Source: Eledone cirrhosa
Taxonomy: Eukaryota
Reading direction: 5' to 3'
Length of the DNA stretch: 64,000 bases
Assembly (NCBI GenBank): GCA_964016885.1
Contig: OZ024742.1
Location: forward strand, 358,732,001-358,796,000
Each line of letters starts with the position of its first letter. Positions within the stretch are counted from its first letter, which is position 1. Of this stretch, positions 1-64,000 are shown piece after piece. A program made the position numbers and the translations under genes. The notes under the pieces were generated by a model, which saw nothing but the letters and a program-made list of their open reading frames with translations, was not told the origin of the DNA and made no database searches.

Positions 1-2805
1 GACTTTTTAAGTTGTCCAGAAATGCTCATGGTGGGCTATTCAGACCACAAGTTAGTGACCTGCGTAGTCCACCTTGATAGAACGCATAGGCAGGGGCCCG
101 GTTACTGGAAGCTCAACTTGTCCTTACCGGCAAGTAGAGCTTACAGGGACCGGATTAGAACCTTAGTTAAGGAGCAGTTGACGGGCGCCATCGTCAACAA
201 CAGGTGGTGGGGCTCTCTAAAAAGAGAGATTAGAGTAGTTTCAATAGGAGTTAGTAAGGAGTTAGCCTCAGATAGAAATAGGAAGGAAAGGGAGTTGGTA
301 GTTAATGTTGAAGAGGCAATGAGAAGCGGCAACGTGGCCAGAGTGCAAGCGTCGAGAACGGTCTTGAACCAGTTCTTCGACGCGAAACACGAAGGCTGCG
401 TTGTCCGAAGCAAAATACGTGCTCTGGGAAACGAGGGGACCAAAGCTGTTAGCTGGGCCCGCGTGACAGAAGCGAAAAGTGGGATTAAATCCACTATCCG
501 GTCTTTGCGAGACCAGGATGGACGGCTGATCCTTGAACCTAAGCAAATGTGCGAGGCCTTTCAAAGGCACTTTGCCGAATTGTTCGGGAGGGGCGGGGAG
601 CCGGTTGGAGATGTGGATTTCGGTCCATACCTCGACGGCCTGCCGCGTCTTTCGGACAGGGAGGCGAGGTCCTGCGACGGGCCGATCTCAGCTGCTGAAA
701 TAGGGGACGTGCTGAGCCTATGCGGCAAACGCAAATCTCCAGGACTCGATGGTCTGCCCTACGAACTATATATTAATATGCCGGACTTGTTCCCCGATCT
801 CCTCGAGGCGGTCTACTGCAACTGGCAACAGAACGGGAGAATTCCCTGTTCTGTGACCAAGGGCGTAGTCTCGCTAGTGAGGAAGGACGAGAACAAGGGG
901 GATGACATTAGTAATTTTAGGCCCATAACTCTGCTAAATGCAGAGTTAAAGATTTTGGCGAAGGTGTTAGCGAAGAGGTTGGCGCTTGTCGTGGGGGGAC
1001 TGGTGGGAGATGCGCAGACATGCGCTATCCCGTCCAGGTCCATCCACGACAACCTCCACCTCATGCGATACATCATAGAGAGGGTTGGGAACGAACCCGG
1101 CTTTGGTGGGGCCCTGATAAATTTAGATCAGTCTAAAGCGTTCGATAGAGTGGACCATGGTTACCTGGATGCGGTGCTAGCGGCGGCTGGGTTCGGACCC
1201 GTTTTCAGGGGCTGGATCACTGCCATGCACAGCAGCCGCATCTGCTCTAGAGTCAAGGTGAACGGCTACCTTTCGGAGCCGTTCGAAATCACCCGCTCCA
1301 TCCGACAGGGGTGCCCTCTCTCCTCCCTTCTGTATGTGTTGACTCTCGAGCCATTACTGCGGAAGTTGGAGTTGTTGCAGGGCATCCCTTTGGAACCGGG
1401 ATTGCGCAAAGCGGTGTCGGCCTACGCCGATGACGTAACAGTAATGGTGTCGACCGCCTCGGAAATCGAGGCAATCGGCACCTTACTAGAGGAGTACGAA
1501 AGGTTGACAGGGGCTAAGCTGAACCGGGACAAGTCAGTCGCTTTGCAACTCGGCGAGTGGAGGGGCAAAGCGATGTCGTGCGACGGTATCGTCGGACGGT
1601 GGACGGAGGGCCCGGTGAAGTTGCTTGGGGTCTGGTTCGGACCGGACCTCCAGGTGGAGAAAAACTGGGGTGAGGTGACGAATAGGGTGTTTGCACTGAC
1701 CCAGAAGTGGGCCGAGTGCAAACTATCCCTAAAAGGTCGGGCGGAGGTGGCGAATGCTTACATAGCGTCCGTCATCTATTACCGCTTGACTGTCGTGCCT
1801 TGCCCGGGTGAGATCCTCGCCAAAATGGAGCGCGCCCTCTTTTATTTCCTTTGGAAGAAGAGGTCTCCTCTGGTGAGGAGATCCATCTGCTGTCAACACC
1901 CTTTGAAAGGAGGGCTGGGGATGCCGTGGCTAAAAATGCGTAAACACGCATTGAGGCTAAGGCACCTCCACGTATTCCTCACCGGTCAACCGGTGTGGGC
2001 CCCGTTTGTGAGGCGAGCCTTCCCGAGGCTCGTCTCGCTCACCGAGCTGCAGTCCTGGGTGAAGCAAAGACCGAGAAAACTGGGCGACTGGCACACCGAG
2101 TGTGCCCAGGCGCTCACGGCTCTCTGGCAGGCGGACCCGGCTATCGACGGAGACTCCACCTCGTCATTCTATAGAGGGCTGGTGGTTAGCGGGTGCGACG
2201 ACGCCCTCGGAGAAGCCCTAGGCATGGAGGAGGACGAACTGGCCAGTCTATTCGGTAGGACTTTCGGCCCGGGACCTATGGACAACTTCCAGAAGTCCTT
2301 GGCCTGGCAGTGCTACCGAGGGGCTCTGCCCGTTCGGGATAAGCTCTACAGACACGGGCGCCCGGGTAGGGACCCCTCGAAAAAGATCTGTCCCAGATGC
2401 GTGCGCGACGAGGAAACCGTCGCGCACGCATTGGTGCACTGCCCGGGCGTTGCCGATCTGTGGGGCTATGTCGAACGACTGTTGTCACGGGTGGGACCAA
2501 TTAGGTTGACCACCGAGTCCATTGTAACGATCAAGCCGCCTCCCCCCTTCAAAAATGAAGGAGAGGCGGTCTTCCTCTGTGTAATAGCCATGGTAAAAGA
2601 GGCTATATGGTGGACGCGTCTGAAAGGGCTGAGGTCGGACACCTTTCTCTCCGGCCAACAACTGGTCCTTTTCTTCCGATACCATTTCGGAAGAAGGATC
2701 AGGATGGAGAGAGAGGTGCTCCACTCCAGCCAGTTTTATGAAAGATGGGTGAAAGTTGCGAGAATGGCCCGTGTGAATGGGCCTTCTCTCTACCTCAGCC
2801 TGTAG
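1..2805 (+). CDS. ORF2 of copy 1, N-terminus cut by window edge (end of APE, RT, zinc finger)
   Basis: Open from base 1 (DFLSCPEM...); motifs SDH, WKLN, FRPITLLN, DQSKAFDRVDH, RQGCPLS, YADD, CPRC..ETVAHALVHC. Confidence 0.95.
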   Translation, partial: DFLSCPEMLMVGYSDHKLVTCVVHLDRTHRQGPGYWKLNLSLPASRAYRDRIRTLVKEQLTGAIVNNRWWGSLKREIRVVSIGVSKELASDRNRKERELVVNVEEAMRSGNVARVQASRTVLNQFFDAKHEGCVVRSKIRALGNEGTKAVSWARVTEAKSGIKSTIRSLRDQDGRLILEPKQMCEAFQRHFAELFGRGGEPVGDVDFGPYLDGLPRLSDREARSCDGPISAAEIGDVLSLCGKRKSPGLDGLPYELYINMPDLFPDLLEAVYCNWQQNGRIPCSVTKGVVSLVRKDENKGDDISNFRPITLLNAELKILAKVLAKRLALVVGGLVGDAQTCAIPSRSIHDNLHLMRYIIERVGNEPGFGGALINLDQSKAFDRVDHGYLDAVLAAAGFGPVFRGWITAMHSSRICSRVKVNGYLSEPFEITRSIRQGCPLSSLLYVLTLEPLLRKLELLQGIPLEPGLRKAVSAYADDVTVMVSTASEIEAIGTLLEEYERLTGAKLNRDKSVALQLGEWRGKAMSCDGIVGRWTEGPVKLLGVWFGPDLQVEKNWGEVTNRVFALTQKWAECKLSLKGRAEVANAYIASVIYYRLTVVPCPGEILAKMERALFYFLWKKRSPLVRRSICCQHPLKGGLGMPWLKMRKHALRLRHLHVFLTGQPVWAPFVRRAFPRLVSLTELQSWVKQRPRKLGDWHTECAQALTALWQADPAIDGDSTSSFYRGLVVSGCDDALGEALGMEEDELASLFGRTFGPGPMDNFQKSLAWQCYRGALPVRDKLYRHGRPGRDPSKKICPRCVRDEETVAHALVHCPGVADLWGYVERLLSRVGPIRLTTESIVTIKPPPPFKNEGEAVFLCVIAMVKEAIWWTRLKGLRSDTFLSGQQLVLFFRYHFGRRIRMEREVLHSSQFYERWVKVARMARVNGPSLYLSL

Positions 2806-3030
2806 GTGGAACAGAAAGAAGGGAGCACCCTCTCTTTGTGCTCCCGTGGAGAAGGGTCGCACACTTTTTTTCGGGGGTGTGTGTGACCCCAAAACGATCC
2901 CTCCCTATTGAGGACCTTCTTGTTATTATTTTGTTTGTTATATTTTTCTTACTCGATTTTTATGTAAACTCCCCCCACCCATGTACATGTCCCTTTCTTT
3001 TGTGCCCTAGTGGCAAATAAACAGAAATTT
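1..3030 (+). mobile_element. Tx1-like retrotransposon copy 1 (5' part outside window)
   Basis: ORF2 3' portion plus 3' UTR ending AATAAACAGAAATTT at 3030. Confidence 0.95.
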
Positions 3031-3221
3031 GTCTGTCTGTCTCTCTGAGGATAGTAGACGTGTGTCATATCGCTCTGTGATTTGGATTTTTACCTGCTAA
3101 TTTTGTGAGTGGATTTTTTTGAATTATTTTGTATAATTAACTGTAACCCCTAGTCTGGGACTCTAGACGTCGGGTAAATATATTTTCACCCCTTTTGGGG
3201 TGAAAAATAAATATTTGAGAA

Positions 3222-4976
3222 ATGTTTATCGATATCGTTGATAACGATATCGTCGAAAACGATATCGCCATATTGGAAGCGAACGCCACGCCGACCAAAA
3301 AAACAAGCGGGAAAGAGGGAACAACAGTTCAAACTGTTGAACAACCCCTCCTCTCCAATGAAAAAAAGAATTTCAATTCAAATGAAAAAATTAATTTTGA
3401 AGAAAAAAATAGCACCACAAATAAGGAAACCAACAACATTACAACAACAAACAAAGACAAAATTTCTTTTGCCCAAACACTTAGGAGAGCCACGGAATAC
3501 AAAGCCATTGACATCACGAACGCCAAGGAAAATTTGCTAGAGGCTAGAAAATACGTATCTTTTGGGGAGGATGGTTCTTTTACGATCAACTCCCCAGAAG
3601 AAGTGCGTGAACAGATTTACAAGAATACCGTAAGCTACAGAACCATAACCAACGAAACGAGAAAGCCAGCGCAATTGACCGAAAGTCAAATCGAGCTGGT
3701 TCTGAAAGAAATTAAAAATGACATACTCTTTATTCAAAGAGGAAAGCTGTATGCCAGCATTATGGTCCGAATGAAGGACGAAATGCTGGCTCAGAAATAT
3801 TCGGTGGCACCTATAGTGTCACCACATTACACCTTCTTCCCCACATATAAAGGAAGAAGAACACAAAGGATAAGAATGTGGAGCCCTACGCCAGAAATTA
3901 ACATCTGGTCCGTCCTAACAGGATTTACCGACCTAGATAAGGACATACTAATTTCAGCAGGGGAGTCCACCAGTGGACTGTTCGGGGGGAAAAGTCTGGA
4001 GGTTCTCTTACAGATGACACCTGAGAGAATCTCCGGAATACCCGACCGAGTGCTACTGGATGGGCGAACCTACATAAATATCACAGTGGAAGGCAGGAGA
4101 CCCTCATGTTACCACTGCGCTGGCAGAGGTCACCTGAGGACGGCCTGCCCTCTACTAACAACAAAAAAACCACTGCTACAAACACCACAACAACAACAAA
4201 AACAACCAGCACCACCATCACAAAAACAACAAAATACACTACCATCACCACCAGAACAACAAAAACCAACAACACCACCACCACCACCACCACAACAACA
4301 ACATCAACAACAGCTCAAGAAAACAACCCAAAACACGGTCCCACCCAGCCCCACCCCACAGAACACAAATACAAAAACAGTTCATACACAACCCGGAGAT
4401 ATACCCCTCCCCTCCAATACGGAAGAGGAGCTCATATCGTCGGAAGACGAGGGGGCTCCCTTCCAAAAAGTGAAAAGAAAAAAACGTACACACACCACAA
4501 CAACAAAAATAACCCCACCTGACAACACAACACAGACAATAAAACGCAAACTCACTCAACAACAACAAGCAAAAACAAACACAACAACACAAAAACTCTA
4601 CACATACATAAACAAAAACAATGAAAACCTAACTTTAAAAATAGAAACCAACCCTTCGATACAAACCGAAGGGCCGAATTTCGTAACGGCAATGGGGCTC
4701 CCTAACCTGAAAATGGTGAAAATCCCACTTGACATTTTTAAAACTTTAAAAGACATGTACCCTGAGGACGTGGGCCCACCCTGCACCAGGCCACTCAACC
4801 GCGTCCTCCTGAAAGGTTTTCCCCTCCCCTCCTCAAACACCCACACAACTCCAAAGATCCCAACCCCTCCACACACCAATACCCCCACACCACCACAAAC
4901 CACCACCCCACCCGTCAACCCCGCCACCAGCCCCATGGAAACTGAGCGACCCGAACCCCGGGACGCAGAGAGGTAA
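3222..4976 (+). CDS. ORF1 gag-like nucleic-acid-binding protein (584 aa), copy 2
   Basis: CCHC knuckle CYHCAGRGHLRTAC (4107-4148), basic NLS-like KVKRKKR, P/Q/T-rich linker; lies upstream of ORF2. Confidence 0.93.
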   Translation: MFIDIVDNDIVENDIAILEANATPTKKTSGKEGTTVQTVEQPLLSNEKKNFNSNEKINFEEKNSTTNKETNNITTTNKDKISFAQTLRRATEYKAIDITNAKENLLEARKYVSFGEDGSFTINSPEEVREQIYKNTVSYRTITNETRKPAQLTESQIELVLKEIKNDILFIQRGKLYASIMVRMKDEMLAQKYSVAPIVSPHYTFFPTYKGRRTQRIRMWSPTPEINIWSVLTGFTDLDKDILISAGESTSGLFGGKSLEVLLQMTPERISGIPDRVLLDGRTYINITVEGRRPSCYHCAGRGHLRTACPLLTTKKPLLQTPQQQQKQPAPPSQKQQNTLPSPPEQQKPTTPPPPPPQQQHQQQLKKTTQNTVPPSPTPQNTNTKTVHTQPGDIPLPSNTEEELISSEDEGAPFQKVKRKKRTHTTTTKITPPDNTTQTIKRKLTQQQQAKTNTTTQKLYTYINKNNENLTLKIETNPSIQTEGPNFVTAMGLPNLKMVKIPLDIFKTLKDMYPEDVGPPCTRPLNRVLLKGFPLPSSNTHTTPKIPTPPHTNTPTPPQTTTPPVNPATSPMETERPEPRDAER

Positions 4977-4999
4977 GTGCCTCTTTCTTTGCCACCAAC

Positions 5000-7900
5000 A
5001 TGGCTGTCTTAAGAGTGGGTTGTCTAAATGCGCGTGGCCTGGGCTCACCTTGGAAGCAAGCTAAACTTCTAAGTGACTTCAGGTCACAATGTGTAAATGT
5101 GATGGTTATTTGCGAGGCCCGGATCAGCAGCATGCGACAGCTAACCCCCACCTTTGATGACTTTGAGATGCACGCATCTCTCTGTCAGCCCGGAGGTGGG
5201 GGTGGGGTTGTCGTTCTGCTGCAAAAACATCTGGGTCTCGCTACACAGACGGTACACTTGGACCCGGAGGGTCGACTCGTGGTTCTGGACCTTGGCAATG
5301 GCGAAGGCGAAGCTTTTAGGCTTGTCGCCGTATACGCCCCTTTTGGGGCAATGCGGTCGGACTTCTTCCATCGTCTGGAGACTTTTCTAGGGACGTCCCG
5401 CTCCTTGCTTTTAGTGGGGGACTGGAATGGTATCCTAGATGCACGTTGGGACTATGTAGGGGCATGTCCCGATAGAGGGGGGTGTAACAGCCTTAAGGGG
5501 TTAATCGGTCGATTCGACCTGGCCGATAGATACCGACTAGATTTTCCGACTGTACCAACCTGGACCTGGTCAAATAACAGTGGTCAATCTAGATCGTACC
5601 TAGATAGGTTCTTAGTTAGAATTAAGGATAGGGACTTTTTAAGTTGTCCAGAAATGCTCATGGTGGGCTATTCAGACCACAAGTTAGTGACCTGCGTAGT
5701 CCACCTTGATAGAACGCATAGGCAGGGGCCCGGTTACTGGAAGCTCAACTTGTCCTTACCGGCAAGTAGAGCTTACAGGGACCGGATTAGAACCTTAGTT
5801 AAGGAGCAGTTGACGGGCGCCATCGTCAACAACAGGTGGTGGGGCTCTCTAAAAAGAGAGATTAGAGTAGTTTCAATAGGAGTTAGTAAGGAGTTAGCCT
5901 CAGATAGAAATAGGAAGGAAAGGGAGTTGGTAGTTAATGTTGAAGAGGCAATGAGAAGCGGCAACGTGGCCAGAGTGCAAGCGTCGAGAACGGTCTTGAA
6001 CCAGTTCTTCGACGCGAAACACGAAGGCTGCGTTGTCCGAAGCAAAATACGTGCTCTGGGAAACGAGGGGACCAAAGCTGTTAGCTGGGCCCGCGTGACA
6101 GAAGCGAAAAGTGGGATTAAATCCACTATCCGGTCTTTGCGAGACCAGGATGGACGGCTGATCCTTGAACCTAAGCAAATGTGCGAGGCCTTTCAAAGGC
6201 ACTTTGCCGAATTGTTCGGGAGGGGCGGGGAGCCGGTTGGAGATGTGGATTTCGGTCCATACCTCGACGGCCTGCCGCGTCTTTCGGACAGGGAGGCGAG
6301 GTCCTGCGACGGGCCGATCTCAGCTGCTGAAATAGGGGACGTGCTGAGCCTATGCGGCAAACGCAAATCTCCAGGACTCGATGGTCTGCCCTACGAACTA
6401 TATATTAATATGCCGGACTTGTTCCCCGATCTCCTCGAGGCGGTCTACTGCAACTGGCAACAGAACGGGAGAATTCCCTGTTCTGTGACCAAGGGCGTAG
6501 TCTCGCTAGTGAGGAAGGACGAGAACAAGGGGGATGACATTAGTAATTTTAGGCCCATAACTCTGCTAAATGCAGAGTTAAAGATTTTGGCGAAGGTGTT
6601 AGCGAAGAGGTTGGCGCTTGTCGTGGGGGGACTGGTGGGAGATGCGCAGACATGCGCTATCCCGTCCAGGTCCATCCACGACAACCTCCACCTCATGCGA
6701 TACATCATAGAGAGGGTTGGGAACGAACCCGGCTTTGGTGGGGCCCTGATAAATTTAGATCAGTCTAAAGCGTTCGATAGAGTGGACCATGGTTACCTGG
6801 ATGCGGTGCTAGCGGCGGCTGGGTTCGGACCCGTTTTCAGGGGCTGGATCACTGCCATGCACAGCAGCCGCATCTGCTCTAGAGTCAAGGTGAACGGCTA
6901 CCTTTCGGAGCCGTTCGAAATCACCCGCTCCATCCGACAGGGGTGCCCTCTCTCCTCCCTTCTGTATGTGTTGACTCTCGAGCCATTACTGCGGAAGTTG
7001 GAGTTGTTGCAGGGCATCCCTTTGGAACCGGGATTGCGCAAAGCGGTGTCGGCCTACGCCGATGACGTAACAGTAATGGTGTCGACCGCCTCGGAAATCG
7101 AGGCAATCGGCACCTTACTAGAGGAGTACGAAAGGTTGACAGGGGCTAAGCTGAACCGGGACAAGTCAGTCGCTTTGCAACTCGGCGAGTGGAGGGGCAA
7201 AGCGATGTCGTGCGACGGTATCGTCGGACGGTGGACGGAGGGCCCGGTGAAGTTGCTTGGGGTCTGGTTCGGACCGGACCTCCAGGTGGAGAAAAACTGG
7301 GGTGAGGTGACGAATAGGGTGTTTGCACTGACCCAGAAGTGGGCCGAGTGCAAACTATCCCTAAAAGGTCGGGCGGAGGTGGCGAACGCTTACATAGCGT
7401 CCGTCATCTATTACCGCTTGACTGTCGTGCCTTGCCCGAGTGAGATCCTCGCCAAAATGGAGCGCGCCCTCTTTTATTTCCTTTGGAAGAAGAGGTCTCC
7501 TCTGGTGAGGAGATCCATCTGCTGTCAACACCCTTTGAAAGGAGGGCTGGGGATGCCGTGGCTAAAAATGCGTAAACACGCATTGAGGCTAAGGCACCTC
7601 CACGTATTCCTCACCGGTCAACCGGTGTGGGCCCCGTTTGTGAGGCGAGCCTTCCCGAGGCTCGTCTCGCTCACCGAGCTGCAGTCCTGGGTGAAGCAAA
7701 GACCGAGAAAACTGGGCGACTGGCACACCGAGTGTGCCCAGGCGCTCACGGCTCTCTGGCAGGCGGACCCGGCTATCGACGGAGACTCCACCTCGTCATT
7801 CTATAGAGGGCTGGTGGTTAGCGGGTGCGACGACGCCCTCGGAGAAGCCCTAGGCATGGAGGAGGACGAACTGGCCAGTCTATTCGGTAGGACTTTCGGC

Positions 7901-8437
7901 CCGGGACCTATGGACAACTTCCAGAAGTCCTTGGCCTGGCAGTGCTACCGAGGGGCTCTGCCCGTTCGGGATAAGCTCTACAGACACGGGCGCCCGGGTA
8001 AGGACCCCTCGAAAAAGATCTGTCCCAGATGCGTGCGCGACGAGGAAACCGTCGCGCACGCATTGGTGCACTGCCCGGGCGTTGCCGATCTGTGGGGCTA
8101 TGTCGAACGACTGCTGTCACGGGTGGGACCAATTAGGTTGACCACCGAGTCCATTGTAACGATCAAGCCGCCTCCCCCCTTCAAAAATGAAGGAGAGGCG
8201 GTCTTCCTCTGTGTAATAGCCATGGTAAAAGAGGCTATATGGTGGACGCGTCTGAAAGGGCTGAGGTCGGACACCTTTCTCTCCGGCCAACAACTGGTCC
8301 TTTTCTTCCAATACCATTTCGGAAGAAGGATCAGGATGGAGAGAGAGGTGCTCCACTCCAGCCAGTTTTATGAAAGGTGGGTGAAAGTTGCGAGAATGGC
8401 CCGTGTGAATGGGCCTTCTCTCTACCTCAGCCTGTAG
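5000..8437 (+). CDS. ORF2 APE endonuclease + reverse transcriptase + zinc finger (1145 aa), copy 2
   Basis: APE motifs LNARGL, ICE, VYAP, GDWN, YLDR, SDH; RT motifs SPGLDG, KAFDRV, QGCPLS, YADD; C-terminal CxxC..H..C. Confidence 0.97.
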   Translation: MAVLRVGCLNARGLGSPWKQAKLLSDFRSQCVNVMVICEARISSMRQLTPTFDDFEMHASLCQPGGGGGVVVLLQKHLGLATQTVHLDPEGRLVVLDLGNGEGEAFRLVAVYAPFGAMRSDFFHRLETFLGTSRSLLLVGDWNGILDARWDYVGACPDRGGCNSLKGLIGRFDLADRYRLDFPTVPTWTWSNNSGQSRSYLDRFLVRIKDRDFLSCPEMLMVGYSDHKLVTCVVHLDRTHRQGPGYWKLNLSLPASRAYRDRIRTLVKEQLTGAIVNNRWWGSLKREIRVVSIGVSKELASDRNRKERELVVNVEEAMRSGNVARVQASRTVLNQFFDAKHEGCVVRSKIRALGNEGTKAVSWARVTEAKSGIKSTIRSLRDQDGRLILEPKQMCEAFQRHFAELFGRGGEPVGDVDFGPYLDGLPRLSDREARSCDGPISAAEIGDVLSLCGKRKSPGLDGLPYELYINMPDLFPDLLEAVYCNWQQNGRIPCSVTKGVVSLVRKDENKGDDISNFRPITLLNAELKILAKVLAKRLALVVGGLVGDAQTCAIPSRSIHDNLHLMRYIIERVGNEPGFGGALINLDQSKAFDRVDHGYLDAVLAAAGFGPVFRGWITAMHSSRICSRVKVNGYLSEPFEITRSIRQGCPLSSLLYVLTLEPLLRKLELLQGIPLEPGLRKAVSAYADDVTVMVSTASEIEAIGTLLEEYERLTGAKLNRDKSVALQLGEWRGKAMSCDGIVGRWTEGPVKLLGVWFGPDLQVEKNWGEVTNRVFALTQKWAECKLSLKGRAEVANAYIASVIYYRLTVVPCPSEILAKMERALFYFLWKKRSPLVRRSICCQHPLKGGLGMPWLKMRKHALRLRHLHVFLTGQPVWAPFVRRAFPRLVSLTELQSWVKQRPRKLGDWHTECAQALTALWQADPAIDGDSTSSFYRGLVVSGCDDALGEALGMEEDELASLFGRTFGPGPMDNFQKSLAWQCYRGALPVRDKLYRHGRPGKDPSKKICPRCVRDEETVAHALVHCPGVADLWGYVERLLSRVGPIRLTTESIVTIKPPPPFKNEGEAVFLCVIAMVKEAIWWTRLKGLRSDTFLSGQQLVLFFQYHFGRRIRMEREVLHSSQFYERWVKVARMARVNGPSLYLSL

Positions 8438-8663
8438 GTGGAACAGAAAGAAGGGAGCACCCTCTCTTTGTGCTCCCGTGGAGAAGGGTCGCACACTTTT
8501 TTTTCGGGGGTGTGTGTGACCCCAAAACGATCCCTCCCTATTGAGGACCTTCTTGTTACTATTTTGTTTGTTATATTTTTCTTACTCGATTTTTATGTAA
8601 ACTCCCCCCACCCATGTACATGTCCCTTTCTTTTGTGCCCTAGTGGCAAATAAACAGAAATTT

Positions 8664-9811
8664 GTCTGTTCCTTTGTCTGCCAGTCTGCCTCTATGTCTG
8701 TCTGTCTATCTGGCTGTCTGCCTCTCTGTTTGTCAATCTGCCTGTCTGCCTGTCAGTATGTCTACCTGTCTATCTGTCTGTCTGCCTGTCAGTATGTCTA
8801 CCTGTCTATCTGTCTGTCTGCCTGTCAGTATGTCTACCTGTCTATCTGTCTGTCTACCTGTCAGTATGTCTACCTGTCTATCTGTCTGTCTGCCTGTCAG
8901 TATGTCTACCTGTCTATCTGTCTGTCTGCCTGTCAGTATGTCTACCTGTCTATCTGTCTGTCTGCCTGTCAGTATGTCTACCTGTCTATCTGTCTGTCTG
9001 CCTGTCAGTGTGTCTACCTGTCTATCTGTCTGTCTGCCTGTCAGTATGTCTACCTGTCTATCTGTCTGTCTACCTGTCAGTGTGTCTACCTGTCTATCTG
9101 TCTGTCTGCCTGTCAGTATGTCTACCTGTCTATCTGTCTGTCTACCTGTCAGTATGTCTACCTGTCTATCTGTCTGTCTACCTGTCAGTATGTCTACCTG
9201 TCTATCTGTCTGTCTGCCTGTCAGTATGTCTACCTGTCTATCTGTCTGTCTACCTGTCAGTATGTCTACCTGTCTATCTGTCTGTCTACCTGTCAGTATG
9301 TCTACCTGTCTATCTGTCTGTCTGCCTGTCAGTGTGTCTACCTGTCTATCTGTCTGTCTACCTGTCAGTGTGTCTACCTGTCCATCTGTCTGTCTACCTG
9401 TCAGTATGTCTACCTGTCTATCTGTCTGTCTACCTGTCAGTATGTCTACCTGTCTATCTGTCTGTCTACCTGTCAGTATGTCTACCTGTCTATCTGTCTG
9501 TCTACCTGTCAGTGTGTCTACCTGTCCATCTGTCTGTCTACCTGTCAGTATGTCTACCTGTCTATCTGTCTGTCTACCTGTCAGTATGTCTACCTGTCTA
9601 TCTGTCTGTCTGCCTGTCAGTGTGTCTACCTGTCAATCTGTCTGTCTACCTGTCAGTGTGTCTACCTGTCCATCTGTCTGTCTACCTGTCAGTATGTCTA
9701 CCTGTCTATCTGTCTGTCTGCCTGTCAGTATGTCTACCTGTCTATCTGTCTGTCTACCTGTCAGTATGTCTACCTGTCTATCTGTCTGTCTACCTGTCTG
9801 TCTGTCTCTCT
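8664..9811. repeat. 36-bp minisatellite (~29 units) made of nine TGTC-like tetramers, with a degenerate left end
   Basis: Unit TGTCTACCTGTCTATCTGTCTGTCT(G/A)CCTGTCAGT(A/G); 12-aa periodicity in the ORF track. Confidence 0.97.
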
Positions 9812-9986
9812 GAGGATAGTAGACGTGTGTCATATCGCTCTGTGATTTGGATTTTTACCTGCTAATTTTGTGAGTGGATTTTTTTGAATTATTTTGTATA
9901 ATTAACTGTAACCCCTAGTCTGGGACTCTAGACGTCGGGTAAATATATTTTCACCCCTTTTGGGGTGAAAAATAAATATTTGAGAA

Positions 9987-11741
9987 ATGTTTATCGATAT
10001 CGTTGATAACGATATCGTCGAAAACGATATCGCCATATTGGAAGCGAACGCCACGCCGACCAAAAAAACAAGCGGGAAAGAGGGAACAACAGTTCAAACT
10101 GTTGAACAACCCCTCCTCTCCAATGAAAAAAAGAATTTCAATTCAAATGAAAAAATTAATTTTGAAGAAAAAAATAGCACCACAAATAAGGAAACCAACA
10201 ACATTACAACAACAAACAAAGACAAAATTTCTTTTGCCCAAACACTTAGGAGAGCCACGGAATACAAAGCCATTGACATCACGAACGCCAAGGAAAATTT
10301 GCTAGAGGCTAGAAAATACGTATCTTTTGGGGAGGATGGTTCTTTTACGATCAACTCCCCAGAAGAAGTGCGTGAACAGATTTACAAGAATACCGTAAGC
10401 TACAGAACCATAACCAACGAAACGAGAAAGCCAGCGCAATTGACCGAAAGTCAAATCGAGCTGGTTCTGAAAGAAATTAAAAATGACATACTCTTTATTC
10501 AAAGAGGAAAGCTGTATGCCAGCATTATGGTCCGAATGAAGGACGAAATGCTGGCTCAGAAATATTCGGTGGCACCTATAGTGTCACCACATTACACCTT
10601 CTTCCCCACATATAAAGGAAGAAGAACACAAAGGATAAGAATGTGGAGCCCTACGCCAGAAATTAACATCTGGTCCGTCCTAACAGGATTTACCGACCTA
10701 GATAAGGACATACTAATTTCAGCAGGGGAGTCCACCAGTGGACTGTTCGGGGGGAAAAGTCTGGAGGTTCTCTTACAGATGACACCTGAGAGAATCTCCG
10801 GAATACCCGACCGAGTGCTACTGGATGGGCGAACCTACATAAATATCACAGTGGAAGGCAGGAGACCCTCATGTTACCACTGCGCTGGCAGAGGTCACCT
10901 GAGGACGGCCTGCCCTCTACTAACAACAAAAAAACCACTGCTACAAACACCACAACAACAACAAAAACAACCAGCACCACCATCACAAAAACAACAAAAT
11001 ACACTACCATCACCACCAGAACAACAAAAACCAACAACACCACCACCACCACCACCACAACAACAACATCAACAACAGCTCAAGAAAACAACCCAAAACA
11101 CGGTCCCACCCAGCCCCACCCCACAGAACACAAATACAAAAACAGTTCATACACAACCCGGAGATATACCCCTCCCCTCCAATACGGAAGAGGAGCTCAT
11201 ATCGTCGGAAGACGAGGGGGCTCCCTTCCAAAAAGTGAAAAGAAAAAAACGTACACACACCACAACAACAAAAATAACCCCACCTGACAACACAACACAG
11301 ACAATAAAACGCAAACTCACTCAACAACAACAAGCAAAAACAAACACAACAACACAAAAACTCTACACATACATAAACAAAAACAATGAAAACCTAACTT
11401 TAAAAATAGAAACCAACCCTTCGATACAAACCGAAGGGCCGAATTTCGTAACGGCAATGGGGCTCCCTAACCTGAAAATGGTGAAAATCCCACTTGACAT
11501 TTTTAAAACTTTAAAAGACATGTACCCTGAGGACGTGGGCCCACCCTGCACCAGGCCACTCAACCGCGTCCTCCTGAAAGGTTTTCCCCTCCCCTCCTCA
11601 AACACCCACACAACTCCAAAGATCCCAACCCCTCCACACACCAATACCCCCACACCACCACAAACCACCACCCCACCCATCAACCCCGCCACCAGCCCCA
11701 TGGAAACTGAGCGACCCGAACCCCGGGACGCAGAGAGGTAA
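9987..11741 (+). CDS. ORF1 (584 aa), copy 3
   Basis: Near-identical to copy 2 ORF1. Confidence 0.93.
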   Translation: MFIDIVDNDIVENDIAILEANATPTKKTSGKEGTTVQTVEQPLLSNEKKNFNSNEKINFEEKNSTTNKETNNITTTNKDKISFAQTLRRATEYKAIDITNAKENLLEARKYVSFGEDGSFTINSPEEVREQIYKNTVSYRTITNETRKPAQLTESQIELVLKEIKNDILFIQRGKLYASIMVRMKDEMLAQKYSVAPIVSPHYTFFPTYKGRRTQRIRMWSPTPEINIWSVLTGFTDLDKDILISAGESTSGLFGGKSLEVLLQMTPERISGIPDRVLLDGRTYINITVEGRRPSCYHCAGRGHLRTACPLLTTKKPLLQTPQQQQKQPAPPSQKQQNTLPSPPEQQKPTTPPPPPPQQQHQQQLKKTTQNTVPPSPTPQNTNTKTVHTQPGDIPLPSNTEEELISSEDEGAPFQKVKRKKRTHTTTTKITPPDNTTQTIKRKLTQQQQAKTNTTTQKLYTYINKNNENLTLKIETNPSIQTEGPNFVTAMGLPNLKMVKIPLDIFKTLKDMYPEDVGPPCTRPLNRVLLKGFPLPSSNTHTTPKIPTPPHTNTPTPPQTTTPPINPATSPMETERPEPRDAER

Positions 11742-11764
11742 GTGCCTCTTTCTTTGCCACCAAC

Positions 11765-14700
11765 ATGGCTGTCTTAAGAGTGGGTTGTCTAAATGCGCGT
11801 GGCCTGGGCTCACCTTGGAAGCAAGCTAAACTTCTAAGTGACCTCAGGTCACAATGTGTAAATGTGATGGTTATTTGCGAGGCCCGGATCAGCAGCATGC
11901 GACAGCTAACCCCCACCTTTGATGACTTTGAGATGCACGCATCTCTCTGTCAGCCCGGAGGTGGGGGTGGGGTTGTCGTTCTGCTGCAAAAACATCTGGG
12001 TCTCGCTACACAGACGGTACACTTGGACCCGGAGGGTCGACTCGTGGTTCTGGACCTTGGCAATGGCGAAGGCGAAGCTTTTAGGCTTGTCGCCGTATAC
12101 GCCCCTTTTGGGGCAATGCGGTCGGACTTCTTCCATCGTCTGGAGACTTTTCTAGGGACGTCCCGCTCCTTGCTTTTAGTGGGGGACTGGAATGGTATCC
12201 TAGATGCACGTTGGGACTATGAGGGGGCATGTCCCGATAGAGGGGGGTGTAACAGCCTTAAGGGGTTAATCGGCCGATTCGACCTGGCCGATAGATACCG
12301 ACTAGATTTTCCGACTGTACCAACCTGGACCTGGTCAAATAACAGTGGTCAATCTAGATCGTACCTAGATAGGATCTTAGTTAGAATTAAGGATAGGGAC
12401 TTTTTAAGTTGTCCAGAAATGCTCATGGTGGGCTATTCAGACCACAAGTTAGTGACCTGCGTAGTCCACCTTGATAGAACGCATAGGCAGGGGCCCGGTT
12501 ACTGGAAGCTCAACTTGTCCTTACCGGCAAGTAGAGCTTACAGGGACCGGATTAGAACCTTAGTTAAGGAGCAGTTGACGGGCGCCATCGTCAACAACAG
12601 GTGGTGGGGCTCTCTAAAAAGAGAGATTAGAGTAGTTTCAATAGGAGTTAGTAAGGAGTTAGCCTCAGGTAGAAATAGGAAGGAAAGGGAGTTGGTAGTT
12701 AATGTTGAAGAGGCAATGAGAAGCGGCAACGTGGCCAGAGTGCAAGCGTCGAGAACGGTCTTGAACCAGTTCTTCGACGCGAAACACGAAGGCTGCGTTG
12801 TCCGAAGCAAAATACGTGCTCTGGGAAACGAGGGGACCAAAGCTGTTAGCTGGGCCCGCGTGACAGAAGCGAAAAGTGGGATTAAATCCACTATCCGGTC
12901 TTTGCGAGACCAGGATGGACGGCTGATCCTTGAACCTAAGCAAATGTGCGAGGCCTTTCAAAGGCACTTTGCCGAATTGTTCGGGAGGGGCGGGGAGCCG
13001 GTTGGAGATGTGGATTTCGGTCCATACCTCGACGGCCTGCCGCGTCTTTCGGACAGGGAGGCGAGGTCCTGCGACGGGCCGATCTCAGCGGCTGAAATAG
13101 GGGACGTGCTGAGCCTATGCGGCAAACGCAAATCTCCAGGACTCGATGGTCTGCCCTACGAACTATATATTAATATGCCGGACTTGTTCCCCGATCTCCT
13201 CGAGGCGGTCTACTGCAACTGGCAACAGAACGGGAGAATTCCCTGTTCTGTGACCAAGGGCGTAGTCTCGCTAGTGAGGAAGGACGAGAACAAGGGGGAT
13301 GACATTAGTAATTTTAGGCCCATAACTCTGCTAAATGCAGAGTTAAAGATTTTGGCGAAGGTGTTAGCGAAGAGGTTGGCGCTTGTCGTGGGGGGCCTGG
13401 TGGGAGATGCGCAGACATGCGCTATCCCGTCCAGGTCCATCCACGACAACCTCCACCTCATGCGATACATCATAGAGAGGGTTGGGAACGAACCCGGCTT
13501 TGGTGGGGCCCTGATAAATTTAGATCAGTCTAAAGCGTTCGATAGGGTGGACCATGGTTACCTGGATGCGGTGCTAGCGGCGGCTGGGTTCGGACCCGTT
13601 TTCAGGGGCTGGATCACTGCCATGCACAGCAGCCGCATCTGCTCTAGAATCAAGGTGAACGGCTACCTTTCGGAGCCGTTCGAAATCACCCGCTCCATCC
13701 GACAGGGGTGCCCTCTCTCCTCCCTTCTGTATGTATTGACTCTCGAGCCATTACTGCGGAAGTTGGAGTTGTTGCAGGGCATCCCTTTGGAACCGGGATT
13801 GCGCAAAGCGGTGTCGGCCTACGCCGATGACGTAACAGTAATGGTGTCGACCGCCTCGGAAATCGAGGCAATCGGCACCTTACTAGAGGAGTACGAAAGG
13901 TTGACAGGGGCTAAGCTGAACCGGGACAAGTCAGTCGCTTTGCAACTCGGCGAGTGGAGGGGCAAAGCGATGTCGTGCGACGGTATCGTCGGACGGTGGA
14001 CGGAGGGCCCGGTGAAGTTGCTTGGGGTCTGGTTCGGACCGGACCTCCAGGTGGAGAAAAACTGGGGTGAGGTGACGAATAGGGTGTTTGCACTGACCCA
14101 GAAGTGGGCCGAGTGCAAACTATCCCTAAAAGGTCGGGCGGAGGTGGCGAACGCTTACATAGCGTCCGTCATCTATTACCGCTTGACTGTCGTGCCTTGC
14201 CCGGGTGAGATCCTCGCCAAAATGGAGCGCGCCCTCTTTTATTTCCTTTGGAAGAAGAGGTCTCCTCTAGTGAGGAGATCCATCTGCTGTCAACACCCTT
14301 TGAAAGGAGGGCTGGGGATGCCGTGGCTAAAAATGCGTAAACACGCATTGAGGCTAAGGCACCTCCACGTATTCCTCACCGGTCAACCGGTGTGGGCCCC
14401 GTTTGTGAGGCGAGCCTTCCCGAGGCTCGTCTCGCTCACCGAGCTGCAGTCCTGGGTGAAGCAAAGACCGAGAAAACTGGGCGACTGGCACACCGAGTGT
14501 GCCCAGGCGCTCACGGCTCTCTGGCAGGCGGACCCGGCTATCGACGGAGACTCCACCTCGTCATTCTATAGAGGGCTGGTGGTTAGCGGGTGCGACGACG
14601 CCCTCGGAGAAGCCCTAGGCATGGAGGAGGACGAACTGGCCAGTCTATTCGGTAGGACTTTCGGCCCGGGACCTATGGACAACTTCCAGAAGTCCTTGGC

Positions 14701-15202
14701 CTGGCAGTGCTACCGAGGAGCTCTGCCCGTTCGGGATAAGCTCTACAGACACGGGCGCCCGGGTAGGGACCCCTCGAAAAAGATCTGTCCCAGATGCGTG
14801 CGCGACGAGGAAACCGTCGCGCACGCATTGGTGCACTGCCCGGGCGTTGCCGATCTGTGGGGCTATGTCGAACGACTGCTGTCACGGGTGGGACCAATTA
14901 GGTTGACCACCGAGTCCATTGTAACGATCAAGCCACCTCCCCCCTTCAAAAATGAAGGAGAGGCGGTCTTCCTCTGTGTAATAGCCATGGTAAAAGAGGC
15001 TATATGGTGGACGCGTCTGAAAGGGCTGAGGTCGGACACCTTTCTCTCCGGCCAACAACTGGTCCTTTTCTTCCGATACCATTTCGGAAGAAGGATCAGG
15101 ATGGAGAGAGAGGTGCTCCACTCCAGCCAGTTTTATGAAAGGTGGGTGAAAGTTGCGAGAATGGCCCGTGTGAATGGGCCTTCTCTCTACCTCAGCCTGT
15201 AG
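11765..15202 (+). CDS. ORF2 (1145 aa), copy 3
   Basis: APE, RT and zinc-finger motifs intact. Confidence 0.97.
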   Translation: MAVLRVGCLNARGLGSPWKQAKLLSDLRSQCVNVMVICEARISSMRQLTPTFDDFEMHASLCQPGGGGGVVVLLQKHLGLATQTVHLDPEGRLVVLDLGNGEGEAFRLVAVYAPFGAMRSDFFHRLETFLGTSRSLLLVGDWNGILDARWDYEGACPDRGGCNSLKGLIGRFDLADRYRLDFPTVPTWTWSNNSGQSRSYLDRILVRIKDRDFLSCPEMLMVGYSDHKLVTCVVHLDRTHRQGPGYWKLNLSLPASRAYRDRIRTLVKEQLTGAIVNNRWWGSLKREIRVVSIGVSKELASGRNRKERELVVNVEEAMRSGNVARVQASRTVLNQFFDAKHEGCVVRSKIRALGNEGTKAVSWARVTEAKSGIKSTIRSLRDQDGRLILEPKQMCEAFQRHFAELFGRGGEPVGDVDFGPYLDGLPRLSDREARSCDGPISAAEIGDVLSLCGKRKSPGLDGLPYELYINMPDLFPDLLEAVYCNWQQNGRIPCSVTKGVVSLVRKDENKGDDISNFRPITLLNAELKILAKVLAKRLALVVGGLVGDAQTCAIPSRSIHDNLHLMRYIIERVGNEPGFGGALINLDQSKAFDRVDHGYLDAVLAAAGFGPVFRGWITAMHSSRICSRIKVNGYLSEPFEITRSIRQGCPLSSLLYVLTLEPLLRKLELLQGIPLEPGLRKAVSAYADDVTVMVSTASEIEAIGTLLEEYERLTGAKLNRDKSVALQLGEWRGKAMSCDGIVGRWTEGPVKLLGVWFGPDLQVEKNWGEVTNRVFALTQKWAECKLSLKGRAEVANAYIASVIYYRLTVVPCPGEILAKMERALFYFLWKKRSPLVRRSICCQHPLKGGLGMPWLKMRKHALRLRHLHVFLTGQPVWAPFVRRAFPRLVSLTELQSWVKQRPRKLGDWHTECAQALTALWQADPAIDGDSTSSFYRGLVVSGCDDALGEALGMEEDELASLFGRTFGPGPMDNFQKSLAWQCYRGALPVRDKLYRHGRPGRDPSKKICPRCVRDEETVAHALVHCPGVADLWGYVERLLSRVGPIRLTTESIVTIKPPPPFKNEGEAVFLCVIAMVKEAIWWTRLKGLRSDTFLSGQQLVLFFRYHFGRRIRMEREVLHSSQFYERWVKVARMARVNGPSLYLSL

Positions 15203-15610
15203 GTGGAACAGAAAGAAGGGAGCACCCTCTCTTTGTGCTCCCGTGGAGAAGGGTCGCACACTTTTTTTCGGGGGTGTGTGTGACCCCAAAACGATCCCTC
15301 CCTATTGAGGACCTTCTTGTTACTATTTTGTTTGTTATATTTTTCTTACTCGATTTTTATGTAAACTCCCCCCACCCATGTACATGTCCCTTTCTTTTGT
15401 GCCCTAGTGGCAAATAAACAGAAATTTGTCTGTCTGAGGATAGTAGACGTGTGTCATATCGCTCTGTGATTTGGATTTTTACCTGCTAATTTTGTGAGTG
15501 GATTTTTTTGAATTATTTTGTATAATTAACTCTAACCCCTAGTCTGGGACTCTAGACGTCGGGTAAATATATTTTCACCCCTTTTGGGGTGAAAAATAAT
15601 TATTTGAGAA

Positions 15611-17365
15611 ATGTTTATCGATATCGTTGATAACGATATCGTCGAAAACGATATCGCCATATTGGAAGCGAACGCCACGCCGACCAAAAAAACAAGCGGG
15701 AAAGAGGGAACAACAGTTCAAACTGTTGAACAACCCCTCCTCTCCAATGAAAAAAAGAATTTCAATTCAAATGAAAAAATTAATTTTCAAGAAAAAAATA
15801 ACACCACAAATAAGGAAACCAACAACATTACAACAACAAACAAAGACAAAATTTCTTTTGCCCAAACACTCAAGAGAGCCACGGAGTACAAAGCCATTGA
15901 CATCACGAACGCCAAGGAAAATTTGCTAGAGGCTAGAAAATACGTATCTTTTGGGGAGGATGGTTCTTTTACGATCAACTCCCCAGAAGAAGTGCGTGAA
16001 CAGATTTACAAGAATACCGTAAGCTACAGAACCATAACCAACGAAACGAGAAAGCCAGCGCAATTGACCGAAAGTCAAATCGAGCTGGTTCTGAAAGAAA
16101 TTAAAAATGACATACTCTTTATTCAAAGAGGAAAGCTGTATGCCAGCATTATGGTCCGAATGAAGGACGAAATGCTGGCTCAGAAATATTCGGTGGCACC
16201 TATAGTGTCACCACATTACACCTTCTTCCCCACATATAAAGGAAGAAGAACACAAAGGATAAGAATGTGGAGCCCTACGCCAGAAATTAACATCTGGTCC
16301 GTCCTAACAGGATTTACCGACCTAGATAAGGACATACTAATTTCAGCAGGGGAGTCCACCAGTGGACTGTTCGGGGGGAAAAGTCTGGAGGTTCTCTTAC
16401 AGATGACACCTGAGAGAATCTCCGGAATACCCGACCGAGTGCTACTGGATGGGCGAACCTACATAAATATCACAGTGGAAGGCAGGAGACCCTCATGTTA
16501 CCACTGCGCTGGCAGAGGTCACCTGAGGACGGCCTGCCCTCTACTAACAACAAAAAAACCACTGCTACAAACACCACAACAACAACAAAAACAACCAGCA
16601 CCACCATCACAAAAACAACAAAATACACTACCATCACCACCAGAACAACAAAAACCAACAACACCACCACCACCACCACCACAACAACAACATCAACAAC
16701 AGCTCAAGAAAACAACCCAAAACACGGTCCCACCCAGCCCCACCCCACAGAACACAAATACAAAAACAGTTCATACACAACCCGGAGATATACCCCTCCC
16801 CTCCAATACGGAAGAGGAGCTCATATCGTCGGAAGACGAGGGGGCTCCCTTCCAAAAAGTGAAAAGAAAAAAACGTACACACACCACAACAACAAAAATA
16901 ACCCCACCTGACAACACAACACAGACAATAAAACGCAAACTCACTCAACAACAACAAGCAAAAACAAACACAACAACACAAAAACTCTACACATACATAA
17001 ACAAAAACAATGAAAACCTAACTTTAAAAATAGAAACCAACCCTTCGATACAAACCGAAGGGCCGAATTTCGTAACGGCAATGGGGCTCCCTAACCTGAA
17101 AATGGTGAAAATCCCACTTGACATTTTTAAAACTTTAAAAGACATGTACCCTGAGGACGTGGGCCCACCCTGCACCAGGCCACTCAACCGCGTCCTCCTG
17201 AAAGGTTTTCCCCTCCCCTCCTCAAACACCCACACAACTCCAAAGATCCCAACCCCTCCACACACCAATACCCCCACACCACCACAAACCACCACCCCAC
17301 CCGTCAACCCCGCCACCAGCCCCATGGAAACTGAGCGACCCGAACCCCGGGACGCAGAGAGGTAA
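15611..17365 (+). CDS. ORF1 (584 aa), copy 4
   Basis: Near-identical to the other ORF1 copies; QEKNNT/LKR variant. Confidence 0.93.
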   Translation: MFIDIVDNDIVENDIAILEANATPTKKTSGKEGTTVQTVEQPLLSNEKKNFNSNEKINFQEKNNTTNKETNNITTTNKDKISFAQTLKRATEYKAIDITNAKENLLEARKYVSFGEDGSFTINSPEEVREQIYKNTVSYRTITNETRKPAQLTESQIELVLKEIKNDILFIQRGKLYASIMVRMKDEMLAQKYSVAPIVSPHYTFFPTYKGRRTQRIRMWSPTPEINIWSVLTGFTDLDKDILISAGESTSGLFGGKSLEVLLQMTPERISGIPDRVLLDGRTYINITVEGRRPSCYHCAGRGHLRTACPLLTTKKPLLQTPQQQQKQPAPPSQKQQNTLPSPPEQQKPTTPPPPPPQQQHQQQLKKTTQNTVPPSPTPQNTNTKTVHTQPGDIPLPSNTEEELISSEDEGAPFQKVKRKKRTHTTTTKITPPDNTTQTIKRKLTQQQQAKTNTTTQKLYTYINKNNENLTLKIETNPSIQTEGPNFVTAMGLPNLKMVKIPLDIFKTLKDMYPEDVGPPCTRPLNRVLLKGFPLPSSNTHTTPKIPTPPHTNTPTPPQTTTPPVNPATSPMETERPEPRDAER

Positions 17366-17388
17366 GTGCCTCTTTCTTTGCCACCAAC

Positions 17389-20300
17389 ATGGCTGTCTTA
17401 AGAGTGGGTTGTCTAAATGCGCGTGGCCTGGGCTCACCTTGGAAGCAAGCTAAACTTCTAAGTGACTTCAGGTCACAATGTGTAAATGTGATGGTTATTT
17501 GCGAGGCCCGGATCAGCAGCATGCGACAGCTAACCCCCACCTTTGATGACTTTGAGATGCACGCATCTCTCTGTCAGCCCGGAGGTGGGGGTGGGGTTGT
17601 CGTTCTGCTGCAAAAACATCTGGGTCTCGCTACACAGACGGTACACTTGGACCCGGAGGGTCGACTCGTGGTTCTGGACCTTGGCAATGGCGAAGGCGAA
17701 GCTTTTAGGCTTGTCGCCGTATACGCCCCTTTTGGGGCAATGCGGTCGGACTTCTTCCATCGTCTGGAGACTTTTCTAGGGACGTCCCGCTCCTTGCTTT
17801 TAGTGGGGGACTGGAATGGTATCCTAGATGCACGTTGGGACTATGTAGGGGCATGTCCCGATAGAGGGGGGTGTAACAGCCTTAAGGGGTTAATCGGTCG
17901 ATTCGACCTGGCCGATAGATACCGACTAGATTTTCCGACTGTACCAACCTGGACCTGGTCAAATAACAGTGGTCAATCTAGATCGTACCTAGATAGGTTC
18001 TTAGTTAGAATTAAGGATAGGGACTTTTTAAGTTGTCCAGAAATGCTCATGGTGGGCTATTCAGACCACAAGTTAGTGACCTGCGTAGTCCACCTTGATA
18101 GAACGCATAGGCAGGGGCCCGGTTACTGGAAGCTCAACTTGTCCTTACCGGCAAGTAGAGCTTACAGGGACCGGATTAGAACCTTAGTTAAGGAGCAGTT
18201 GACGGGCGCCATCGTCAACAACAGGTGGTGGGGCTCTCTAAAAAGAGAGATTAGAGTAGTTTCAATAGGAGTTAGTAAGGAGTTAGCCTCAGATAGAAAT
18301 AGGAAGGAAAGGGAGTTGGTAGTTAATGTTGAAGAGGCAATGAGAAGCGGCAACGTGGCCAGAGTGCAAGCGTCGAGAACGGTCTTGAACCAGTTCTTCG
18401 ACGCGAAACACGAAGGCTGCGTTGTCCGAAGCAAAATACGTGCTCTGGGAAACGAGGGGACCAAAGCTGTTAGCTGGGCCCGCGTGACAGAAGCGAAAAG
18501 TGGGATTAAATCCACTATCCGGTCTTTGCGAGACCAGGATGGACGGCTGATCCTTGAACCTAAGCAAATGTGCGAGGCCTTTCAAAGGCACTTTGCCCAA
18601 TTGTTCGGGAGGGGCGGGGAGCCGGTTGGAGATGTGGATTTCGGTCCATACCTCGACGGCCTGCCGCGTCTTTCGGACAGGGAGGCGAGGTCCTGCGACG
18701 GGCCGATCTCAGCTGCTGAAATAGGGGACGTGCTGAGCCTATGCGGCAAACGCAAATCTCCAGGACTCGATGGTCTGCCCTACGAACTATATATTAATAT
18801 GCCGGACTTGTTCCCCGATCTCCTCGAGGCGGTCTACTGCAACTGGCAACAGAACGGGAGAATTCCCTGTTCTGTGACCAAGGGCGTAGTCTCGCTAGTG
18901 AGGAAGGACGAGAACAAGGGGGATGACATTAGTAATTTTAGGCCCATAACTCTGCTAAATGCAGAGTTAAAGATTTTGGCGAAGGTGTTAGCGAAGAGGT
19001 TGGCGCTTGTCGTGGGGGGCCTGGTGGGAGATGCGCAGACATGCGCTATCCCGTCCAGGTCCATCCACGACAACCTCCACCTCATGCGATACATCATAGA
19101 GAGGGTTGGGAACGAACCCGGCTTTGGTGGGGCCCTGATAAATTTAGATCAGTCTAAAGCGTTCGATAGGGTGGACCATGGTTACCTGGATGCGGTGCTA
19201 GCGGCGGCTGGGTTCGGACCCGTTTTCAGGGGCTGGATCACTGCCATGCACAGCAGCCGCATCTGCTCTAGAGTCAAGGTGAACGGCTACCTTTCGGAGC
19301 CGTTCGAAATCACCCGCTCCATCCGACAGGGGTGCCCTCTCTCCTCCCTTCTGTATGTGTTGACTCTCGAGCCATTACTGCGGAAGTTGGAGTTGTTGCA
19401 GGGCATCCCTTTGGAACCGGGATTGCGCAAAGCGGTGTCGGCCTACGCCGATGACGTAACAGTAATGGTGTCGACCGCCTCGGAAATCGAGGCGATCGGC
19501 ACCTTACTAGAGGAGTACGAAAGGTTGACAGGGGCTAAGCTGAACCGGGACAAGTCAATCGCTTTGCAACTCGGCGAGTGGAGGGGCAAAGCGATGTCGT
19601 GCGACGGTATCGTCGGACGGTGGACGGAGGGCCCGGTGAAGCTGCTTGGGGTCTGGTTCGGACCGGACCTCCAGGTGGAGAAAAACTGGGGTGAGGTGAC
19701 GAATAGGGTGTTTGCACTGACCCAGAAGTGGGCCGAGTGCAAACTATCCCTAAAAGGTCGGGCGGAGGTGGTGAACGCTTACATAGCGTCCGTCATCTAT
19801 TACCGCTTGACTGTCGTGCCTTGCCCGGGTGAGATCCTCGCCAAAATGGAGCGCGCCCTCTTTTATTTCCTTTGGAAGAAGAGGTCTCCTCTAGTGAGGA
19901 GATCCATCTGCTGTCAACACCCTTTGAAAGGAGGGCTGGGGATGCCGTGGCTAAAAATGCGTAAACACGCATTGAGGCTAAGGCACCTCCACGTATTCCT
20001 CACCGGTCAACCGGTGTGGGCCCCGTTTGTGAGGCGAGCCTTCCCGAGGCTCGTCTCGCTCACCGAGCTGCAGTCCTGGGTGAAGCAAAGACCGAGAAAA
20101 CTGGGCGACTGGCACACCGAGTGTGCCCAGGCGCTCACGGCTCTCTGGCAGGCGGACCCGGCTATCGACGGAGACTCCACCTCGTCATTCTATAGAGGGC
20201 TGGTGGTTAGCGGGTGCGACGACGCCCTCGGAGAAGCCCTAGGCATGGAGGAGGACGAACTGGCCAGTCTATTCGGTAGGACTTTCGGCCCGGGACCTAT

Positions 20301-20826
20301 GGACAACTTCCAGAAGTCCTTGGCCTGGCAGTGCTACCGAGGGGCTCTGCCCGTTCGGGATAAGCTCTACAGACACGGGCGCCCGGGTAGGGACCCCTCG
20401 AAAAAGATCTGTCCCAGATGCGTGCGCGACGAGGAAACCGTCGCGCACGCATTGGTGCACTGCCCGGGCGTTGCCGATCTGTGGGGCTATGTTGAACAAC
20501 TGCTGTCACGGGTGGGACCAATTAGGTTGACCACCGAGTCCATTGTAACGATCAAGCCGCCTCCCCCCTTCAAAAATGAAGGAGAGGCGGTCTTCCTCTG
20601 TGTAATAGCCATGGTAAAAGAGGCTATATGGTGGACGCGTCTGAAAGGGCTGAGGTCGGACACCTTTCTCTCCGGCCAACAACTGGTCCTTTTCTTCCGA
20701 TACCATTTCGGAAGAAGGATCAGGATGGAGAGAGAGGTGCTCCACTCCAGCCAGTTTTATGAAAGGTGGGTGAAAGTTGCGAGAATGGCCCGTGTGAATG
20801 GGCCTTCTCTCTACCTCAGCCTGTAG
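17389..20826 (+). CDS. ORF2 (1145 aa), copy 4
   Basis: APE, RT and zinc-finger motifs intact. Confidence 0.97.
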   Translation: MAVLRVGCLNARGLGSPWKQAKLLSDFRSQCVNVMVICEARISSMRQLTPTFDDFEMHASLCQPGGGGGVVVLLQKHLGLATQTVHLDPEGRLVVLDLGNGEGEAFRLVAVYAPFGAMRSDFFHRLETFLGTSRSLLLVGDWNGILDARWDYVGACPDRGGCNSLKGLIGRFDLADRYRLDFPTVPTWTWSNNSGQSRSYLDRFLVRIKDRDFLSCPEMLMVGYSDHKLVTCVVHLDRTHRQGPGYWKLNLSLPASRAYRDRIRTLVKEQLTGAIVNNRWWGSLKREIRVVSIGVSKELASDRNRKERELVVNVEEAMRSGNVARVQASRTVLNQFFDAKHEGCVVRSKIRALGNEGTKAVSWARVTEAKSGIKSTIRSLRDQDGRLILEPKQMCEAFQRHFAQLFGRGGEPVGDVDFGPYLDGLPRLSDREARSCDGPISAAEIGDVLSLCGKRKSPGLDGLPYELYINMPDLFPDLLEAVYCNWQQNGRIPCSVTKGVVSLVRKDENKGDDISNFRPITLLNAELKILAKVLAKRLALVVGGLVGDAQTCAIPSRSIHDNLHLMRYIIERVGNEPGFGGALINLDQSKAFDRVDHGYLDAVLAAAGFGPVFRGWITAMHSSRICSRVKVNGYLSEPFEITRSIRQGCPLSSLLYVLTLEPLLRKLELLQGIPLEPGLRKAVSAYADDVTVMVSTASEIEAIGTLLEEYERLTGAKLNRDKSIALQLGEWRGKAMSCDGIVGRWTEGPVKLLGVWFGPDLQVEKNWGEVTNRVFALTQKWAECKLSLKGRAEVVNAYIASVIYYRLTVVPCPGEILAKMERALFYFLWKKRSPLVRRSICCQHPLKGGLGMPWLKMRKHALRLRHLHVFLTGQPVWAPFVRRAFPRLVSLTELQSWVKQRPRKLGDWHTECAQALTALWQADPAIDGDSTSSFYRGLVVSGCDDALGEALGMEEDELASLFGRTFGPGPMDNFQKSLAWQCYRGALPVRDKLYRHGRPGRDPSKKICPRCVRDEETVAHALVHCPGVADLWGYVEQLLSRVGPIRLTTESIVTIKPPPPFKNEGEAVFLCVIAMVKEAIWWTRLKGLRSDTFLSGQQLVLFFRYHFGRRIRMEREVLHSSQFYERWVKVARMARVNGPSLYLSL

Positions 20827-21234
20827 GTGGAACAGAAAGAAGGGAGCACCCTCTCTTTGTGCTCCCGTGGAGAAGGGTCGCACACTTTTTTTCGGGGGTG
20901 TGTGTGACCCCAAAACGATCCCTCCCTATTGAGGACCTTCTTGTTACTATATTGTTTGTTATATTTTTCTTACTCGATTTTTATGTAAACTCCCCCCACC
21001 CATGTACATGTCCCTTTCTTTTGTGCCCTAGTGGCAAATAAACAGAAATTTGTCTGTCTGAGGATAGTAGACGTGTGTCATATCGCTCTGTGATTTGGAT
21101 TTTTACCTGCTAATTTTGTGAGTGGATTTTTTTGAATTATTTTGTATAATTAACTCTAACCCCTAGTCTGGGACTCTAGACGTCGGGTAAATATATTTTC
21201 ACCCCTTTTGGGGTGAAAAATAAATATTTGAGAA

Positions 21235-22989
21235 ATGTTTATCGATATCGTTGATAACGATATCGTCGAAAACGATATCGCCATATTGGAAGCGAACGCC
21301 ACGCCGACCAAAAAAACAAGCGGGAAAGAGGGAACAACAGTTCAAACTGTTGAACAACCCCTCCTCTCCAATGAAAAAAAGAATTTCAATTCAAATGAAA
21401 AAATTAATTTTGAAGAAAAAAATAGCACCACAAATAAGGAAACCAACAACATTACAACAACAAACAAAGACAAAATTTCTTTTGCCCAAACACTTAGGAG
21501 AGCCACGGAATACAAAGCCATTGACATCACGAACGCCAAGGAAAATTTGCTAGAGGCTAGAAAATACGTATCTTTTGGGGAGGATGGTTCTTTTACGATC
21601 AACTCCCCAGAAGAAGTGCGTGAACAGATTTACAAGAATACCGTAAGCTACAGAACCATAACCAACGAAACGAGAAAGCCAGCGCAATTGACCGAAAGTC
21701 AAATCGAGCTGGTTCTGAAAGAAATTAAAAATGACATACTCTTTATTCAAAGAGGAAAGCTGTATGCCAGCATTATGGTCCGAATGAAGGACGAAATGCT
21801 GGCTCAGAAATATTCGGTGGCACCTATAGTGTCACCACATTACACCTTCTTCCCCACATATAAAGGAAGAAGAACACAAAGGATAAGAATGTGGAGCCCT
21901 ACGCCAGAAATTAACATCTGGTCCGTCCTAACAGGATTTACCGACCTAGATAAGGACATACTAATTTCAGCAGGGGAGTCCACCAGTGGACTGTTCGGGG
22001 GGAAAAGTCTGGAGGTTCTCTTACAGATGACACCTGAGAGAATCTCCGGAATACCCGACCGAGTGCTACTGGATGGGCGAACCTACATAAATATCACAGT
22101 GGAAGGCAGGAGACCCTCATGTTACCACTGCGCTGGCAGAGGTCACCTGAGGACGGCCTGCCCTCTACTAACAACAAAAAAATCACTGCTACAAACACCA
22201 CAACAACAACAAAAACAACCAGCACCACCATCACAAAAACAACAAAATACACTACCATCACCACCAGAACAACAAAAACCAACAACACCACCACCACCAC
22301 CACCACAACAACAACATCAACAACAGCTCAAGAAAACAACCCAAAACACGGTCCCACCCAGCCCCACCCCACAGAACACAAATACAAAAACAGTTCATAC
22401 ACAACCCGGAGATATACCCCTCCCCTCCAATACGGAAGAGGAGCTCATATCGTCGGAAGACGAGGGGGCTCCCTTCCAAAAAGTGAAAAGAAAAAAACGT
22501 ACACACACCACAACAACAAAAATAACCCCACCTGACAACACAACACAGACAATAAAACGCAAACTCACTCAACAACAACAAGCAAAAACAAACACAACAA
22601 CACAAAAACTCTACACATACATAAACAAAAACAATGAAAACCTAACTTTAAAAATAGAAACCAACCCTTCGATACAAACCGAAGGGCCGAATTTCGTAAC
22701 GGCAATGGGGCTCCCTAACCTGAAAATGGTGAAAATCCCACTTGACATTTTTAAAACTTTAAAAGACATGTACCCTGAGGACGTGGGCCCACCCTGCACC
22801 AGGCCACTCAACCGCGTCCTCCTGAAAGGTTTTCCCCTCCCCTCCTCAAACACCCACACAACTCCAAAGATCCCAACCCCTCCACACACCAATACCCCCA
22901 CACCACCACAAACCACCACCCCACCCGTCAACCCCGCCACCAGCCCCATGGAAACTGAGCGACCCGAACCCCGGGACGCAGAGAGGTAA
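21235..22989 (+). CDS. ORF1 (584 aa), copy 5
   Basis: Near-identical to the other ORF1 copies. Confidence 0.93.
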   Translation: MFIDIVDNDIVENDIAILEANATPTKKTSGKEGTTVQTVEQPLLSNEKKNFNSNEKINFEEKNSTTNKETNNITTTNKDKISFAQTLRRATEYKAIDITNAKENLLEARKYVSFGEDGSFTINSPEEVREQIYKNTVSYRTITNETRKPAQLTESQIELVLKEIKNDILFIQRGKLYASIMVRMKDEMLAQKYSVAPIVSPHYTFFPTYKGRRTQRIRMWSPTPEINIWSVLTGFTDLDKDILISAGESTSGLFGGKSLEVLLQMTPERISGIPDRVLLDGRTYINITVEGRRPSCYHCAGRGHLRTACPLLTTKKSLLQTPQQQQKQPAPPSQKQQNTLPSPPEQQKPTTPPPPPPQQQHQQQLKKTTQNTVPPSPTPQNTNTKTVHTQPGDIPLPSNTEEELISSEDEGAPFQKVKRKKRTHTTTTKITPPDNTTQTIKRKLTQQQQAKTNTTTQKLYTYINKNNENLTLKIETNPSIQTEGPNFVTAMGLPNLKMVKIPLDIFKTLKDMYPEDVGPPCTRPLNRVLLKGFPLPSSNTHTTPKIPTPPHTNTPTPPQTTTPPVNPATSPMETERPEPRDAER

Positions 22990-23012
22990 GTGCCTCTTTC
23001 TTTGCCACCAAC

Positions 23013-26000
23013 ATGGCTGTCTTAAGAGTGGGTTGTCTAAATGCGCGTGGCCTGGGCTCACCTTGGAAGCAAGCTAAACTTCTAAGTGACTTCAGGTCAC
23101 AATGTGTAAATGTGATGGTTATTTGCGAGGCCCGGATCAGCAGCATGCGACAGCTAACCCCCACCTTTGATGACTTTGAGATGCACGCATCTCTCTGTCA
23201 GCCCGGAGGTGGGGGTGGGGTTGTCGTTCTGCTGCAAAAACACCTGGGTCTCGCTACACAGACGGTACACTTGGACCCGGAGGGTCGACTCGTGGTTCTG
23301 GACCTTGGCAATGGCGAAGGCGAAGCTTTTAGGCTTGTCGCCGTATACGCCCCTTTTGGGGCAATGCGGTCGGACTTCTTCCATCGTCTGGAGACTTTTC
23401 TAGGGACGTCCCGCTCCTTGCTTTTAGTGGGGGACTGGAATGGTATCCTAGATGCACGTTGGGACTATGTAGGGGCATGTCCCGATAGAGGGGGGTGTAA
23501 CAGCCTTAAGGGGTTAATCGGTCGATTCGACCTGGCCGATAGATACCGACTAGATTTTCCGACTGTACCAACCTGGACCTGGTCAAATAACAGTGGTCAA
23601 TCTAGATCGTACCTAGATAGGTTCTTAGTTAGAATTAAGGATAGGGACTTTTTAAGTTGTCCAGAAATGCTCATGGTGGGCTATTCAGACCACAAGTTAG
23701 TGACCTGCGTAGTCCACCTTGATAGAACGCATAGGCAGGGGCCCGGTTACTGGAAGCTCAACTTGTCCTTACCGGCAAGTAGAGCTTACAGGGACCGGAT
23801 TAGAACCTTAGTTAAGGAGCAGTTGACGGGCGCCATCGTCAACAACAGGTGGTGGGGCTCTCTAAAAAGAGAGATTAGAGTAGTTTCAATAGGAGTTAGT
23901 AAGGAGTTAGCCTCAGATAGAAATAGGAAGGAAAGGGAGTTGGTAGTTAATGTTGAAGAGGCAATGAGAAGCGGCAACGTGGCCAGAGTGCAAGCGTCGA
24001 GAACGGTCTTGAACCAGTTCTTCGACGCGAAACACGAAGGCTGCGTTGTCCGAAGCAAAATACGTGCTCTGGGAAACGAGGGGACCAAAGCTGTTAGCTG
24101 GGCCCGCGTGACAGAAGCGAAAAGTGGGATTAAATCCACTATCCGGTCTTTGCGAGACCAGGATGGACGGCTGATCCTTGAACCTAAGCAAATGTGCGAG
24201 GCCTTTCAAAGGCACTTTGCCCAATTGTTCGGGAGGGGCGGGGAGCCGGTTGGAGATGTGGATTTCGGTCCATACCTCGACGGCCTGCCGCGTCTTTCGG
24301 ACAGGGAGGCGAGGTCCTGCGACGGGCCGATCTCAGCTGCTGAAATAGGGGACGTGCTGAGCCTATGCGGCAAACGCAAATCTCCAGGACTCGATGGTCT
24401 GCCCTACGAACTATATATTAATATGCCGGACTTGTTCCCCGATCTCCTCGAGGCGGTCTACTGCAACTGGCAACAGAACGGGAGAATTCCCTGTTCTGTG
24501 ACCAAGGGCGTAGTCTCGCTAGTGAGGAAGGACGAGAACAAGGGGGATGACATTAGTAATTTTAGGCCCATAACTCTGCTAAATGCAGAGTTAAAGATTT
24601 TGGCGAAGGTGTTAGCGAAGAGGTTGGCGCTTGTCGTGGGGGGCCTGGTGGGAGATGCGCAGACATGCGCTATCCCGTCCAGGTCCATCCACGACAACCT
24701 CCACCTCATGCGATACATCATAGAGAGGGTTGGGAACGAACCCGGCTTTGGTGGGGCCCTGATAAATTTAGATCAGTCTAAAGCGTTCGATAGGGTGGAC
24801 CATGGTTACCTGGATGCGGTGCTAGCGGCGGCTGGGTTCGGACCCGTTTTCAGGGGCTGGATCACTGCCATGCACAGCAGCCGCATCTGCTCTAGAGTCA
24901 AGGTGAACGGCTACCTTTCGGAGCCGTTCGAAATCACCCGCTCCATCCGACAGGGGTGCCCTCTCTCCTCCCTTCTGTATGTGTTGACTCTCGAGCCATT
25001 ACTGCGGAAGTTGGAGTTGTTGCAGGGCATCCCTTTGGAACCGGGATTGCGCAAAGCGGTGTCGGCCTACGCCGATGACGTAACAGTAATGGTGTCGACC
25101 GCCTCGGAAATCGAGGCGATCGGCACCTTACTAGAGGAGTACGAAAGGTTGACAGGGGCTAAGCTGAACCGGGACAAGTCAATCGCTTTGCAACTCGGCG
25201 AGTGGAGGGGCAAAGCGATGTCGTGCGACGGTATCGTCGGACGGTGGACGGAGGGCCCGGTGAAGCTGCTTGGGGTCTGGTTCGGACCGGACCTCCAGGT
25301 GGAGAAAAACTGGGGTGAGGTGACGAATAGGGTGTTTGCACTGACCCAGAAGTGGGCCGAGTGCAAACTATCCCTAAAAGGTCGGGCGGAGGTGGCGAAC
25401 GCTTACATAGCGTCCGTCATCTATTACCGCTTGACTGTCGTGCCTTGCCCGGGTGAGATCCTCGCCAAAATGGAGCGCGCCCTCTTTTATTTCCTTTGGA
25501 AGAAGAGGTCTCCTCTAGTGAGGAGATCCATCTGCTGTCAACACCCTTTGAAAGGAGGGCTGGGGATGCCATGGCTAAAAATGCGTAAACACGCATTGAG
25601 GCTAAGGCACCTCCACGTATTCCTCACCAGTCAACCGGTGTGGGCCCCGTTTGTGAGGCGAGCCTTCCCGAGGCTCGTCTCGCTCACCGAGCTGCAGTCC
25701 TGGGTGAAGCAAAGACCGAGAAAACTGGGCGACTGGCACACCGAGTGTGCCCAGGCGCTCACGGCTCTCTGGCAGGCGGACCCGGCTATCGACGGAGACT
25801 CCACCTCGTCATTCTATAGAGGGCTGGTGGTTAGCGGGTGCGACGACGCCCTCGGAGAAGCCCTAGGCATGGAGGAGGACGAACTGGCCAGTCTATTCGG
25901 TAGGACTTTCGGCCCGGGACCTATGGACAACTTCCAGAAGTCCTTGGCCTGGCAGTGCTACCGAGGGGCTCTGCCCGTTCGGGATAAGCTCTACAGACAC

Positions 26001-26450
26001 GGGCGCCCAGGTAGGGACCCCTCGAAAAAGATCTGTCCCAGATGCGTGCGCGACGAGGAAACCGTCGCGCACGCATTGGTGCACTGCCCGGGCGTTGCCG
26101 ATCTGTGGGGCTATGTTGAACAACTGCTGTAACGGGTGGGACCAATTAGGTTGACCACCGAGTCCATTGTAACGATCAAGCCGCCTCCCCCCTTCAAAAA
26201 TGAAGGAGAGGCGGTCTTCCTCTGTGTAATAGCCATGGTAAAAGAGGCTATATGGTGGACGCGTCTGAAAGGGCTGAGGTCGGACACCTTTCTCTCCGGC
26301 CAACAACTGGTCCTTTTCTTCCGATACCATTTCGGAAGAAGGATCAGGATGGAGAGAGAGGTGCTCCACTCCAGCCAGTTTTATGAAAGGTGGGTGAAAG
26401 TTGCGAGAATGGCCCGTGTGAATGGGCCTTCTCTCTACCTCAGCCTGTAG
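23013..26450 (+). pseudogene. ORF2 of copy 5 with premature stop at codon 1040 (1039-aa product keeps APE, RT and zinc finger)
   Basis: ORF ends at 26132; the remainder continues in frame to 26450. Confidence 0.9.
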
Positions 26451-26870
26451 GTGGAACAGAAAGAAGGGAGCACCCTCTCTTTGTGCTCCCGTGGAGAAGG
26501 GTCGCACACTTTTTTTCGGGGGTGTGTGTGACCCCAAAACGATCCCTCCCTATTGAGGACCTTCTTGTTACTATTTTGTTTGTTATATTTTTCTTACTCG
26601 ATTTTTATGTAAACTCCCCCCACCCATGTACATGTCCCTTTCTTTTGTGCCCTAGTGGCAAATAAACAGAAATTTATCTGTCTGTCTGTCTGTCTGAGGA
26701 TAGTAGACGTGTGTCATATCGCTCTGTGATTTGGATTTTTACCTGCTAATTTTGTGAGTGGATTTTTTTGAATTATTTTGTATAATTAACTGTAACCCCT
26801 AGTCTGGGACTCTAGACGTCGGGTAAATATATTTTCACCCCTTTTGGGGTGAAAAATAAATATTCGAGAA

Positions 26871-28625
26871 ATGTTTATCGATATCGTTGATAACGATATC
26901 GTCGAAAACGATATCGCCATATTGGAAGCGAACGCCACGCCGACCAAAAAAACAAGCGGGAAAGAGGGAACAACAGTTCAAACTGTTGAACAACCCCTCC
27001 TCTCCAATGAAAAAAAGAATTTCAATTCAAATGAAAAAATTAATTTTGAAGAAAAAAATAGCACCACAAATAAGGAAACCAACAACATTACAACAACAAA
27101 CAAAGACAAAATTTCTTTTGCCCAAACACTTAGGAGAGCCACGGAATACAAAGCCATTGACATCACGAACGCCAAGGAAAATTTGCTAGAGGCTAGAAAA
27201 TACGTATCTTTTGGGGAGGATGGTTCTTTTACGATCAACTCCCCAGAAGAAGTGCGTGAACAGATTTACAAGAATACCGTAAGCTACAGAACCATAACCA
27301 ACGAAACGAGAAAGCCAGCGCAATTGACCGAAAGTCAAATCGAGCTGGTTCTGAAAGAAATTAAAAATGACATACTCTTTATTCAAAGAGGAAAGCTGTA
27401 TGCCAGCATTATGGTCCGAATGAAGGACGAAATGCTGGCTCAGAAATATTCGGTGGCACCTATAGTGTCACCACATTACACCTTCTTCCCCACATATAAA
27501 GGAAGAAGAACACAAAGGATAAGAATGTGGAGCCCTACGCCAGAAATTAACATCTGGTCCGTCCTAACAGGATTTACCGACCTAGATAAGGACATACTAA
27601 TTTCAGCAGGGGAGTCCACCAGTGGACTGTTCGGGGGGAAAAGTCTGGAGGTTCTCTTACAGATGACACCTGAGAGAATCTCCGGAATACCCGACCGAGT
27701 GCTACTGGATGGGCGAACCTACATAAATATCACAGTGGAAGGCAGGAGACCCTCATGTTACCACTGCGCTGGCAGAGGTCACCTGAGGACGGCCTGCCCT
27801 CTACTAACAACAAAAAAACCACTGCTACAAACACCACAACAACAACAAAAACAACCAGCACCACCATCACAAAAACAACAAAATACACTACCATCACCAC
27901 CAGAACAACAAAAACCAACAACACCACCACCACCACCACCACAACAACAACATCAACAACAGCTCAAGAAAACAACCCAAAACACGGTCCCACCCAGCCC
28001 CACCCCACAGAACACAAATACAAAAACAGTTCATACACAACCCGGAGATATACCCCTCCCCTCCAATACGGAAGAGGAGCTCATATCGTCGGAAGACGAG
28101 GGGGCTCCCTTCCAAAAAGTGAAAAGAAAAAAACGTACACACACCACAACAACAAAAATAACCCCACCTGACAACACAACACAGACAATAAAACGCAAAC
28201 TCACTCAACAACAACAAGCAAAAACAAACACAACAACACAAAAACTCTACACATACATAAACAAAAACAATGAAAACCTAACTTTAAAAATAGAAACCAA
28301 CCCTTCGATACAAACCGAAGGGCCGAATTTCGTAACGGCAATGGGGCTCCCTAACCTGAAAATGGTGAAAATCCCACTTGACATTTTTAAAACTTTAAAA
28401 GACATGTACCCTGAGGACGTGGGCCCACCCTGCACCAGGCCACTCAACCGCGTCCTCCTGAAAGGTTTTCCCCTCCCCTCCTCAAACACCCACACAACTC
28501 CAAAGATCCCAACCCCTCCACACACCAATACCCCCACACCACCACAAACCACCACCCCACCCGTCAACCCCGCCACCAGCCCCATGGAAACTGAGCGACC
28601 CGAACCCCGGGACGCAGAGAGGTAA
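26871..28625 (+). CDS. ORF1 (584 aa), copy 6
   Basis: Translation matches copy 2 ORF1. Confidence 0.93.
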   Translation: MFIDIVDNDIVENDIAILEANATPTKKTSGKEGTTVQTVEQPLLSNEKKNFNSNEKINFEEKNSTTNKETNNITTTNKDKISFAQTLRRATEYKAIDITNAKENLLEARKYVSFGEDGSFTINSPEEVREQIYKNTVSYRTITNETRKPAQLTESQIELVLKEIKNDILFIQRGKLYASIMVRMKDEMLAQKYSVAPIVSPHYTFFPTYKGRRTQRIRMWSPTPEINIWSVLTGFTDLDKDILISAGESTSGLFGGKSLEVLLQMTPERISGIPDRVLLDGRTYINITVEGRRPSCYHCAGRGHLRTACPLLTTKKPLLQTPQQQQKQPAPPSQKQQNTLPSPPEQQKPTTPPPPPPQQQHQQQLKKTTQNTVPPSPTPQNTNTKTVHTQPGDIPLPSNTEEELISSEDEGAPFQKVKRKKRTHTTTTKITPPDNTTQTIKRKLTQQQQAKTNTTTQKLYTYINKNNENLTLKIETNPSIQTEGPNFVTAMGLPNLKMVKIPLDIFKTLKDMYPEDVGPPCTRPLNRVLLKGFPLPSSNTHTTPKIPTPPHTNTPTPPQTTTPPVNPATSPMETERPEPRDAER

Positions 28626-28648
28626 GTGCCTCTTTCTTTGCCACCAAC

Positions 28649-31600
28649 ATGGCTGTCTTAAGAGTGGGTTGTCTAAATGCGCGTGGCCTGGGCTCACCTT
28701 GGAAGCAAGCTAAACTTCTAAGTGACTTCAGGTCACAATGTGTAAATGTGATGGTTATTTGCGAGGCCCGGATCAGCAGCATGCGACAGCTAACCCCCAC
28801 CTTTGATGACTTTGAGATGCACGCATCTCTCTGTCAGCCCGGAGGTGGGGGTGGGGTTGTCGTTCTGCTGCAAAAACATCTGGGTCTCGCTACACAGACG
28901 GTACACTTGGACCCGGAGGGTCGACTCGTGGTTCTGGACCTTGGCAATGGCGAAGGCGAAGCTTTTAGGCTTGTCGCCGTATACGCCCCTTTTGGGGCAA
29001 TGCGGTCGGACTTCTTCCATCGTCTGGAGACTTTTCTAGGGACGTCCCGCTCCTTGCTTTTAGTGGGGGACTGGAATGGTATCCTAGATGCACGTTGGGA
29101 CTATGTAGGGGCATGTCCCGATAGAGGGGGGTGTAACAGCCTTAAGGGGTTAATCGGTCGATTCGACCTGGCCGATAGATACCGACTAGATTTTCCGACT
29201 GTACCAACCTGGACCTGGTCAAATAACAGTGGTCAATCTAGATCGTACCTAGATAGGTTCTTAGTTAGAATTAAGGATAGGGACTTTTTAAGTTGTCCAG
29301 AAATGCTCATGGTGGGCTATTCAGACCACAAGTTAGTGACCTGCGTAGTCCACCTTGATAGAACGCATAGGCAGGGGCCCGGTTACTGGAAGCTCAACTT
29401 GTCCTTACCGGCAAGTAGAGCTTACAGGGACCGGATTAGAACCTTAGTTAAGGAGCAGTTGACGGGCGCCATCGTCAACAACAGGTGGTGGGGCTCTCTA
29501 AAAAGAGAGATTAGAGTAGTTTCAATAGGAGTTAGTAAGGAGTTAGCCTCAGATAGAAATAGGAAGGAAAGGGAGTTGGTAGTTAATGTTGAAGAGGCAA
29601 TGAGAAGCGGCAACGTGGCCAGAGTGCAAGCGTCGAGAACGGTCTTGAACCAGTTCTTCGACGCGAAACACGAAGGCTGCGTTGTCCGAAGCAAAATACG
29701 TGCTCTGGGAAACGAGGGGACCAAAGCTGTTAGCTGGGCCCGCGTGACAGAAGCGAAAAGTGGGATTAAATCCACTATCCGGTCTTTGCGAGACCAGGAT
29801 GGACGGCTGATCCTTGAACCTAAGCAAATGTGCGAGGCCTTTCAAAGGCACTTTGCCCAATTGTTCGGGAGGGGCGGGGAGCCGGTTGGGGATGTGGATT
29901 TCGGTCCATACCTCGACGGCCTGCCGCGTCTTTCGGACAGGGAGGCGAGGTCCTGCGACGGGCCGATCTCAGCTGCTGAAATAGGGGACGTGCTGAGCCT
30001 ATGCGGCAAACGCAAATCTCCAGGACTCGATGGTCTGCCCTACGAACTATATATTAATATGCCGGACTTGTTCCCCGATCTCCTCGAGGCGGTCTACTGC
30101 AACTGGCAACAGAACGGGAGAATTCCCTGTTCTGTGACCAAGGGCGTAGTCTCGCTAGTGAGGAAGGACGAGAACAAGGGGGATGACATTAGTAATTTTA
30201 GGCCCATAACTCTGCTAAATGCAGAGTTAAAGATTTTGGCGAAGGTGTTAGCGAAGAGGTTGGCGCTTGTCGTGGGGGGCCTGGTGGGAGATGCGCAGAC
30301 ATGCGCTATCCCGTCCAGGTCCATCCACGACAACCTCCACCTCATGCGATACATCATAGAGAGGGTTGGGAACGAACCCGGCTTTGGTGGGGCCCTGATA
30401 AATTTAGATCAGTCTAAAGCGTTCGATAGGGTGGACCATGGTTACCTGGATGCGGTGCTAGCGGCGGCTGGGTTCGGACCCGTTTTCAGGGGCTGGATCA
30501 CTGCCATGCACAGCAGCCGCATCTGCTCTAGAGTCAAGGTGAACGGCTACCTTTCGGAGCCGTTCGAAATCACCCGCTCCATCCGACAGGGGTGCCCTCT
30601 CTCCTCCCTTCTGTATGTGTTGACTCTCGAGCCATTACTGCGGAAGTTGGAGTTGTTGCAGGGCATCCCTTTGGAACCGGGATTGCGCAAAGCGGTGTCG
30701 GCCTACGCCGATGACGTAACAGTAATGGTGTCGACCGCCTCGGAAATCGAGGCGATCGGCACCTTACTAGAGGAGTACGAAAGGTTGACAGGGGCTAAGC
30801 TGAACCGGGACAAGTCAATCGCTTTGCAACTCGGCGAGTGGAGGGGCAAAGCGATGTCGTGCGACGGTATCGTCGGACGGTGGACGGAGGGCCCGGTGAA
30901 GCTGCTTGGGGTCTGGTTCGGACCGGACCTCCAGGTGGAGAAAAACTGGGGTGAGGTGACGAATAGGGTGTTTGCACTGACCCAGAAGTGGGCCGAGTGC
31001 AAACTATCCCTAAAAGGTCGGGCGGAGGTGGCGAACGCTTACATAGCGTCCGTCATCTATTACCGCTTGACTGTCGTGCCTTGCCCGGGTGAGATCCTCG
31101 CCAAAATGGAGCGCGCCCTCTTTTATTTCCTTTGGAAGAAGAGGTCTCCTCTAGTGAGGAGATCCATCTGCTGTCAACACCCTTTGAAAGGAGGGCTGGG
31201 GATGCCGTGGCTAAAAATGCGTAAACACGCATTGAGGCTAAGGCACCTCCACGTATTCCTCACCGGTCAACCGGTGTGGGCCCCGTTTGTGAGGCGAGCC
31301 TTCCCGAGGCTCGTCTCGCTCACCGAGCTGCAGTCCTGGGTGAAGCAAAGACCGAGAAAACTGGGCGACTGGCACACCGAGTGTGCCCAGGCGCTCACGG
31401 CACTCTGGCAGGCGGACCCGGCTATCGACGGAGACTCCACCTCGTCATTCTATAGAGGGCTGGTGGTTAGCGGGTGCGACGACGCCCTCGGAGAAGCCCT
31501 AGGCATGGAGGAGGACGAACTGGCCAGTCTATTCGGTAGGACTTTCGGCCCGGGACCTATGGACAACTTCCAGAAGTCCTTGGCCTGGCAGTGCTACCGA

Positions 31601-32008
31601 GGGGCTCTGCCTGTTCGGGATAAGCTCTACAGACACGGGCGCCCGGGTAGGGACCCCTCGAAAAAGATCTGTCCCAGATGCGTGCGCGACGAGGAAACCG
31701 TCGCGCACGCATTGGTGCACTGCCCGGGCGTTGCCGATCTGTGGGGCTATGTCGAACGACTGCTGTCACGGGTGGGACCAATTAGGTTGACCACCGAAAA
31801 AGAGGCTATATGGTGGACGCGTCTGAAAGGGCTGAGGTCGGACACCTTTCTCTCCGGCCAACAACTGGTCCTTTTCTTCCGATACCATTTCGGAAGAAGG
31901 ATCAGGATGGAGAGAGAGGTGCTCCACTCCAGCCAGTTTTATGAAAGGTGGGTGAAAGTTGCGAGAATGGCCCGTGTGAATGGGCCTTCTCTCTACCTCA
32001 GCCTGTAG
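28649..32008 (+). CDS. ORF2 (1119 aa), copy 6, lacking 26 aa after the zinc finger
   Basis: SIVTIKPPPPFKNEGEAVFLCVIAMV is missing; function uncertain. Confidence 0.9.
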   Translation: MAVLRVGCLNARGLGSPWKQAKLLSDFRSQCVNVMVICEARISSMRQLTPTFDDFEMHASLCQPGGGGGVVVLLQKHLGLATQTVHLDPEGRLVVLDLGNGEGEAFRLVAVYAPFGAMRSDFFHRLETFLGTSRSLLLVGDWNGILDARWDYVGACPDRGGCNSLKGLIGRFDLADRYRLDFPTVPTWTWSNNSGQSRSYLDRFLVRIKDRDFLSCPEMLMVGYSDHKLVTCVVHLDRTHRQGPGYWKLNLSLPASRAYRDRIRTLVKEQLTGAIVNNRWWGSLKREIRVVSIGVSKELASDRNRKERELVVNVEEAMRSGNVARVQASRTVLNQFFDAKHEGCVVRSKIRALGNEGTKAVSWARVTEAKSGIKSTIRSLRDQDGRLILEPKQMCEAFQRHFAQLFGRGGEPVGDVDFGPYLDGLPRLSDREARSCDGPISAAEIGDVLSLCGKRKSPGLDGLPYELYINMPDLFPDLLEAVYCNWQQNGRIPCSVTKGVVSLVRKDENKGDDISNFRPITLLNAELKILAKVLAKRLALVVGGLVGDAQTCAIPSRSIHDNLHLMRYIIERVGNEPGFGGALINLDQSKAFDRVDHGYLDAVLAAAGFGPVFRGWITAMHSSRICSRVKVNGYLSEPFEITRSIRQGCPLSSLLYVLTLEPLLRKLELLQGIPLEPGLRKAVSAYADDVTVMVSTASEIEAIGTLLEEYERLTGAKLNRDKSIALQLGEWRGKAMSCDGIVGRWTEGPVKLLGVWFGPDLQVEKNWGEVTNRVFALTQKWAECKLSLKGRAEVANAYIASVIYYRLTVVPCPGEILAKMERALFYFLWKKRSPLVRRSICCQHPLKGGLGMPWLKMRKHALRLRHLHVFLTGQPVWAPFVRRAFPRLVSLTELQSWVKQRPRKLGDWHTECAQALTALWQADPAIDGDSTSSFYRGLVVSGCDDALGEALGMEEDELASLFGRTFGPGPMDNFQKSLAWQCYRGALPVRDKLYRHGRPGRDPSKKICPRCVRDEETVAHALVHCPGVADLWGYVERLLSRVGPIRLTTEKEAIWWTRLKGLRSDTFLSGQQLVLFFRYHFGRRIRMEREVLHSSQFYERWVKVARMARVNGPSLYLSL

Positions 32009-32428
32009 GTGGAACAGAAAGAAGGGAGCACCCTCTCTTTGTGCTCCCGTGGAGAAGGGTCGCACACTTTTTTTCGGGGGTGTGTGTGACCCCAAAACGA
32101 TCCCTCCCTATTGAGGACCTTCTTGTTACTATTTTGTTTGTTATATTTTTCTTACTCGATTTTTATGTAAACTCCCCCCACCCATGTACATGTCCCTTTC
32201 TTTTGTGCCCTAGTGGCAAATAAACAGAAATTTATCTGTCTGTCTGTCTGTCTGAGGATAGTAGACGTGTGTCATATCGCTCTGTGATTTGGATTTTTAC
32301 CTGCTAATTTTGTGAGTGGATTTTTTTGAATTATTTTGTATAATTAACTGTAACCCCTAGTCTGGGACTCTAGACGTCGGGTAAATATATTTTCACCCCT
32401 TTTGGGGTGAAAAATAAATATTCGAGAA

Positions 32429-34183
32429 ATGTTTATCGATATCGTTGATAACGATATCGTCGAAAACGATATCGCCATATTGGAAGCGAACGCCACGCCG
32501 ACCAAAAAAACAAGCGGGAAAGAGGGAACAACAGTTCAAACTGTTGAACAACCCCTCCTCTCCAATGAAAAAAAGAATTTCAATTCAAATGAAAAAATTA
32601 ATTTTGAAGAAAAAAATAGCACCACAAATAAGGAAACCAACAACATTACAACAACAAACAAAGACAAAATTTCTTTTGCCCAAACACTTAGGAGAGCCAC
32701 GGAATACAAAGCCATTGACATCACGAACGCCAAGGAAAATTTGCTAGAGGCTAGAAAATACGTATCTTTTGGGGAGGATGGTTCTTTTACGATCAACTCC
32801 CCAGAAGAAGTGCGTGAACAGATTTACAAGAATACCGTAAGCTACAGAACCATAACCAACGAAACGAGAAAGCCAGCGCAATTGACCGAAAGTCAAATCG
32901 AGCTGGTTCTGAAAGAAATTAAAAATGACATACTCTTTATTCAAAGAGGAAAGCTGTATGCCAGCATTATGGTCCGAATGAAGGACGAAATGCTGGCTCA
33001 GAAATATTCGGTGGCACCTATAGTGTCACCACATTACACCTTCTTCCCCACATATAAAGGAAGAAGAACACAAAGGATAAGAATGTGGAGCCCTACGCCA
33101 GAAATTAACATCTGGTCCGTCCTAACAGGATTTACCGACCTAGATAAGGACATACTAATTTCAGCAGGGGAGTCCACCAGTGGACTGTTCGGGGGGAAAA
33201 GTCTGGAGGTTCTCTTACAGATGACACCTGAGAGAATCTCCGGAATACCCGACCGAGTGCTACTGGATGGGCGAACCTACATAAATATCACAGTGGAAGG
33301 CAGGAGACCCTCATGTTACCACTGCGCTGGCAGAGGTCACCTGAGGACGGCCTGCCCTCTACTAACAACAAAAAAACCACTGCTACAAACACCACAACAA
33401 CAACAAAAACAACCAGCACCACCATCACAAAAACAACAAAATACACTACCATCACCACCAGAACAACAAAAACCAACAACACCACCACCACCACCACCAC
33501 AACAACAACATCAACAACAGCTCAAGAAAACAACCCAAAACACGGTCCCACCCAGCCCCACCCCACAGAACACAAATACAAAAACAGTTCATACACAACC
33601 CGGAGATATACCCCTCCCCTCCAATACGGAAGAGGAGCTCATATCGTCGGAAGACGAGGGGGCTCCCTTCCAAAAAGTGAAAAGAAAAAAACGTACACAC
33701 ACCACAACAACAAAAATAACCCCACCTGACAACACAACACAGACAATAAAACGCAAACTCACTCAACAACAACAAGCAAAAACAAACACAACAACACAAA
33801 AACTCTACACATACATAAACAAAAACAATGAAAACCTAACTTTAAAAATAGAAACCAACCCTTCGATACAAACCGAAGGGCCGAATTTCGTAACGGCAAT
33901 GGGGCTCCCTAACCTGAAAATGGTGAAAATCCCACTTGACATTTTTAAAACTTTAAAAGACATGTACCCTGAGGACGTGGGCCCACCCTGCACCAGGCCA
34001 CTCAACCGCGTCCTCCTGAAAGGTTTTCCCCTCCCCTCCTCAAACACCCACACAACTCCAAAGATCCCAACCCCTCCACACACCAATACCCCCACACCAC
34101 CACAAACCACCACCCCACCCGTCAACCCCGCCACCAGCCCCATGGAAACTGAGCGACCCGAACCCCGGGACGCAGAGAGGTAA
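32429..34183 (+). CDS. ORF1 (584 aa), copy 7
   Basis: Translation matches copy 2 ORF1. Confidence 0.93.
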   Translation: MFIDIVDNDIVENDIAILEANATPTKKTSGKEGTTVQTVEQPLLSNEKKNFNSNEKINFEEKNSTTNKETNNITTTNKDKISFAQTLRRATEYKAIDITNAKENLLEARKYVSFGEDGSFTINSPEEVREQIYKNTVSYRTITNETRKPAQLTESQIELVLKEIKNDILFIQRGKLYASIMVRMKDEMLAQKYSVAPIVSPHYTFFPTYKGRRTQRIRMWSPTPEINIWSVLTGFTDLDKDILISAGESTSGLFGGKSLEVLLQMTPERISGIPDRVLLDGRTYINITVEGRRPSCYHCAGRGHLRTACPLLTTKKPLLQTPQQQQKQPAPPSQKQQNTLPSPPEQQKPTTPPPPPPQQQHQQQLKKTTQNTVPPSPTPQNTNTKTVHTQPGDIPLPSNTEEELISSEDEGAPFQKVKRKKRTHTTTTKITPPDNTTQTIKRKLTQQQQAKTNTTTQKLYTYINKNNENLTLKIETNPSIQTEGPNFVTAMGLPNLKMVKIPLDIFKTLKDMYPEDVGPPCTRPLNRVLLKGFPLPSSNTHTTPKIPTPPHTNTPTPPQTTTPPVNPATSPMETERPEPRDAER

Positions 34184-34206
34184 GTGCCTCTTTCTTTGCC
34201 ACCAAC

Positions 34207-37200
34207 ATGGCTGTCTTAAGAGTGGGTTGTCTAAATGCGCGTGGCCTGGGCTCACCTTGGAAGCAAGCTAAACTTCTAAGTGACTTCAGGTCACAATGTG
34301 TAAATGTGATGGTTATTTGCGAGGCCCGGATCAGCAGCATGCGACAGCTAACCCCCACCTTTGATGACTTTGAGATGCACGCATCTCTCTGTCAGCCCGG
34401 AGGTGGGGGTGGGGTTGTCGTTCTGCTGCAAAAACATCTGGGTCTCGCTACACAGACGGTACACTTGGACCCGGAGGGTCGACTCGTGGTTCTGGACCTT
34501 GGCAATGGCGAAGGCGAAGCTTTTAGGCTTGTCGCCGTATACGCCCCTTTTGGGGCAATGCGGTCGGACTTCTTCCATCGTCTGGAGACTTTTCTAGGGA
34601 CGTCCCGCTCCTTGCTTTTAGTGGGGGACTGGAATGGTATCCTAGATGCACGTTGGGACTATGTAGGGGCATGTCCCGATAGAGGGGGGTGTAACAGCCT
34701 TAAGGGGTTAATCGGTCGATTCGACCTGGCCGATAGATACCGACTAGATTTTCCGACTGTACCAACCTGGACCTGGTCAAATAACAGTGGTCAATCTAGA
34801 TCGTACCTAGATAGGTTCTTAGTTAGAATTAAGGATAGGGACTTTTTAAGTTGTCCAGAAATGCTCATGGTGGGCTATTCAGACCACAAGTTAGTGACCT
34901 GCGTAGTCCACCTTGATAGAACGCATAGGCAGGGGCCCGGTTACTGGAAGCTCAACTTGTCCTTACCGGCAAGTAGAGCTTACAGGGACCGGATTAGAAC
35001 CTTAGTTAAGGAGCAGTTGACGGGCGCCATCGTCAACAACAGGTGGTGGGGCTCTCTAAAAAGAGAGATTAGAGTAGTTTCAATAGGAGTTAGTAAGGAG
35101 TTAGCCTCAGATAGAAATAGGAAGGAAAGGGAGTTGGTAGTTAATGTTGAAGAGGCAATGAGAAGCGGCAACGTGGCCAGAGTGCAAGCGTCGAGAACGG
35201 TCTTGAACCAGTTCTTCGACGCGAAACACGAAGGCTGCGTTGTCCGAAGCAAAATACGTGCTCTGGGAAACGAGGGGACCAAAGCTGTTAGCTGGGCCCG
35301 CGTGACAGAAGCGAAAAGTGGGATTAAATCCACTATCCGGTCTTTGCGAGACCAGGATGGACGGCTGATCCTTGAACCTAAGCAAATGTGCGAGGCCTTT
35401 CAAAGGCACTTTGCCCAATTGTTCGGGAGGGGCGGGGAGCCGGTTGGGGATGTGGATTTCGGTCCATACCTCGACGGCCTGCCGCGTCTTTCGGACAGGG
35501 AGGCGAGGTCCTGCGACGGGCCGATCTCAGCTGCTGAAATAGGGGACGTGCTGAGCCTATGCGGCAAACGCAAATCTCCAGGACTCGATGGTCTGCCCTA
35601 CGAACTATATATTAATATGCCGGACTTGTTCCCCGATCTCCTCGAGGCGGTCTACTGCAACTGGCAACAGAACGGGAGAATTCCCTGTTCTGTGACCAAG
35701 GGCGTAGTCTCGCTAGTGAGGAAGGACGAGAACAAGGGGGATGACATTAGTAATTTTAGGCCCATAACTCTGCTAAATGCAGAGTTAAAGATTTTGGCGA
35801 AGGTGTTAGCGAAGAGGTTGGCGCTTGTCGTGGGGGGCCTGGTGGGAGATGCGCAGACATGCGCTATCCCGTCCAGGTCCATCCACGACAACCTCCACCT
35901 CATGCGATACATCATAGAGAGGGTTGGGAACGAACCCGGCTTTGGTGGGGCCCTGATAAATTTAGATCAGTCTAAAGCGTTCGATAGGGTGGACCATGGT
36001 TACCTGGATGCGGTGCTAGCGGCGGCTGGGTTCGGACCCGTTTTCAGGGGCTGGATCACTGCCATGCACAGCAGCCGCATCTGCTCTAGAGTCAAGGTGA
36101 ACGGCTACCTTTCGGAGCCGTTCGAAATCACCCGCTCCATCCGACAGGGGTGCCCTCTCTCCTCCCTTCTGTATGTGTTGACTCTCGAGCCATTACTGCG
36201 GAAGTTGGAGTTGTTGCAGGGCATCCCTTTGGAACCGGGATTGCGCAAAGCGGTGTCGGCCTACGCCGATGACGTAACAGTAATGGTGTCGACCGCCTCG
36301 GAAATCGAGGCGATCGGCACCTTACTAGAGGAGTACGAAAGGTTGACAGGGGCTAAGCTGAACCGGGACAAGTCAATCGCTTTGCAACTCGGCGAGTGGA
36401 GGGGCAAAGCGATGTCGTGCGACGGTATCGTCGGACGGTGGACGGAGGGCCCGGTGAAGCTGCTTGGGGTCTGGTTCGGACCGGACCTCCAGGTGGAGAA
36501 AAACTGGGGTGAGGTGACGAATAGGGTGTTTGCACTGACCCAGAAGTGGGCCGAGTGCAAACTATCCCTAAAAGGTCGGGCGGAGGTGGCGAACGCTTAC
36601 ATAGCGTCCGTCATCTATTACCGCTTGACTGTCGTGCCTTGCCCGGGTGAGATCCTCGCCAAAATGGAGCGCGCCCTCTTTTATTTCCTTTGGAAGAAGA
36701 GGTCTCCTCTAGTGAGGAGATCCATCTGCTGTCAACACCCTTTGAAAGGAGGGCTGGGGATGCCATGGCTAAAAATGCGTAAACACGCATTGAGGCTAAG
36801 GCACCTCCACGTATTCCTCACCAGTCAACCGGTGTGGGCCCCGTTTGTGAGGCGAGCCTTCCCGAGGCTCGTCTCGCTCACCGAGCTGCAGTCCTGGGTG
36901 AAGCAAAGACCGAGAAAACTGGGCGACTGGCACACCGAGTGTGCCCAGGCGCTCACGGCTCTCTGGCAGGCGGACCCGGCTATCGACGGAGACTCCACCT
37001 CGTCATTCTATAGAGGGCTGGTGGTTAGCGGGTGCGACGACGCCCTCGGAGAAGCCCTAGGCATGGAGGAGGACGAACTGGCCAGTCTATTCGGTAGGAC
37101 TTTCGGCCCGGGACCTATGGACAACTTCCAGAAGTCCTTGGCCTGGCAGTGCTACCGAGGGGCTCTGCCCGTTCGGGATAAGCTCTACAGACACGGGCGC

Positions 37201-37644
37201 CCGGGTAGGGACCCCTCGAAAAAGATCTGTCCCAGATGCGTGCGCGACGAGGAAACCGTCGCGCACGCATTGGTGCACTGCCCGGGCGTTGCCGATCTGT
37301 GGGGCTATGTTGAACAACTGCTGTAACGGGTGGGACCAATTAGGTTGACCACCGAGTCCATTGTAACGATCAAGCCGCCTCCCCCCTTCAAAAATGAAGG
37401 AGAGGCGGTCTTCCTCTGTGTAATAGCCATGGTAAAAGAGGCTATATGGTGGACGCGTCTGAAAGGGCTGAGGTCGGACACCTTTCTCTCCGGCCAACAA
37501 CTGGTCCTTTTCTTCCGATACCATTTCGGAAGAAGGATCAGGATGGAGAGAGAGGTGCTCCACTCCAGCCAGTTTTATGAAAGGTGGGTGAAAGTTGCGA
37601 GAATGGCCCGTGTGAATGGGCCTTCTCTCTACCTCAGCCTGTAG
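34207..37644 (+). pseudogene. ORF2 of copy 7 with the same premature stop as copy 5
   Basis: ORF ends at 37326; the remainder continues in frame to 37644. Confidence 0.9.
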
Positions 37645-38064
37645 GTGGAACAGAAAGAAGGGAGCACCCTCTCTTTGTGCTCCCGTGGAGAAGGGTCGCA
37701 CACTTTTTTTCGGGGGTGTGTGTGACCCCAAAACGATCCCTCCCTATTGAGGACCTTCTTGTTACTATTTTGTTTGTTATATTTTTCTTACTCGATTTTT
37801 ATGTAAACTCCCCCCACCCATGTACATGTCCCTTTCTTTTGTGCCCTAGTGGCAAATAAACAGAAATTTATCTGTCTGTCTGTCTGTCTGAGGATAGTAG
37901 ACGTGTGTCATATCGCTCTGTGATTTGGATTTTTACCTGCTAATTTTGTGAGTGGATTTTTTTGAATTATTTTGTATAATTAACTGTAACCCCTAGTCTG
38001 GGACTCTAGACGTCGGGTAAATATATTTTCACCCCTTTTGGGGTGAAAAATAAATATTCGAGAA

Positions 38065-39819
38065 ATGTTTATCGATATCGTTGATAACGATATCGTCGAA
38101 AACGATATCGCCATATTGGAAGCGAACGCCACGCCGACCAAAAAAACAAGCGGGAAAGAGGGAACAACAGTTCAAACTGTTGAACAACCCCTCCTCTCCA
38201 ATGAAAAAAAGAATTTCAATTCAAATGAAAAAATTAATTTTGAAGAAAAAAATAGCACCACAAATAAGGAAACCAACAACATTACAACAACAAACAAAGA
38301 CAAAATTTCTTTTGCCCAAACACTTAGGAGAGCCACGGAATACAAAGCCATTGACATCACGAACGCCAAGGAAAATTTGCTAGAGGCTAGAAAATACGTA
38401 TCTTTTGGGGAGGATGGTTCTTTTACGATCAACTCCCCAGAAGAAGTGCGTGAACAGATTTACAAGAATACCGTAAGCTACAGAACCATAACCAACGAAA
38501 CGAGAAAGCCAGCGCAATTGACCGAAAGTCAAATCGAGCTGGTTCTGAAAGAAATTAAAAATGACATACTCTTTATTCAAAGAGGAAAGCTGTATGCCAG
38601 CATTATGGTCCGAATGAAGGACGAAATGCTGGCTCAGAAATATTCGGTGGCACCTATAGTGTCACCACATTACACCTTCTTCCCCACATATAAAGGAAGA
38701 AGAACACAAAGGATAAGAATGTGGAGCCCTACGCCAGAAATTAACATCTGGTCCGTCCTAACAGGATTTACCGACCTAGATAAGGACATACTAATTTCAG
38801 CAGGGGAGTCCACCAGTGGACTGTTCGGGGGGAAAAGTCTGGAGGTTCTCTTACAGATGACACCTGAGAGAATCTCCGGAATACCCGACCGAGTGCTACT
38901 GGATGGGCGAACCTACATAAATATCACAGTGGAAGGCAGGAGACCCTCATGTTACCACTGCGCTGGCAGAGGTCACCTGAGGACGGCCTGCCCTCTACTA
39001 ACAACAAAAAAACCACTGCTACAAACACCACAACAACAACAAAAACAACCAGCACCACCATCACAAAAACAACAAAATACACTACCATCACCACCAGAAC
39101 AACAAAAACCAACAACACCACCACCACCACCACCACAACAACAACATCAACAACAGCTCAAGAAAACAACCCAAAACACGGTCCCACCCAGCCCCACCCC
39201 ACAGAACACAAATACAAAAACAGTTCATACACAACCCGGAGATATACCCCTCCCCTCCAATACGGAAGAGGAGCTCATATCGTCGGAAGACGAGGGGGCT
39301 CCCTTCCAAAAAGTGAAAAGAAAAAAACGTACACACACCACAACAACAAAAATAACCCCACCTGACAACACAACACAGACAATAAAACGCAAACTCACTC
39401 AACAACAACAAGCAAAAACAAACACAACAACACAAAAACTCTACACATACATAAACAAAAACAATGAAAACCTAACTTTAAAAATAGAAACCAACCCTTC
39501 GATACAAACCGAAGGGCCGAATTTCGTAACGGCAATGGGGCTCCCTAACCTGAAAATGGTGAAAATCCCACTTGACATTTTTAAAACTTTAAAAGACATG
39601 TACCCTGAGGACGTGGGCCCACCCTGCACCAGGCCACTCAACCGCGTCCTCCTGAAAGGTTTTCCCCTCCCCTCCTCAAACACCCACACAACTCCAAAGA
39701 TCCCAACCCCTCCACACACCAATACCCCCACACCACCACAAACCACCACCCCACCCGTCAACCCCGCCACCAGCCCCATGGAAACTGAGCGACCCGAACC
39801 CCGGGACGCAGAGAGGTAA
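38065..39819 (+). CDS. ORF1 (584 aa), copy 8
   Basis: Translation matches copy 2 ORF1. Confidence 0.93.
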   Translation: MFIDIVDNDIVENDIAILEANATPTKKTSGKEGTTVQTVEQPLLSNEKKNFNSNEKINFEEKNSTTNKETNNITTTNKDKISFAQTLRRATEYKAIDITNAKENLLEARKYVSFGEDGSFTINSPEEVREQIYKNTVSYRTITNETRKPAQLTESQIELVLKEIKNDILFIQRGKLYASIMVRMKDEMLAQKYSVAPIVSPHYTFFPTYKGRRTQRIRMWSPTPEINIWSVLTGFTDLDKDILISAGESTSGLFGGKSLEVLLQMTPERISGIPDRVLLDGRTYINITVEGRRPSCYHCAGRGHLRTACPLLTTKKPLLQTPQQQQKQPAPPSQKQQNTLPSPPEQQKPTTPPPPPPQQQHQQQLKKTTQNTVPPSPTPQNTNTKTVHTQPGDIPLPSNTEEELISSEDEGAPFQKVKRKKRTHTTTTKITPPDNTTQTIKRKLTQQQQAKTNTTTQKLYTYINKNNENLTLKIETNPSIQTEGPNFVTAMGLPNLKMVKIPLDIFKTLKDMYPEDVGPPCTRPLNRVLLKGFPLPSSNTHTTPKIPTPPHTNTPTPPQTTTPPVNPATSPMETERPEPRDAER

Positions 39820-39842
39820 GTGCCTCTTTCTTTGCCACCAAC

Positions 39843-42800
39843 ATGGCTGTCTTAAGAGTGGGTTGTCTAAATGCGCGTGGCCTGGGCTCACCTTGGAAGC
39901 AAGCTAAACTTCTAAGTGACTTCAGGTCACAATGTGTAAATGTGATGGTTATTTGCGAGGCCCGGATCAGCAGCATGCGACAGCTAACCCCCACCTTTGA
40001 TGACTTTGAGATGCACGCATCTCTCTGTCAGCCCGGAGGTGGGGGTGGGGTTGTCGTTCTGCTGCAAAAACATCTGGGTCTCGCTACACAGACGGTACAC
40101 TTGGACCCGGAGGGTCGACTCGTGGTTCTGGACCTTGGCAATGGCGAAGGCGAAGCTTTTAGGCTTGTCGCCGTATACGCCCCTTTTGGGGCAATGCGGT
40201 CGGACTTCTTCCATCGTCTGGAGACTTTTCTAGGGACGTCCCGCTCCTTGCTTTTAGTGGGGGACTGGAATGGTATCCTAGATGCACGTTGGGACTATGT
40301 AGGGGCATGTCCCGATAGAGGGGGGTGTAACAGCCTTAAGGGGTTAATCGGTCGATTCGACCTGGCCGATAGATACCGACTAGATTTTCCGACTGTACCA
40401 ACCTGGACCTGGTCAAATAACAGTGGTCAATCTAGATCGTACCTAGATAGGTTCTTAGTTAGAATTAAGGATAGGGACTTTTTAAGTTGTCCAGAAATGC
40501 TCATGGTGGGCTATTCAGACCACAAGTTAGTGACCTGCGTAGTCCACCTTGATAGAACGCATAGGCAGGGGCCCGGTTACTGGAAGCTCAACTTGTCCTT
40601 ACCGGCAAGTAGAGCTTACAGGGACCGGATTAGAACCTTAGTTAAGGAGCAGTTGACGGGCGCCATCGTCAACAACAGGTGGTGGGGCTCTCTAAAAAGA
40701 GAGATTAGAGTAGTTTCAATAGGAGTTAGTAAGGAGTTAGCCTCAGATAGAAATAGGAAGGAAAGGGAGTTGGTAGTTAATGTTGAAGAGGCAATGAGAA
40801 GCGGCAACGTGGCCAGAGTGCAAGCGTCGAGAACGGTCTTGAACCAGTTCTTCGACGCGAAACACGAAGGCTGCGTTGTCCGAAGCAAAATACGTGCTCT
40901 GGGAAACGAGGGGACCAAAGCTGTTAGCTGGGCCCGCGTGACAGAAGCGAAAAGTGGGATTAAATCCACTATCCGGTCTTTGCGAGACCAGGATGGACGG
41001 CTGATCCTTGAACCTAAGCAAATGTGCGAGGCCTTTCAAAGGCACTTTGCCCAATTGTTCGGGAGGGGCGGGGAGCCGGTTGGAGATGTGGATTTCGGTC
41101 CATACCTCGACGGCCTGCCGCGTCTTTCGGACAGGGAGGCGAGGTCCTGCGACGGGCCGATCTCAGCTGCTGAAATAGGGGACGTGCTGAGCCTATGCGG
41201 CAAACGCAAATCTCCAGGACTCGATGGTCTGCCCTACGAACTATATATTAATATGCCGGACTTGTTCCCCGATCTCCTCGAGGCGGTCTACTGCAACTGG
41301 CAACAGAACGGGAGAATTCCCTGTTCTGTGACCAAGGGCGTAGTCTCGCTAGTGAGGAAGGACGAGAACAAGGGGGATGACATTAGTAATTTTAGGCCCA
41401 TAACTCTGCTAAATGCAGAGTTAAAGATTTTGGCGAAGGTGTTAGCGAAGAGGTTGGCGCTTGTCGTGGGGGGCCTGGTGGGAGATGCGCAGACATGCGC
41501 TATCCCGTCCAGGTCCATCCACGACAACCTCCACCTCATGCGATACATCATAGAGAGGGTTGGGAACGAACCCGGCTTTGGTGGGGCCCTGATAAATTTA
41601 GATCAGTCTAAAGCGTTCGATAGGGTGGACCATGGTTACCTGGATGCGGTGCTAGCGGCGGCTGGGTTCGGACCCGTTTTCAGGGGCTGGATCACTGCCA
41701 TGCACAGCAGCCGCATCTGCTCTAGAGTCAAGGTGAACGGCTACCTTTCGGAGCCGTTCGAAATCACCCGCTCCATCCGACAGGGGTGCCCTCTCTCCTC
41801 CCTTCTGTATGTGTTGACTCTCGAGCCATTACTGCGGAAGTTGGAGTTGTTGCAGGGCATCCCTTTGGAACCGGGATTGCGCAAAGCGGTGTCGGCCTAC
41901 GCCGATGACGTAACAGTAATGGTGTCGACCGCCTCGGAAATCGAGGCGATCGGCACCTTACTAGAGGAGTACGAAAGGTTGACAGGGGCTAAGCTGAACC
42001 GGGACAAGTCAATCGCTTTGCAACTCGGCGAGTGGAGGGGCAAAGCGATGTCGTGCGACGGTATCGTCGGACGGTGGACGGAGGGCCCGGTGAAGCTGCT
42101 TGGGGTCTGGTTCGGACCGGACCTCCAGGTGGAGAAAAACTGGGGTGAGGTGACGAATAGGGTGTTTGCACTGACCCAGAAGTGGGCCGAGTGCAAACTA
42201 TCCCTAAAAGGTCGGGCGGAGGTGGCGAACGCTTACATAGCGTCCGTCATCTATTACCGCTTGACTGTCGTGCCTTGCCCGGGTGAGATCCTCGCCAAAA
42301 TGGAGCGCGCCCTCTTTTATTTCCTTTGGAAGAAGAGGTCTCCTCTAGTGAGGAGATCCATCTGCTGTCAACACCCTTTGAAAGGAGGGCTGGGGATGCC
42401 GTGGCTAAAAATGCGTAAACACGCATTGAGGCTAAGGCACCTCCACGTATTCCTCACCGGTCAACCGGTGTGGGCCCCGTTTGTGAGGCGAGCCTTCCCG
42501 AGGCTCGTCTCGCTCACCGAGCTGCAGTCCTGGGTGAAGCAAAGACCGAGAAAACTGGGCGACTGGCACACCGAGTGTGCCCAGGCGCTCACGGCACTCT
42601 GGCAGGCGGACCCGGCTATCGACGGAGACTCCACCTCGTCATTCTATAGAGGGCTGGTGGTTAGCGGGTGCGACGACGCCCTCGGAGAAGCCCTAGGCAT
42701 GGAGGAGGACGAACTGGCCAGTCTATTCGGTAGGACTTTCGGCCCGGGACCTATGGACAACTTCCAGAAGTCCTTGGCCTGGCAGTGCTACCGAGGGGCT

Positions 42801-43202
42801 CTGCCTGTTCGGGATAAGCTCTACAGACACGGGCGCCCGGGTAGGGACCCCTCGAAAAAGATCTGTCCCAGATGCGTGCGCGACGAGGAAACCGTCGCGC
42901 ACGCATTGGTGCACTGCCCGGGCGTTGCCGATCTGTGGGGCTATGTCGAACGACTGCTGTCACGGGTGGGACCAATTAGGTTGACCACCGAAAAAGAGGC
43001 TATATGGTGGACGCGTCTGAAAGGGCTGAGGTCGGACACCTTTCTCTCCGGCCAACAACTGGTCCTTTTCTTCCGATACCATTTCGGAAGAAGGATCAGG
43101 ATGGAGAGAGAGGTGCTCCACTCCAGCCAGTTTTATGAAAGGTGGGTGAAAGTTGCGAGAATGGCCCGTGTGAATGGGCCTTCTCTCTACCTCAGCCTGT
43201 AG
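39843..43202 (+). CDS. ORF2 (1119 aa), copy 8, with 26-aa deletion
   Basis: Same deletion as copy 6. Confidence 0.9.
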   Translation: MAVLRVGCLNARGLGSPWKQAKLLSDFRSQCVNVMVICEARISSMRQLTPTFDDFEMHASLCQPGGGGGVVVLLQKHLGLATQTVHLDPEGRLVVLDLGNGEGEAFRLVAVYAPFGAMRSDFFHRLETFLGTSRSLLLVGDWNGILDARWDYVGACPDRGGCNSLKGLIGRFDLADRYRLDFPTVPTWTWSNNSGQSRSYLDRFLVRIKDRDFLSCPEMLMVGYSDHKLVTCVVHLDRTHRQGPGYWKLNLSLPASRAYRDRIRTLVKEQLTGAIVNNRWWGSLKREIRVVSIGVSKELASDRNRKERELVVNVEEAMRSGNVARVQASRTVLNQFFDAKHEGCVVRSKIRALGNEGTKAVSWARVTEAKSGIKSTIRSLRDQDGRLILEPKQMCEAFQRHFAQLFGRGGEPVGDVDFGPYLDGLPRLSDREARSCDGPISAAEIGDVLSLCGKRKSPGLDGLPYELYINMPDLFPDLLEAVYCNWQQNGRIPCSVTKGVVSLVRKDENKGDDISNFRPITLLNAELKILAKVLAKRLALVVGGLVGDAQTCAIPSRSIHDNLHLMRYIIERVGNEPGFGGALINLDQSKAFDRVDHGYLDAVLAAAGFGPVFRGWITAMHSSRICSRVKVNGYLSEPFEITRSIRQGCPLSSLLYVLTLEPLLRKLELLQGIPLEPGLRKAVSAYADDVTVMVSTASEIEAIGTLLEEYERLTGAKLNRDKSIALQLGEWRGKAMSCDGIVGRWTEGPVKLLGVWFGPDLQVEKNWGEVTNRVFALTQKWAECKLSLKGRAEVANAYIASVIYYRLTVVPCPGEILAKMERALFYFLWKKRSPLVRRSICCQHPLKGGLGMPWLKMRKHALRLRHLHVFLTGQPVWAPFVRRAFPRLVSLTELQSWVKQRPRKLGDWHTECAQALTALWQADPAIDGDSTSSFYRGLVVSGCDDALGEALGMEEDELASLFGRTFGPGPMDNFQKSLAWQCYRGALPVRDKLYRHGRPGRDPSKKICPRCVRDEETVAHALVHCPGVADLWGYVERLLSRVGPIRLTTEKEAIWWTRLKGLRSDTFLSGQQLVLFFRYHFGRRIRMEREVLHSSQFYERWVKVARMARVNGPSLYLSL

Positions 43203-43427
43203 GTGGAACAGAAAGAAGGGAGCACCCTCTCTTTGTGCTCCCGTGGAGAAGGGTCGCACACTTTTTTTCGGGGGTGTGTGTGACCCCAAAACGATCCCTC
43301 CCTATTGAGGACCTTCTTGTTACTATTTTGTTTGTTATATTTTTCTTACTCGATTTTTATGTAAACTCCCCCCACCCATGTACATGTCCCTTTCTTTTGT
43401 GCCCTAGTGGCAAATAAACAGAAATTT

Positions 43428-43475
43428 ATCTGTCTGTCTGCCTGTTAGTATGTCTACCTGTCTGTCTGTCTGTCT
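43428..43475. repeat. 48-bp spacer containing about one unit of the 36-bp minisatellite
   Basis: ATCTGTCTGTCTGCCTGTTAGTATGTCTACCTGTCTGTCTGTCTGTCT. Confidence 0.9.
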
Positions 43476-43650
43476 GAGGATAGTAGACGTGTGTCATATC
43501 GCTCTGTGATTTGGATTTTTACCTGCTAATTTTGTGAGTGGATTTTTTTGAATTATTTTGTATAATTAACTCTAACCCCTAGTCTGGGACTCTAGACGTC
43601 GGGTAAATATATTTTCACCCCTTTTGGGGTGAAAAATAAATATTTGAGAA

Positions 43651-45405
43651 ATGTTTATCGATATCGTTGATAACGATATCGTCGAAAACGATATCGCCAT
43701 ATTGGAAGCGAACGCCACGCCGACCAAAAAAACAAGCGGGAAAGAGGGAACAACAGTTCAAACTGTTGAACAACCCCTCCTCTCCAATGAAAAAAAGAAT
43801 TTCAATTCAAATGAAAAAATTAATTTTCAAGAAAAAAATAACACCACAAATAAGGAAACCAACAACATTACAACAACAAACAAAGACAAAATTTCTTTTG
43901 CCCAAACACTCAAGAGAGCCACGGAGTACAAAGCCATTGACATCACGAACGCCAAGGAAAATTTGCTAGAGGCTAGAAAATACGTATCTTTTGGGGAGGA
44001 TGGTTCTTTTACGATCAACTCCCCAGAAGAAGTGCGTCAACAGATTTACAAGAATACCGTAAGCTTCAGAACCATAACCAACGAAACGAGAAAGCCAGCG
44101 CAATTGACCGAAAGTCAAATCGAGCTGGTTCTGAAAGAAATTAAAAATGACATACTCTTTATTCAAAGAGGAAAGCTGTATGCCAGCATTATGGTCCGAA
44201 TGAAGGACGAAATGCTGGCTCAGAAATATTCGGTGGCACCTATAGTGTCACCACAATACACCTTCTTCCCCACATATAAAGGAAGAAGAACACAAAGGAT
44301 AAGAATGTGGAGCCCTACGCCAGAAATTAACATCTGGTCCGTCCTAACAGGATTTACCGACCTAGATAAGGACATACTAATTTCAGCAGGGGAGTCCACC
44401 AGTGGACTGTTCGGGGGGAAAAGTCTGGAGGTTCTCTTACAGATGACACCTGAGAGAATCTCCGGAATACCCGACCGAGTGCTACTGGATGGGCGAACCT
44501 ACATAAATATCACAGTGGAAGGCAGGAGACCCTCATGTTACCACTGCGCTGGCAGAGGTCACCTGAGGACGGCCTGCCCTCTACTAACAACTAAAAAACC
44601 ACTGCTACAAACACCACAACAACAACAAAAACAACCAGCACCACCATCACAAAAACAACAAAATACACTACCATCTCCACCAGAACAACAAAAACCAACA
44701 ACACCACCACCACCACCACAACAACAACAACATCAACAACAGCTCAAGAAAACAACCCAAAACACGGTCCCACCCAGCCCCACCCCACAGAACACAAATA
44801 CAAAAACAGTTCATACACAACCCGGAGATATACCCCTCCCCTCCAATACGGAAGAGGAGCTCATATCGTCGGAAGACGAGGGGGCTCCCTTCCAAAAAGT
44901 GAAAAGAAAAAAACGTACACACACCACAACAACAAAAATAACCCCACCTGACAACACAACACAGACAATAAAACGCAAACTCACTCAACAACAACAAGCA
45001 AAAACAAACACAACAACACAAAAACTCTACACATACATAAACAAAAACAATGAAAACCTAACTTTAAAAATAGAAACCAACCCTTCGATACAAACCGAAG
45101 GGCCGAATTTCGTAACGGCAATGGGGCTCCCTAACCTGAAAATGGTGAAAATCCCACTTGACATTTTTAAAACTTTAAAAGACATGTACCCTGAGGACGT
45201 GGGCCCACCCTGCACCAGGCCACTCAACCGCGTCCTCCTGAAAGGTTTTCCCCTCCCCTCCTCAAACACCCACACAACTCCAAAGATCCCAACCCCTCCA
45301 CACACCAATACCCCCACACCACCACAAACCACCACCCCACCCATCAACCCCGCCACCAGCCCCATGGAAACTGAGCGACCCGAACCCCGGGACGCAGAGA
45401 GGTAA
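43651..45405 (+). CDS. ORF1 (584 aa), copy 9
   Basis: CCHC knuckle intact. Confidence 0.93.
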   Translation: MFIDIVDNDIVENDIAILEANATPTKKTSGKEGTTVQTVEQPLLSNEKKNFNSNEKINFQEKNNTTNKETNNITTTNKDKISFAQTLKRATEYKAIDITNAKENLLEARKYVSFGEDGSFTINSPEEVRQQIYKNTVSFRTITNETRKPAQLTESQIELVLKEIKNDILFIQRGKLYASIMVRMKDEMLAQKYSVAPIVSPQYTFFPTYKGRRTQRIRMWSPTPEINIWSVLTGFTDLDKDILISAGESTSGLFGGKSLEVLLQMTPERISGIPDRVLLDGRTYINITVEGRRPSCYHCAGRGHLRTACPLLTTKKPLLQTPQQQQKQPAPPSQKQQNTLPSPPEQQKPTTPPPPPQQQQHQQQLKKTTQNTVPPSPTPQNTNTKTVHTQPGDIPLPSNTEEELISSEDEGAPFQKVKRKKRTHTTTTKITPPDNTTQTIKRKLTQQQQAKTNTTTQKLYTYINKNNENLTLKIETNPSIQTEGPNFVTAMGLPNLKMVKIPLDIFKTLKDMYPEDVGPPCTRPLNRVLLKGFPLPSSNTHTTPKIPTPPHTNTPTPPQTTTPPINPATSPMETERPEPRDAER

Positions 45406-45428
45406 GTGCCTCTTTCTTTGCCACCAAC

Positions 45429-48400
45429 ATGGCTGTCTTAAGAGTGGGTTGTCTAAATGCGCGTGGCCTGGGCTCACCTTGGAAGCAAGCTAAACTTCTA
45501 AGTGACCTCAGGTCACAATGTGTAAATGTGATGGTTATTTGCGAGGCCCGGATCAGCAGCATGCGACAGCTAACCCCCACCTTTGATGACTTTGAGATGC
45601 ACGCATCTCTCTGTCAGCCCGGAGGTGGGGGTGGGGTTGTCGTTCTGCTGCAAAAACATCTGGGTCTCGCTACACAGACGGTACACTTGGACCCGGAGGG
45701 TCGACTCGTGGTTCTGGACCTTGGCAATGGCGAAGGCGAAGCTTTTAGGCTTGTCGCCGTATACGCCCCTTTTGGGGCAATGCGGTCGGACTTCTTCCAT
45801 CGTCTGGAGACTTTTCTAGGGACGTCCCGCTCCTTGCTTTTAGTGGGGGACTGGAATGGTATCCTAGATGCACGTTGGGACTATGTAGGGGCATGTCCCG
45901 ATAGAGGGGGGTGTAACAGCCTTAAGGGGTTAATCGGCCGATTCGACCTGGCCGATAGATACCGACTAGATTTTCCGACTGTACCAACCTGGACCTGGTC
46001 AAATAACAGTGGTCAATCTAGATCGTACCTAGATAGGTTCTTAGTTAGAATTAAGGATAGGGACTTTTTAAGTTGTCCAGAAATGCTCATGGTGGGCTAT
46101 TCAGACCACAAGTTAGTGACCTGCGTAGTCCACCTTGATAGAACGCATAGGCAGGGGCCCGGTTACTGGAAGCTCAACTTGTCCTTACCGGCAAGTAGAG
46201 CTTACAGGGACCGGATTAGAACCTTAGTTAAGGAGCAGTTGACGGGCGCCATCGTCAACAACAGGTGGTGGGGCTCTCTAAAAAGAGAGATTAGAGTAGT
46301 TTCAATAGGAGTTAGTAAGGAGTTAGCCTCAGATAGAAATAGGAAGGAAAGGGAGTTGGTAGTTAATGTTGAAGAGGCAATGAGAAGCGGCAACGTGGCC
46401 AGAGTGCAAGCGTCGAGAACGGTCTTGAACCAGTTCTTCGACGCGAAACACGAAGGCTGCGTTGTCCGAAGCAAAATACGTGCTCTGGGAAACGAGGGGA
46501 CCAAAGCTGTTAGCTGGGCCCGCGTGACAGAAGCGAAAAGTGGGATTAAATCCACTATCCGGTCTTTGCGAGACCAGGATGGACGGCTGATCCTTGAACC
46601 TAAGCAAATGTGCGAGGCCTTTCAAAGGCACTTTGCCCAATTGTTCGGGAGGGGCGGGGAGCCGGTTGGAGATGTGGATTTCGGTCCATACCTCGACGGC
46701 CTGCCGCGTCTTTCGGACAGGGAGGCGAGGTCCTGCGACGGACCGATCTCAGCTGCTGAAATAGGGGACGTGCTGAGCCTATGCGGCAAACGCAAATCTC
46801 CAGGACTCGATGGTCTGCCCTACGAACTATATATTAATATGCCGGACTTGTTCCCCGATCTCCTCGAGGCGGTCTACTGCAACTGGCAACAGAACGGGAG
46901 AATTCCCTGTTCTGTGACCAAGGGCGTAGTCTCGCTAGTGAGGAAGGACGAGAACAAGGGGGATGACATTAGTAATTTTAGGCCCATAACTCTGCTAAAT
47001 GCAGAGTTAAAGATTTTGGCGAAGGTGTTAGCGAAGAGGTTGGCGCTTGTCGTGGGGGGCCTGGTGGGAGATGCGCAGACATGCGCTATCCCGTCCAGGT
47101 CCATCCACGACAACCTCCACCTCATGCGATACATCATAGAGAGGGTTGGGAACGAACCCGGCTTTGGTGGGGCCCTGATAAATTTAGATCAGTCTAAAGC
47201 GTTCGATAGGGTGGACCATGGTTACCTGGATGCGGTGCTAGCGGCGGCTGGGTTCGGACCCGTTTTCAGGGGCTGGATCACTGCCATGCACAGCAGCCGC
47301 ATCTGCTCTAGAATCAAGGTGAACGGCTACCTTTCGGAGCCGTTCGAAATCACCCGCTCCATCCGACAGGGGTGCCCTCTCTCCTCCCTTCTGTATGTAT
47401 TGACTCTCGAGCCATTACTGCGGAAGTTGGAGTTGTTGCAGGGCATCCCTTTGGAACCGGGATTGCGCAAAGCGGTGTCGGCCTACGCCGATGACGTAAC
47501 AGTAATGGTGTCGACCGCCTCGGAAATCGAGGCAATCGGCACCTTACTAGAGGAGTACGAAAGGTTGACAGGGGCTAAGCTGAACCGGGACAAGTCAGTC
47601 GCTTTGCAACTCGGCGAGTGGAGGGGCAAAGCGATGTCGTGCGACGGTATCGTCGGACGGTGGACGGAGGGCCCGGTGAAGTTGCTTGGGGTCTGGTTCG
47701 GACCGGACCTCCAGGTGGAGAAAAACTGGGGTGAGGTGACGAATAGGGTGTTTGCACTGACCCAGAAGTGGGCCGACTTCAAACTATCCCTAAAAGGTCG
47801 GGCGGAGGTGGCGAACGCTTACATAGCGTCCGTCATCTATTACCGCTTGACTGTCGTGCCTTGCCCGGGTGAGATCCTCGCCAAAATGGAACGCGCCCTC
47901 TTTTATTTCCTTTGGAAGAAGAGGTCTCCTCTAGTGAGGAGATCCATCTGCTGTCAACACCCTTTGAAAGGAGGGCTGGGGATGCCGTGGCTAAAAATGC
48001 GTAAACACGCATTGAGGCTAAGGCACCTCCACGTATTCCTCACCGGTCAACCGGTGTGGGCCCCGTTTGTGAGGCGAGCCTTCCCGAGGCTCGTCTCGCT
48101 CACCGAGCTGCAGTCCTGGGTGAAGCAAAGACCGAGAAAACTGGGCGACTGGCACACCGAGTGTGCCCAGGCGCTCACGGCTCTCTGGCAGGCGGACCCG
48201 GCTATCGACGGAGACTCCACCTCGTCATTCTATAGAGGGCTGGTGGTTAGCGGGTGCGACGACGCCCTCGGAGAAGCCCTAGGCATGGAGGAGGACGAAC
48301 TGGCCAGTCTATTCGGTAGGACTTTCGGCCCGGGACCTATGGACAACTTCCAGAAGTCCTTGGCCTGGCAGTGCTACCGAGGGGCTCTGCCCGTTCGGGA

Positions 48401-48866
48401 TAAGCTCTACAGACACGGGCGCCCGGGTAGGGACCCCTCGAAAAAGATCTGTCCCAGATGCGTGCGCGACGAGGAAACCGTCGCGCACGCATTGGTGCAC
48501 TGCCCGGGCGTTGCCGATCTGTGGGGCTATGTCGAACGACTGCTGTCACGGGTGGGACCAATTAGGTTGACCACCGAGTCCATTGTAACGATCAAGCCGC
48601 CTCCCCCCTTCAAAAATGAAGGAGAGGCGGTCTTCCTCTGTGTAATAGCCATGGTAAAAGAGGCTATATGGTGGACGCGTCTGAAAGGGCTGAGGTCGGA
48701 CACCTTTCTCTCCGGCCAACAACTGGTCCTTTTCTTCCGATACCATTTCGGAAGAAGGATCAGGTTGGAGAGAGAGGTGCTCCACTCCAGCCAGTTTTAT
48801 GAAAGGTGGGTGAAAGTTGCGAGAATGGCCCGTGTGAATGGGCCTTCTCTCTACCTCAGCCTGTAG
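45429..48866 (+). CDS. ORF2 (1145 aa), copy 9
   Basis: APE, RT and zinc-finger motifs intact. Confidence 0.97.
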   Translation: MAVLRVGCLNARGLGSPWKQAKLLSDLRSQCVNVMVICEARISSMRQLTPTFDDFEMHASLCQPGGGGGVVVLLQKHLGLATQTVHLDPEGRLVVLDLGNGEGEAFRLVAVYAPFGAMRSDFFHRLETFLGTSRSLLLVGDWNGILDARWDYVGACPDRGGCNSLKGLIGRFDLADRYRLDFPTVPTWTWSNNSGQSRSYLDRFLVRIKDRDFLSCPEMLMVGYSDHKLVTCVVHLDRTHRQGPGYWKLNLSLPASRAYRDRIRTLVKEQLTGAIVNNRWWGSLKREIRVVSIGVSKELASDRNRKERELVVNVEEAMRSGNVARVQASRTVLNQFFDAKHEGCVVRSKIRALGNEGTKAVSWARVTEAKSGIKSTIRSLRDQDGRLILEPKQMCEAFQRHFAQLFGRGGEPVGDVDFGPYLDGLPRLSDREARSCDGPISAAEIGDVLSLCGKRKSPGLDGLPYELYINMPDLFPDLLEAVYCNWQQNGRIPCSVTKGVVSLVRKDENKGDDISNFRPITLLNAELKILAKVLAKRLALVVGGLVGDAQTCAIPSRSIHDNLHLMRYIIERVGNEPGFGGALINLDQSKAFDRVDHGYLDAVLAAAGFGPVFRGWITAMHSSRICSRIKVNGYLSEPFEITRSIRQGCPLSSLLYVLTLEPLLRKLELLQGIPLEPGLRKAVSAYADDVTVMVSTASEIEAIGTLLEEYERLTGAKLNRDKSVALQLGEWRGKAMSCDGIVGRWTEGPVKLLGVWFGPDLQVEKNWGEVTNRVFALTQKWADFKLSLKGRAEVANAYIASVIYYRLTVVPCPGEILAKMERALFYFLWKKRSPLVRRSICCQHPLKGGLGMPWLKMRKHALRLRHLHVFLTGQPVWAPFVRRAFPRLVSLTELQSWVKQRPRKLGDWHTECAQALTALWQADPAIDGDSTSSFYRGLVVSGCDDALGEALGMEEDELASLFGRTFGPGPMDNFQKSLAWQCYRGALPVRDKLYRHGRPGRDPSKKICPRCVRDEETVAHALVHCPGVADLWGYVERLLSRVGPIRLTTESIVTIKPPPPFKNEGEAVFLCVIAMVKEAIWWTRLKGLRSDTFLSGQQLVLFFRYHFGRRIRLEREVLHSSQFYERWVKVARMARVNGPSLYLSL

Positions 48867-49091
48867 GTGGAACAGAAAGAAGGGAGCACCCTCTCTTTGT
48901 GCTCCCGTGGAGAAGGGTCGCACACTTTTTTTCGGGGGTGTGTGTGACCCCAAAACGATCCCTCCCTATTGAGGACCTTCTTGTTATTATTTTGTTTGTT
49001 ATATTTTTCTTACTCGATTTTTATGTAAACTCCCCCCACCCATGTACATGTCCCTTTCTTTTGTGCCCTAGTGGCAAATAAACAGAAATTT

Positions 49092-49491
49092 GTCTGTCTA
49101 CCTGTCAGTATGTCTACCTGTCTATCTGTCTGTCTGCCTGTCAGTATGTCTACCTGTCTATCTGTCTGTCTACCTGTCAGTATGTCTACCTGTCTATCTG
49201 TCTGTCTGCCTGTCAGTATGTCTACCTGTCTATCTGTCTGTCTGCCTGTCAGTGTGTCTACCTGTCTATCTGTCTGTCTGCCTGTCAGTATGTCTACCTG
49301 TCTATCTGTCTGTCTGCCTGTCAGTATGTCTACCTGTCTATCTGTCTGTCTGCCTGTCAGTATGTCTACCTGTCTATCTGTCTGTCTGCCTGTCAGTATG
49401 TCTACCTGTCTATCTGTCTGTCTGCCTGTCAGTGTGTCTACCTGTCTATCTGTCTGTCTGCCTGTCAGTATGTCTACCTGTCTATCTGTCT
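49092..49491. repeat. 36-bp minisatellite (~11 units), same unit as 8664-9811
   Basis: Direct inspection. Confidence 0.97.
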
Positions 49492-49865
49492 GAGCAACTG
49501 ATTCGTTTTTTCAAATATCATTTTGGAAGAAGAATCAGGGTGAAGAGAGAGGTGCTGTACCCAGTAAATTTTATAAAAGGTGGGTGTATGTGGCAAAGAT
49601 GGCTCGAGTGGTTGGGCCTTCTCTCTATATAAGCCTGTAGGTTGAGGAAACAGAGGAAGGGAGTACTCATTCCTGGTGCTCCTGGAGATGAGGGCTGTAC
49701 ATTTTTTCGGGGTGTGTACAACCCCTGTGTAACACCTCCCCCCTATTGGGGATATCAATTGTTATTTGTTATTTTATTAATAGTTTTATTTTTATATACC
49801 TGTATGTAAACTCCCCATTTGTATTTGTCCCCTCCTTTGTGCCCTTGTGGCTAATAAAGAAATTT
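49492..49865 (+). mobile_element. Diverged 3'-terminal fragment of an older relative of the array element
   Basis: Translates EQLIRFFKYHFGRRIRVKREVLY, then a frameshift, then FYKRWVYVAKMARVVGPSLYISL*. This aligns to the ORF2 C-terminus. The homologous 3' UTR ends AATAAAGAAATTT and is followed by ATCTCTCTG. Confidence 0.93.
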
Positions 49866-51494
49866 ATCTCTCTGTAATGTTTCTTAACACCACACCAAGT
49901 TGTGAAATTAAACAAAGCAATGAAAGCCAAGAACAAAATGGTCAGTCATATCATTAAGAATCAATAATTACTTGAACACAGTAGATAAACTAAACATTAG
50001 ACAGTATATTTCTTTTTCTTCAATTAAGAGCACTGTACAAAATAACTCACCTCCCCTCACCACGCATCAACTGATTTTATTCAAAAATTCTATTAACTAT
50101 ATTTTTTATCTTTGTTTTCATTGACACAGACTACCTATAGTGTTAGATTCTAATGATTATTTTCCTTGAAATATATGATGGCATAGGTCGACAGAATGTA
50201 TATTGTTATAGAAAACCAGTTCAGCTTTCACTTAGTCTTTGTTCACACAAATATGTATATATACTGGAATATACACATTGACACATACATATGTGTCTCG
50301 GTATATTTGTATTGCAAGAATGAAAAAAGTAAAATACATAATGATGATGATATATATGTGTGTGTATGTATATATACACTTATATATATATATATACACA
50401 CACATATATGTACATATATATACAGGTGTGTGTGTATGTGTAATTATATATATATATGTATATCTCTGTGTGTATGTATCCCTGTGTTCGTATGTGTATG
50501 AATGCATGCGCGTGTGTGTATGTTTGTGTGTGTGTATATATTTGTGTGTGCGTATGTATATGTATGTCCGTCGGGGCATACGTATGTACTGGCCTAAATC
50601 TTCACTATTTACTTTTACTATTTTAATAACCTCTGTTATTTTCGTTTACAATTTTATTTACATCATTCTTAAACTCCGGGGCTGGAAATCATTCGGTTAT
50701 TTTGAATAGAACATTAGTCTAACGACTCTATTTATACCATAAATTTGGGCTTGTTTTTGCATGAAATTGTTCTTCTCGTCCACATAACGACGTATTATCC
50801 TCGCTTGTTTTCCGTTCATTGCTAGGGAACGTCTTCACGAACCAATATATCGTCTTCCTGTTTTCCTTCGAAATATTTACTTCTGCGTTCACAGATTGAA
50901 TTTTTTAGTTTCAGTAGATCCCGTTAATGTTGAAAGCACCGATTCTTTGCTTAAACTTTAATCTGTTCTTATAACAAAAAAAACAAAAAAAAATATATAT
51001 ATATAAAGAGAGAGAGCGGTGCGTCTTTTTGTGTGTGTGTGTGCGGACATAAATATATATAACACACACAGTCACAGTACGTCTTCTGTGAAAGAGAGAA
51101 AGAGACGTAAGGTTGAGGAAAGGGGAGAGTTGAACAGTGTGTAAAGAATAGATAAATAAATAAAAGTTGAAGTTCCTCACACTCTTTCTTTCTTTCTCAA
51201 CCCTCTCTCCTTTTTTTCTCATACCCTCTCTGTCTTTCTCTCGTTCTCTCTCTCTCACTCAAACCCCCTCTCTCTCTCTTCCTCTACAGAATGGAGAACA
51301 ATAAAGAACGCGCAGATATCTCTCTCTGTCTTTATATATATATGTGTGTTTATGTGTGTTTGTGTGCGTGTGCGTGTGTGTGTGAACCAGCGTTCGTCGC
51401 CATTCTCTCTCTCTATCCGAATATCTTGTACCTCTCTCTGTATAACGACATATCTCACTCTCTCTCTCTCTACATCTCCCTTTCTCTCTTTAGA

Positions 51495-51500
<6 letters not shown>

Positions 51501-51590
<90 letters not shown>

Positions 51591-51609
51591 TGTGTTTGTG
51601 TGTGTGTGT
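51501..51609. repeat. (TG)n microsatellite within a wider TA/TG/TC-rich zone (50340-51610)
   Basis: Direct inspection. Confidence 0.95.
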
Positions 51610-51810
51610 AGTTTTCGTGCAACCAGCCAACCAATATATATCTAGTAGCCGCATTAACAAAAGCTTGAAACTTTTATGAGTCCAAAACACTCCTGGGAAT
51701 AAAACGCATGTTTGTTCCAAATTGGAAGAAAATCGGTTGCAAACTGTAAAAGTTCTGTGGGTACGGACATACACACACACACATCCTCAGTTTATATATA
51801 TATATATATA

Positions 51811-52742
51811 CTAGCAGTGGTACCCGGCGTTGGACGGGATAAGGTATTTTGGAACGCGGGCCGCCAACAGACCTAATTGTGGAAAAACTGCATGCGTGGA
51901 CAATATGTAAAAAAAATAAACTGAATACTCTGATGGCTGGATAATCTTTAAGATTTTCCTCGATGAAGCAGGAACAAAGCATGTTATCACCTAATGCGGG
52001 CCCTAGGGGATCAATAAAATTAATTTTTTTTATGTGCATAATATGCCTTGAAATTTCGGGAAAATCGGTTAGACGTAACGCCTCAAAAAAGCCCTAAAAA
52101 GCTGAAAAAAGGAAGTTTTTCACCTAATGCAGGCCCTAGGCCATAAAAAAGTTGGATTTTCTTTGCTCACGGTGTGAAGAGACTGACTAATACATAGTTA
52201 CAATTTCAAGGAGTTCGGTCTGACGTAACGCCTAAAAAAACCCCTAAAATCTGAAAAAACGCAGTTTTTCAACTAATGCGGGCCCTAGGGATAAAAAAGT
52301 TGAATTTTCTTAGGTGCATAACACTCCCTGAAACATAAGTAATACACATGTAAAGTTTGAAAAGAGTCGGTTGGGTACTTCTCGAGTTTTAGGGATTCAC
52401 AGATACAGACACACACATACACACACACACATACACACAGACATCCTCAGGGAAGTGACGTAATGCAGACAAGCAGACATACAGAGAGATATTATAAGGG
52501 CGCGACGTTATATGTATGTATCTATCTAAATAGAGAAAGACTAAGAATTATAGAGAGAGATCGCTAAATCGCCTAATGTGGTCCCTAGTGCATTGAAAAT
52601 TTGAATTTTTGCTCAGAACACTCCCTGAAACATAAGTATTACATGAGTAAAGTTTGAAAACAGTCGGTTGTGTGGTTCTCGAGTTTTAGGGTTTCAAACT
52701 CACACACACACAGACAGACATCCTCAGTTTTATATATATAGA
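51811..52742 (-). mobile_element. Non-autonomous Helitron-like element with internal ~140-150 bp subrepeats
   Basis: Minus strand begins TC(TATATATATAAAACTGAGGATG) and ends CTAG, with a GC hairpin (CCCGGCGTTGGACGGG on +) just inside. It sits between host A and T with no TSD. A CCTAATGCGGGCCCTAGG-like motif recurs four times. Confidence 0.7.
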
Positions 52743-52743
52743 T

Positions 52744-52969
52744 ATAGTAATAAGAAGCGATTCTTTAAGGGATCGATGGAGATGGATAACCGGCGCCTAA
52801 CACCTCTTTAACAACAGAAAATTGAAAAATAAAAGCTGCAGTTAATATCTTTAGACCGCAAGGAATATATGAATGCAAATTTGAAGTCAATCGGAGTAGA
52901 AATGTGGATTTGTATAGACTTTGCAAAAATGAGGACACACACAAACAACATCAGTTTTATATATATAGA
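52744..52969 (-). mobile_element. Second short Helitron-like element
   Basis: Same terminus CAGTTTTATATATATAGAT; hairpin CGATTC..GGATCG near the other end; terminal CTAG is degenerate. Confidence 0.5.
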
Positions 52970-52971
52970 TG

Positions 52972-53075
52972 AGTGAAGGTGCATGGCTTAGTGGTTAGAG
53001 TGTTGGGCTTGCAATCAAAAGGTTGTGTGCTTGATTCTCAGATTGGGTGATGCATTGTGTTCTTGAGATAACAAG
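52972..53075 (+). mobile_element. 5' head of tRNA-derived SINE (family B)
   Basis: A-box TGGCTTAGTGG; matches the reverse complement of 61850-61955. Confidence 0.7.
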
Positions 53076-53663
53076 TGTATAGTTGATTGGCTGCATGTTG
53101 CATTACAGTGCAGACACACATAGTGAGTTTTATGGTGGTGTGCAGGTATAGGTTACACTTAATAAATCTCCAGGACATAATTCCATTTCCTTGTAATCTT
53201 CTGCCCATAATAGTTATTATATGTGCTATATGCAGAATATTGCGTAATATCAGCGAAGTTATGCAATCTGGGGTGATTACAACTCATCAGCAGGGTTCCC
53301 ATACATCAACATATCGATCTTTAAGATGTACATGACTAGCAGGTATGCTAGCTTCCTGATTCTCACAGTTCACTGCCACCTTAGCACATGACCTCCTAAA
53401 TTGAAGAAGACGCTTTTGAAAAGAATACACTGATTGGTGGGCAGAGTTCAAACAACTGGAATTCTCACTAAAAATGTACTCCACCATTCATTTTCAAACA
53501 TATACATATATATATAGAAATACATAGACATAAGTGGGGGTTGATTTTCAATATAAAATCAAACAACTGACATTCAATATATAATTACTATATAAAAAAT
53601 TATTGAAAAGTTCAAACCTTACACTGGAGGTATATATATATATATTCATAAATAATAAATGAT

Positions 53664-53710
53664 CACACACACACACACACGTGTGTGTGTGTGTGCGTGT
53701 GCGTGTGCGT

Positions 53711-53747
<37 letters not shown>
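53664..53747. repeat. (CA)n followed by (GT)n/(GTGTGC)n microsatellite
   Basis: Direct inspection. Confidence 0.9.
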
Positions 53748-53748
<1 letters not shown>

Positions 53749-55190
53749 TAGTTTGGGGCCAAAATAATTTAATTTATTATTTCATATTTTATGCATATTT
53801 AAACTGTTGTTAAAACTATGTTTATGTTCATATAATATAAAAATTTGACAAAGAGATTCTGGTTTATATTTTACTTTCACTTTTGATTCTATGTTTTAGA
53901 TTGCCAAATTAAAGATGGACATAAAATGCAAAATTAAGCAATTTTACTGCATGAGCTGAAATTAGGTGACAGAGCACTGTTAAATGGAAGCAAAGAGCTC
54001 AAAAAGGACTATAATGGGCAGCTTGCAATATGTAGAAATACATTGGTCAGGGATCTGCCAATTAATGTACACCTCAACATTTCTTCCAAAAGTTTTGTAA
54101 TGAAGGCAAGAAGCTTGAAGTTGATAAATATCATGGATGTTGATCTGTGGAATGTTGTTATTCTGTTGATATTGAGCAATTGGCTGCTATTATTGTAGCA
54201 GATCTATTGATATTGAGCAATTGAGGGCTATTATTGTAGCAGATCTATTGATATTGAGCAATTGAGAGCTATTATTGTAGCAGATCTATTGATATTGAGC
54301 AATCGAGGGCTATTATTGTAGCAGATCTATTGATATTGATCAATTGAGGGCTTTTATTGTAGCAGATCTATTGATATTGAGCAAGTGAGGGCTATTATTG
54401 TAGCAGATATATGCCAACAAATCAAAACACTACCGAAGAACTCAATGTTGATCATATATTCAAGAGCTGCTCAAAATGTGTAGCACATTAAAAAAATAAA
54501 AAATAGTAAATAGATGTCATATGAGCAAAAGGAAAAAAAAGTTGTATGATGTCTTCCTTGCACATTTTTTTCAGAACAAAAACGATTAATTTTTTTAAAT
54601 CTATAGTGACATGTAACTCAAAAAAGATTCTATATACCAACCAATAGTGTTATACAGAGTAACCAGACTGTGACAAAACAGTAAAGCACTTTCTCTAACT
54701 GAAGCTGCAACAAAAGAAAGTTATAAACACTATTTGTTGATTGGTAAATGGAACTGTCTACTAGTATTTCAGTTATTGCCAGGAAATTGACAGATTTTAC
54801 AAAGAACTGAAACATTTACACTCAACATTTGTCAATTCAACATTCTTCTCCATGATAGTGTTCCCCAACATGTCTTTTCATAAATTGAATTAACAGGGAT
54901 ACAAAGCCCCATTTCATGCTTTATACTCCCTAGATCTCACTTTTACAAGCATCTCAGTATCTTCTTATAAAAGAAGTTCATCAACAAGTTAACATTCAAC
55001 TTAAAACACCTTTGAAGTATTCATCAGCTTCACGAATCCCCAATATTATGATTCCACAGTGACCAGACATGATTCTTATTGGCTTAAATATACAAATTCT
55101 AATGATTTTTATTTTGATTATAGTTGCTTTAAGCCCGGGTGTTATTTATAACTTTGGTTTTTAAAAATGTTATTTTTGCTGCAATATGAT
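53748..55190 (+). mobile_element. Highly degenerate mariner DNA transposon (Hsmar1-like transposase relic)
   Basis: Broken translation gives EQLRAIIVAD, EELNVDH, IVTCNSKKILY and a YSPDL-like segment near 54925. These recall Hsmar1 DQLRAIIEAD, EELNVDH, IVTCDEKWILY and YSPDL. The left end TTAGTTTGGGGCCAAAATAATT resembles a mariner TIR. Boundaries are approximate. Confidence 0.75.
54163..54408. repeat. 41-bp tandem repeat, 6 units
   Basis: CTATTGATATTGAGCAATTGAGGGCTATTATTGTAGCAGAT. Confidence 0.93.
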
Positions 55191-55211
55191 GCATATATGT
55201 ATATCTAATAT

Positions 55212-55394
55212 AATTGTTTCTACTTAAGGCCAGCAATTATACAGTACATTACTGGTACTTTATTTTATCGACCCCGTAAGGATGAAAGCCAAAGTTGACC
55301 TAGGTGGGATTTGAACTCAGAAAGGCAAGGGCCGTAACTCTATGCGTCAAAGCATGGTGTCCGACCCTCTACCAATACTGCCAATCCACCGCCT
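55212..55394 (-). mobile_element. tRNA-derived SINE (family A)
   Basis: Reverse complement of the 58578-58770 element; B-box GAGTTCAAATCC on the minus strand. Confidence 0.85.
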
Positions 55395-55657
55395 CTAATA
55401 TATATATGTATATCTATTATAATGGTTTCTACTTTAGGCACAGGAGAACTGTGAGACTGTGTCAGGTGTATTTTCTCTGAATATATTTCTAAAATAAGTT
55501 GGATTACTTTGAATGAATCGTGAATGAATATTATGTAATTTATCTACTAAATTTCCTAGCTCTTGATTTAACATGAATATTCTTATATACAATGTATTGC
55601 TTATTTCAAGATTCACGCCTTTTAAAATGTTCAAATGTCAACACTTCTGGTTAGCGT

Positions 55658-55843
55658 CCGGTGAATTGGCAGTATCGTTAGAGGGTTGGAAGCCATGCTT
55701 TCTAGCATAGTTACGTCCCTTTACGGTCTGAGTTCAAATCCCGTCGAGGTTAACTTTGCCTTTCATCCTTATGGGGTCGATAAAATAAAGTACCAGTAAT
55801 GTACTGGGTTTTGTTAGCCTTGAGCCAAAAGTAGAAACAATTA
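55658..55843 (+). mobile_element. tRNA-derived SINE (family A)
   Basis: TGGCAGTATCG A-box-like motif, GAGTTCAAATCC B-box, core ACTTTGCCTTTCATCCTTATGGGGTCGATAAAATAAAGTACCAG. Confidence 0.85.
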
Positions 55844-56111
55844 TATAATAACACATCGCGGTACGCTATATCACATCAAATATATAAACATTTATATAAT
55901 TGCATCGTTATATAACGTTTATATATCCGTCGCTAATTTTTGCTTTTTTCATTTTCAAAACATATTGCCGTAATGCAGTTTATATATAATATCGTCTTTT
56001 TTTTAATGTATCATGGATTGCTTTACTGATTACAGACGAGAGTGTAACACAGTCTCTCTTCAATTTCTGTGTATATTGTCAATTACAATTTTCTTTGACG
56101 TATCATATCTA

Positions 56112-56384
56112 CATCATAATCATCATCACCGTTTTGCGTCCATTCGTCCACGCTAGAATGGGTTAGACGTGTTGTCCTGTTGTGGCCAGTGCCAGGTCGG
56201 GTGACCTTGTCTTGCTCATACGGGAACTGATTTGGCTTGATTTCTACAGCTGGATGCCCTTCCTAACACCAACCTCATTTACATTGAATGCTGGGTGTTT
56301 TTTGTCCATGGCACCTATACGACCACTGTACACTGTGGGCTGGGTGCTTTTTGTCGTGACACCTTCACAACCACTTTGCAGTGG
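56112..56384 (-). mobile_element. 3' part of SINE family B with (ATG)n tail
   Basis: Aligns to 61510-61780. Confidence 0.75.
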
Positions 56385-56409
56385 GAGGGAATGGGGGCAT
56401 ATTTTCTAT

Positions 56410-56648
56410 ATTCTTCAGTGTCGGCTTGTTCTCATGGCAATCAGGTCTTCTGTATTACAGCTTGACGCCAGAGGTCACAGTCCTGTATCTTCGCCTTTGA
56501 GATGTGCAATTGGGCAAGGTCAGCTTTTATCACCTCACCCCAGGTCTTCTTGTATCTCCCCACTCCACGGCTTCCATTGACCTTTAGTGTTCTGCACCTT
56601 TTATGCAGCTGTCATCCTTCTTACACTTACACATCACATGTCCATACA
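56410..56648 (-). mobile_element. Degenerate RTE-like LINE ORF C-terminal fragment
   Basis: Minus-strand translation YGHV...GSRGVGRYKKTWGEVIKADL...DCDLWRQAV, similar to 60345-60648. Confidence 0.65.
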
Positions 56649-56963
56649 AACGCCTACATGCATATATATTTGCATATAATATCAACATGCACACTACACA
56701 TGCTAGCAGAAAATCACTTAAAGGGTGATTTTTCTACTAGTATATATAATGTCCAACCCATGCAAATATGGGAATACGGACGTAAAAACGATGATGATGA
56801 TGATTGATGGTAAAAGAAATACTCAATATTTTCAGTCAGGAATCTTATAAACACAGAATGTTATGAGAGATTGTTATTTTTGCTTGACTCATTGAGTAGA
56901 GTGCGGAAAATAGTGTTTATTTTAAGGATATAGCATTGCAAATGGGCATTAAATATTAAATAT

Positions 56964-57121
56964 AATGGTTTCTGATTTAGGCACAAAGCCAGCAATTTTA
57001 GGGGCGGAGAAAATGGATTAAATCGACCCCAGTGTGTGACTCGTACTTTATTTTATCAACCTCATAAGGACGAAAGGCAAAGCTAACATCGGTGGGATTT
57101 GAAGTCAGAACATAAAGGGCT
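56964..57121 (-). mobile_element. Partial, diverged SINE family A relative
   Basis: Contains GTACTTTATTTTATC..GAAAGGCAAAG..GGGATTTGAA, the reverse-complement core and B-box. Confidence 0.7.
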
Positions 57122-57186
57122 GTAGATAACAAAAATGTTGTAATCTTATCATAGAGTTTGTTAATAGTCTTTATATTTTGGGAAAC

Positions 57187-57350
57187 ATCCCTTCACCAAA
57201 AGAAGAATTGAGGAAACTAATTCTGACCAGGATATTTTGTAACATTCTTATACTGCCATTTTTTAAATCAGATTATAAAATGGCAGCATAAGAATAACAA
57301 AATATCATGTTCCAAATTAGTTTCCTGAATTTCTTTTTTGAGGAAGGGAT
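57187..57350. repeat. Imperfect ~165-bp palindrome (MITE-like)
   Basis: ATCCCTTC..GGAAACTAATT..ATTCTTATACTGCCATTTT pairs with AAAATGGCAGCATAAGAAT..AATTAGTTTCC..GAAGGGAT. Confidence 0.8.
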
Positions 57351-57995
57351 TTAATCATGAAATATCAAGTTAATTAAACAGCTCCAAGGTAACAGTCCAA
57401 TGTTGTTGTTTTCAAAATGTAATCCCATTTTCATTGATGTAACCTTCTAATAAACCAGTTTTTTATTCAGTGTTATATATATTCTTGTGAGTGTTTTGTG
57501 ACAACTGAAATCTTGTAGCCCAATCATTTCTAATTAATTTATTTCAGTTAAATCTTGCAACTCTCTATACAAATGACTGTGCAATGTGAAATATTCTCTA
57601 GGGCAAGCTTAGTTAATTGATCAATTACGAAAGAAAGATTGCTCTGAAATAATTGACAGTTATACAATAGTTTTCACTTGTATTTCATGGGTGTGTGTTT
57701 AATGATAGAAAGGATATCTAGTTCTCAATGAGTTTCTTTTACAAAACTCTATCTCTCATGTCCTTAAATTGAACTATTTGACATAAGATTCTAAGGATAA
57801 ATCCCAATACATTTAAAAGGTGTTGTTACCTTTATTGTCATTAGAAATTCAGCTTCCCCAGAAAGATATTTTTATATGTGTTAAAAATATAAGGGTAATT
57901 AAATCAATATTTATTACAATATTCATTAATACTTTTATGTTAATCCAAAATATTAATAGAATTAATAACGGTTATATTGTAAACAATCATTTTTT

Positions 57996-58144
57996 TCATC
58001 ATTTCATTTTACGTCCACTTTTTCTCTGCTTGCAAGGGTGGGACGTTAACTGATTCAGGCTTGATTTCTACAGCTGGATGTCCTTCCTAACACCAACCTC
58101 ATTTACAGTGAGTGCTGGGTGCTTTTTTGCCGTGGCACCTGCAC
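57996..58144 (-). mobile_element. Partial SINE family B with RTE-like tail
   Basis: Body GCTTGATTTCTACAGCTGGATG..CCTAACACCAACCTCATTTACA is shared with the 56112 and 61510 copies. Confidence 0.75.
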
Positions 58145-58577
58145 AAAATACTAGTTATAATTATAATAATAGTTACATTAACACTTTAGCATTTAAACCG
58201 GCTGTATCTGGCCAGAATTCTCTCACCTCTTTCTGTTCAAACCAGCTATAACTGGCCATGTTTTATAAATAAATAATATCAAAATCTCATAGATTCGATA
58301 TTATGTGAGATAATTATGTGAAATAAAGTGTTTACAGTGAAAATACAATAGTAGACATAGAGGAATGTAAATGATAAAAGGTTAAACAATACTAGTAATA
58401 ATAAATATTTTTGAAATTAGTTTAGTCAGTGAAGCGATGGTAGTGCCAGGATCTCTAAAAGAATGAAGCTGACCTCAGATGAGCGGCTTATCTTACATTC
58501 TTGTAACAGAGCTGACTCTGATTCTAATAATGGTATTGAAGGGCAATATTATTACACCTAAATATTATTACACCTAA

Positions 58578-58770
58578 GGGGCAGTGGATTGGCAGTATCG
58601 GTAGAGGGTCGGACGCCATGCTTTGACGTATAGAGTTACGGCCCTTGCCATTCTGAGTTCAAATCCCGCCGAGGTCAACTTTGCCTTTCATCCTTACGGG
58701 GTCGATAAAAATAAAGTACCAGTAATGCACTGGGTAATTGTTGGCCTTGTGCTAAAACGTAGAAACTATT
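58578..58770 (+). mobile_element. tRNA-derived SINE (family A), full length, with TSD
   Basis: A and B boxes; flanked by TATTATTACACCTAA and TATTATTACACCGAA. Confidence 0.88.
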
Positions 58771-59545
58771 ATTACACCGAAATTTTTTTAATTGATTCAG
58801 CTGTCTTAATGGGACTTGCTTGGTGCTATTTTTAGCATTCCTTATGGCCTGTCCTGTAATATCTGCCTTTCTGTTAAATGTTATTTTAACACTATGTGGA
58901 TAACATTTAAAAATTCTTCCATGGGCCGGTGACTTATAATTTTGAGCAGTGTGAGGTATATTTTTAGAAGACGTAAACTTACTAATGAAAACTATCTTGG
59001 TCTTGATATGCTTATTACCTAAATTGATGAATGGAAATTGATACTAATCACTAAGATCGATGGTTTTCTTCTTTTCTTTGATTTCCAGAAACAGATCTGT
59101 CAAAGGTACAATGTCACCATCTTGAAGAAACTATATTTACTTACATAATAATTGTTCTGTATGTACAAAATACTGGTTATTTGTCAATTGACATATATTA
59201 TTTTATATATCGTTTAAACTTGTATAACTGATAAAGTTCATGGAGTTTTTTTATTGAGAAACATAATCGATATATATTTTATATGTATTGATTAAACCTG
59301 CTTCAGGTGAAGAAATATCTGTATCTCAACTCTTTCTTTGTTGGAATTATTATGATTTTTTTATTATCTACCTGATTGTTTCCACATGGGTACTGCTGTC
59401 TTATGAATTAATCAATATCATATGCTACAAGGCGAATTTCCAACTGTGATCTTAGCTGTTCTATTCCTAGCTAAATAGATAACCCATGCTGGCCTCCATG
59501 TCACCAGATTGATTTAAATGATCTACTATATATAGATATAACATT

Positions 59546-59686
59546 GAGAAAAATGCTGTGATTACGTAAAATATTTATTCATTATAATTATGGCTACCCT
59601 TATGCAGTCCAAGATTTTTTGCATAAGGGTAGTCATAGAAATAATTGTAATGAATAAACGCTTTATGTAATCACAGCGTCTTTCTT
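59546..59686. repeat. Imperfect ~140-bp palindrome (MITE-like)
   Basis: GCTGTGATTACGTAAA..TTTATTCATTATAATTATGGCTACCCTTATGCA pairs with TGCATAAGGGTAGTCATA..ATAATTGTAATGAATAAA..TTTATGTAATCACAGC. Confidence 0.8.
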
Positions 59687-59926
59687 GTTATTCTTATACT
59701 GAACCTCCATCGCAACTACACACTACGAATGTAGAGTGCCTTCTCCTGCATACTTCTGTTTTTTACCAAAACAATCTTTTAATTTTTTACTGAACACTAT
59801 ATATATATACATGCATACATACATATGTATATATAGAAGGTAAAAACAAAAAAACAAAAACAATAACGAAGAGTGCAGTACAAGCAGTGTTAGTATTAGG
59901 TTCACGCTTGAGATTGGGGGATGGGG

Positions 59927-59957
59927 GACGATGTTTCGGGCATAAGTCCTTCATCAG
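59927..59957 (-). ncRNA. Hammerhead ribozyme-like core, probably degenerate (Penelope-type)
   Basis: Minus strand reads CUGAUGA-AGGACUUAUGCCC-GAAAC-AUC-GUC. Confidence 0.5.
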
Positions 59958-60344
59958 GAAAAAGGTGGGAAGGAAAAGAGTTCCGAGGGTGTGAGGGAGA
60001 GTGGTGGAAAGATATTAAAAGGTGGGGGGAACTAAAGGGAAGGAGGGGAGAGGGAAGAAGGAAACAGGGGGTCCGAGCGGGGAGGGCGGAAGGTGGTCTG
60101 TGTGTGTATGTATGGGTGTGAGTGAGATTTTGGGGAAGAACGAGGTTCCATGTTCGGGTAATAGGAAAACCAGTGTGTACATTGGGTGGGGTGTAAGTCA
60201 GTGTGTGTGTGTGGATGGAGAGGGATCGGAGGGGTGGGGGAGAGGGGACGTGTGGAGTTTGGAGGCCAAGTATGTGTATCTGAGGAGACGTACGTGTGTG
60301 TGTGTGTATTTTTGTGTGGTGTGGAGACGTATAAATATATATAT

Positions 60345-60671
60345 AGATGTGTTGAGAGAGAAACTGTACCTGAGAGGCATAAATTGTAGTGTGCGGGATA
60401 GGAGATTGCGATGGTATGGACATGTGATTGTCATGGAGGATGACCGATGGGTGAATAAGTGCCAAGAAATGCCAGTTGAAGGAAGATGTAATAGAGGAAG
60501 ACCACGAAAATCCTGGGCGGAGGTGGTGAGAGCAGACCTCAGATCGCTGAAGCTCACGGAGGAGATGGTAAAGGACCATGACAAGTGGAGAGATGCTGTG
60601 CTGTATAGGACCCGTCCCACCCTTGCAAGCAGAGAAAAGCGGATGTAAAATGATGATGATGATGATGATGA
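60345..60671 (+). mobile_element. 3' fragment of an RTE-like LINE with (ATG)n tail
   Basis: RRLRWYGHV...GRCNRGRPRKSWAEVVRADL...DHDKWR, the typical RTE C-terminal motifs. Confidence 0.85.
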
Positions 60672-61309
60672 TATAATATATGTAGTTGATAATATGGATG
60701 CAAATGTATTGTGTTCATGTAAATACACAGATCACCACGAGCTGTGAAGCAAAGCTCTTAAACACATAACCATAGATATATCCAGTTATGTTAATACTAC
60801 TATAAATATAAAGTTAGTGATATAATTGTATTGATGTAATAGTTATAGCATCAGTGACACCATCATATCAATACTAACTCATTAAATCTAATAGTAACTC
60901 AGTGATAGTAATACTGAACTAGTAATAACTTTGGTGACCTTTAAATAATATAATTAGTTCGGCTGTGAATGTTTGGTACATCACCATTCTCAGAGGTTAT
61001 ATAGAAATAATTTCCTGTCACCTTCAGGCAAAAGGAAGAAATTGTGATATTTACTGTCAATTATCCTAACAGTTGATAATTATACTATACTATATTCCTT
61101 CATCATCATCGTCATCATCATCAACACCATCATTATCTTCATCATCATCATCATCATCATCGTTTTACATCTGTTTATCTATGCTTGCATGGGGTGGACA
61201 GGTTAGTAGTAAATAACAGTTCTTACCAGAAAATAATTGTTTCTACTTTGGGCACAATGATACTTATTTGTGGTTCACTACAATGTGTGTGTGTGTACCG
61301 TTCTTTTAC

Positions 61310-61505
61310 TTCTCCTTTGCCCACTTATTCCTGAGAGGGTCGTGAAAGCAGACTCCTCAAACACTCCTACCAGCAGGTCCTTTCAGGAGCAACCATCTCC
61401 AACTGATCCAGCTGGATCTCCAAGCATGACCAGCCAACCATCTTGCATGGGTCTACCCCTGGGTCTCCTGCCAGTTGGTTTTGCCTATAAAATCTGTCCA
61501 GCGAT
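61310..61505 (-). mobile_element. Degenerate RTE-like LINE fragment
   Basis: Minus-strand translation includes KPTGRRPRGRP. Confidence 0.45.
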
Positions 61506-61509
61506 TCTT

Positions 61510-61955
61510 TCATCATCATCATCACTGCTTTACGTCAGTTCTTCCACGCTAGCATGGGTTAGACGGGTTGTCCTGTTGTGTGCAGTGTCCGATCGGCTGA
61601 CCTTGTCTTGCTCATACGGGAACTGATTCTGGCTTGATTTCTACAGCTGGAGGCCCTTCTTAACACCAACCTAATTTACAGTGAGTGCTGGGTGCTTTTT
61701 TCCGTGGCACTTACACGTCCACTTTACAGTGTGGGCTGGGTGCTTTTTTGCCGTGGCAGCTCCACAACCACTTTGCAGTGGAATGATAGGGACCCCAGTC
61801 CCTATCATCTCATTTCTACAGCTGAGTAAACTGGAGCAATGTGAAATAAAGTGTCTTGCTCAAGGAAACAACACATCAATCGGTCTGAGAATTGAAATCA
61901 CAACCTTTCGATTGCAAGCCCAATGCTCTAACCACTAAGCCATGCGCCTTCATTC
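61510..61955 (-). mobile_element. tRNA-derived SINE (family B), apparently full length, RTE-like (ATG)n tail
   Basis: Minus strand: GGCGCATGGCTTAGTGGTTAGAGCA A-box head, CCTTGAGCAAGACACTTT core-like segment, tail ..ACGTAAAGCAGTGATGATGATGA. Confidence 0.8.
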
Positions 61956-62152
61956 GCCTTCTTTCCGGAGACATTCTAACCACATACCATAGTATCGGAG
62001 CTGTGATGAGTCAATTCGCAGAAGTAGTGGCTCTACCTGGAGTGACTCTCTGATGTCCGAGCTACACACTGTAGCATGTAACATTACTCCAAAGATTCTT
62101 CAGAGGAACACCATTTTAGCCACTTGATTTGCATCATTACCAATAATATATG

Positions 62153-62383
62153 CCATTGAATGTTAAAATGTGGTTAGCTAGAATCTGTGTGTGTGTGTGT
62201 ATATACCACTGTATCATATATATATGCGTGTGTGTAGCACTGTATCATATATATGTGTGTGTACCATTGAATGTTAAAAATGTGGTTAGCTAGAATGCTT
62301 GTGTGTGTGTGTGTGTGTGTGTGTGTACCATTGAATGCTAGAATGTATGTGTGTGTGTGTATACCATTGAATGCTAGAATGTA

Positions 62384-62414
<31 letters not shown>

Positions 62415-62471
62415 GTGTACCATTGAATGCTAGTATGTATGTGTGTGTGTGTGTGTGCGTGTGTGTGTGTG

Positions 62472-62503
<32 letters not shown>

Positions 62504-62555
62504 CCATTGAATGCTAGTATGTATGTGTGTGTGTGTTCCATTGGATGTTAAAATG
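62153..62555. repeat. Compound minisatellite CCATTGAATGCTAGAATGTAT(GT)n
   Basis: A CCATTG(A/G)ATG anchor recurs about seven times with variable GT runs. Confidence 0.85.
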
Positions 62556-63778
62556 TTCCAATGATAAGATATAAACCAGTGAATATTAGCTTAGTAAGTT
62601 TAGTTTCTTTTGACAAAGTTAGTTGAGGCTATTTTGACTGGTGTAACAAACAACATCATTAGTGGATGGCACAGACAACATAATTACTAAAGGAGACTAC
62701 ACAAAATATACATTGCCTTTCACAGACAGAATAAAAGACATCTCCTTAATATTGTTTTAGATTTGATATGGAACAAGGAGAATTTACGTGTCATTGCTTT
62801 CTCTATATTATATATATTTTCTGGAAAATAGTAGTCTTCATTATAATTTGATTGCTTCACTGAAAGTTGGATATAAAAGGTGCTCATCGGTAATAATCAA
62901 ATAATTGTCACATTTGTGTGAGTGTGTAGAGCAATTGAAAGAGATCAAAGAAACTAAACAAGTGAGACCAATTATAACTCCTGTCTTTGATGCATCATTA
63001 ACCAACAAATGTCCCTTTGTATCAGCAATAATATATAACAGAACAACAAATAGCTAACTAAAATTGCTGAAACACAGTGCAGTGATACATGTAGAAGTTT
63101 TATTTGTATACACTAGAGACTGAAAGCTTTTTACACTGTTCACTCACATGGATATTATCTGCATCTAATTTATAATATGTTTGTGTTTTTACTATCACCA
63201 TTCTTGAATTTGCTCTTGTAATAAGTCATTTGTTGTAACAGCTTATGGATATTCATGATATAATGTATTCAGTCATCTCACACACTTCATTAGAGTTTGA
63301 AGATGAGATTATATAAAACAATCAAATGTTGAAAGAAACTGTTGAATTCTTGAATTCCTTAAGGGAATGTAGACATTTTTTAATGGAATATAGTAACCTC
63401 AGTTTACTAAAAACAAAAAGGCAAACTAATATTTATTTATGTCATACAATTGAGTGCAATGAATACTGCAAAATATGATACAATCTAATATAGAATTCTG
63501 TTTTGTATAAACTAATCTTAGTGGAAAAAACAGAAAAATTAGCAGAGTCGAGTGTCAGGGCTGGATTTAATTTCCAACAGGTGTACCAAAGTTGCCGAGG
63601 TGTAAAGGTAATAAGGTAAAACCTGAAGTTTGTTCTCATTAACATTATTTTCAAATTGACCCCTTAGATATTTAGACAGTCTCTCTGTTGGTGTGTGCCC
63701 CACCGTGGGAATCACTGATCTAATTTGTTCTTCACATTTACGTGGGAAATTTATGAACATTGTTGTCAGAATAACTAG

Positions 63779-63947
63779 AATGTCTGACGCCATGCTTTGC
63801 AGCAAAGAGTTACGGCTCTTTATGATCTGAGTTCAAATCCCGCTGAGGTTAACTTTGCCTTTCCGCCTTACGGGGTCAGAAAATAATGTACCAGTAATAC
63901 ACTGGGATAATAGCTGGCCTTGTGCCAAAATGTAGAAACAATTATTA
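63779..63947 (+). mobile_element. 5'-truncated SINE family A with 13-bp TSD
   Basis: TCAGAATAACTAG at 63766-63778 and 63948-63960; B-box present. Confidence 0.85.
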
Positions 63948-64000
63948 TCAGAATAACTAGGATAAAATATGAATAATTAATTAGATTTGACATACTGTTT

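Follow-up and report, generated by a model that had tools for sequence, protein, structure and literature searches.

How does a stack of nine nearly identical retrotransposons come to occupy one position in a chromosome? The question is raised by a 64-kb window (the whole stretch of DNA that was analysed) of contig OZ024742.1, hereafter C3. In the assembly, nine full-length 5.6-kb LINE copies lie head-to-tail and on the same strand within one GTCT repeat tract. The first-pass annotation had recognised nine near-identical copies separated by TCTG-type DNA, and pairwise identities of 99.4–99.7% and all eight spacers agree with this. It had also pictured a single special locus growing into an array, but 15 other multi-copy loci were found. 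This stack of a young L1-group LINE in (GTCT)n probably grew by several separate upstream insertions, together with local recombination in its middle copies.

Structure of the array

The array spans positions 358,729,418–358,781,091 of C3 (51.7 kb, or about 53 kb with its flanking tracts) and is the longest multi-copy locus of the family. The initial estimate of at least 49 kb was right in describing a large array, which is now bounded. It starts 2,583 bp to the left of the window, and no further family copy occurs in the 97 kb examined beyond copy 1, ruling out a leftward continuation. On the right it runs through 49091, the end of copy 9, and not to 49865 as first annotated. Beyond it lie the right-hand portion of the TCTG-type minisatellite (11 repeats of 36 bp, 49092–49492), representing the original target tract, and a forward-strand fragment at 49495–49865. 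The fragment was considered as a tenth copy and rejected, being only 73% identical and the 3′ fragment of an older relative. A block of 52-bp satellite, at least 74 kb long, terminates about 20 kb to the left of the array.

All nine copies are on the forward strand. Copy 1, the 3′ part of which lies within the window (1–3030), is full length, with intact ORFs of 583 and 1145 aa and a 16-bp target duplication. Copy 2 (3047–8663) is also full length and carries ORF1 at 3222–4976 (584 aa) and ORF2 at 5000–8437 (1145 aa), the latter with an AP endonuclease, a reverse transcriptase and a zinc-binding C-terminus (domain scan made on copy 3). Copies 3 (9812–15427), 4 (15436–21051) and 9 (43476–49091) are likewise full length with both ORFs intact, copy 9 representing a separate lineage. 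In the remaining copies ORF2 is shortened: an early stop common to copies 5 (21060–26675; stop at 26130) and 7 (32254–37869; stop at 37324) leaves 1039 aa, and an in-frame 78-bp deletion common to copies 6 (26696–32233) and 8 (37890–43427) leaves 1119 aa. Copy 8 has one substitution relative to copy 6, while copy 7 is similar to copy 6 in its 5′ part and to copy 5 in its 3′ part. Initial claims that ORF1 is intact in all eight complete copies of the window (584 aa each) and ORF2 full length (1145 aa) in copies 2, 3, 4 and 9 proved correct, and copy 1 is intact as well.

From copy 1 to copy 9 the spacers measure 16, 1148, 8, 8, 20, 20, 20 and 48 bp, every one of the TCTG type. The 1,148-bp spacer (8664–9811) consists mainly of 30 repeats of a 36-bp minisatellite, plus a degenerate 5′ part, and matches the tract left of copy 1 with 0 mismatches in 1148. 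Copy 4 is bordered by an identical 8-bp spacer on either side, and the 48-bp spacer (43428–43475) contains one minisatellite unit and GTCT repeats.

Copies 5–8 or the repeated 1,148-bp tract could represent an expansion introduced during assembly, or two haplotypes placed in tandem. Consistent with such an error are the single-site difference between copies 6 and 8, three identical spacers and an exact repeat of the tract. However, the window and the 100 kb on its left contain no N gaps, the copies differ at 1–36 sites with alleles that recur at other loci, the sequence of copy 7 combines copies 6 and 5 instead of duplicating either, and the same architecture is present at 15 other loci; an artefact is considered very unlikely. 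Four sequencing runs compared with one copy detected the family in two studies, with no tail-to-head joint among the matches listed, and are uninformative on copy number.

Proteins and classification

A Pfam search of copy 3 ORF2 identified Exo_endo_phos (2.6e-7) and RVT_1 (1.3e-26), as well as zf-RVT at 1.2e-5, slightly short of the curated cut-off. No terminal repeats (LTRs) were seen in self-comparison. ORF2 matches human L1 ORF2p over residues 7–858 (E 2.5e-51) and R2 proteins at 4e-18, in a comparison whose matches comprised L1 and R2 alone, and the family is assigned by sequence to the L1 group of non-LTR retrotransposons. Within it, membership of the Tx1 clade is likely. The nearest named protein matches are from Argonauta hians (68%), followed by turtle and teleost proteins (33–42%), none labelled by clade, and no named Tx1 protein (Tx1L, Keno, Kibi, Koshi) was returned among them. 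Tx1 clade ORF1 proteins carry RNA-binding domains and a CCHC knuckle. In the present ORF1, a zf-CCHC at 295–310 is weak (E 0.067), Atlas look-alikes include zf-CCHC (0.90–0.92) and ZCCHC3-type domains (0.89), the predicted fold has low confidence (pLDDT 36), and a homologue search found no homologue.

Target specificity and youth of the family

Genome-wide, RTCT follows 191 of the 199 tails with an exact 3′ end, and TGTCT stands at the end of the 5′ flank in 68 of the 73 full-length copies, the flanks being (GTCT)n and its variants. A LINE is regarded as target-specific if one sequence type makes up more than 20% of its flanks (PMC4494074), and the family is target-specific by this definition. 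Both ORFs are intact in 41 of the 73 copies, and the description of the family as young and site-specific is upheld by these counts. ORF2 variants found at three or more loci comprise 23 synonymous and 13 non-synonymous changes, against 137 and 212 among private variants, a synonymous excess expected of replicating lineages. No spliced retrocopy without ORF2 was found at 1 mismatch. Clear target duplications of solo copies measure 11–21 bp (most cases are unresolvable within repeats), ruling out uniformly long duplications.

Stacking across the genome

The 73 full-length copies fall at 42 loci. A count of arrayed and solo copies, proposed in the first-pass annotation and carried out genome-wide, placed 47 of them in 16 multi-copy loci, the other 26 being solo. 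The 15 other stacks are shorter, have the same architecture and are scattered over many chromosomes. The earlier idea that insertions regenerate their own target, and that an array grows in this way, holds for repeated insertion at the same tract, but regeneration alone is insufficient to explain stacking because thousands of target tracts (about 4,400) exist in the genome. In the other arrays, long spacers begin precisely where the element ends, and most of them have 0–7 bases in common with the 3′ flank of the next copy, as expected of new priming events.

Separate insertions and local exchange

The likeness of copies 1 and 9 to unlinked copies extends over their whole length. Copy 1 shows 6–8 differences from copies on contigs C19 and C27 and 19–36 from its array mates, and copy 9 shows 14–17 from unlinked copies and 19–33 from its array mates. 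That both are nearest to copies on other chromosomes indicates that separate insertions contributed. At least three source lineages are present (copy 1, copy 9 and copies 2–8); on the tree, the window label requires three changes, and a single clade is rejected (p-AU 0.0008). The 3′ junctions of the array are of six kinds. Copies 6 and 8, with one differing site and a common deletion, and copies 5 and 7, with a common stop, carry lesions seen at no other locus among the 73 copies. Local DNA exchange thus contributed too, and copies 5–8 are judged to have been multiplied or homogenised by it.

Copies 2 and 4–8 form one clade, and a rare variant located 100 bp short of the 3′ end is present in all of copies 2–8 and in 5 of 64 copies elsewhere, so the junction count may overstate the number of insertions and understate the share of local copying. 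Growth might even have consisted almost entirely of tandem duplication of a single insertion at the DNA level, with TCTG tracts as the sites of unequal exchange or template switching, followed by gene conversion from distant copies that gave members an unrelated appearance. Besides the clade and the shared local lesions, this account draws on mosaicism across the whole family (among the 26 solo copies, the four-gamete test fails for 755 of 2016 site pairs), and this mosaicism makes inference from trees less secure, including that from the AU test. It is nevertheless unlikely, given the end-to-end likeness of copies 1 and 9 to unlinked copies, and junctions that lie at the exact 3′ terminus with differing flanks and terminal T counts, where exchange between tracts would scatter the breakpoints.

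Under the preferred account of separate insertions plus local exchange, new copies would insert just upstream of earlier residents, in the remaining target tract, copy 1 being likely the newest addition, and local recombination would then multiply and mix the middle copies. A GTCT leader carried on the element RNA may provide a 5′ tag. Evidence for such a tag, drawn from sequence comparison, is thin: the 6 of 42 loci that carry one 5′ tag variant are more closely related to each other than chance would give (p about 0.003). At locus L122 an 18-bp unique duplication precedes a piece resembling the element tail, which is followed by GTCT repeats and then the head, a pattern present in 1 of 106 copies. 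When shared flank length was compared with distance in a Mantel test, however, rho was +0.24, opposite in sign to that expected under tag inheritance.

Homology-guided insertion

As a tentative alternative, cDNA primed upstream of a resident copy may be completed by pairing with the 5′ part of the resident, occupied sites being preferred. Such pairing would duplicate the DNA from the nick to the resident and give the new copy a 5′ portion derived from its neighbour. In line with this, the 1,148-bp tract is duplicated without mismatch, and copies 2 and 3 show no difference over their first 1,867 bp, followed by 18 differing sites. In other arrays, spacers of 56, 57, 72, 110, 121 and 132 bp match the upstream flank with 0–1 mismatch, and 8 of 16 leftmost pairs have zero difference in the first 500 bp. 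A family tail is found within 700 bp upstream of 28 of 73 young copies and 1 of 29 older copies, although selection of the older set omitted about five old heads having upstream neighbours, and older arrays may have collapsed. The 28 copies with an upstream neighbour and the exact flank duplications of up to 1,148 bp are a hint of homology-guided insertion.

Against it, neighbours are identical over the first 500 bp in 15 of 31 cases (142 of 2559 unlinked pairs) and over the last 500 bp in 7 of 31 (63 of 2559), a similar enrichment that rules out 5′-specific neighbour identity. Copy 4 has the opposite pattern, a foreign 5′ end, its first 450 bp being of another haplotype, and several pairs with duplicated spacers (56 bp on C2, 110 bp on C3) differ from their first bases onward. 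The absence of truncated members, considered as a sign of completion from the neighbour, is uninformative because the family is mostly full length regardless (33 of 54 tails without an exact young head nonetheless extend to a 5′ head). It is doubtful that homology steers insertion to occupied sites in preference to the thousands of empty targets, with array junctions supplying the GTCT leader of daughters and arrays forming a routine replication stage and a source of mosaic haplotypes. If true, homology-guided completion would be relevant to the second half of LINE integration, which is poorly understood, and would explain long target duplications.

Position and host role

The first-pass annotation had offered a master locus, a small-RNA source or structural chromatin as roles for which the array might be retained. 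Five of the nine copies are fully intact and the large satellite block lies nearby, but the intact share equals the family average (41 of 73), and the nearest copies elsewhere have 14–18 differences from copies 2–9, hence no close daughter. A master locus is not supported, as 0 of 64 full-length copies elsewhere are within 13 differences of copies 2–9. Only copy 1 has close kin elsewhere, and the direction of descent cannot be told. A check of telomere distance placed the array 20.1 Mb inside the end of C3, with no TTAGGG doublet in the 164 kb examined, so that it is not telomeric, and similar shorter stacks occur over many chromosomes. Retention for a host role is most improbable; most likely, the array is a transient by-product of selfish elements and has no host function.

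Comparison with other LINEs

Members of HeT-A/TART/TAHRE arrays are often 5′-truncated, unlike the full-length members of the present array. Those elements also form same-strand, head-to-tail LINE arrays via successive additions (10.1101/158386), but the present array lies 20 Mb inside its contig and its family needs a sequence target. R1 of Drosophila 28S rDNA is a site-specific, APE-type LINE with head-to-tail arrays and target DNA between members (PMC2718515; 10.1101/158386). In these accounts, each new R1 copy enters the piece of target that remains beside a resident's 5′ end, and unequal exchange expands the array later; melanogaster-type R1 RNA includes 6–27 nt of upstream target, and junctions consist of the duplication plus extra target. 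R1 belongs to another LINE group and targets rDNA, whereas the present family uses a dispersed microsatellite. Spacers family-wide range from 4 to 1,341 bp (fixed at 14 or 33 bp in R1, as described), and nine copies compare with 91–273 junctions reported for a large R1 array. Target DNA between members, differing origins and later local duplication, the features of transposon-derived tandems formed by double insertion and then unequal exchange, are all present, and by analogy the array can be said to match both this model and R1-type tandems.

Templated or chimeric insertions of human L1, in which cDNA leaves its RNA, pairs with nearby homologous DNA and duplicates genomic sequence, resemble the step postulated in homology-guided insertion (10.1101/2024.08.27.596794). 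As described there, their templates are typically below 250 bp and lie no more than 15 bp from the site, and the events are rare and somatic, whereas the duplications here are up to 1,148 bp long and occur repeatedly next to resident copies.

Identity with Kibi or Koshi was rejected, the flanks being (GTCT)n rather than (TC)n or (TTC)n. Kibi on (TC)n, Koshi on (TTC)n and crocodilian Tx1 families on (TTCC)n/(TTTC)n are likewise two-ORF LINEs of the L1 group with an AP endonuclease, inserting into pyrimidine-rich microsatellites (PMC4494074; PMC3812793). The available descriptions (PMC4494074; PMC3812793) do not give (GTCT)n among the targets and do not include long arrays, and the present host is an octopod. 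A literature search, mostly of open-access papers, turned up neither a Tx1 family that targets TCTG/GTCT nor an account of this array, and the family may already be catalogued, for example in Repbase or Dfam. Stacking is a known LINE habit, and (GTCT)n is likely a new microsatellite target, which, with a likely new host group, would be added to the sequence-specific L1/Tx1-type LINEs. The natural series from solo copies through dimers to nine copies, with readable junctions, is unusually complete as material for tests of the origin and growth of LINE tandems, and a mostly full-length, apparently active family with a short, defined target would be convenient for assays of endonuclease specificity. 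In another octopod, Octopus vulgaris, 13 recently active L1-Tx1 families have been reported (PMC13282606).

Structure of the array

Nine LINE copies, all on the same (+) strand, were delineated by self-comparison, ORF listing and junction extraction, confirming the head-to-tail arrangement with intervening TCTG-type DNA reported in the first-pass annotation. Copy 1 is intact, begins 2,583 bp before the window's left edge and is the first of the array, with no further copies within 97 kb to its left. The others are at 3047-8663 (copy 2), 9812-15427 (copy 3), 15436-21051 (copy 4), 21060-26675 (copy 5), 26696-32233 (copy 6), 32254-37869 (copy 7), 37890-43427 (copy 8) and 43476-49091 (copy 9), and the spacers are, from left to right, 16, 1148, 8, 8, 20, 20, 20 and 48 bp. 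As annotated, ORF1 is open in all eight of these complete copies (584 aa), and ORF2 is full-length (1145 aa) in copies 2, 3, 4 and 9. In copies 5 and 7 a common stop shortens ORF2 to 1039 aa; in copies 6 and 8 the same in-frame 78-bp deletion leaves 1119 aa. In total the array measures 51.7 kb, or about 53 kb including flanking tracts; the original estimate of at least 49 kb (1..49865) holds for size but not for the right end, where 49495-49865 is the tail of an older relative (73% identical). Sequencing runs of two studies contain the family, and the number of copies in the array itself is taken from the assembly. That the array is a real site-specific LINE stack is well supported.

The element and its relatives

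ORF2 carries domains for AP endonuclease, RT and zinc binding, and among solved structures matches human L1 ORF2p (E 2.5e-51) more closely than R2 (4e-18). ORF1 shows a weak match to a CCHC knuckle, and a homologue search with it detected none. The element ends in AGAAATTT and lacks a poly(A) tail. Among named proteins, one of Argonauta hians (68%) is nearest to the RT; unnamed proteins come next at about 50%, then turtle and teleost proteins at 33-42%, which makes an octopod host likely. The LINE likely belongs to the Tx1 clade. Splice-like signals bracket ORF2, with AG|GTAAGT across the ORF1 stop (11736-11741 in copy 3) and a pyrimidine tract plus TAG|GT at the ORF2 stop (15179-15204). Other copies are alike, and the acceptor-like motif is also present in older relatives. 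A search for spliced retrocopies lacking ORF2, with 1 mismatch allowed, found none.

Genome-wide there are 66 exact heads (5′ ends), 199 exact tails (3′ ends) and 52 older-type heads. Retrieval of all 66 head loci, and some located by tail, yielded 42 loci with 73 full-length young copies between them. The target repeat RTCT directly follows 191 of the 199 tails, TGTCT closes the 5′ flank in 68 of the 73 young copies, and both ORFs are intact in 41/73, which bears out the proposal of a young site-specific family. Target duplications, where clear, are 11-21 bp, and ORF2 variants common to several loci are mostly synonymous. The proposed count of arrayed and solo copies placed 47 of the 73 in 16 multi-copy loci, the next longest arrays having four copies; solo copies were those with no neighbour within ~2.2 kb, and one such locus (on contig C26) proved to have at least two more copies upstream. 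With 15 multi-copy loci besides this one, a single special locus is not supported. Among the first 100 tails listed (contigs C1-C4), 54 without a nearby exact head were inspected; 33 extend to a 5′ head, mostly of older subfamilies, and the family is therefore unusually rich in full-length copies.

Among subfamilies (loci L082-L134), heads vary stepwise, with GTT-, TT-, CAG- or GAG- ahead of GATAGTAGAC, and tail and target stay constant despite these changes. Five copies in this set appear to have differing 5′ regions, with joins close to element positions 1022 and 1553. An older-copy array (L079-L080) includes an internally deleted unit of ~810 bp retaining only both ends, a possible non-autonomous derivative. 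Sequencing runs of seven other organisms (X5-X11) contain 5-27% of the element's words, which is only a lead to close relatives in other species.

Site-specific LINE stacks are a known phenomenon. Described microsatellite-targeting Tx1 families occur on (TC)n, (TTC)n, (TTCC)n and (TTTC)n (PMC4494074, PMC3812793), whereas the target here is (GTCT)n. The family had not been recognised as described, and no account of a (GTCT)n-targeting LINE was found in the literature searched, a search that lay outside Repbase and Dfam.

Proposed target regeneration and the excess of neighbouring copies

That the element regenerates its own target, as first suggested, is partly shown: TCT-type repeats precede every head, and short target duplications recreate an insertion site. 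Carriers of one 5′ tag variant, found in 6 of the 42 locus representatives, are more closely related to one another than expected at random (p 0.003-0.004 over the whole element and its 5′ third; 0.04 over two further segments). Two unlinked copies have in common a 33-bp flank carrying two rare variants, and their first 1,900 bp differ at only 2 sites. A Mantel test of shared flank length against distance gave a sign opposite to inheritance of this tag. In one older copy at a single-GTCT site (L122:1280-1310), an 18-bp unique duplication is followed by an element-tail-like piece, GTCT repeats and the head, the trace expected of a leader that had been copied from an array junction; this was seen in 1 of 106 copies examined. 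A young copy begins 82 bp downstream of that older copy's tail.

H(GTCT)5 has 16,374 matches in the genome; the first 100 listed represent 27 tracts, which extrapolates to ~4,400. By chance, <2% of new copies would lie beside one of ~75 young residents, yet a family tail lies no more than 700 bp upstream of 28/73 young copies. Even without some seven apparent local duplicates, we infer an excess of more than tenfold. Given so many tracts, regeneration alone is therefore no explanation. The corresponding count is 1/29 for older full-length copies (a set that leaves out about five old heads with neighbours), and may have been lowered by collapse of older arrays.

Homology-guided completion on a resident copy would explain both this excess and the duplicated flanks. 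In tumours, L1 cDNA is reported to be completed on nearby DNA (10.1101/2024.08.27.596794). Long spacers are often exact duplicates of the upstream flank (56-132 bp in other arrays); the 1,148-bp spacer is one, with 0 mismatches, and beyond it copies 2 and 3 are identical over 1,867 bp. However, identity between neighbours is raised about ninefold at both ends (no differences in the first or last 500 bp in 15/31 and 7/31, against 142/2559 and 63/2559), and copy 4 has the reverse pattern, a foreign 5′ end. For these reasons such completion stays a rival, and a rather improbable one.

Origin of the array

Copy 1 differs from copies on contigs C19 and C27 at 6-8 positions and from its fellow array copies at 19-36; for copy 9 the figures are 14-17 against unlinked copies and 19-33 within the array. 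On a tree of all 73 copies, the window label requires three changes, and a single clade for the window copies is rejected (p-AU 0.0008), by a test that assumes no recombination in a family that is mosaic even among solo copies (755/2016 site pairs fail the four-gamete test in 26 of them). One site distinguishes copies 6 and 8, and six sites copies 5 and 7; each pair has variants in common that are absent from every other locus, and three array spacers are identical to each other. Copy 7 is a hybrid (5′ part 6-like, 3′ part 5-like), and a rare 3′ variant is common to copies 2-8. The array holds six types of junction, and its copies come from at least three source lineages. Separate lineages at copies 1 and 9, together with local exchange in copies 5-8 and the variant of copies 2-8, therefore make a mixed origin the best reading. 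Separate insertions from at least three source lineages would have come first, and the core copies would later have been subject to unequal exchange or conversion; the general model of TE tandems likewise has double insertion, then unequal exchange (10.1101/158386). In 11 of the 16 array loci the copy farthest upstream appears to be younger than the final one, a weak sign that arrays grow on their 5′ side.

Genomic surroundings

The array and the contig end are 20.1 Mb apart, and no telomeric repeat doublet occurs in the 164 kb around it, so the suggested check of telomere distance argues against proximity. A role as master locus, also suggested, is disfavoured, as copies 2-9 have no close daughters among the 64 full-length copies elsewhere. 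To the left of the window, from 97.9 to 23.7 kb away and about 20 kb from the array, is a block of 52-bp satellite (~1,425 units; L003-L010). It measures at least 74 kb, a lower bound at its left end, and its orientation switches 43.5 kb left of the window. No convincing gene was found between 49.9 and 64 kb of the window, where the right flank is AT-rich with small tandem repeats (41-bp at 54162-54445, 36/56-bp at 62196-62555). Between 17 and 7 kb left of the window (L001-L002) are open-frame remnants with RT-like, gag-like and Penelope-like pieces, which, from translations judged by eye, look like other transposons.

Follow-up and report, generated by a model that had tools for sequence, protein, structure and literature searches.

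A head-to-tail array of a tail-less Tx1-type LINE with fixed-register junctions inside a (TCTG/TCTA)n block

LINEs of the Tx1 type carry a separate ORF1 with a CCHC knuckle and a C-terminal zinc domain in ORF2, and the endonuclease is usually regarded as choosing the target of APE-type LINEs. The APE is present in Tx1 (PMC4640811, in excerpt), and Tx1 elements that target microsatellites, tetranucleotide ones included, are already known: the excerpted text of PMC4494074 describes Kibi at (TC)n, Koshi at (TTC)n and crocodilian Tx1 at (TTCC)n/(TTTC)n, and treats a family as microsatellite-specific when more than 20% of its flanks genome-wide hold the target type. In SART1, an endonuclease swap changes specificity and poly(A) is needed for accuracy (excerpt of PMC7265360). 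We analyzed a window of 64,000 nucleotides from Eledone cirrhosa and found, inside a (TCTG/TCTA)n block, copies of a tail-less Tx1-type LINE that looks intact, arranged head to tail. The array comprises nine copies in the window, the partial c0 and the full-length c1 to c8 (Table 1).

The 5.6-kb element has the domain order APE-RT-zinc finger, and its closest named relative is from Argonauta. ORF1 was found in all eight full copies and holds one weak CCHC zinc knuckle at aa 295-310 (Pfam E 0.067, just under the Pfam cut-off). ORF2 has the N-terminal APE (PF03372, E 1.7e-6, over the cut-off) and central RT (PF00078, E 1.3e-26; YADD at 686) of a Tx1-type element, with the APE motif residues N10, E39, Y112, D141/N143, D202 and D226/H227; its zf-RVT (PF13966) scored 26.4 bits, just under the Pfam cut-off. 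The endonuclease part gave a structure match to an L1-EN chimera (E 0.001). In a quick RT tree, which held no named Tx1L, Kibi or Koshi, a U2-inserted Keno-like locus fell in the same 71-row group as the window element with a support of 86. Rfam found no RNA gene within the window.

Table 1. Features of the array and its target block (window positions)
Feature	Position	Strand	Description
c0	1..3030	+	incomplete copy, 3' part only, as the window begins inside it; ORF2 open to 2805; copy 1 of the sequence-only reading
16-bp spacer	3031..3046	+	GTCT GTCT GTCT CTCT; 16-mer identical to c2 left flank
c1	3047..8663	+	full-length, 5617 bp
ORF1 of c1	3222..4976	+	584 aa, Q/T/P-rich
ORF2 of c1	5000..8437	+	1145 aa; APE endonuclease, RT, zf-RVT
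3' end of c1	8649..8663	+	AATAAA + CAGAAATTT, no poly(A); identical in 9/9 copies
1148-bp target block	8664..9811	+	degenerate (RTCT)n, then ~30 units of 36-bp minisatellite, one 4-nt phase
c2	9812..15427	+	full-length, ORF2 1145 aa
c3	15436..21051	+	perfect 8-bp GTCTGTCT on both sides; copy 4 of the sequence-only reading
c4	21060..26675	+	ORF2 stops early, codon 1040; stop common to c6
c5	26696..32233	+	78-bp in-frame deletion near ORF2 end, common to c7
c6	32254..37869	+	c5-like 5' part, c4-like 3' part
c7	37890..43427	+	78-bp deletion as in c5
48-bp spacer	43428..43475	+	one minisatellite unit + (GTCT)4
c8	43476..49091	+	full copy with the greatest divergence (25-33 differences); perfect 8-bp TSD; insertion site of its own
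400-bp block	49092..49491	+	11 units of the 36-bp minisatellite; ends where the older relative starts
Older relative	49492..49865	+	5'-truncated, 282/387 = 73% identical; ends AATAAAGAAATTT, no tail

All eight full-length starts read TCT followed by GAGGATAG, and the 3' ends read GAAATTT followed by (G/A)TCTGT in nine out of nine cases. At the 3' ends of the array copies AATAAA is followed by 9 nt and no A-run, and at none of the 10 window ends (nine array copies and the older relative) did an A-run separate the 3' end from the TSD. Along the array the spacers measured 16, 1148, 8, 8, 20, 20, 20, 48 and 400 bp. These junctions, spacer lengths, the AATAAA and the missing A-tail had been reported in an earlier sequence-only reading and proved exact when re-checked. 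That reading had proposed a (TCTG)n-specific target; the fixed register within a repeat held, but four of the nine right flanks start with ATCT, and the target is (RTCT)n, i.e. (TCTG/TCTA)n, rather than pure TCTG. Both element ends are uncertain by 1 nt, as the last T and the leading G match the repeat as well. That all spacers are multiples of 4 is likewise true, but it is a consequence of fixed junctions within a 4-periodic target, and only six of the nine spacers are distinct. A single phase accounted for 155 of the 157 TCT in the 1148-bp spacer, and the 36-bp minisatellite unit consists of nine in-phase 4-mers.

The nine junctions do not represent nine independent events. A single difference separates c5 from c7, and both carry the 78-bp deletion; c4 and c6 end ORF2 at the same stop codon, c3 is a mosaic, c8-like in its 5' part and c4-like in its 3' part, and c1 and c2 have a variant 16-bp left flank in common; from its mosaic sequence, c6 is probably a product of unequal exchange. 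Copies c4 to c7 (copies 5-8 of the sequence-only reading) were amplified later, partly by DNA-level duplication, and therefore the three identical 20-mers count as one event. The 8-mer reported on both sides of c3 is indeed there. The 20-mers around c5 and c6 (copies 6 and 7 of that reading), offered as TSDs, are identical but not independent, as copies 5 and 7 share the nonsense codon and copies 6 and 8 the deletion. Derived lesions together with identical spacers were common to part of the array only. We rejected assembly duplication as the source of c4 to c7 because the members of the pairs are not identical (6 and 1 differences), while the reads do not exclude it.

The flanking sequences support, independently of the array duplications, an apparent family-level preference for the repeat in a fixed register without poly(A). 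Four in-phase insertion sites lie within one (RTCT)n block, among them that of c8 with its own 8-bp TSD and that of the older truncated relative. This relative is flanked by ATCTGTCT and ATCTCTCT (7/8 alike) and has the phase and strand of the array; its right flank begins with ATCT, RTCT having a background of 109 in 14135 positions in the flank. A junction was also seen in raw reads from another individual (105 reads), where AATAAA and AGAAACAT are followed by ATCT ATTT GTCT GTCT ATCT ATCT and then by an ORF2-internal start; this single match was the sole 3' junction among those listed from four runs searched at 85% likeness. Strand and phase were thus the same at the four block sites and at the read junction. 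The RTCT flank fitted 10 of 10 window 3' ends and the one listed read junction, of which only about five events are independent. Two junctions were seen outside the young array, one of them inside the same repeat block, and no read or contig among the matches listed confirmed the tandem junction itself. At 85% likeness diverged relatives swamp the matches: reads covered ORF2 about a hundred times as deeply as ORF1, which is not copy number.

Sister families with ~40% ORF2 identity to the window element formed arrays without any microsatellite. The sister clade had a support of 99 SH-aLRT in a quick tree, and the 23-row clade containing the window element includes sisters with non-repeat spacers. 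An A-run of at least 6 within 30 nt was found at none of 67 motif-defined sister 3' ends; A-rich tails occurred at four of the 21 distant loci examined. The EN domains of eight sister subfamilies are 90-96% identical and their 11-20-nt spacers are unrelated, with a mean match of 3.3/14 positions (36 pairs among 9 spacers); an EN loop linked to target choice in the excerpt of PMC1950540 is identical in 11 of 12 rows. Sister spacers varied at 26 of 406 positions and the 3' UTR next to them at 4 of 1740 (29/31 rows), and 5'-truncated copies were found immediately after an intact spacer. One spacer family, present on 5 contigs, lies upstream of two unrelated unique right flanks, with 17 nt kept at one and 12 nt at the other. 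At sister array starts, three of five left flanks resembled their own spacer beyond chance (P = 0.0002). Controls gave no support for reading the left flanks of arrays C3 and C19 as partial spacer matches (P = 0.11 and P = 0.10); restricted post hoc to the first 10 nt, the C19 test gave P = 0.004. Plain double insertion at a TSD would account for the arrays C18 and C6. The sister families have a clear terminal hairpin, but in the window element it is weak (z -0.33), so it was not counted as evidence. A bacterial origin of the sister arrays was rejected, their flanks being microsatellite-rich, eukaryote-like DNA binned into a MAG. A metagenome scan with a single protein yielded 0 of 43 candidates, viral contigs yielded 0 of 79 with no match to the 3'-end motif either, and ESM Atlas matches were generic APE-RT clusters only.

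From these comparisons we consider it probable that the register is set by an RNA that is cleaved shortly after AAUAAA, includes the donor's 3' flank and pairs through it with the nicked target. With a cut 10-30 nt past AAUAAA, the element RNA would keep a few (R)UCU units from the right flank of the donor; these may pair with the nicked (AGAY)n strand and prime reverse transcription. Priming by read-through RNA, as the sequence-only reading had suggested, is the best-supported mechanism; where the RNA ends, its pairing with DNA and a loose specificity of the APE are inferred. Every insertion would recreate a site for pairing, so that arrays grow, and since the flank carried here is by chance a common microsatellite, the family would behave as microsatellite-specific. 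Annealing of R2Ol read-through RNA to target DNA raises retrotransposition (excerpt of PMC6530143). Against RNA pairing, RTCT has persisted in the octopod lineage over 27% divergence despite the fast turnover of sister spacers, and APE specificity would account for this too; the sister spacer at two loci could stem from ectopic exchange between arrays; and only three of the five sister array starts have a left flank like their spacer beyond chance, C3 and C19 not being among them, so homology-led choice of new loci is only a possibility.

The sequence-only reading had held that the APE nicks in phase and is tetranucleotide-specific. Neither is implied by the junctions: RNA pairing alone can fix the register wherever the nick falls, so in-phase nicking does not follow, and near-identical sister APEs with unrelated spacers weaken the case for a tetranucleotide-specific enzyme and speak against endonuclease-determined targeting in those sister families. 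It is possible, but in our judgement doubtful, that the APE itself recognises (AGAY)n and nicks one phase (AGAY^AGAY, bottom strand), with the RT starting at a defined 3' structure and skipping the tail, and with arrays arising by reinsertion at renewed TSDs; such recognition can be compatible with RNA pairing. Tx1L-EN is sequence-specific in vitro and nicks almost only its own target (excerpt of PMC1950540), which sets a real prior for APE specificity in this clade, and the microsatellite habit of Kibi, Koshi and crocodilian Tx1 (excerpt of PMC4494074) points the same way. Further in its favor, the RTCT flank is kept at three diverged octopod-type ends, both long-spacer 5' junctions adjoin a unit with GTCT while 40/40 uninserted units have ATCT (P = 0.001 if independent), and the window EN is only 41-42% identical to sister ENs, so that its own specificity may have evolved. 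However, if the RNA pairs with the repeat the junctions cannot show the nick position, and the tail-less end and the array habit occur without any microsatellite.

Inherited junctions without a real target preference would result if one or very few microsatellite insertions had been amplified by unequal exchange, and TE arrays are described as forming by double insertion with subsequent unequal exchange (excerpt of PMC5932611). The lesions, mosaics and left flank that copies have in common agree with this, but the block holds four separate sites with spacers of six kinds, and the phase is unchanged at the 73%-identical relative and at the read junction. In ORF2, 22 of 40 variable columns among the copies were synonymous versus 12.0 +/- 2.8 expected (P = 0.0006), indicating that the array is not one insertion duplicated neutrally. 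Amplification as the sole cause is improbable and largely refuted. L2, CR1 and RTE elements have short-repeat tails, and a repeat adjoins every 3' end here, as it would if (RUCU)n were a self-made tail from reverse transcriptase slippage and the blocks had grown out of tails. Yet the 36-bp minisatellite is found on either side of c2-c8 as well as inside the 48-bp spacer, and thus the block predates those insertions; it also lies 5' of the older copy, whose right flank has only ~10 repeat-like bases, and the sister families lack a repeat tail. We regard a self-made tail as highly improbable.

Returning to RNA pairing, we tentatively suggest, as a possibility, that this tail-less APE LINE clade picks its sites mainly by RNA-DNA pairing, with the 11-20 donor-flank bases after AAUAAA serving as a heritable, replaceable guide, and that the octopod lineage is locked onto (RTCT)n since its guide is a microsatellite. 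Lineages would then re-target their own junction, building arrays, and changing the last 10-20 bases of the RNA would redirect a 5.6-kb cargo with the protein unchanged. If RNA pairing is right, the RNA and not the cutting enzyme picks the target, which would offer a compact programmable integration system and explain LINEs turning into satellite arrays; if the APE decides, the element simply adds a new target to those of the known microsatellite-specific Tx1 and is of modest interest. The clade provides natural pairs of almost identical proteins with unrelated junctions, so the shares of RNA pairing and endonuclease are directly testable by a 10-20-nt RNA end swap. Flank-guided, self-renewing targeting was not found in the literature searched.

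Like Kibi, Koshi and crocodilian Tx1 in the excerpt of PMC4494074, the window element is an APE-type two-ORF LINE favoring a short tandem repeat, tetranucleotides included; it differs from them in its target (TCTG/TCTA)n and its molluscan host, and is also tail-less and in long arrays. The Keno-like locus inserted in U2 snRNA has the same ORF2 architecture (28% identity) and a fixed insertion site, but lies outside the clade of the window element, and an A-run of 13 nt separates its AATAAA end from the target. In R2Ol (PMC6530143) and SART1Bm with GGUU (PMC7265360), as excerpted, a target-matching RNA 3' sequence anneals to the nicked strand as we propose here; there the endonuclease fixes one target, whereas here the paired sequence would be the donor's flank and differ between subfamilies. 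The Drosophila R1 array with 33-nt rDNA spacers (excerpt of PMC5932611) likewise has head-to-tail copies, target-derived spacers, 5'-truncated members and later DNA-level expansion. Its spacers are the fixed rDNA target, while those of this clade are specific to the subfamily, vary more than the UTR next to them and are found again at different loci.

We compared the eight full copies of the element (5538-5617 bp; c1 to c8) and the partial copy (c0) behind which they lay head-to-tail; pairwise, the copies differed at 1-33 positions. ORF2 retained the conserved APE motifs and YADD. The closest proteins were an unnamed NCBI entry (69%) and an Argonauta hians protein (64%), which makes an octopod the likely host; in a quick RT tree of 80 rows the element grouped with both (support 100), and the trio was sister to 20 rows of ~40% identity (support 99). 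The element was filed as Tx1-type, the RT tree containing no named reference element. A locus with a 13-nt A-run, inserted in U2 snRNA, the target that defines Keno according to PMC4494074, fell outside the element's clade in the quick tree, inside a weakly supported larger group. In three contig sets whose organism labels differ, relatives of 85% likeness covered ORF2 at about a hundredfold the ORF1 depth, which suggests that the family is large and that 5' halves have been exchanged or lost.

Features of the element, the window and the fetched loci (L numbers)
Feature	Position	Remarks
ORF1		584 aa; weak CCHC knuckle
ORF2		1145 aa; APE, RT and zf-RVT domains
Left flank of c1	window 3031-3046	variant, ending CTCT
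Left flank of c2	window 9796-9811	identical to that of c1
5'-truncated older relative	window 49492-49865	73% identical; right edge of repeat block
Tandem repeat	window 54162-54445	41-bp unit, ~6 copies
Open frame	window 60019-60648 (+)	possible resemblance to RTE-type LINE ORF, C-terminal part
Keno-like element in U2 snRNA	L016 5815-5977
A-rich element tail running into tRNA-like sequence	L051 4930-5130	within tRNA cluster
Hairpin immediately 5' of AATAAA	L085 9125-9161	sister end

As the sequence-only reading had stated, all eight starts read TCT followed by GAGGATAG and all nine ends GAAATTT followed by (G/A)TCTGT. A sequence check also reproduced its spacer lengths (16, 1148, 8, 8, 20, 20, 20, 48 and 400 bp) and the AATAAA nine bases upstream of the element end, after which there was no A-run. 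Since the last T and first G fit the repeat too, each end can be placed only to within one base. The proposed (TCTG)n target held as a tetranucleotide preference but not as pure TCTG, and is better written (RTCT)n (R = G/A). RTCT occurred at 109 of 14135 flank positions. The long spacers were a degenerate tetranucleotide repeat turned 36-bp minisatellite, and 155 of the 157 TCT in the 1148-bp spacer shared one phase. The common left flank of c1 and c2, despite 1148 bp of block between them, may reflect either 5' carry-over or duplication of a larger segment; c0 itself is incomplete at the window start.

The feature was real and correctly described, but its junctions had been partly over-counted as separate events. 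A stop at ORF2 codon 1040 was common to c4 and c6, a 78-bp deletion to c5 and c7 (one base apart), and c6 was a mosaic, its left part resembling c5 and its right part c4. Unequal exchange accounts for these lesions and the mosaic, so the three 20-mers, formerly read as TSDs, count as one event. Neutral duplication of a single insertion was rejected as a poor fit, given the synonymous excess in ORF2 and a block struck at four places. Among 40 variable ORF2 columns, 22 were synonymous, where the same types of substitution would be expected to give 12.0 +/- 2.8 (P = 0.0006); 17 were non-synonymous and one was a stop. The four places were c0/c1, c2-c7, c8 (flanked by a perfect 8-bp TSD) and the truncated relative, which the sequence-only reading does not mention and which ended AATAAAGAAATTT between flanks ATCTGTCT and ATCTCTCT, an imperfect 8-bp TSD. 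In raw reads from another individual, labelled as the same species as the best match, one listed junction (105 reads, which may all stem from a single locus and start) joined a related 3' end to an ORF2-internal start through ATCT ATTT GTCT GTCT ATCT ATCT. The family-level preference for the repeat is therefore likely real, on about five events.

In general, RNA is cleaved 10-30 nt past AAUAAA and a U/GU-rich tract is required downstream. Since the element ends at or just past AATAAA, its RNA would end in the donor flank; the 8-, 16- and 20-bp window spacers finish 17, 25 and 29 nt beyond AATAAA. We propose that this flank would pair with the nicked bottom strand and that cDNA synthesis would then be primed from a point upstream of the poly(A), whereby the tail would be lost, the register fixed and the target site rebuilt. 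In R2Ol, insertion is boosted when read-through RNA anneals to the target (PMC6530143).

Relatives at a distance were obtained from a prokaryote genome scan, which returned 38 loci of host-like DNA in one MAG (ORF2 40-43% identical to the query); 36 stretches spanning contigs C3-C19 were analyzed, C16 partly. These contigs of G001 (L081-L116, L120, L125-L161), several hundred kb in all, are eukaryote-like and carry LINE arrays; they are part of a bacterial species-representative MAG labelled Arenicella and are likely host contamination. No A-run was found within 30 nt of any of 67 sister ends, a count that takes in ends bearing the GTGCC...AATAAA motif, and nearly all lay in head-to-tail arrays without a microsatellite. 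The hairpin before AATAAA, whose arms change in step between subfamilies, is a probable RT recognition signal. L148 (C13) held a second distinct tail-less array family, with 48% ORF2 identity to the main one among the sisters.

If the RNA flank pairs with the target, the junctions cannot show the nick position, and thus the in-phase nicking claimed earlier does not follow from them. An APE that is itself tetranucleotide-specific and nicks in phase is not implied, but it is a serious, if less likely, rival: Tx1L-EN is target-specific in vitro (PMC1950540), the element's EN is only 41-42% identical to sister ENs, the RTCT flank persisted despite 27% divergence, and GTCT runs purer than in 40/40 uninserted units adjoin the 5' junctions at both long spacers. 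Against it, the EN domains of eight sister subfamilies were 90-96% identical, yet their spacers were unlike. The beta-hairpin loop region, placed via a structure-hit alignment and PMC1950540, was identical in 11 of 12 rows; the 14 bases past AATAAA agreed at a mean of 3.3/14 between sister subfamilies. RNA pairing and APE specificity may work jointly.

Sister copies 5'-truncated at two different points lay behind an intact spacer, a signature of fresh retrotransposition into the junction. A single spacer family, present on five contigs, gave way to one unique flank after 17 bases and to another, unrelated one after 12, and varied at 26/406 spacer positions versus 4/1740 in the adjoining UTR (rows non-independent, 2/31 dropped for indels). 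The array starts spoke against a strong form of the model: they showed a perfect 16-bp TSD on C18, a match across the last 16 bases on C6 and an imperfect match on C17 (P = 0.0002 each), while at the other two of five, C3 and C19, likeness of left flank to spacer was within chance (P = 0.11, 0.10). A flank travelling along with the element is therefore supported; these starts do not demonstrate that new loci are chosen by homology.

Tx1 families preferring microsatellites, including (TTCC)n and (TTTC)n, have been described (PMC4494074), as have TE arrays arising through double insertion and unequal exchange (PMC5932611); papers on SART1Bm (PMC7265360) and Utopia (PMC4640811) were also consulted, and in Octopus vulgaris 13 L1-Tx1 families are annotated as recently active, with no targets named in the text consulted (PMC13282606). 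Our literature search, covering few subscription papers and with Repbase outside it, found no published (TCTG)n-targeting Tx1, nor any description of Tx1 arrays that lack tails and have lineage-specific spacers. The window element resembles the microsatellite-specific families in targeting a short tandem repeat, but it and its sisters are set apart by their tail-less, flank-carrying behaviour, which they share and which offers a clean test of RNA versus endonuclease targeting.
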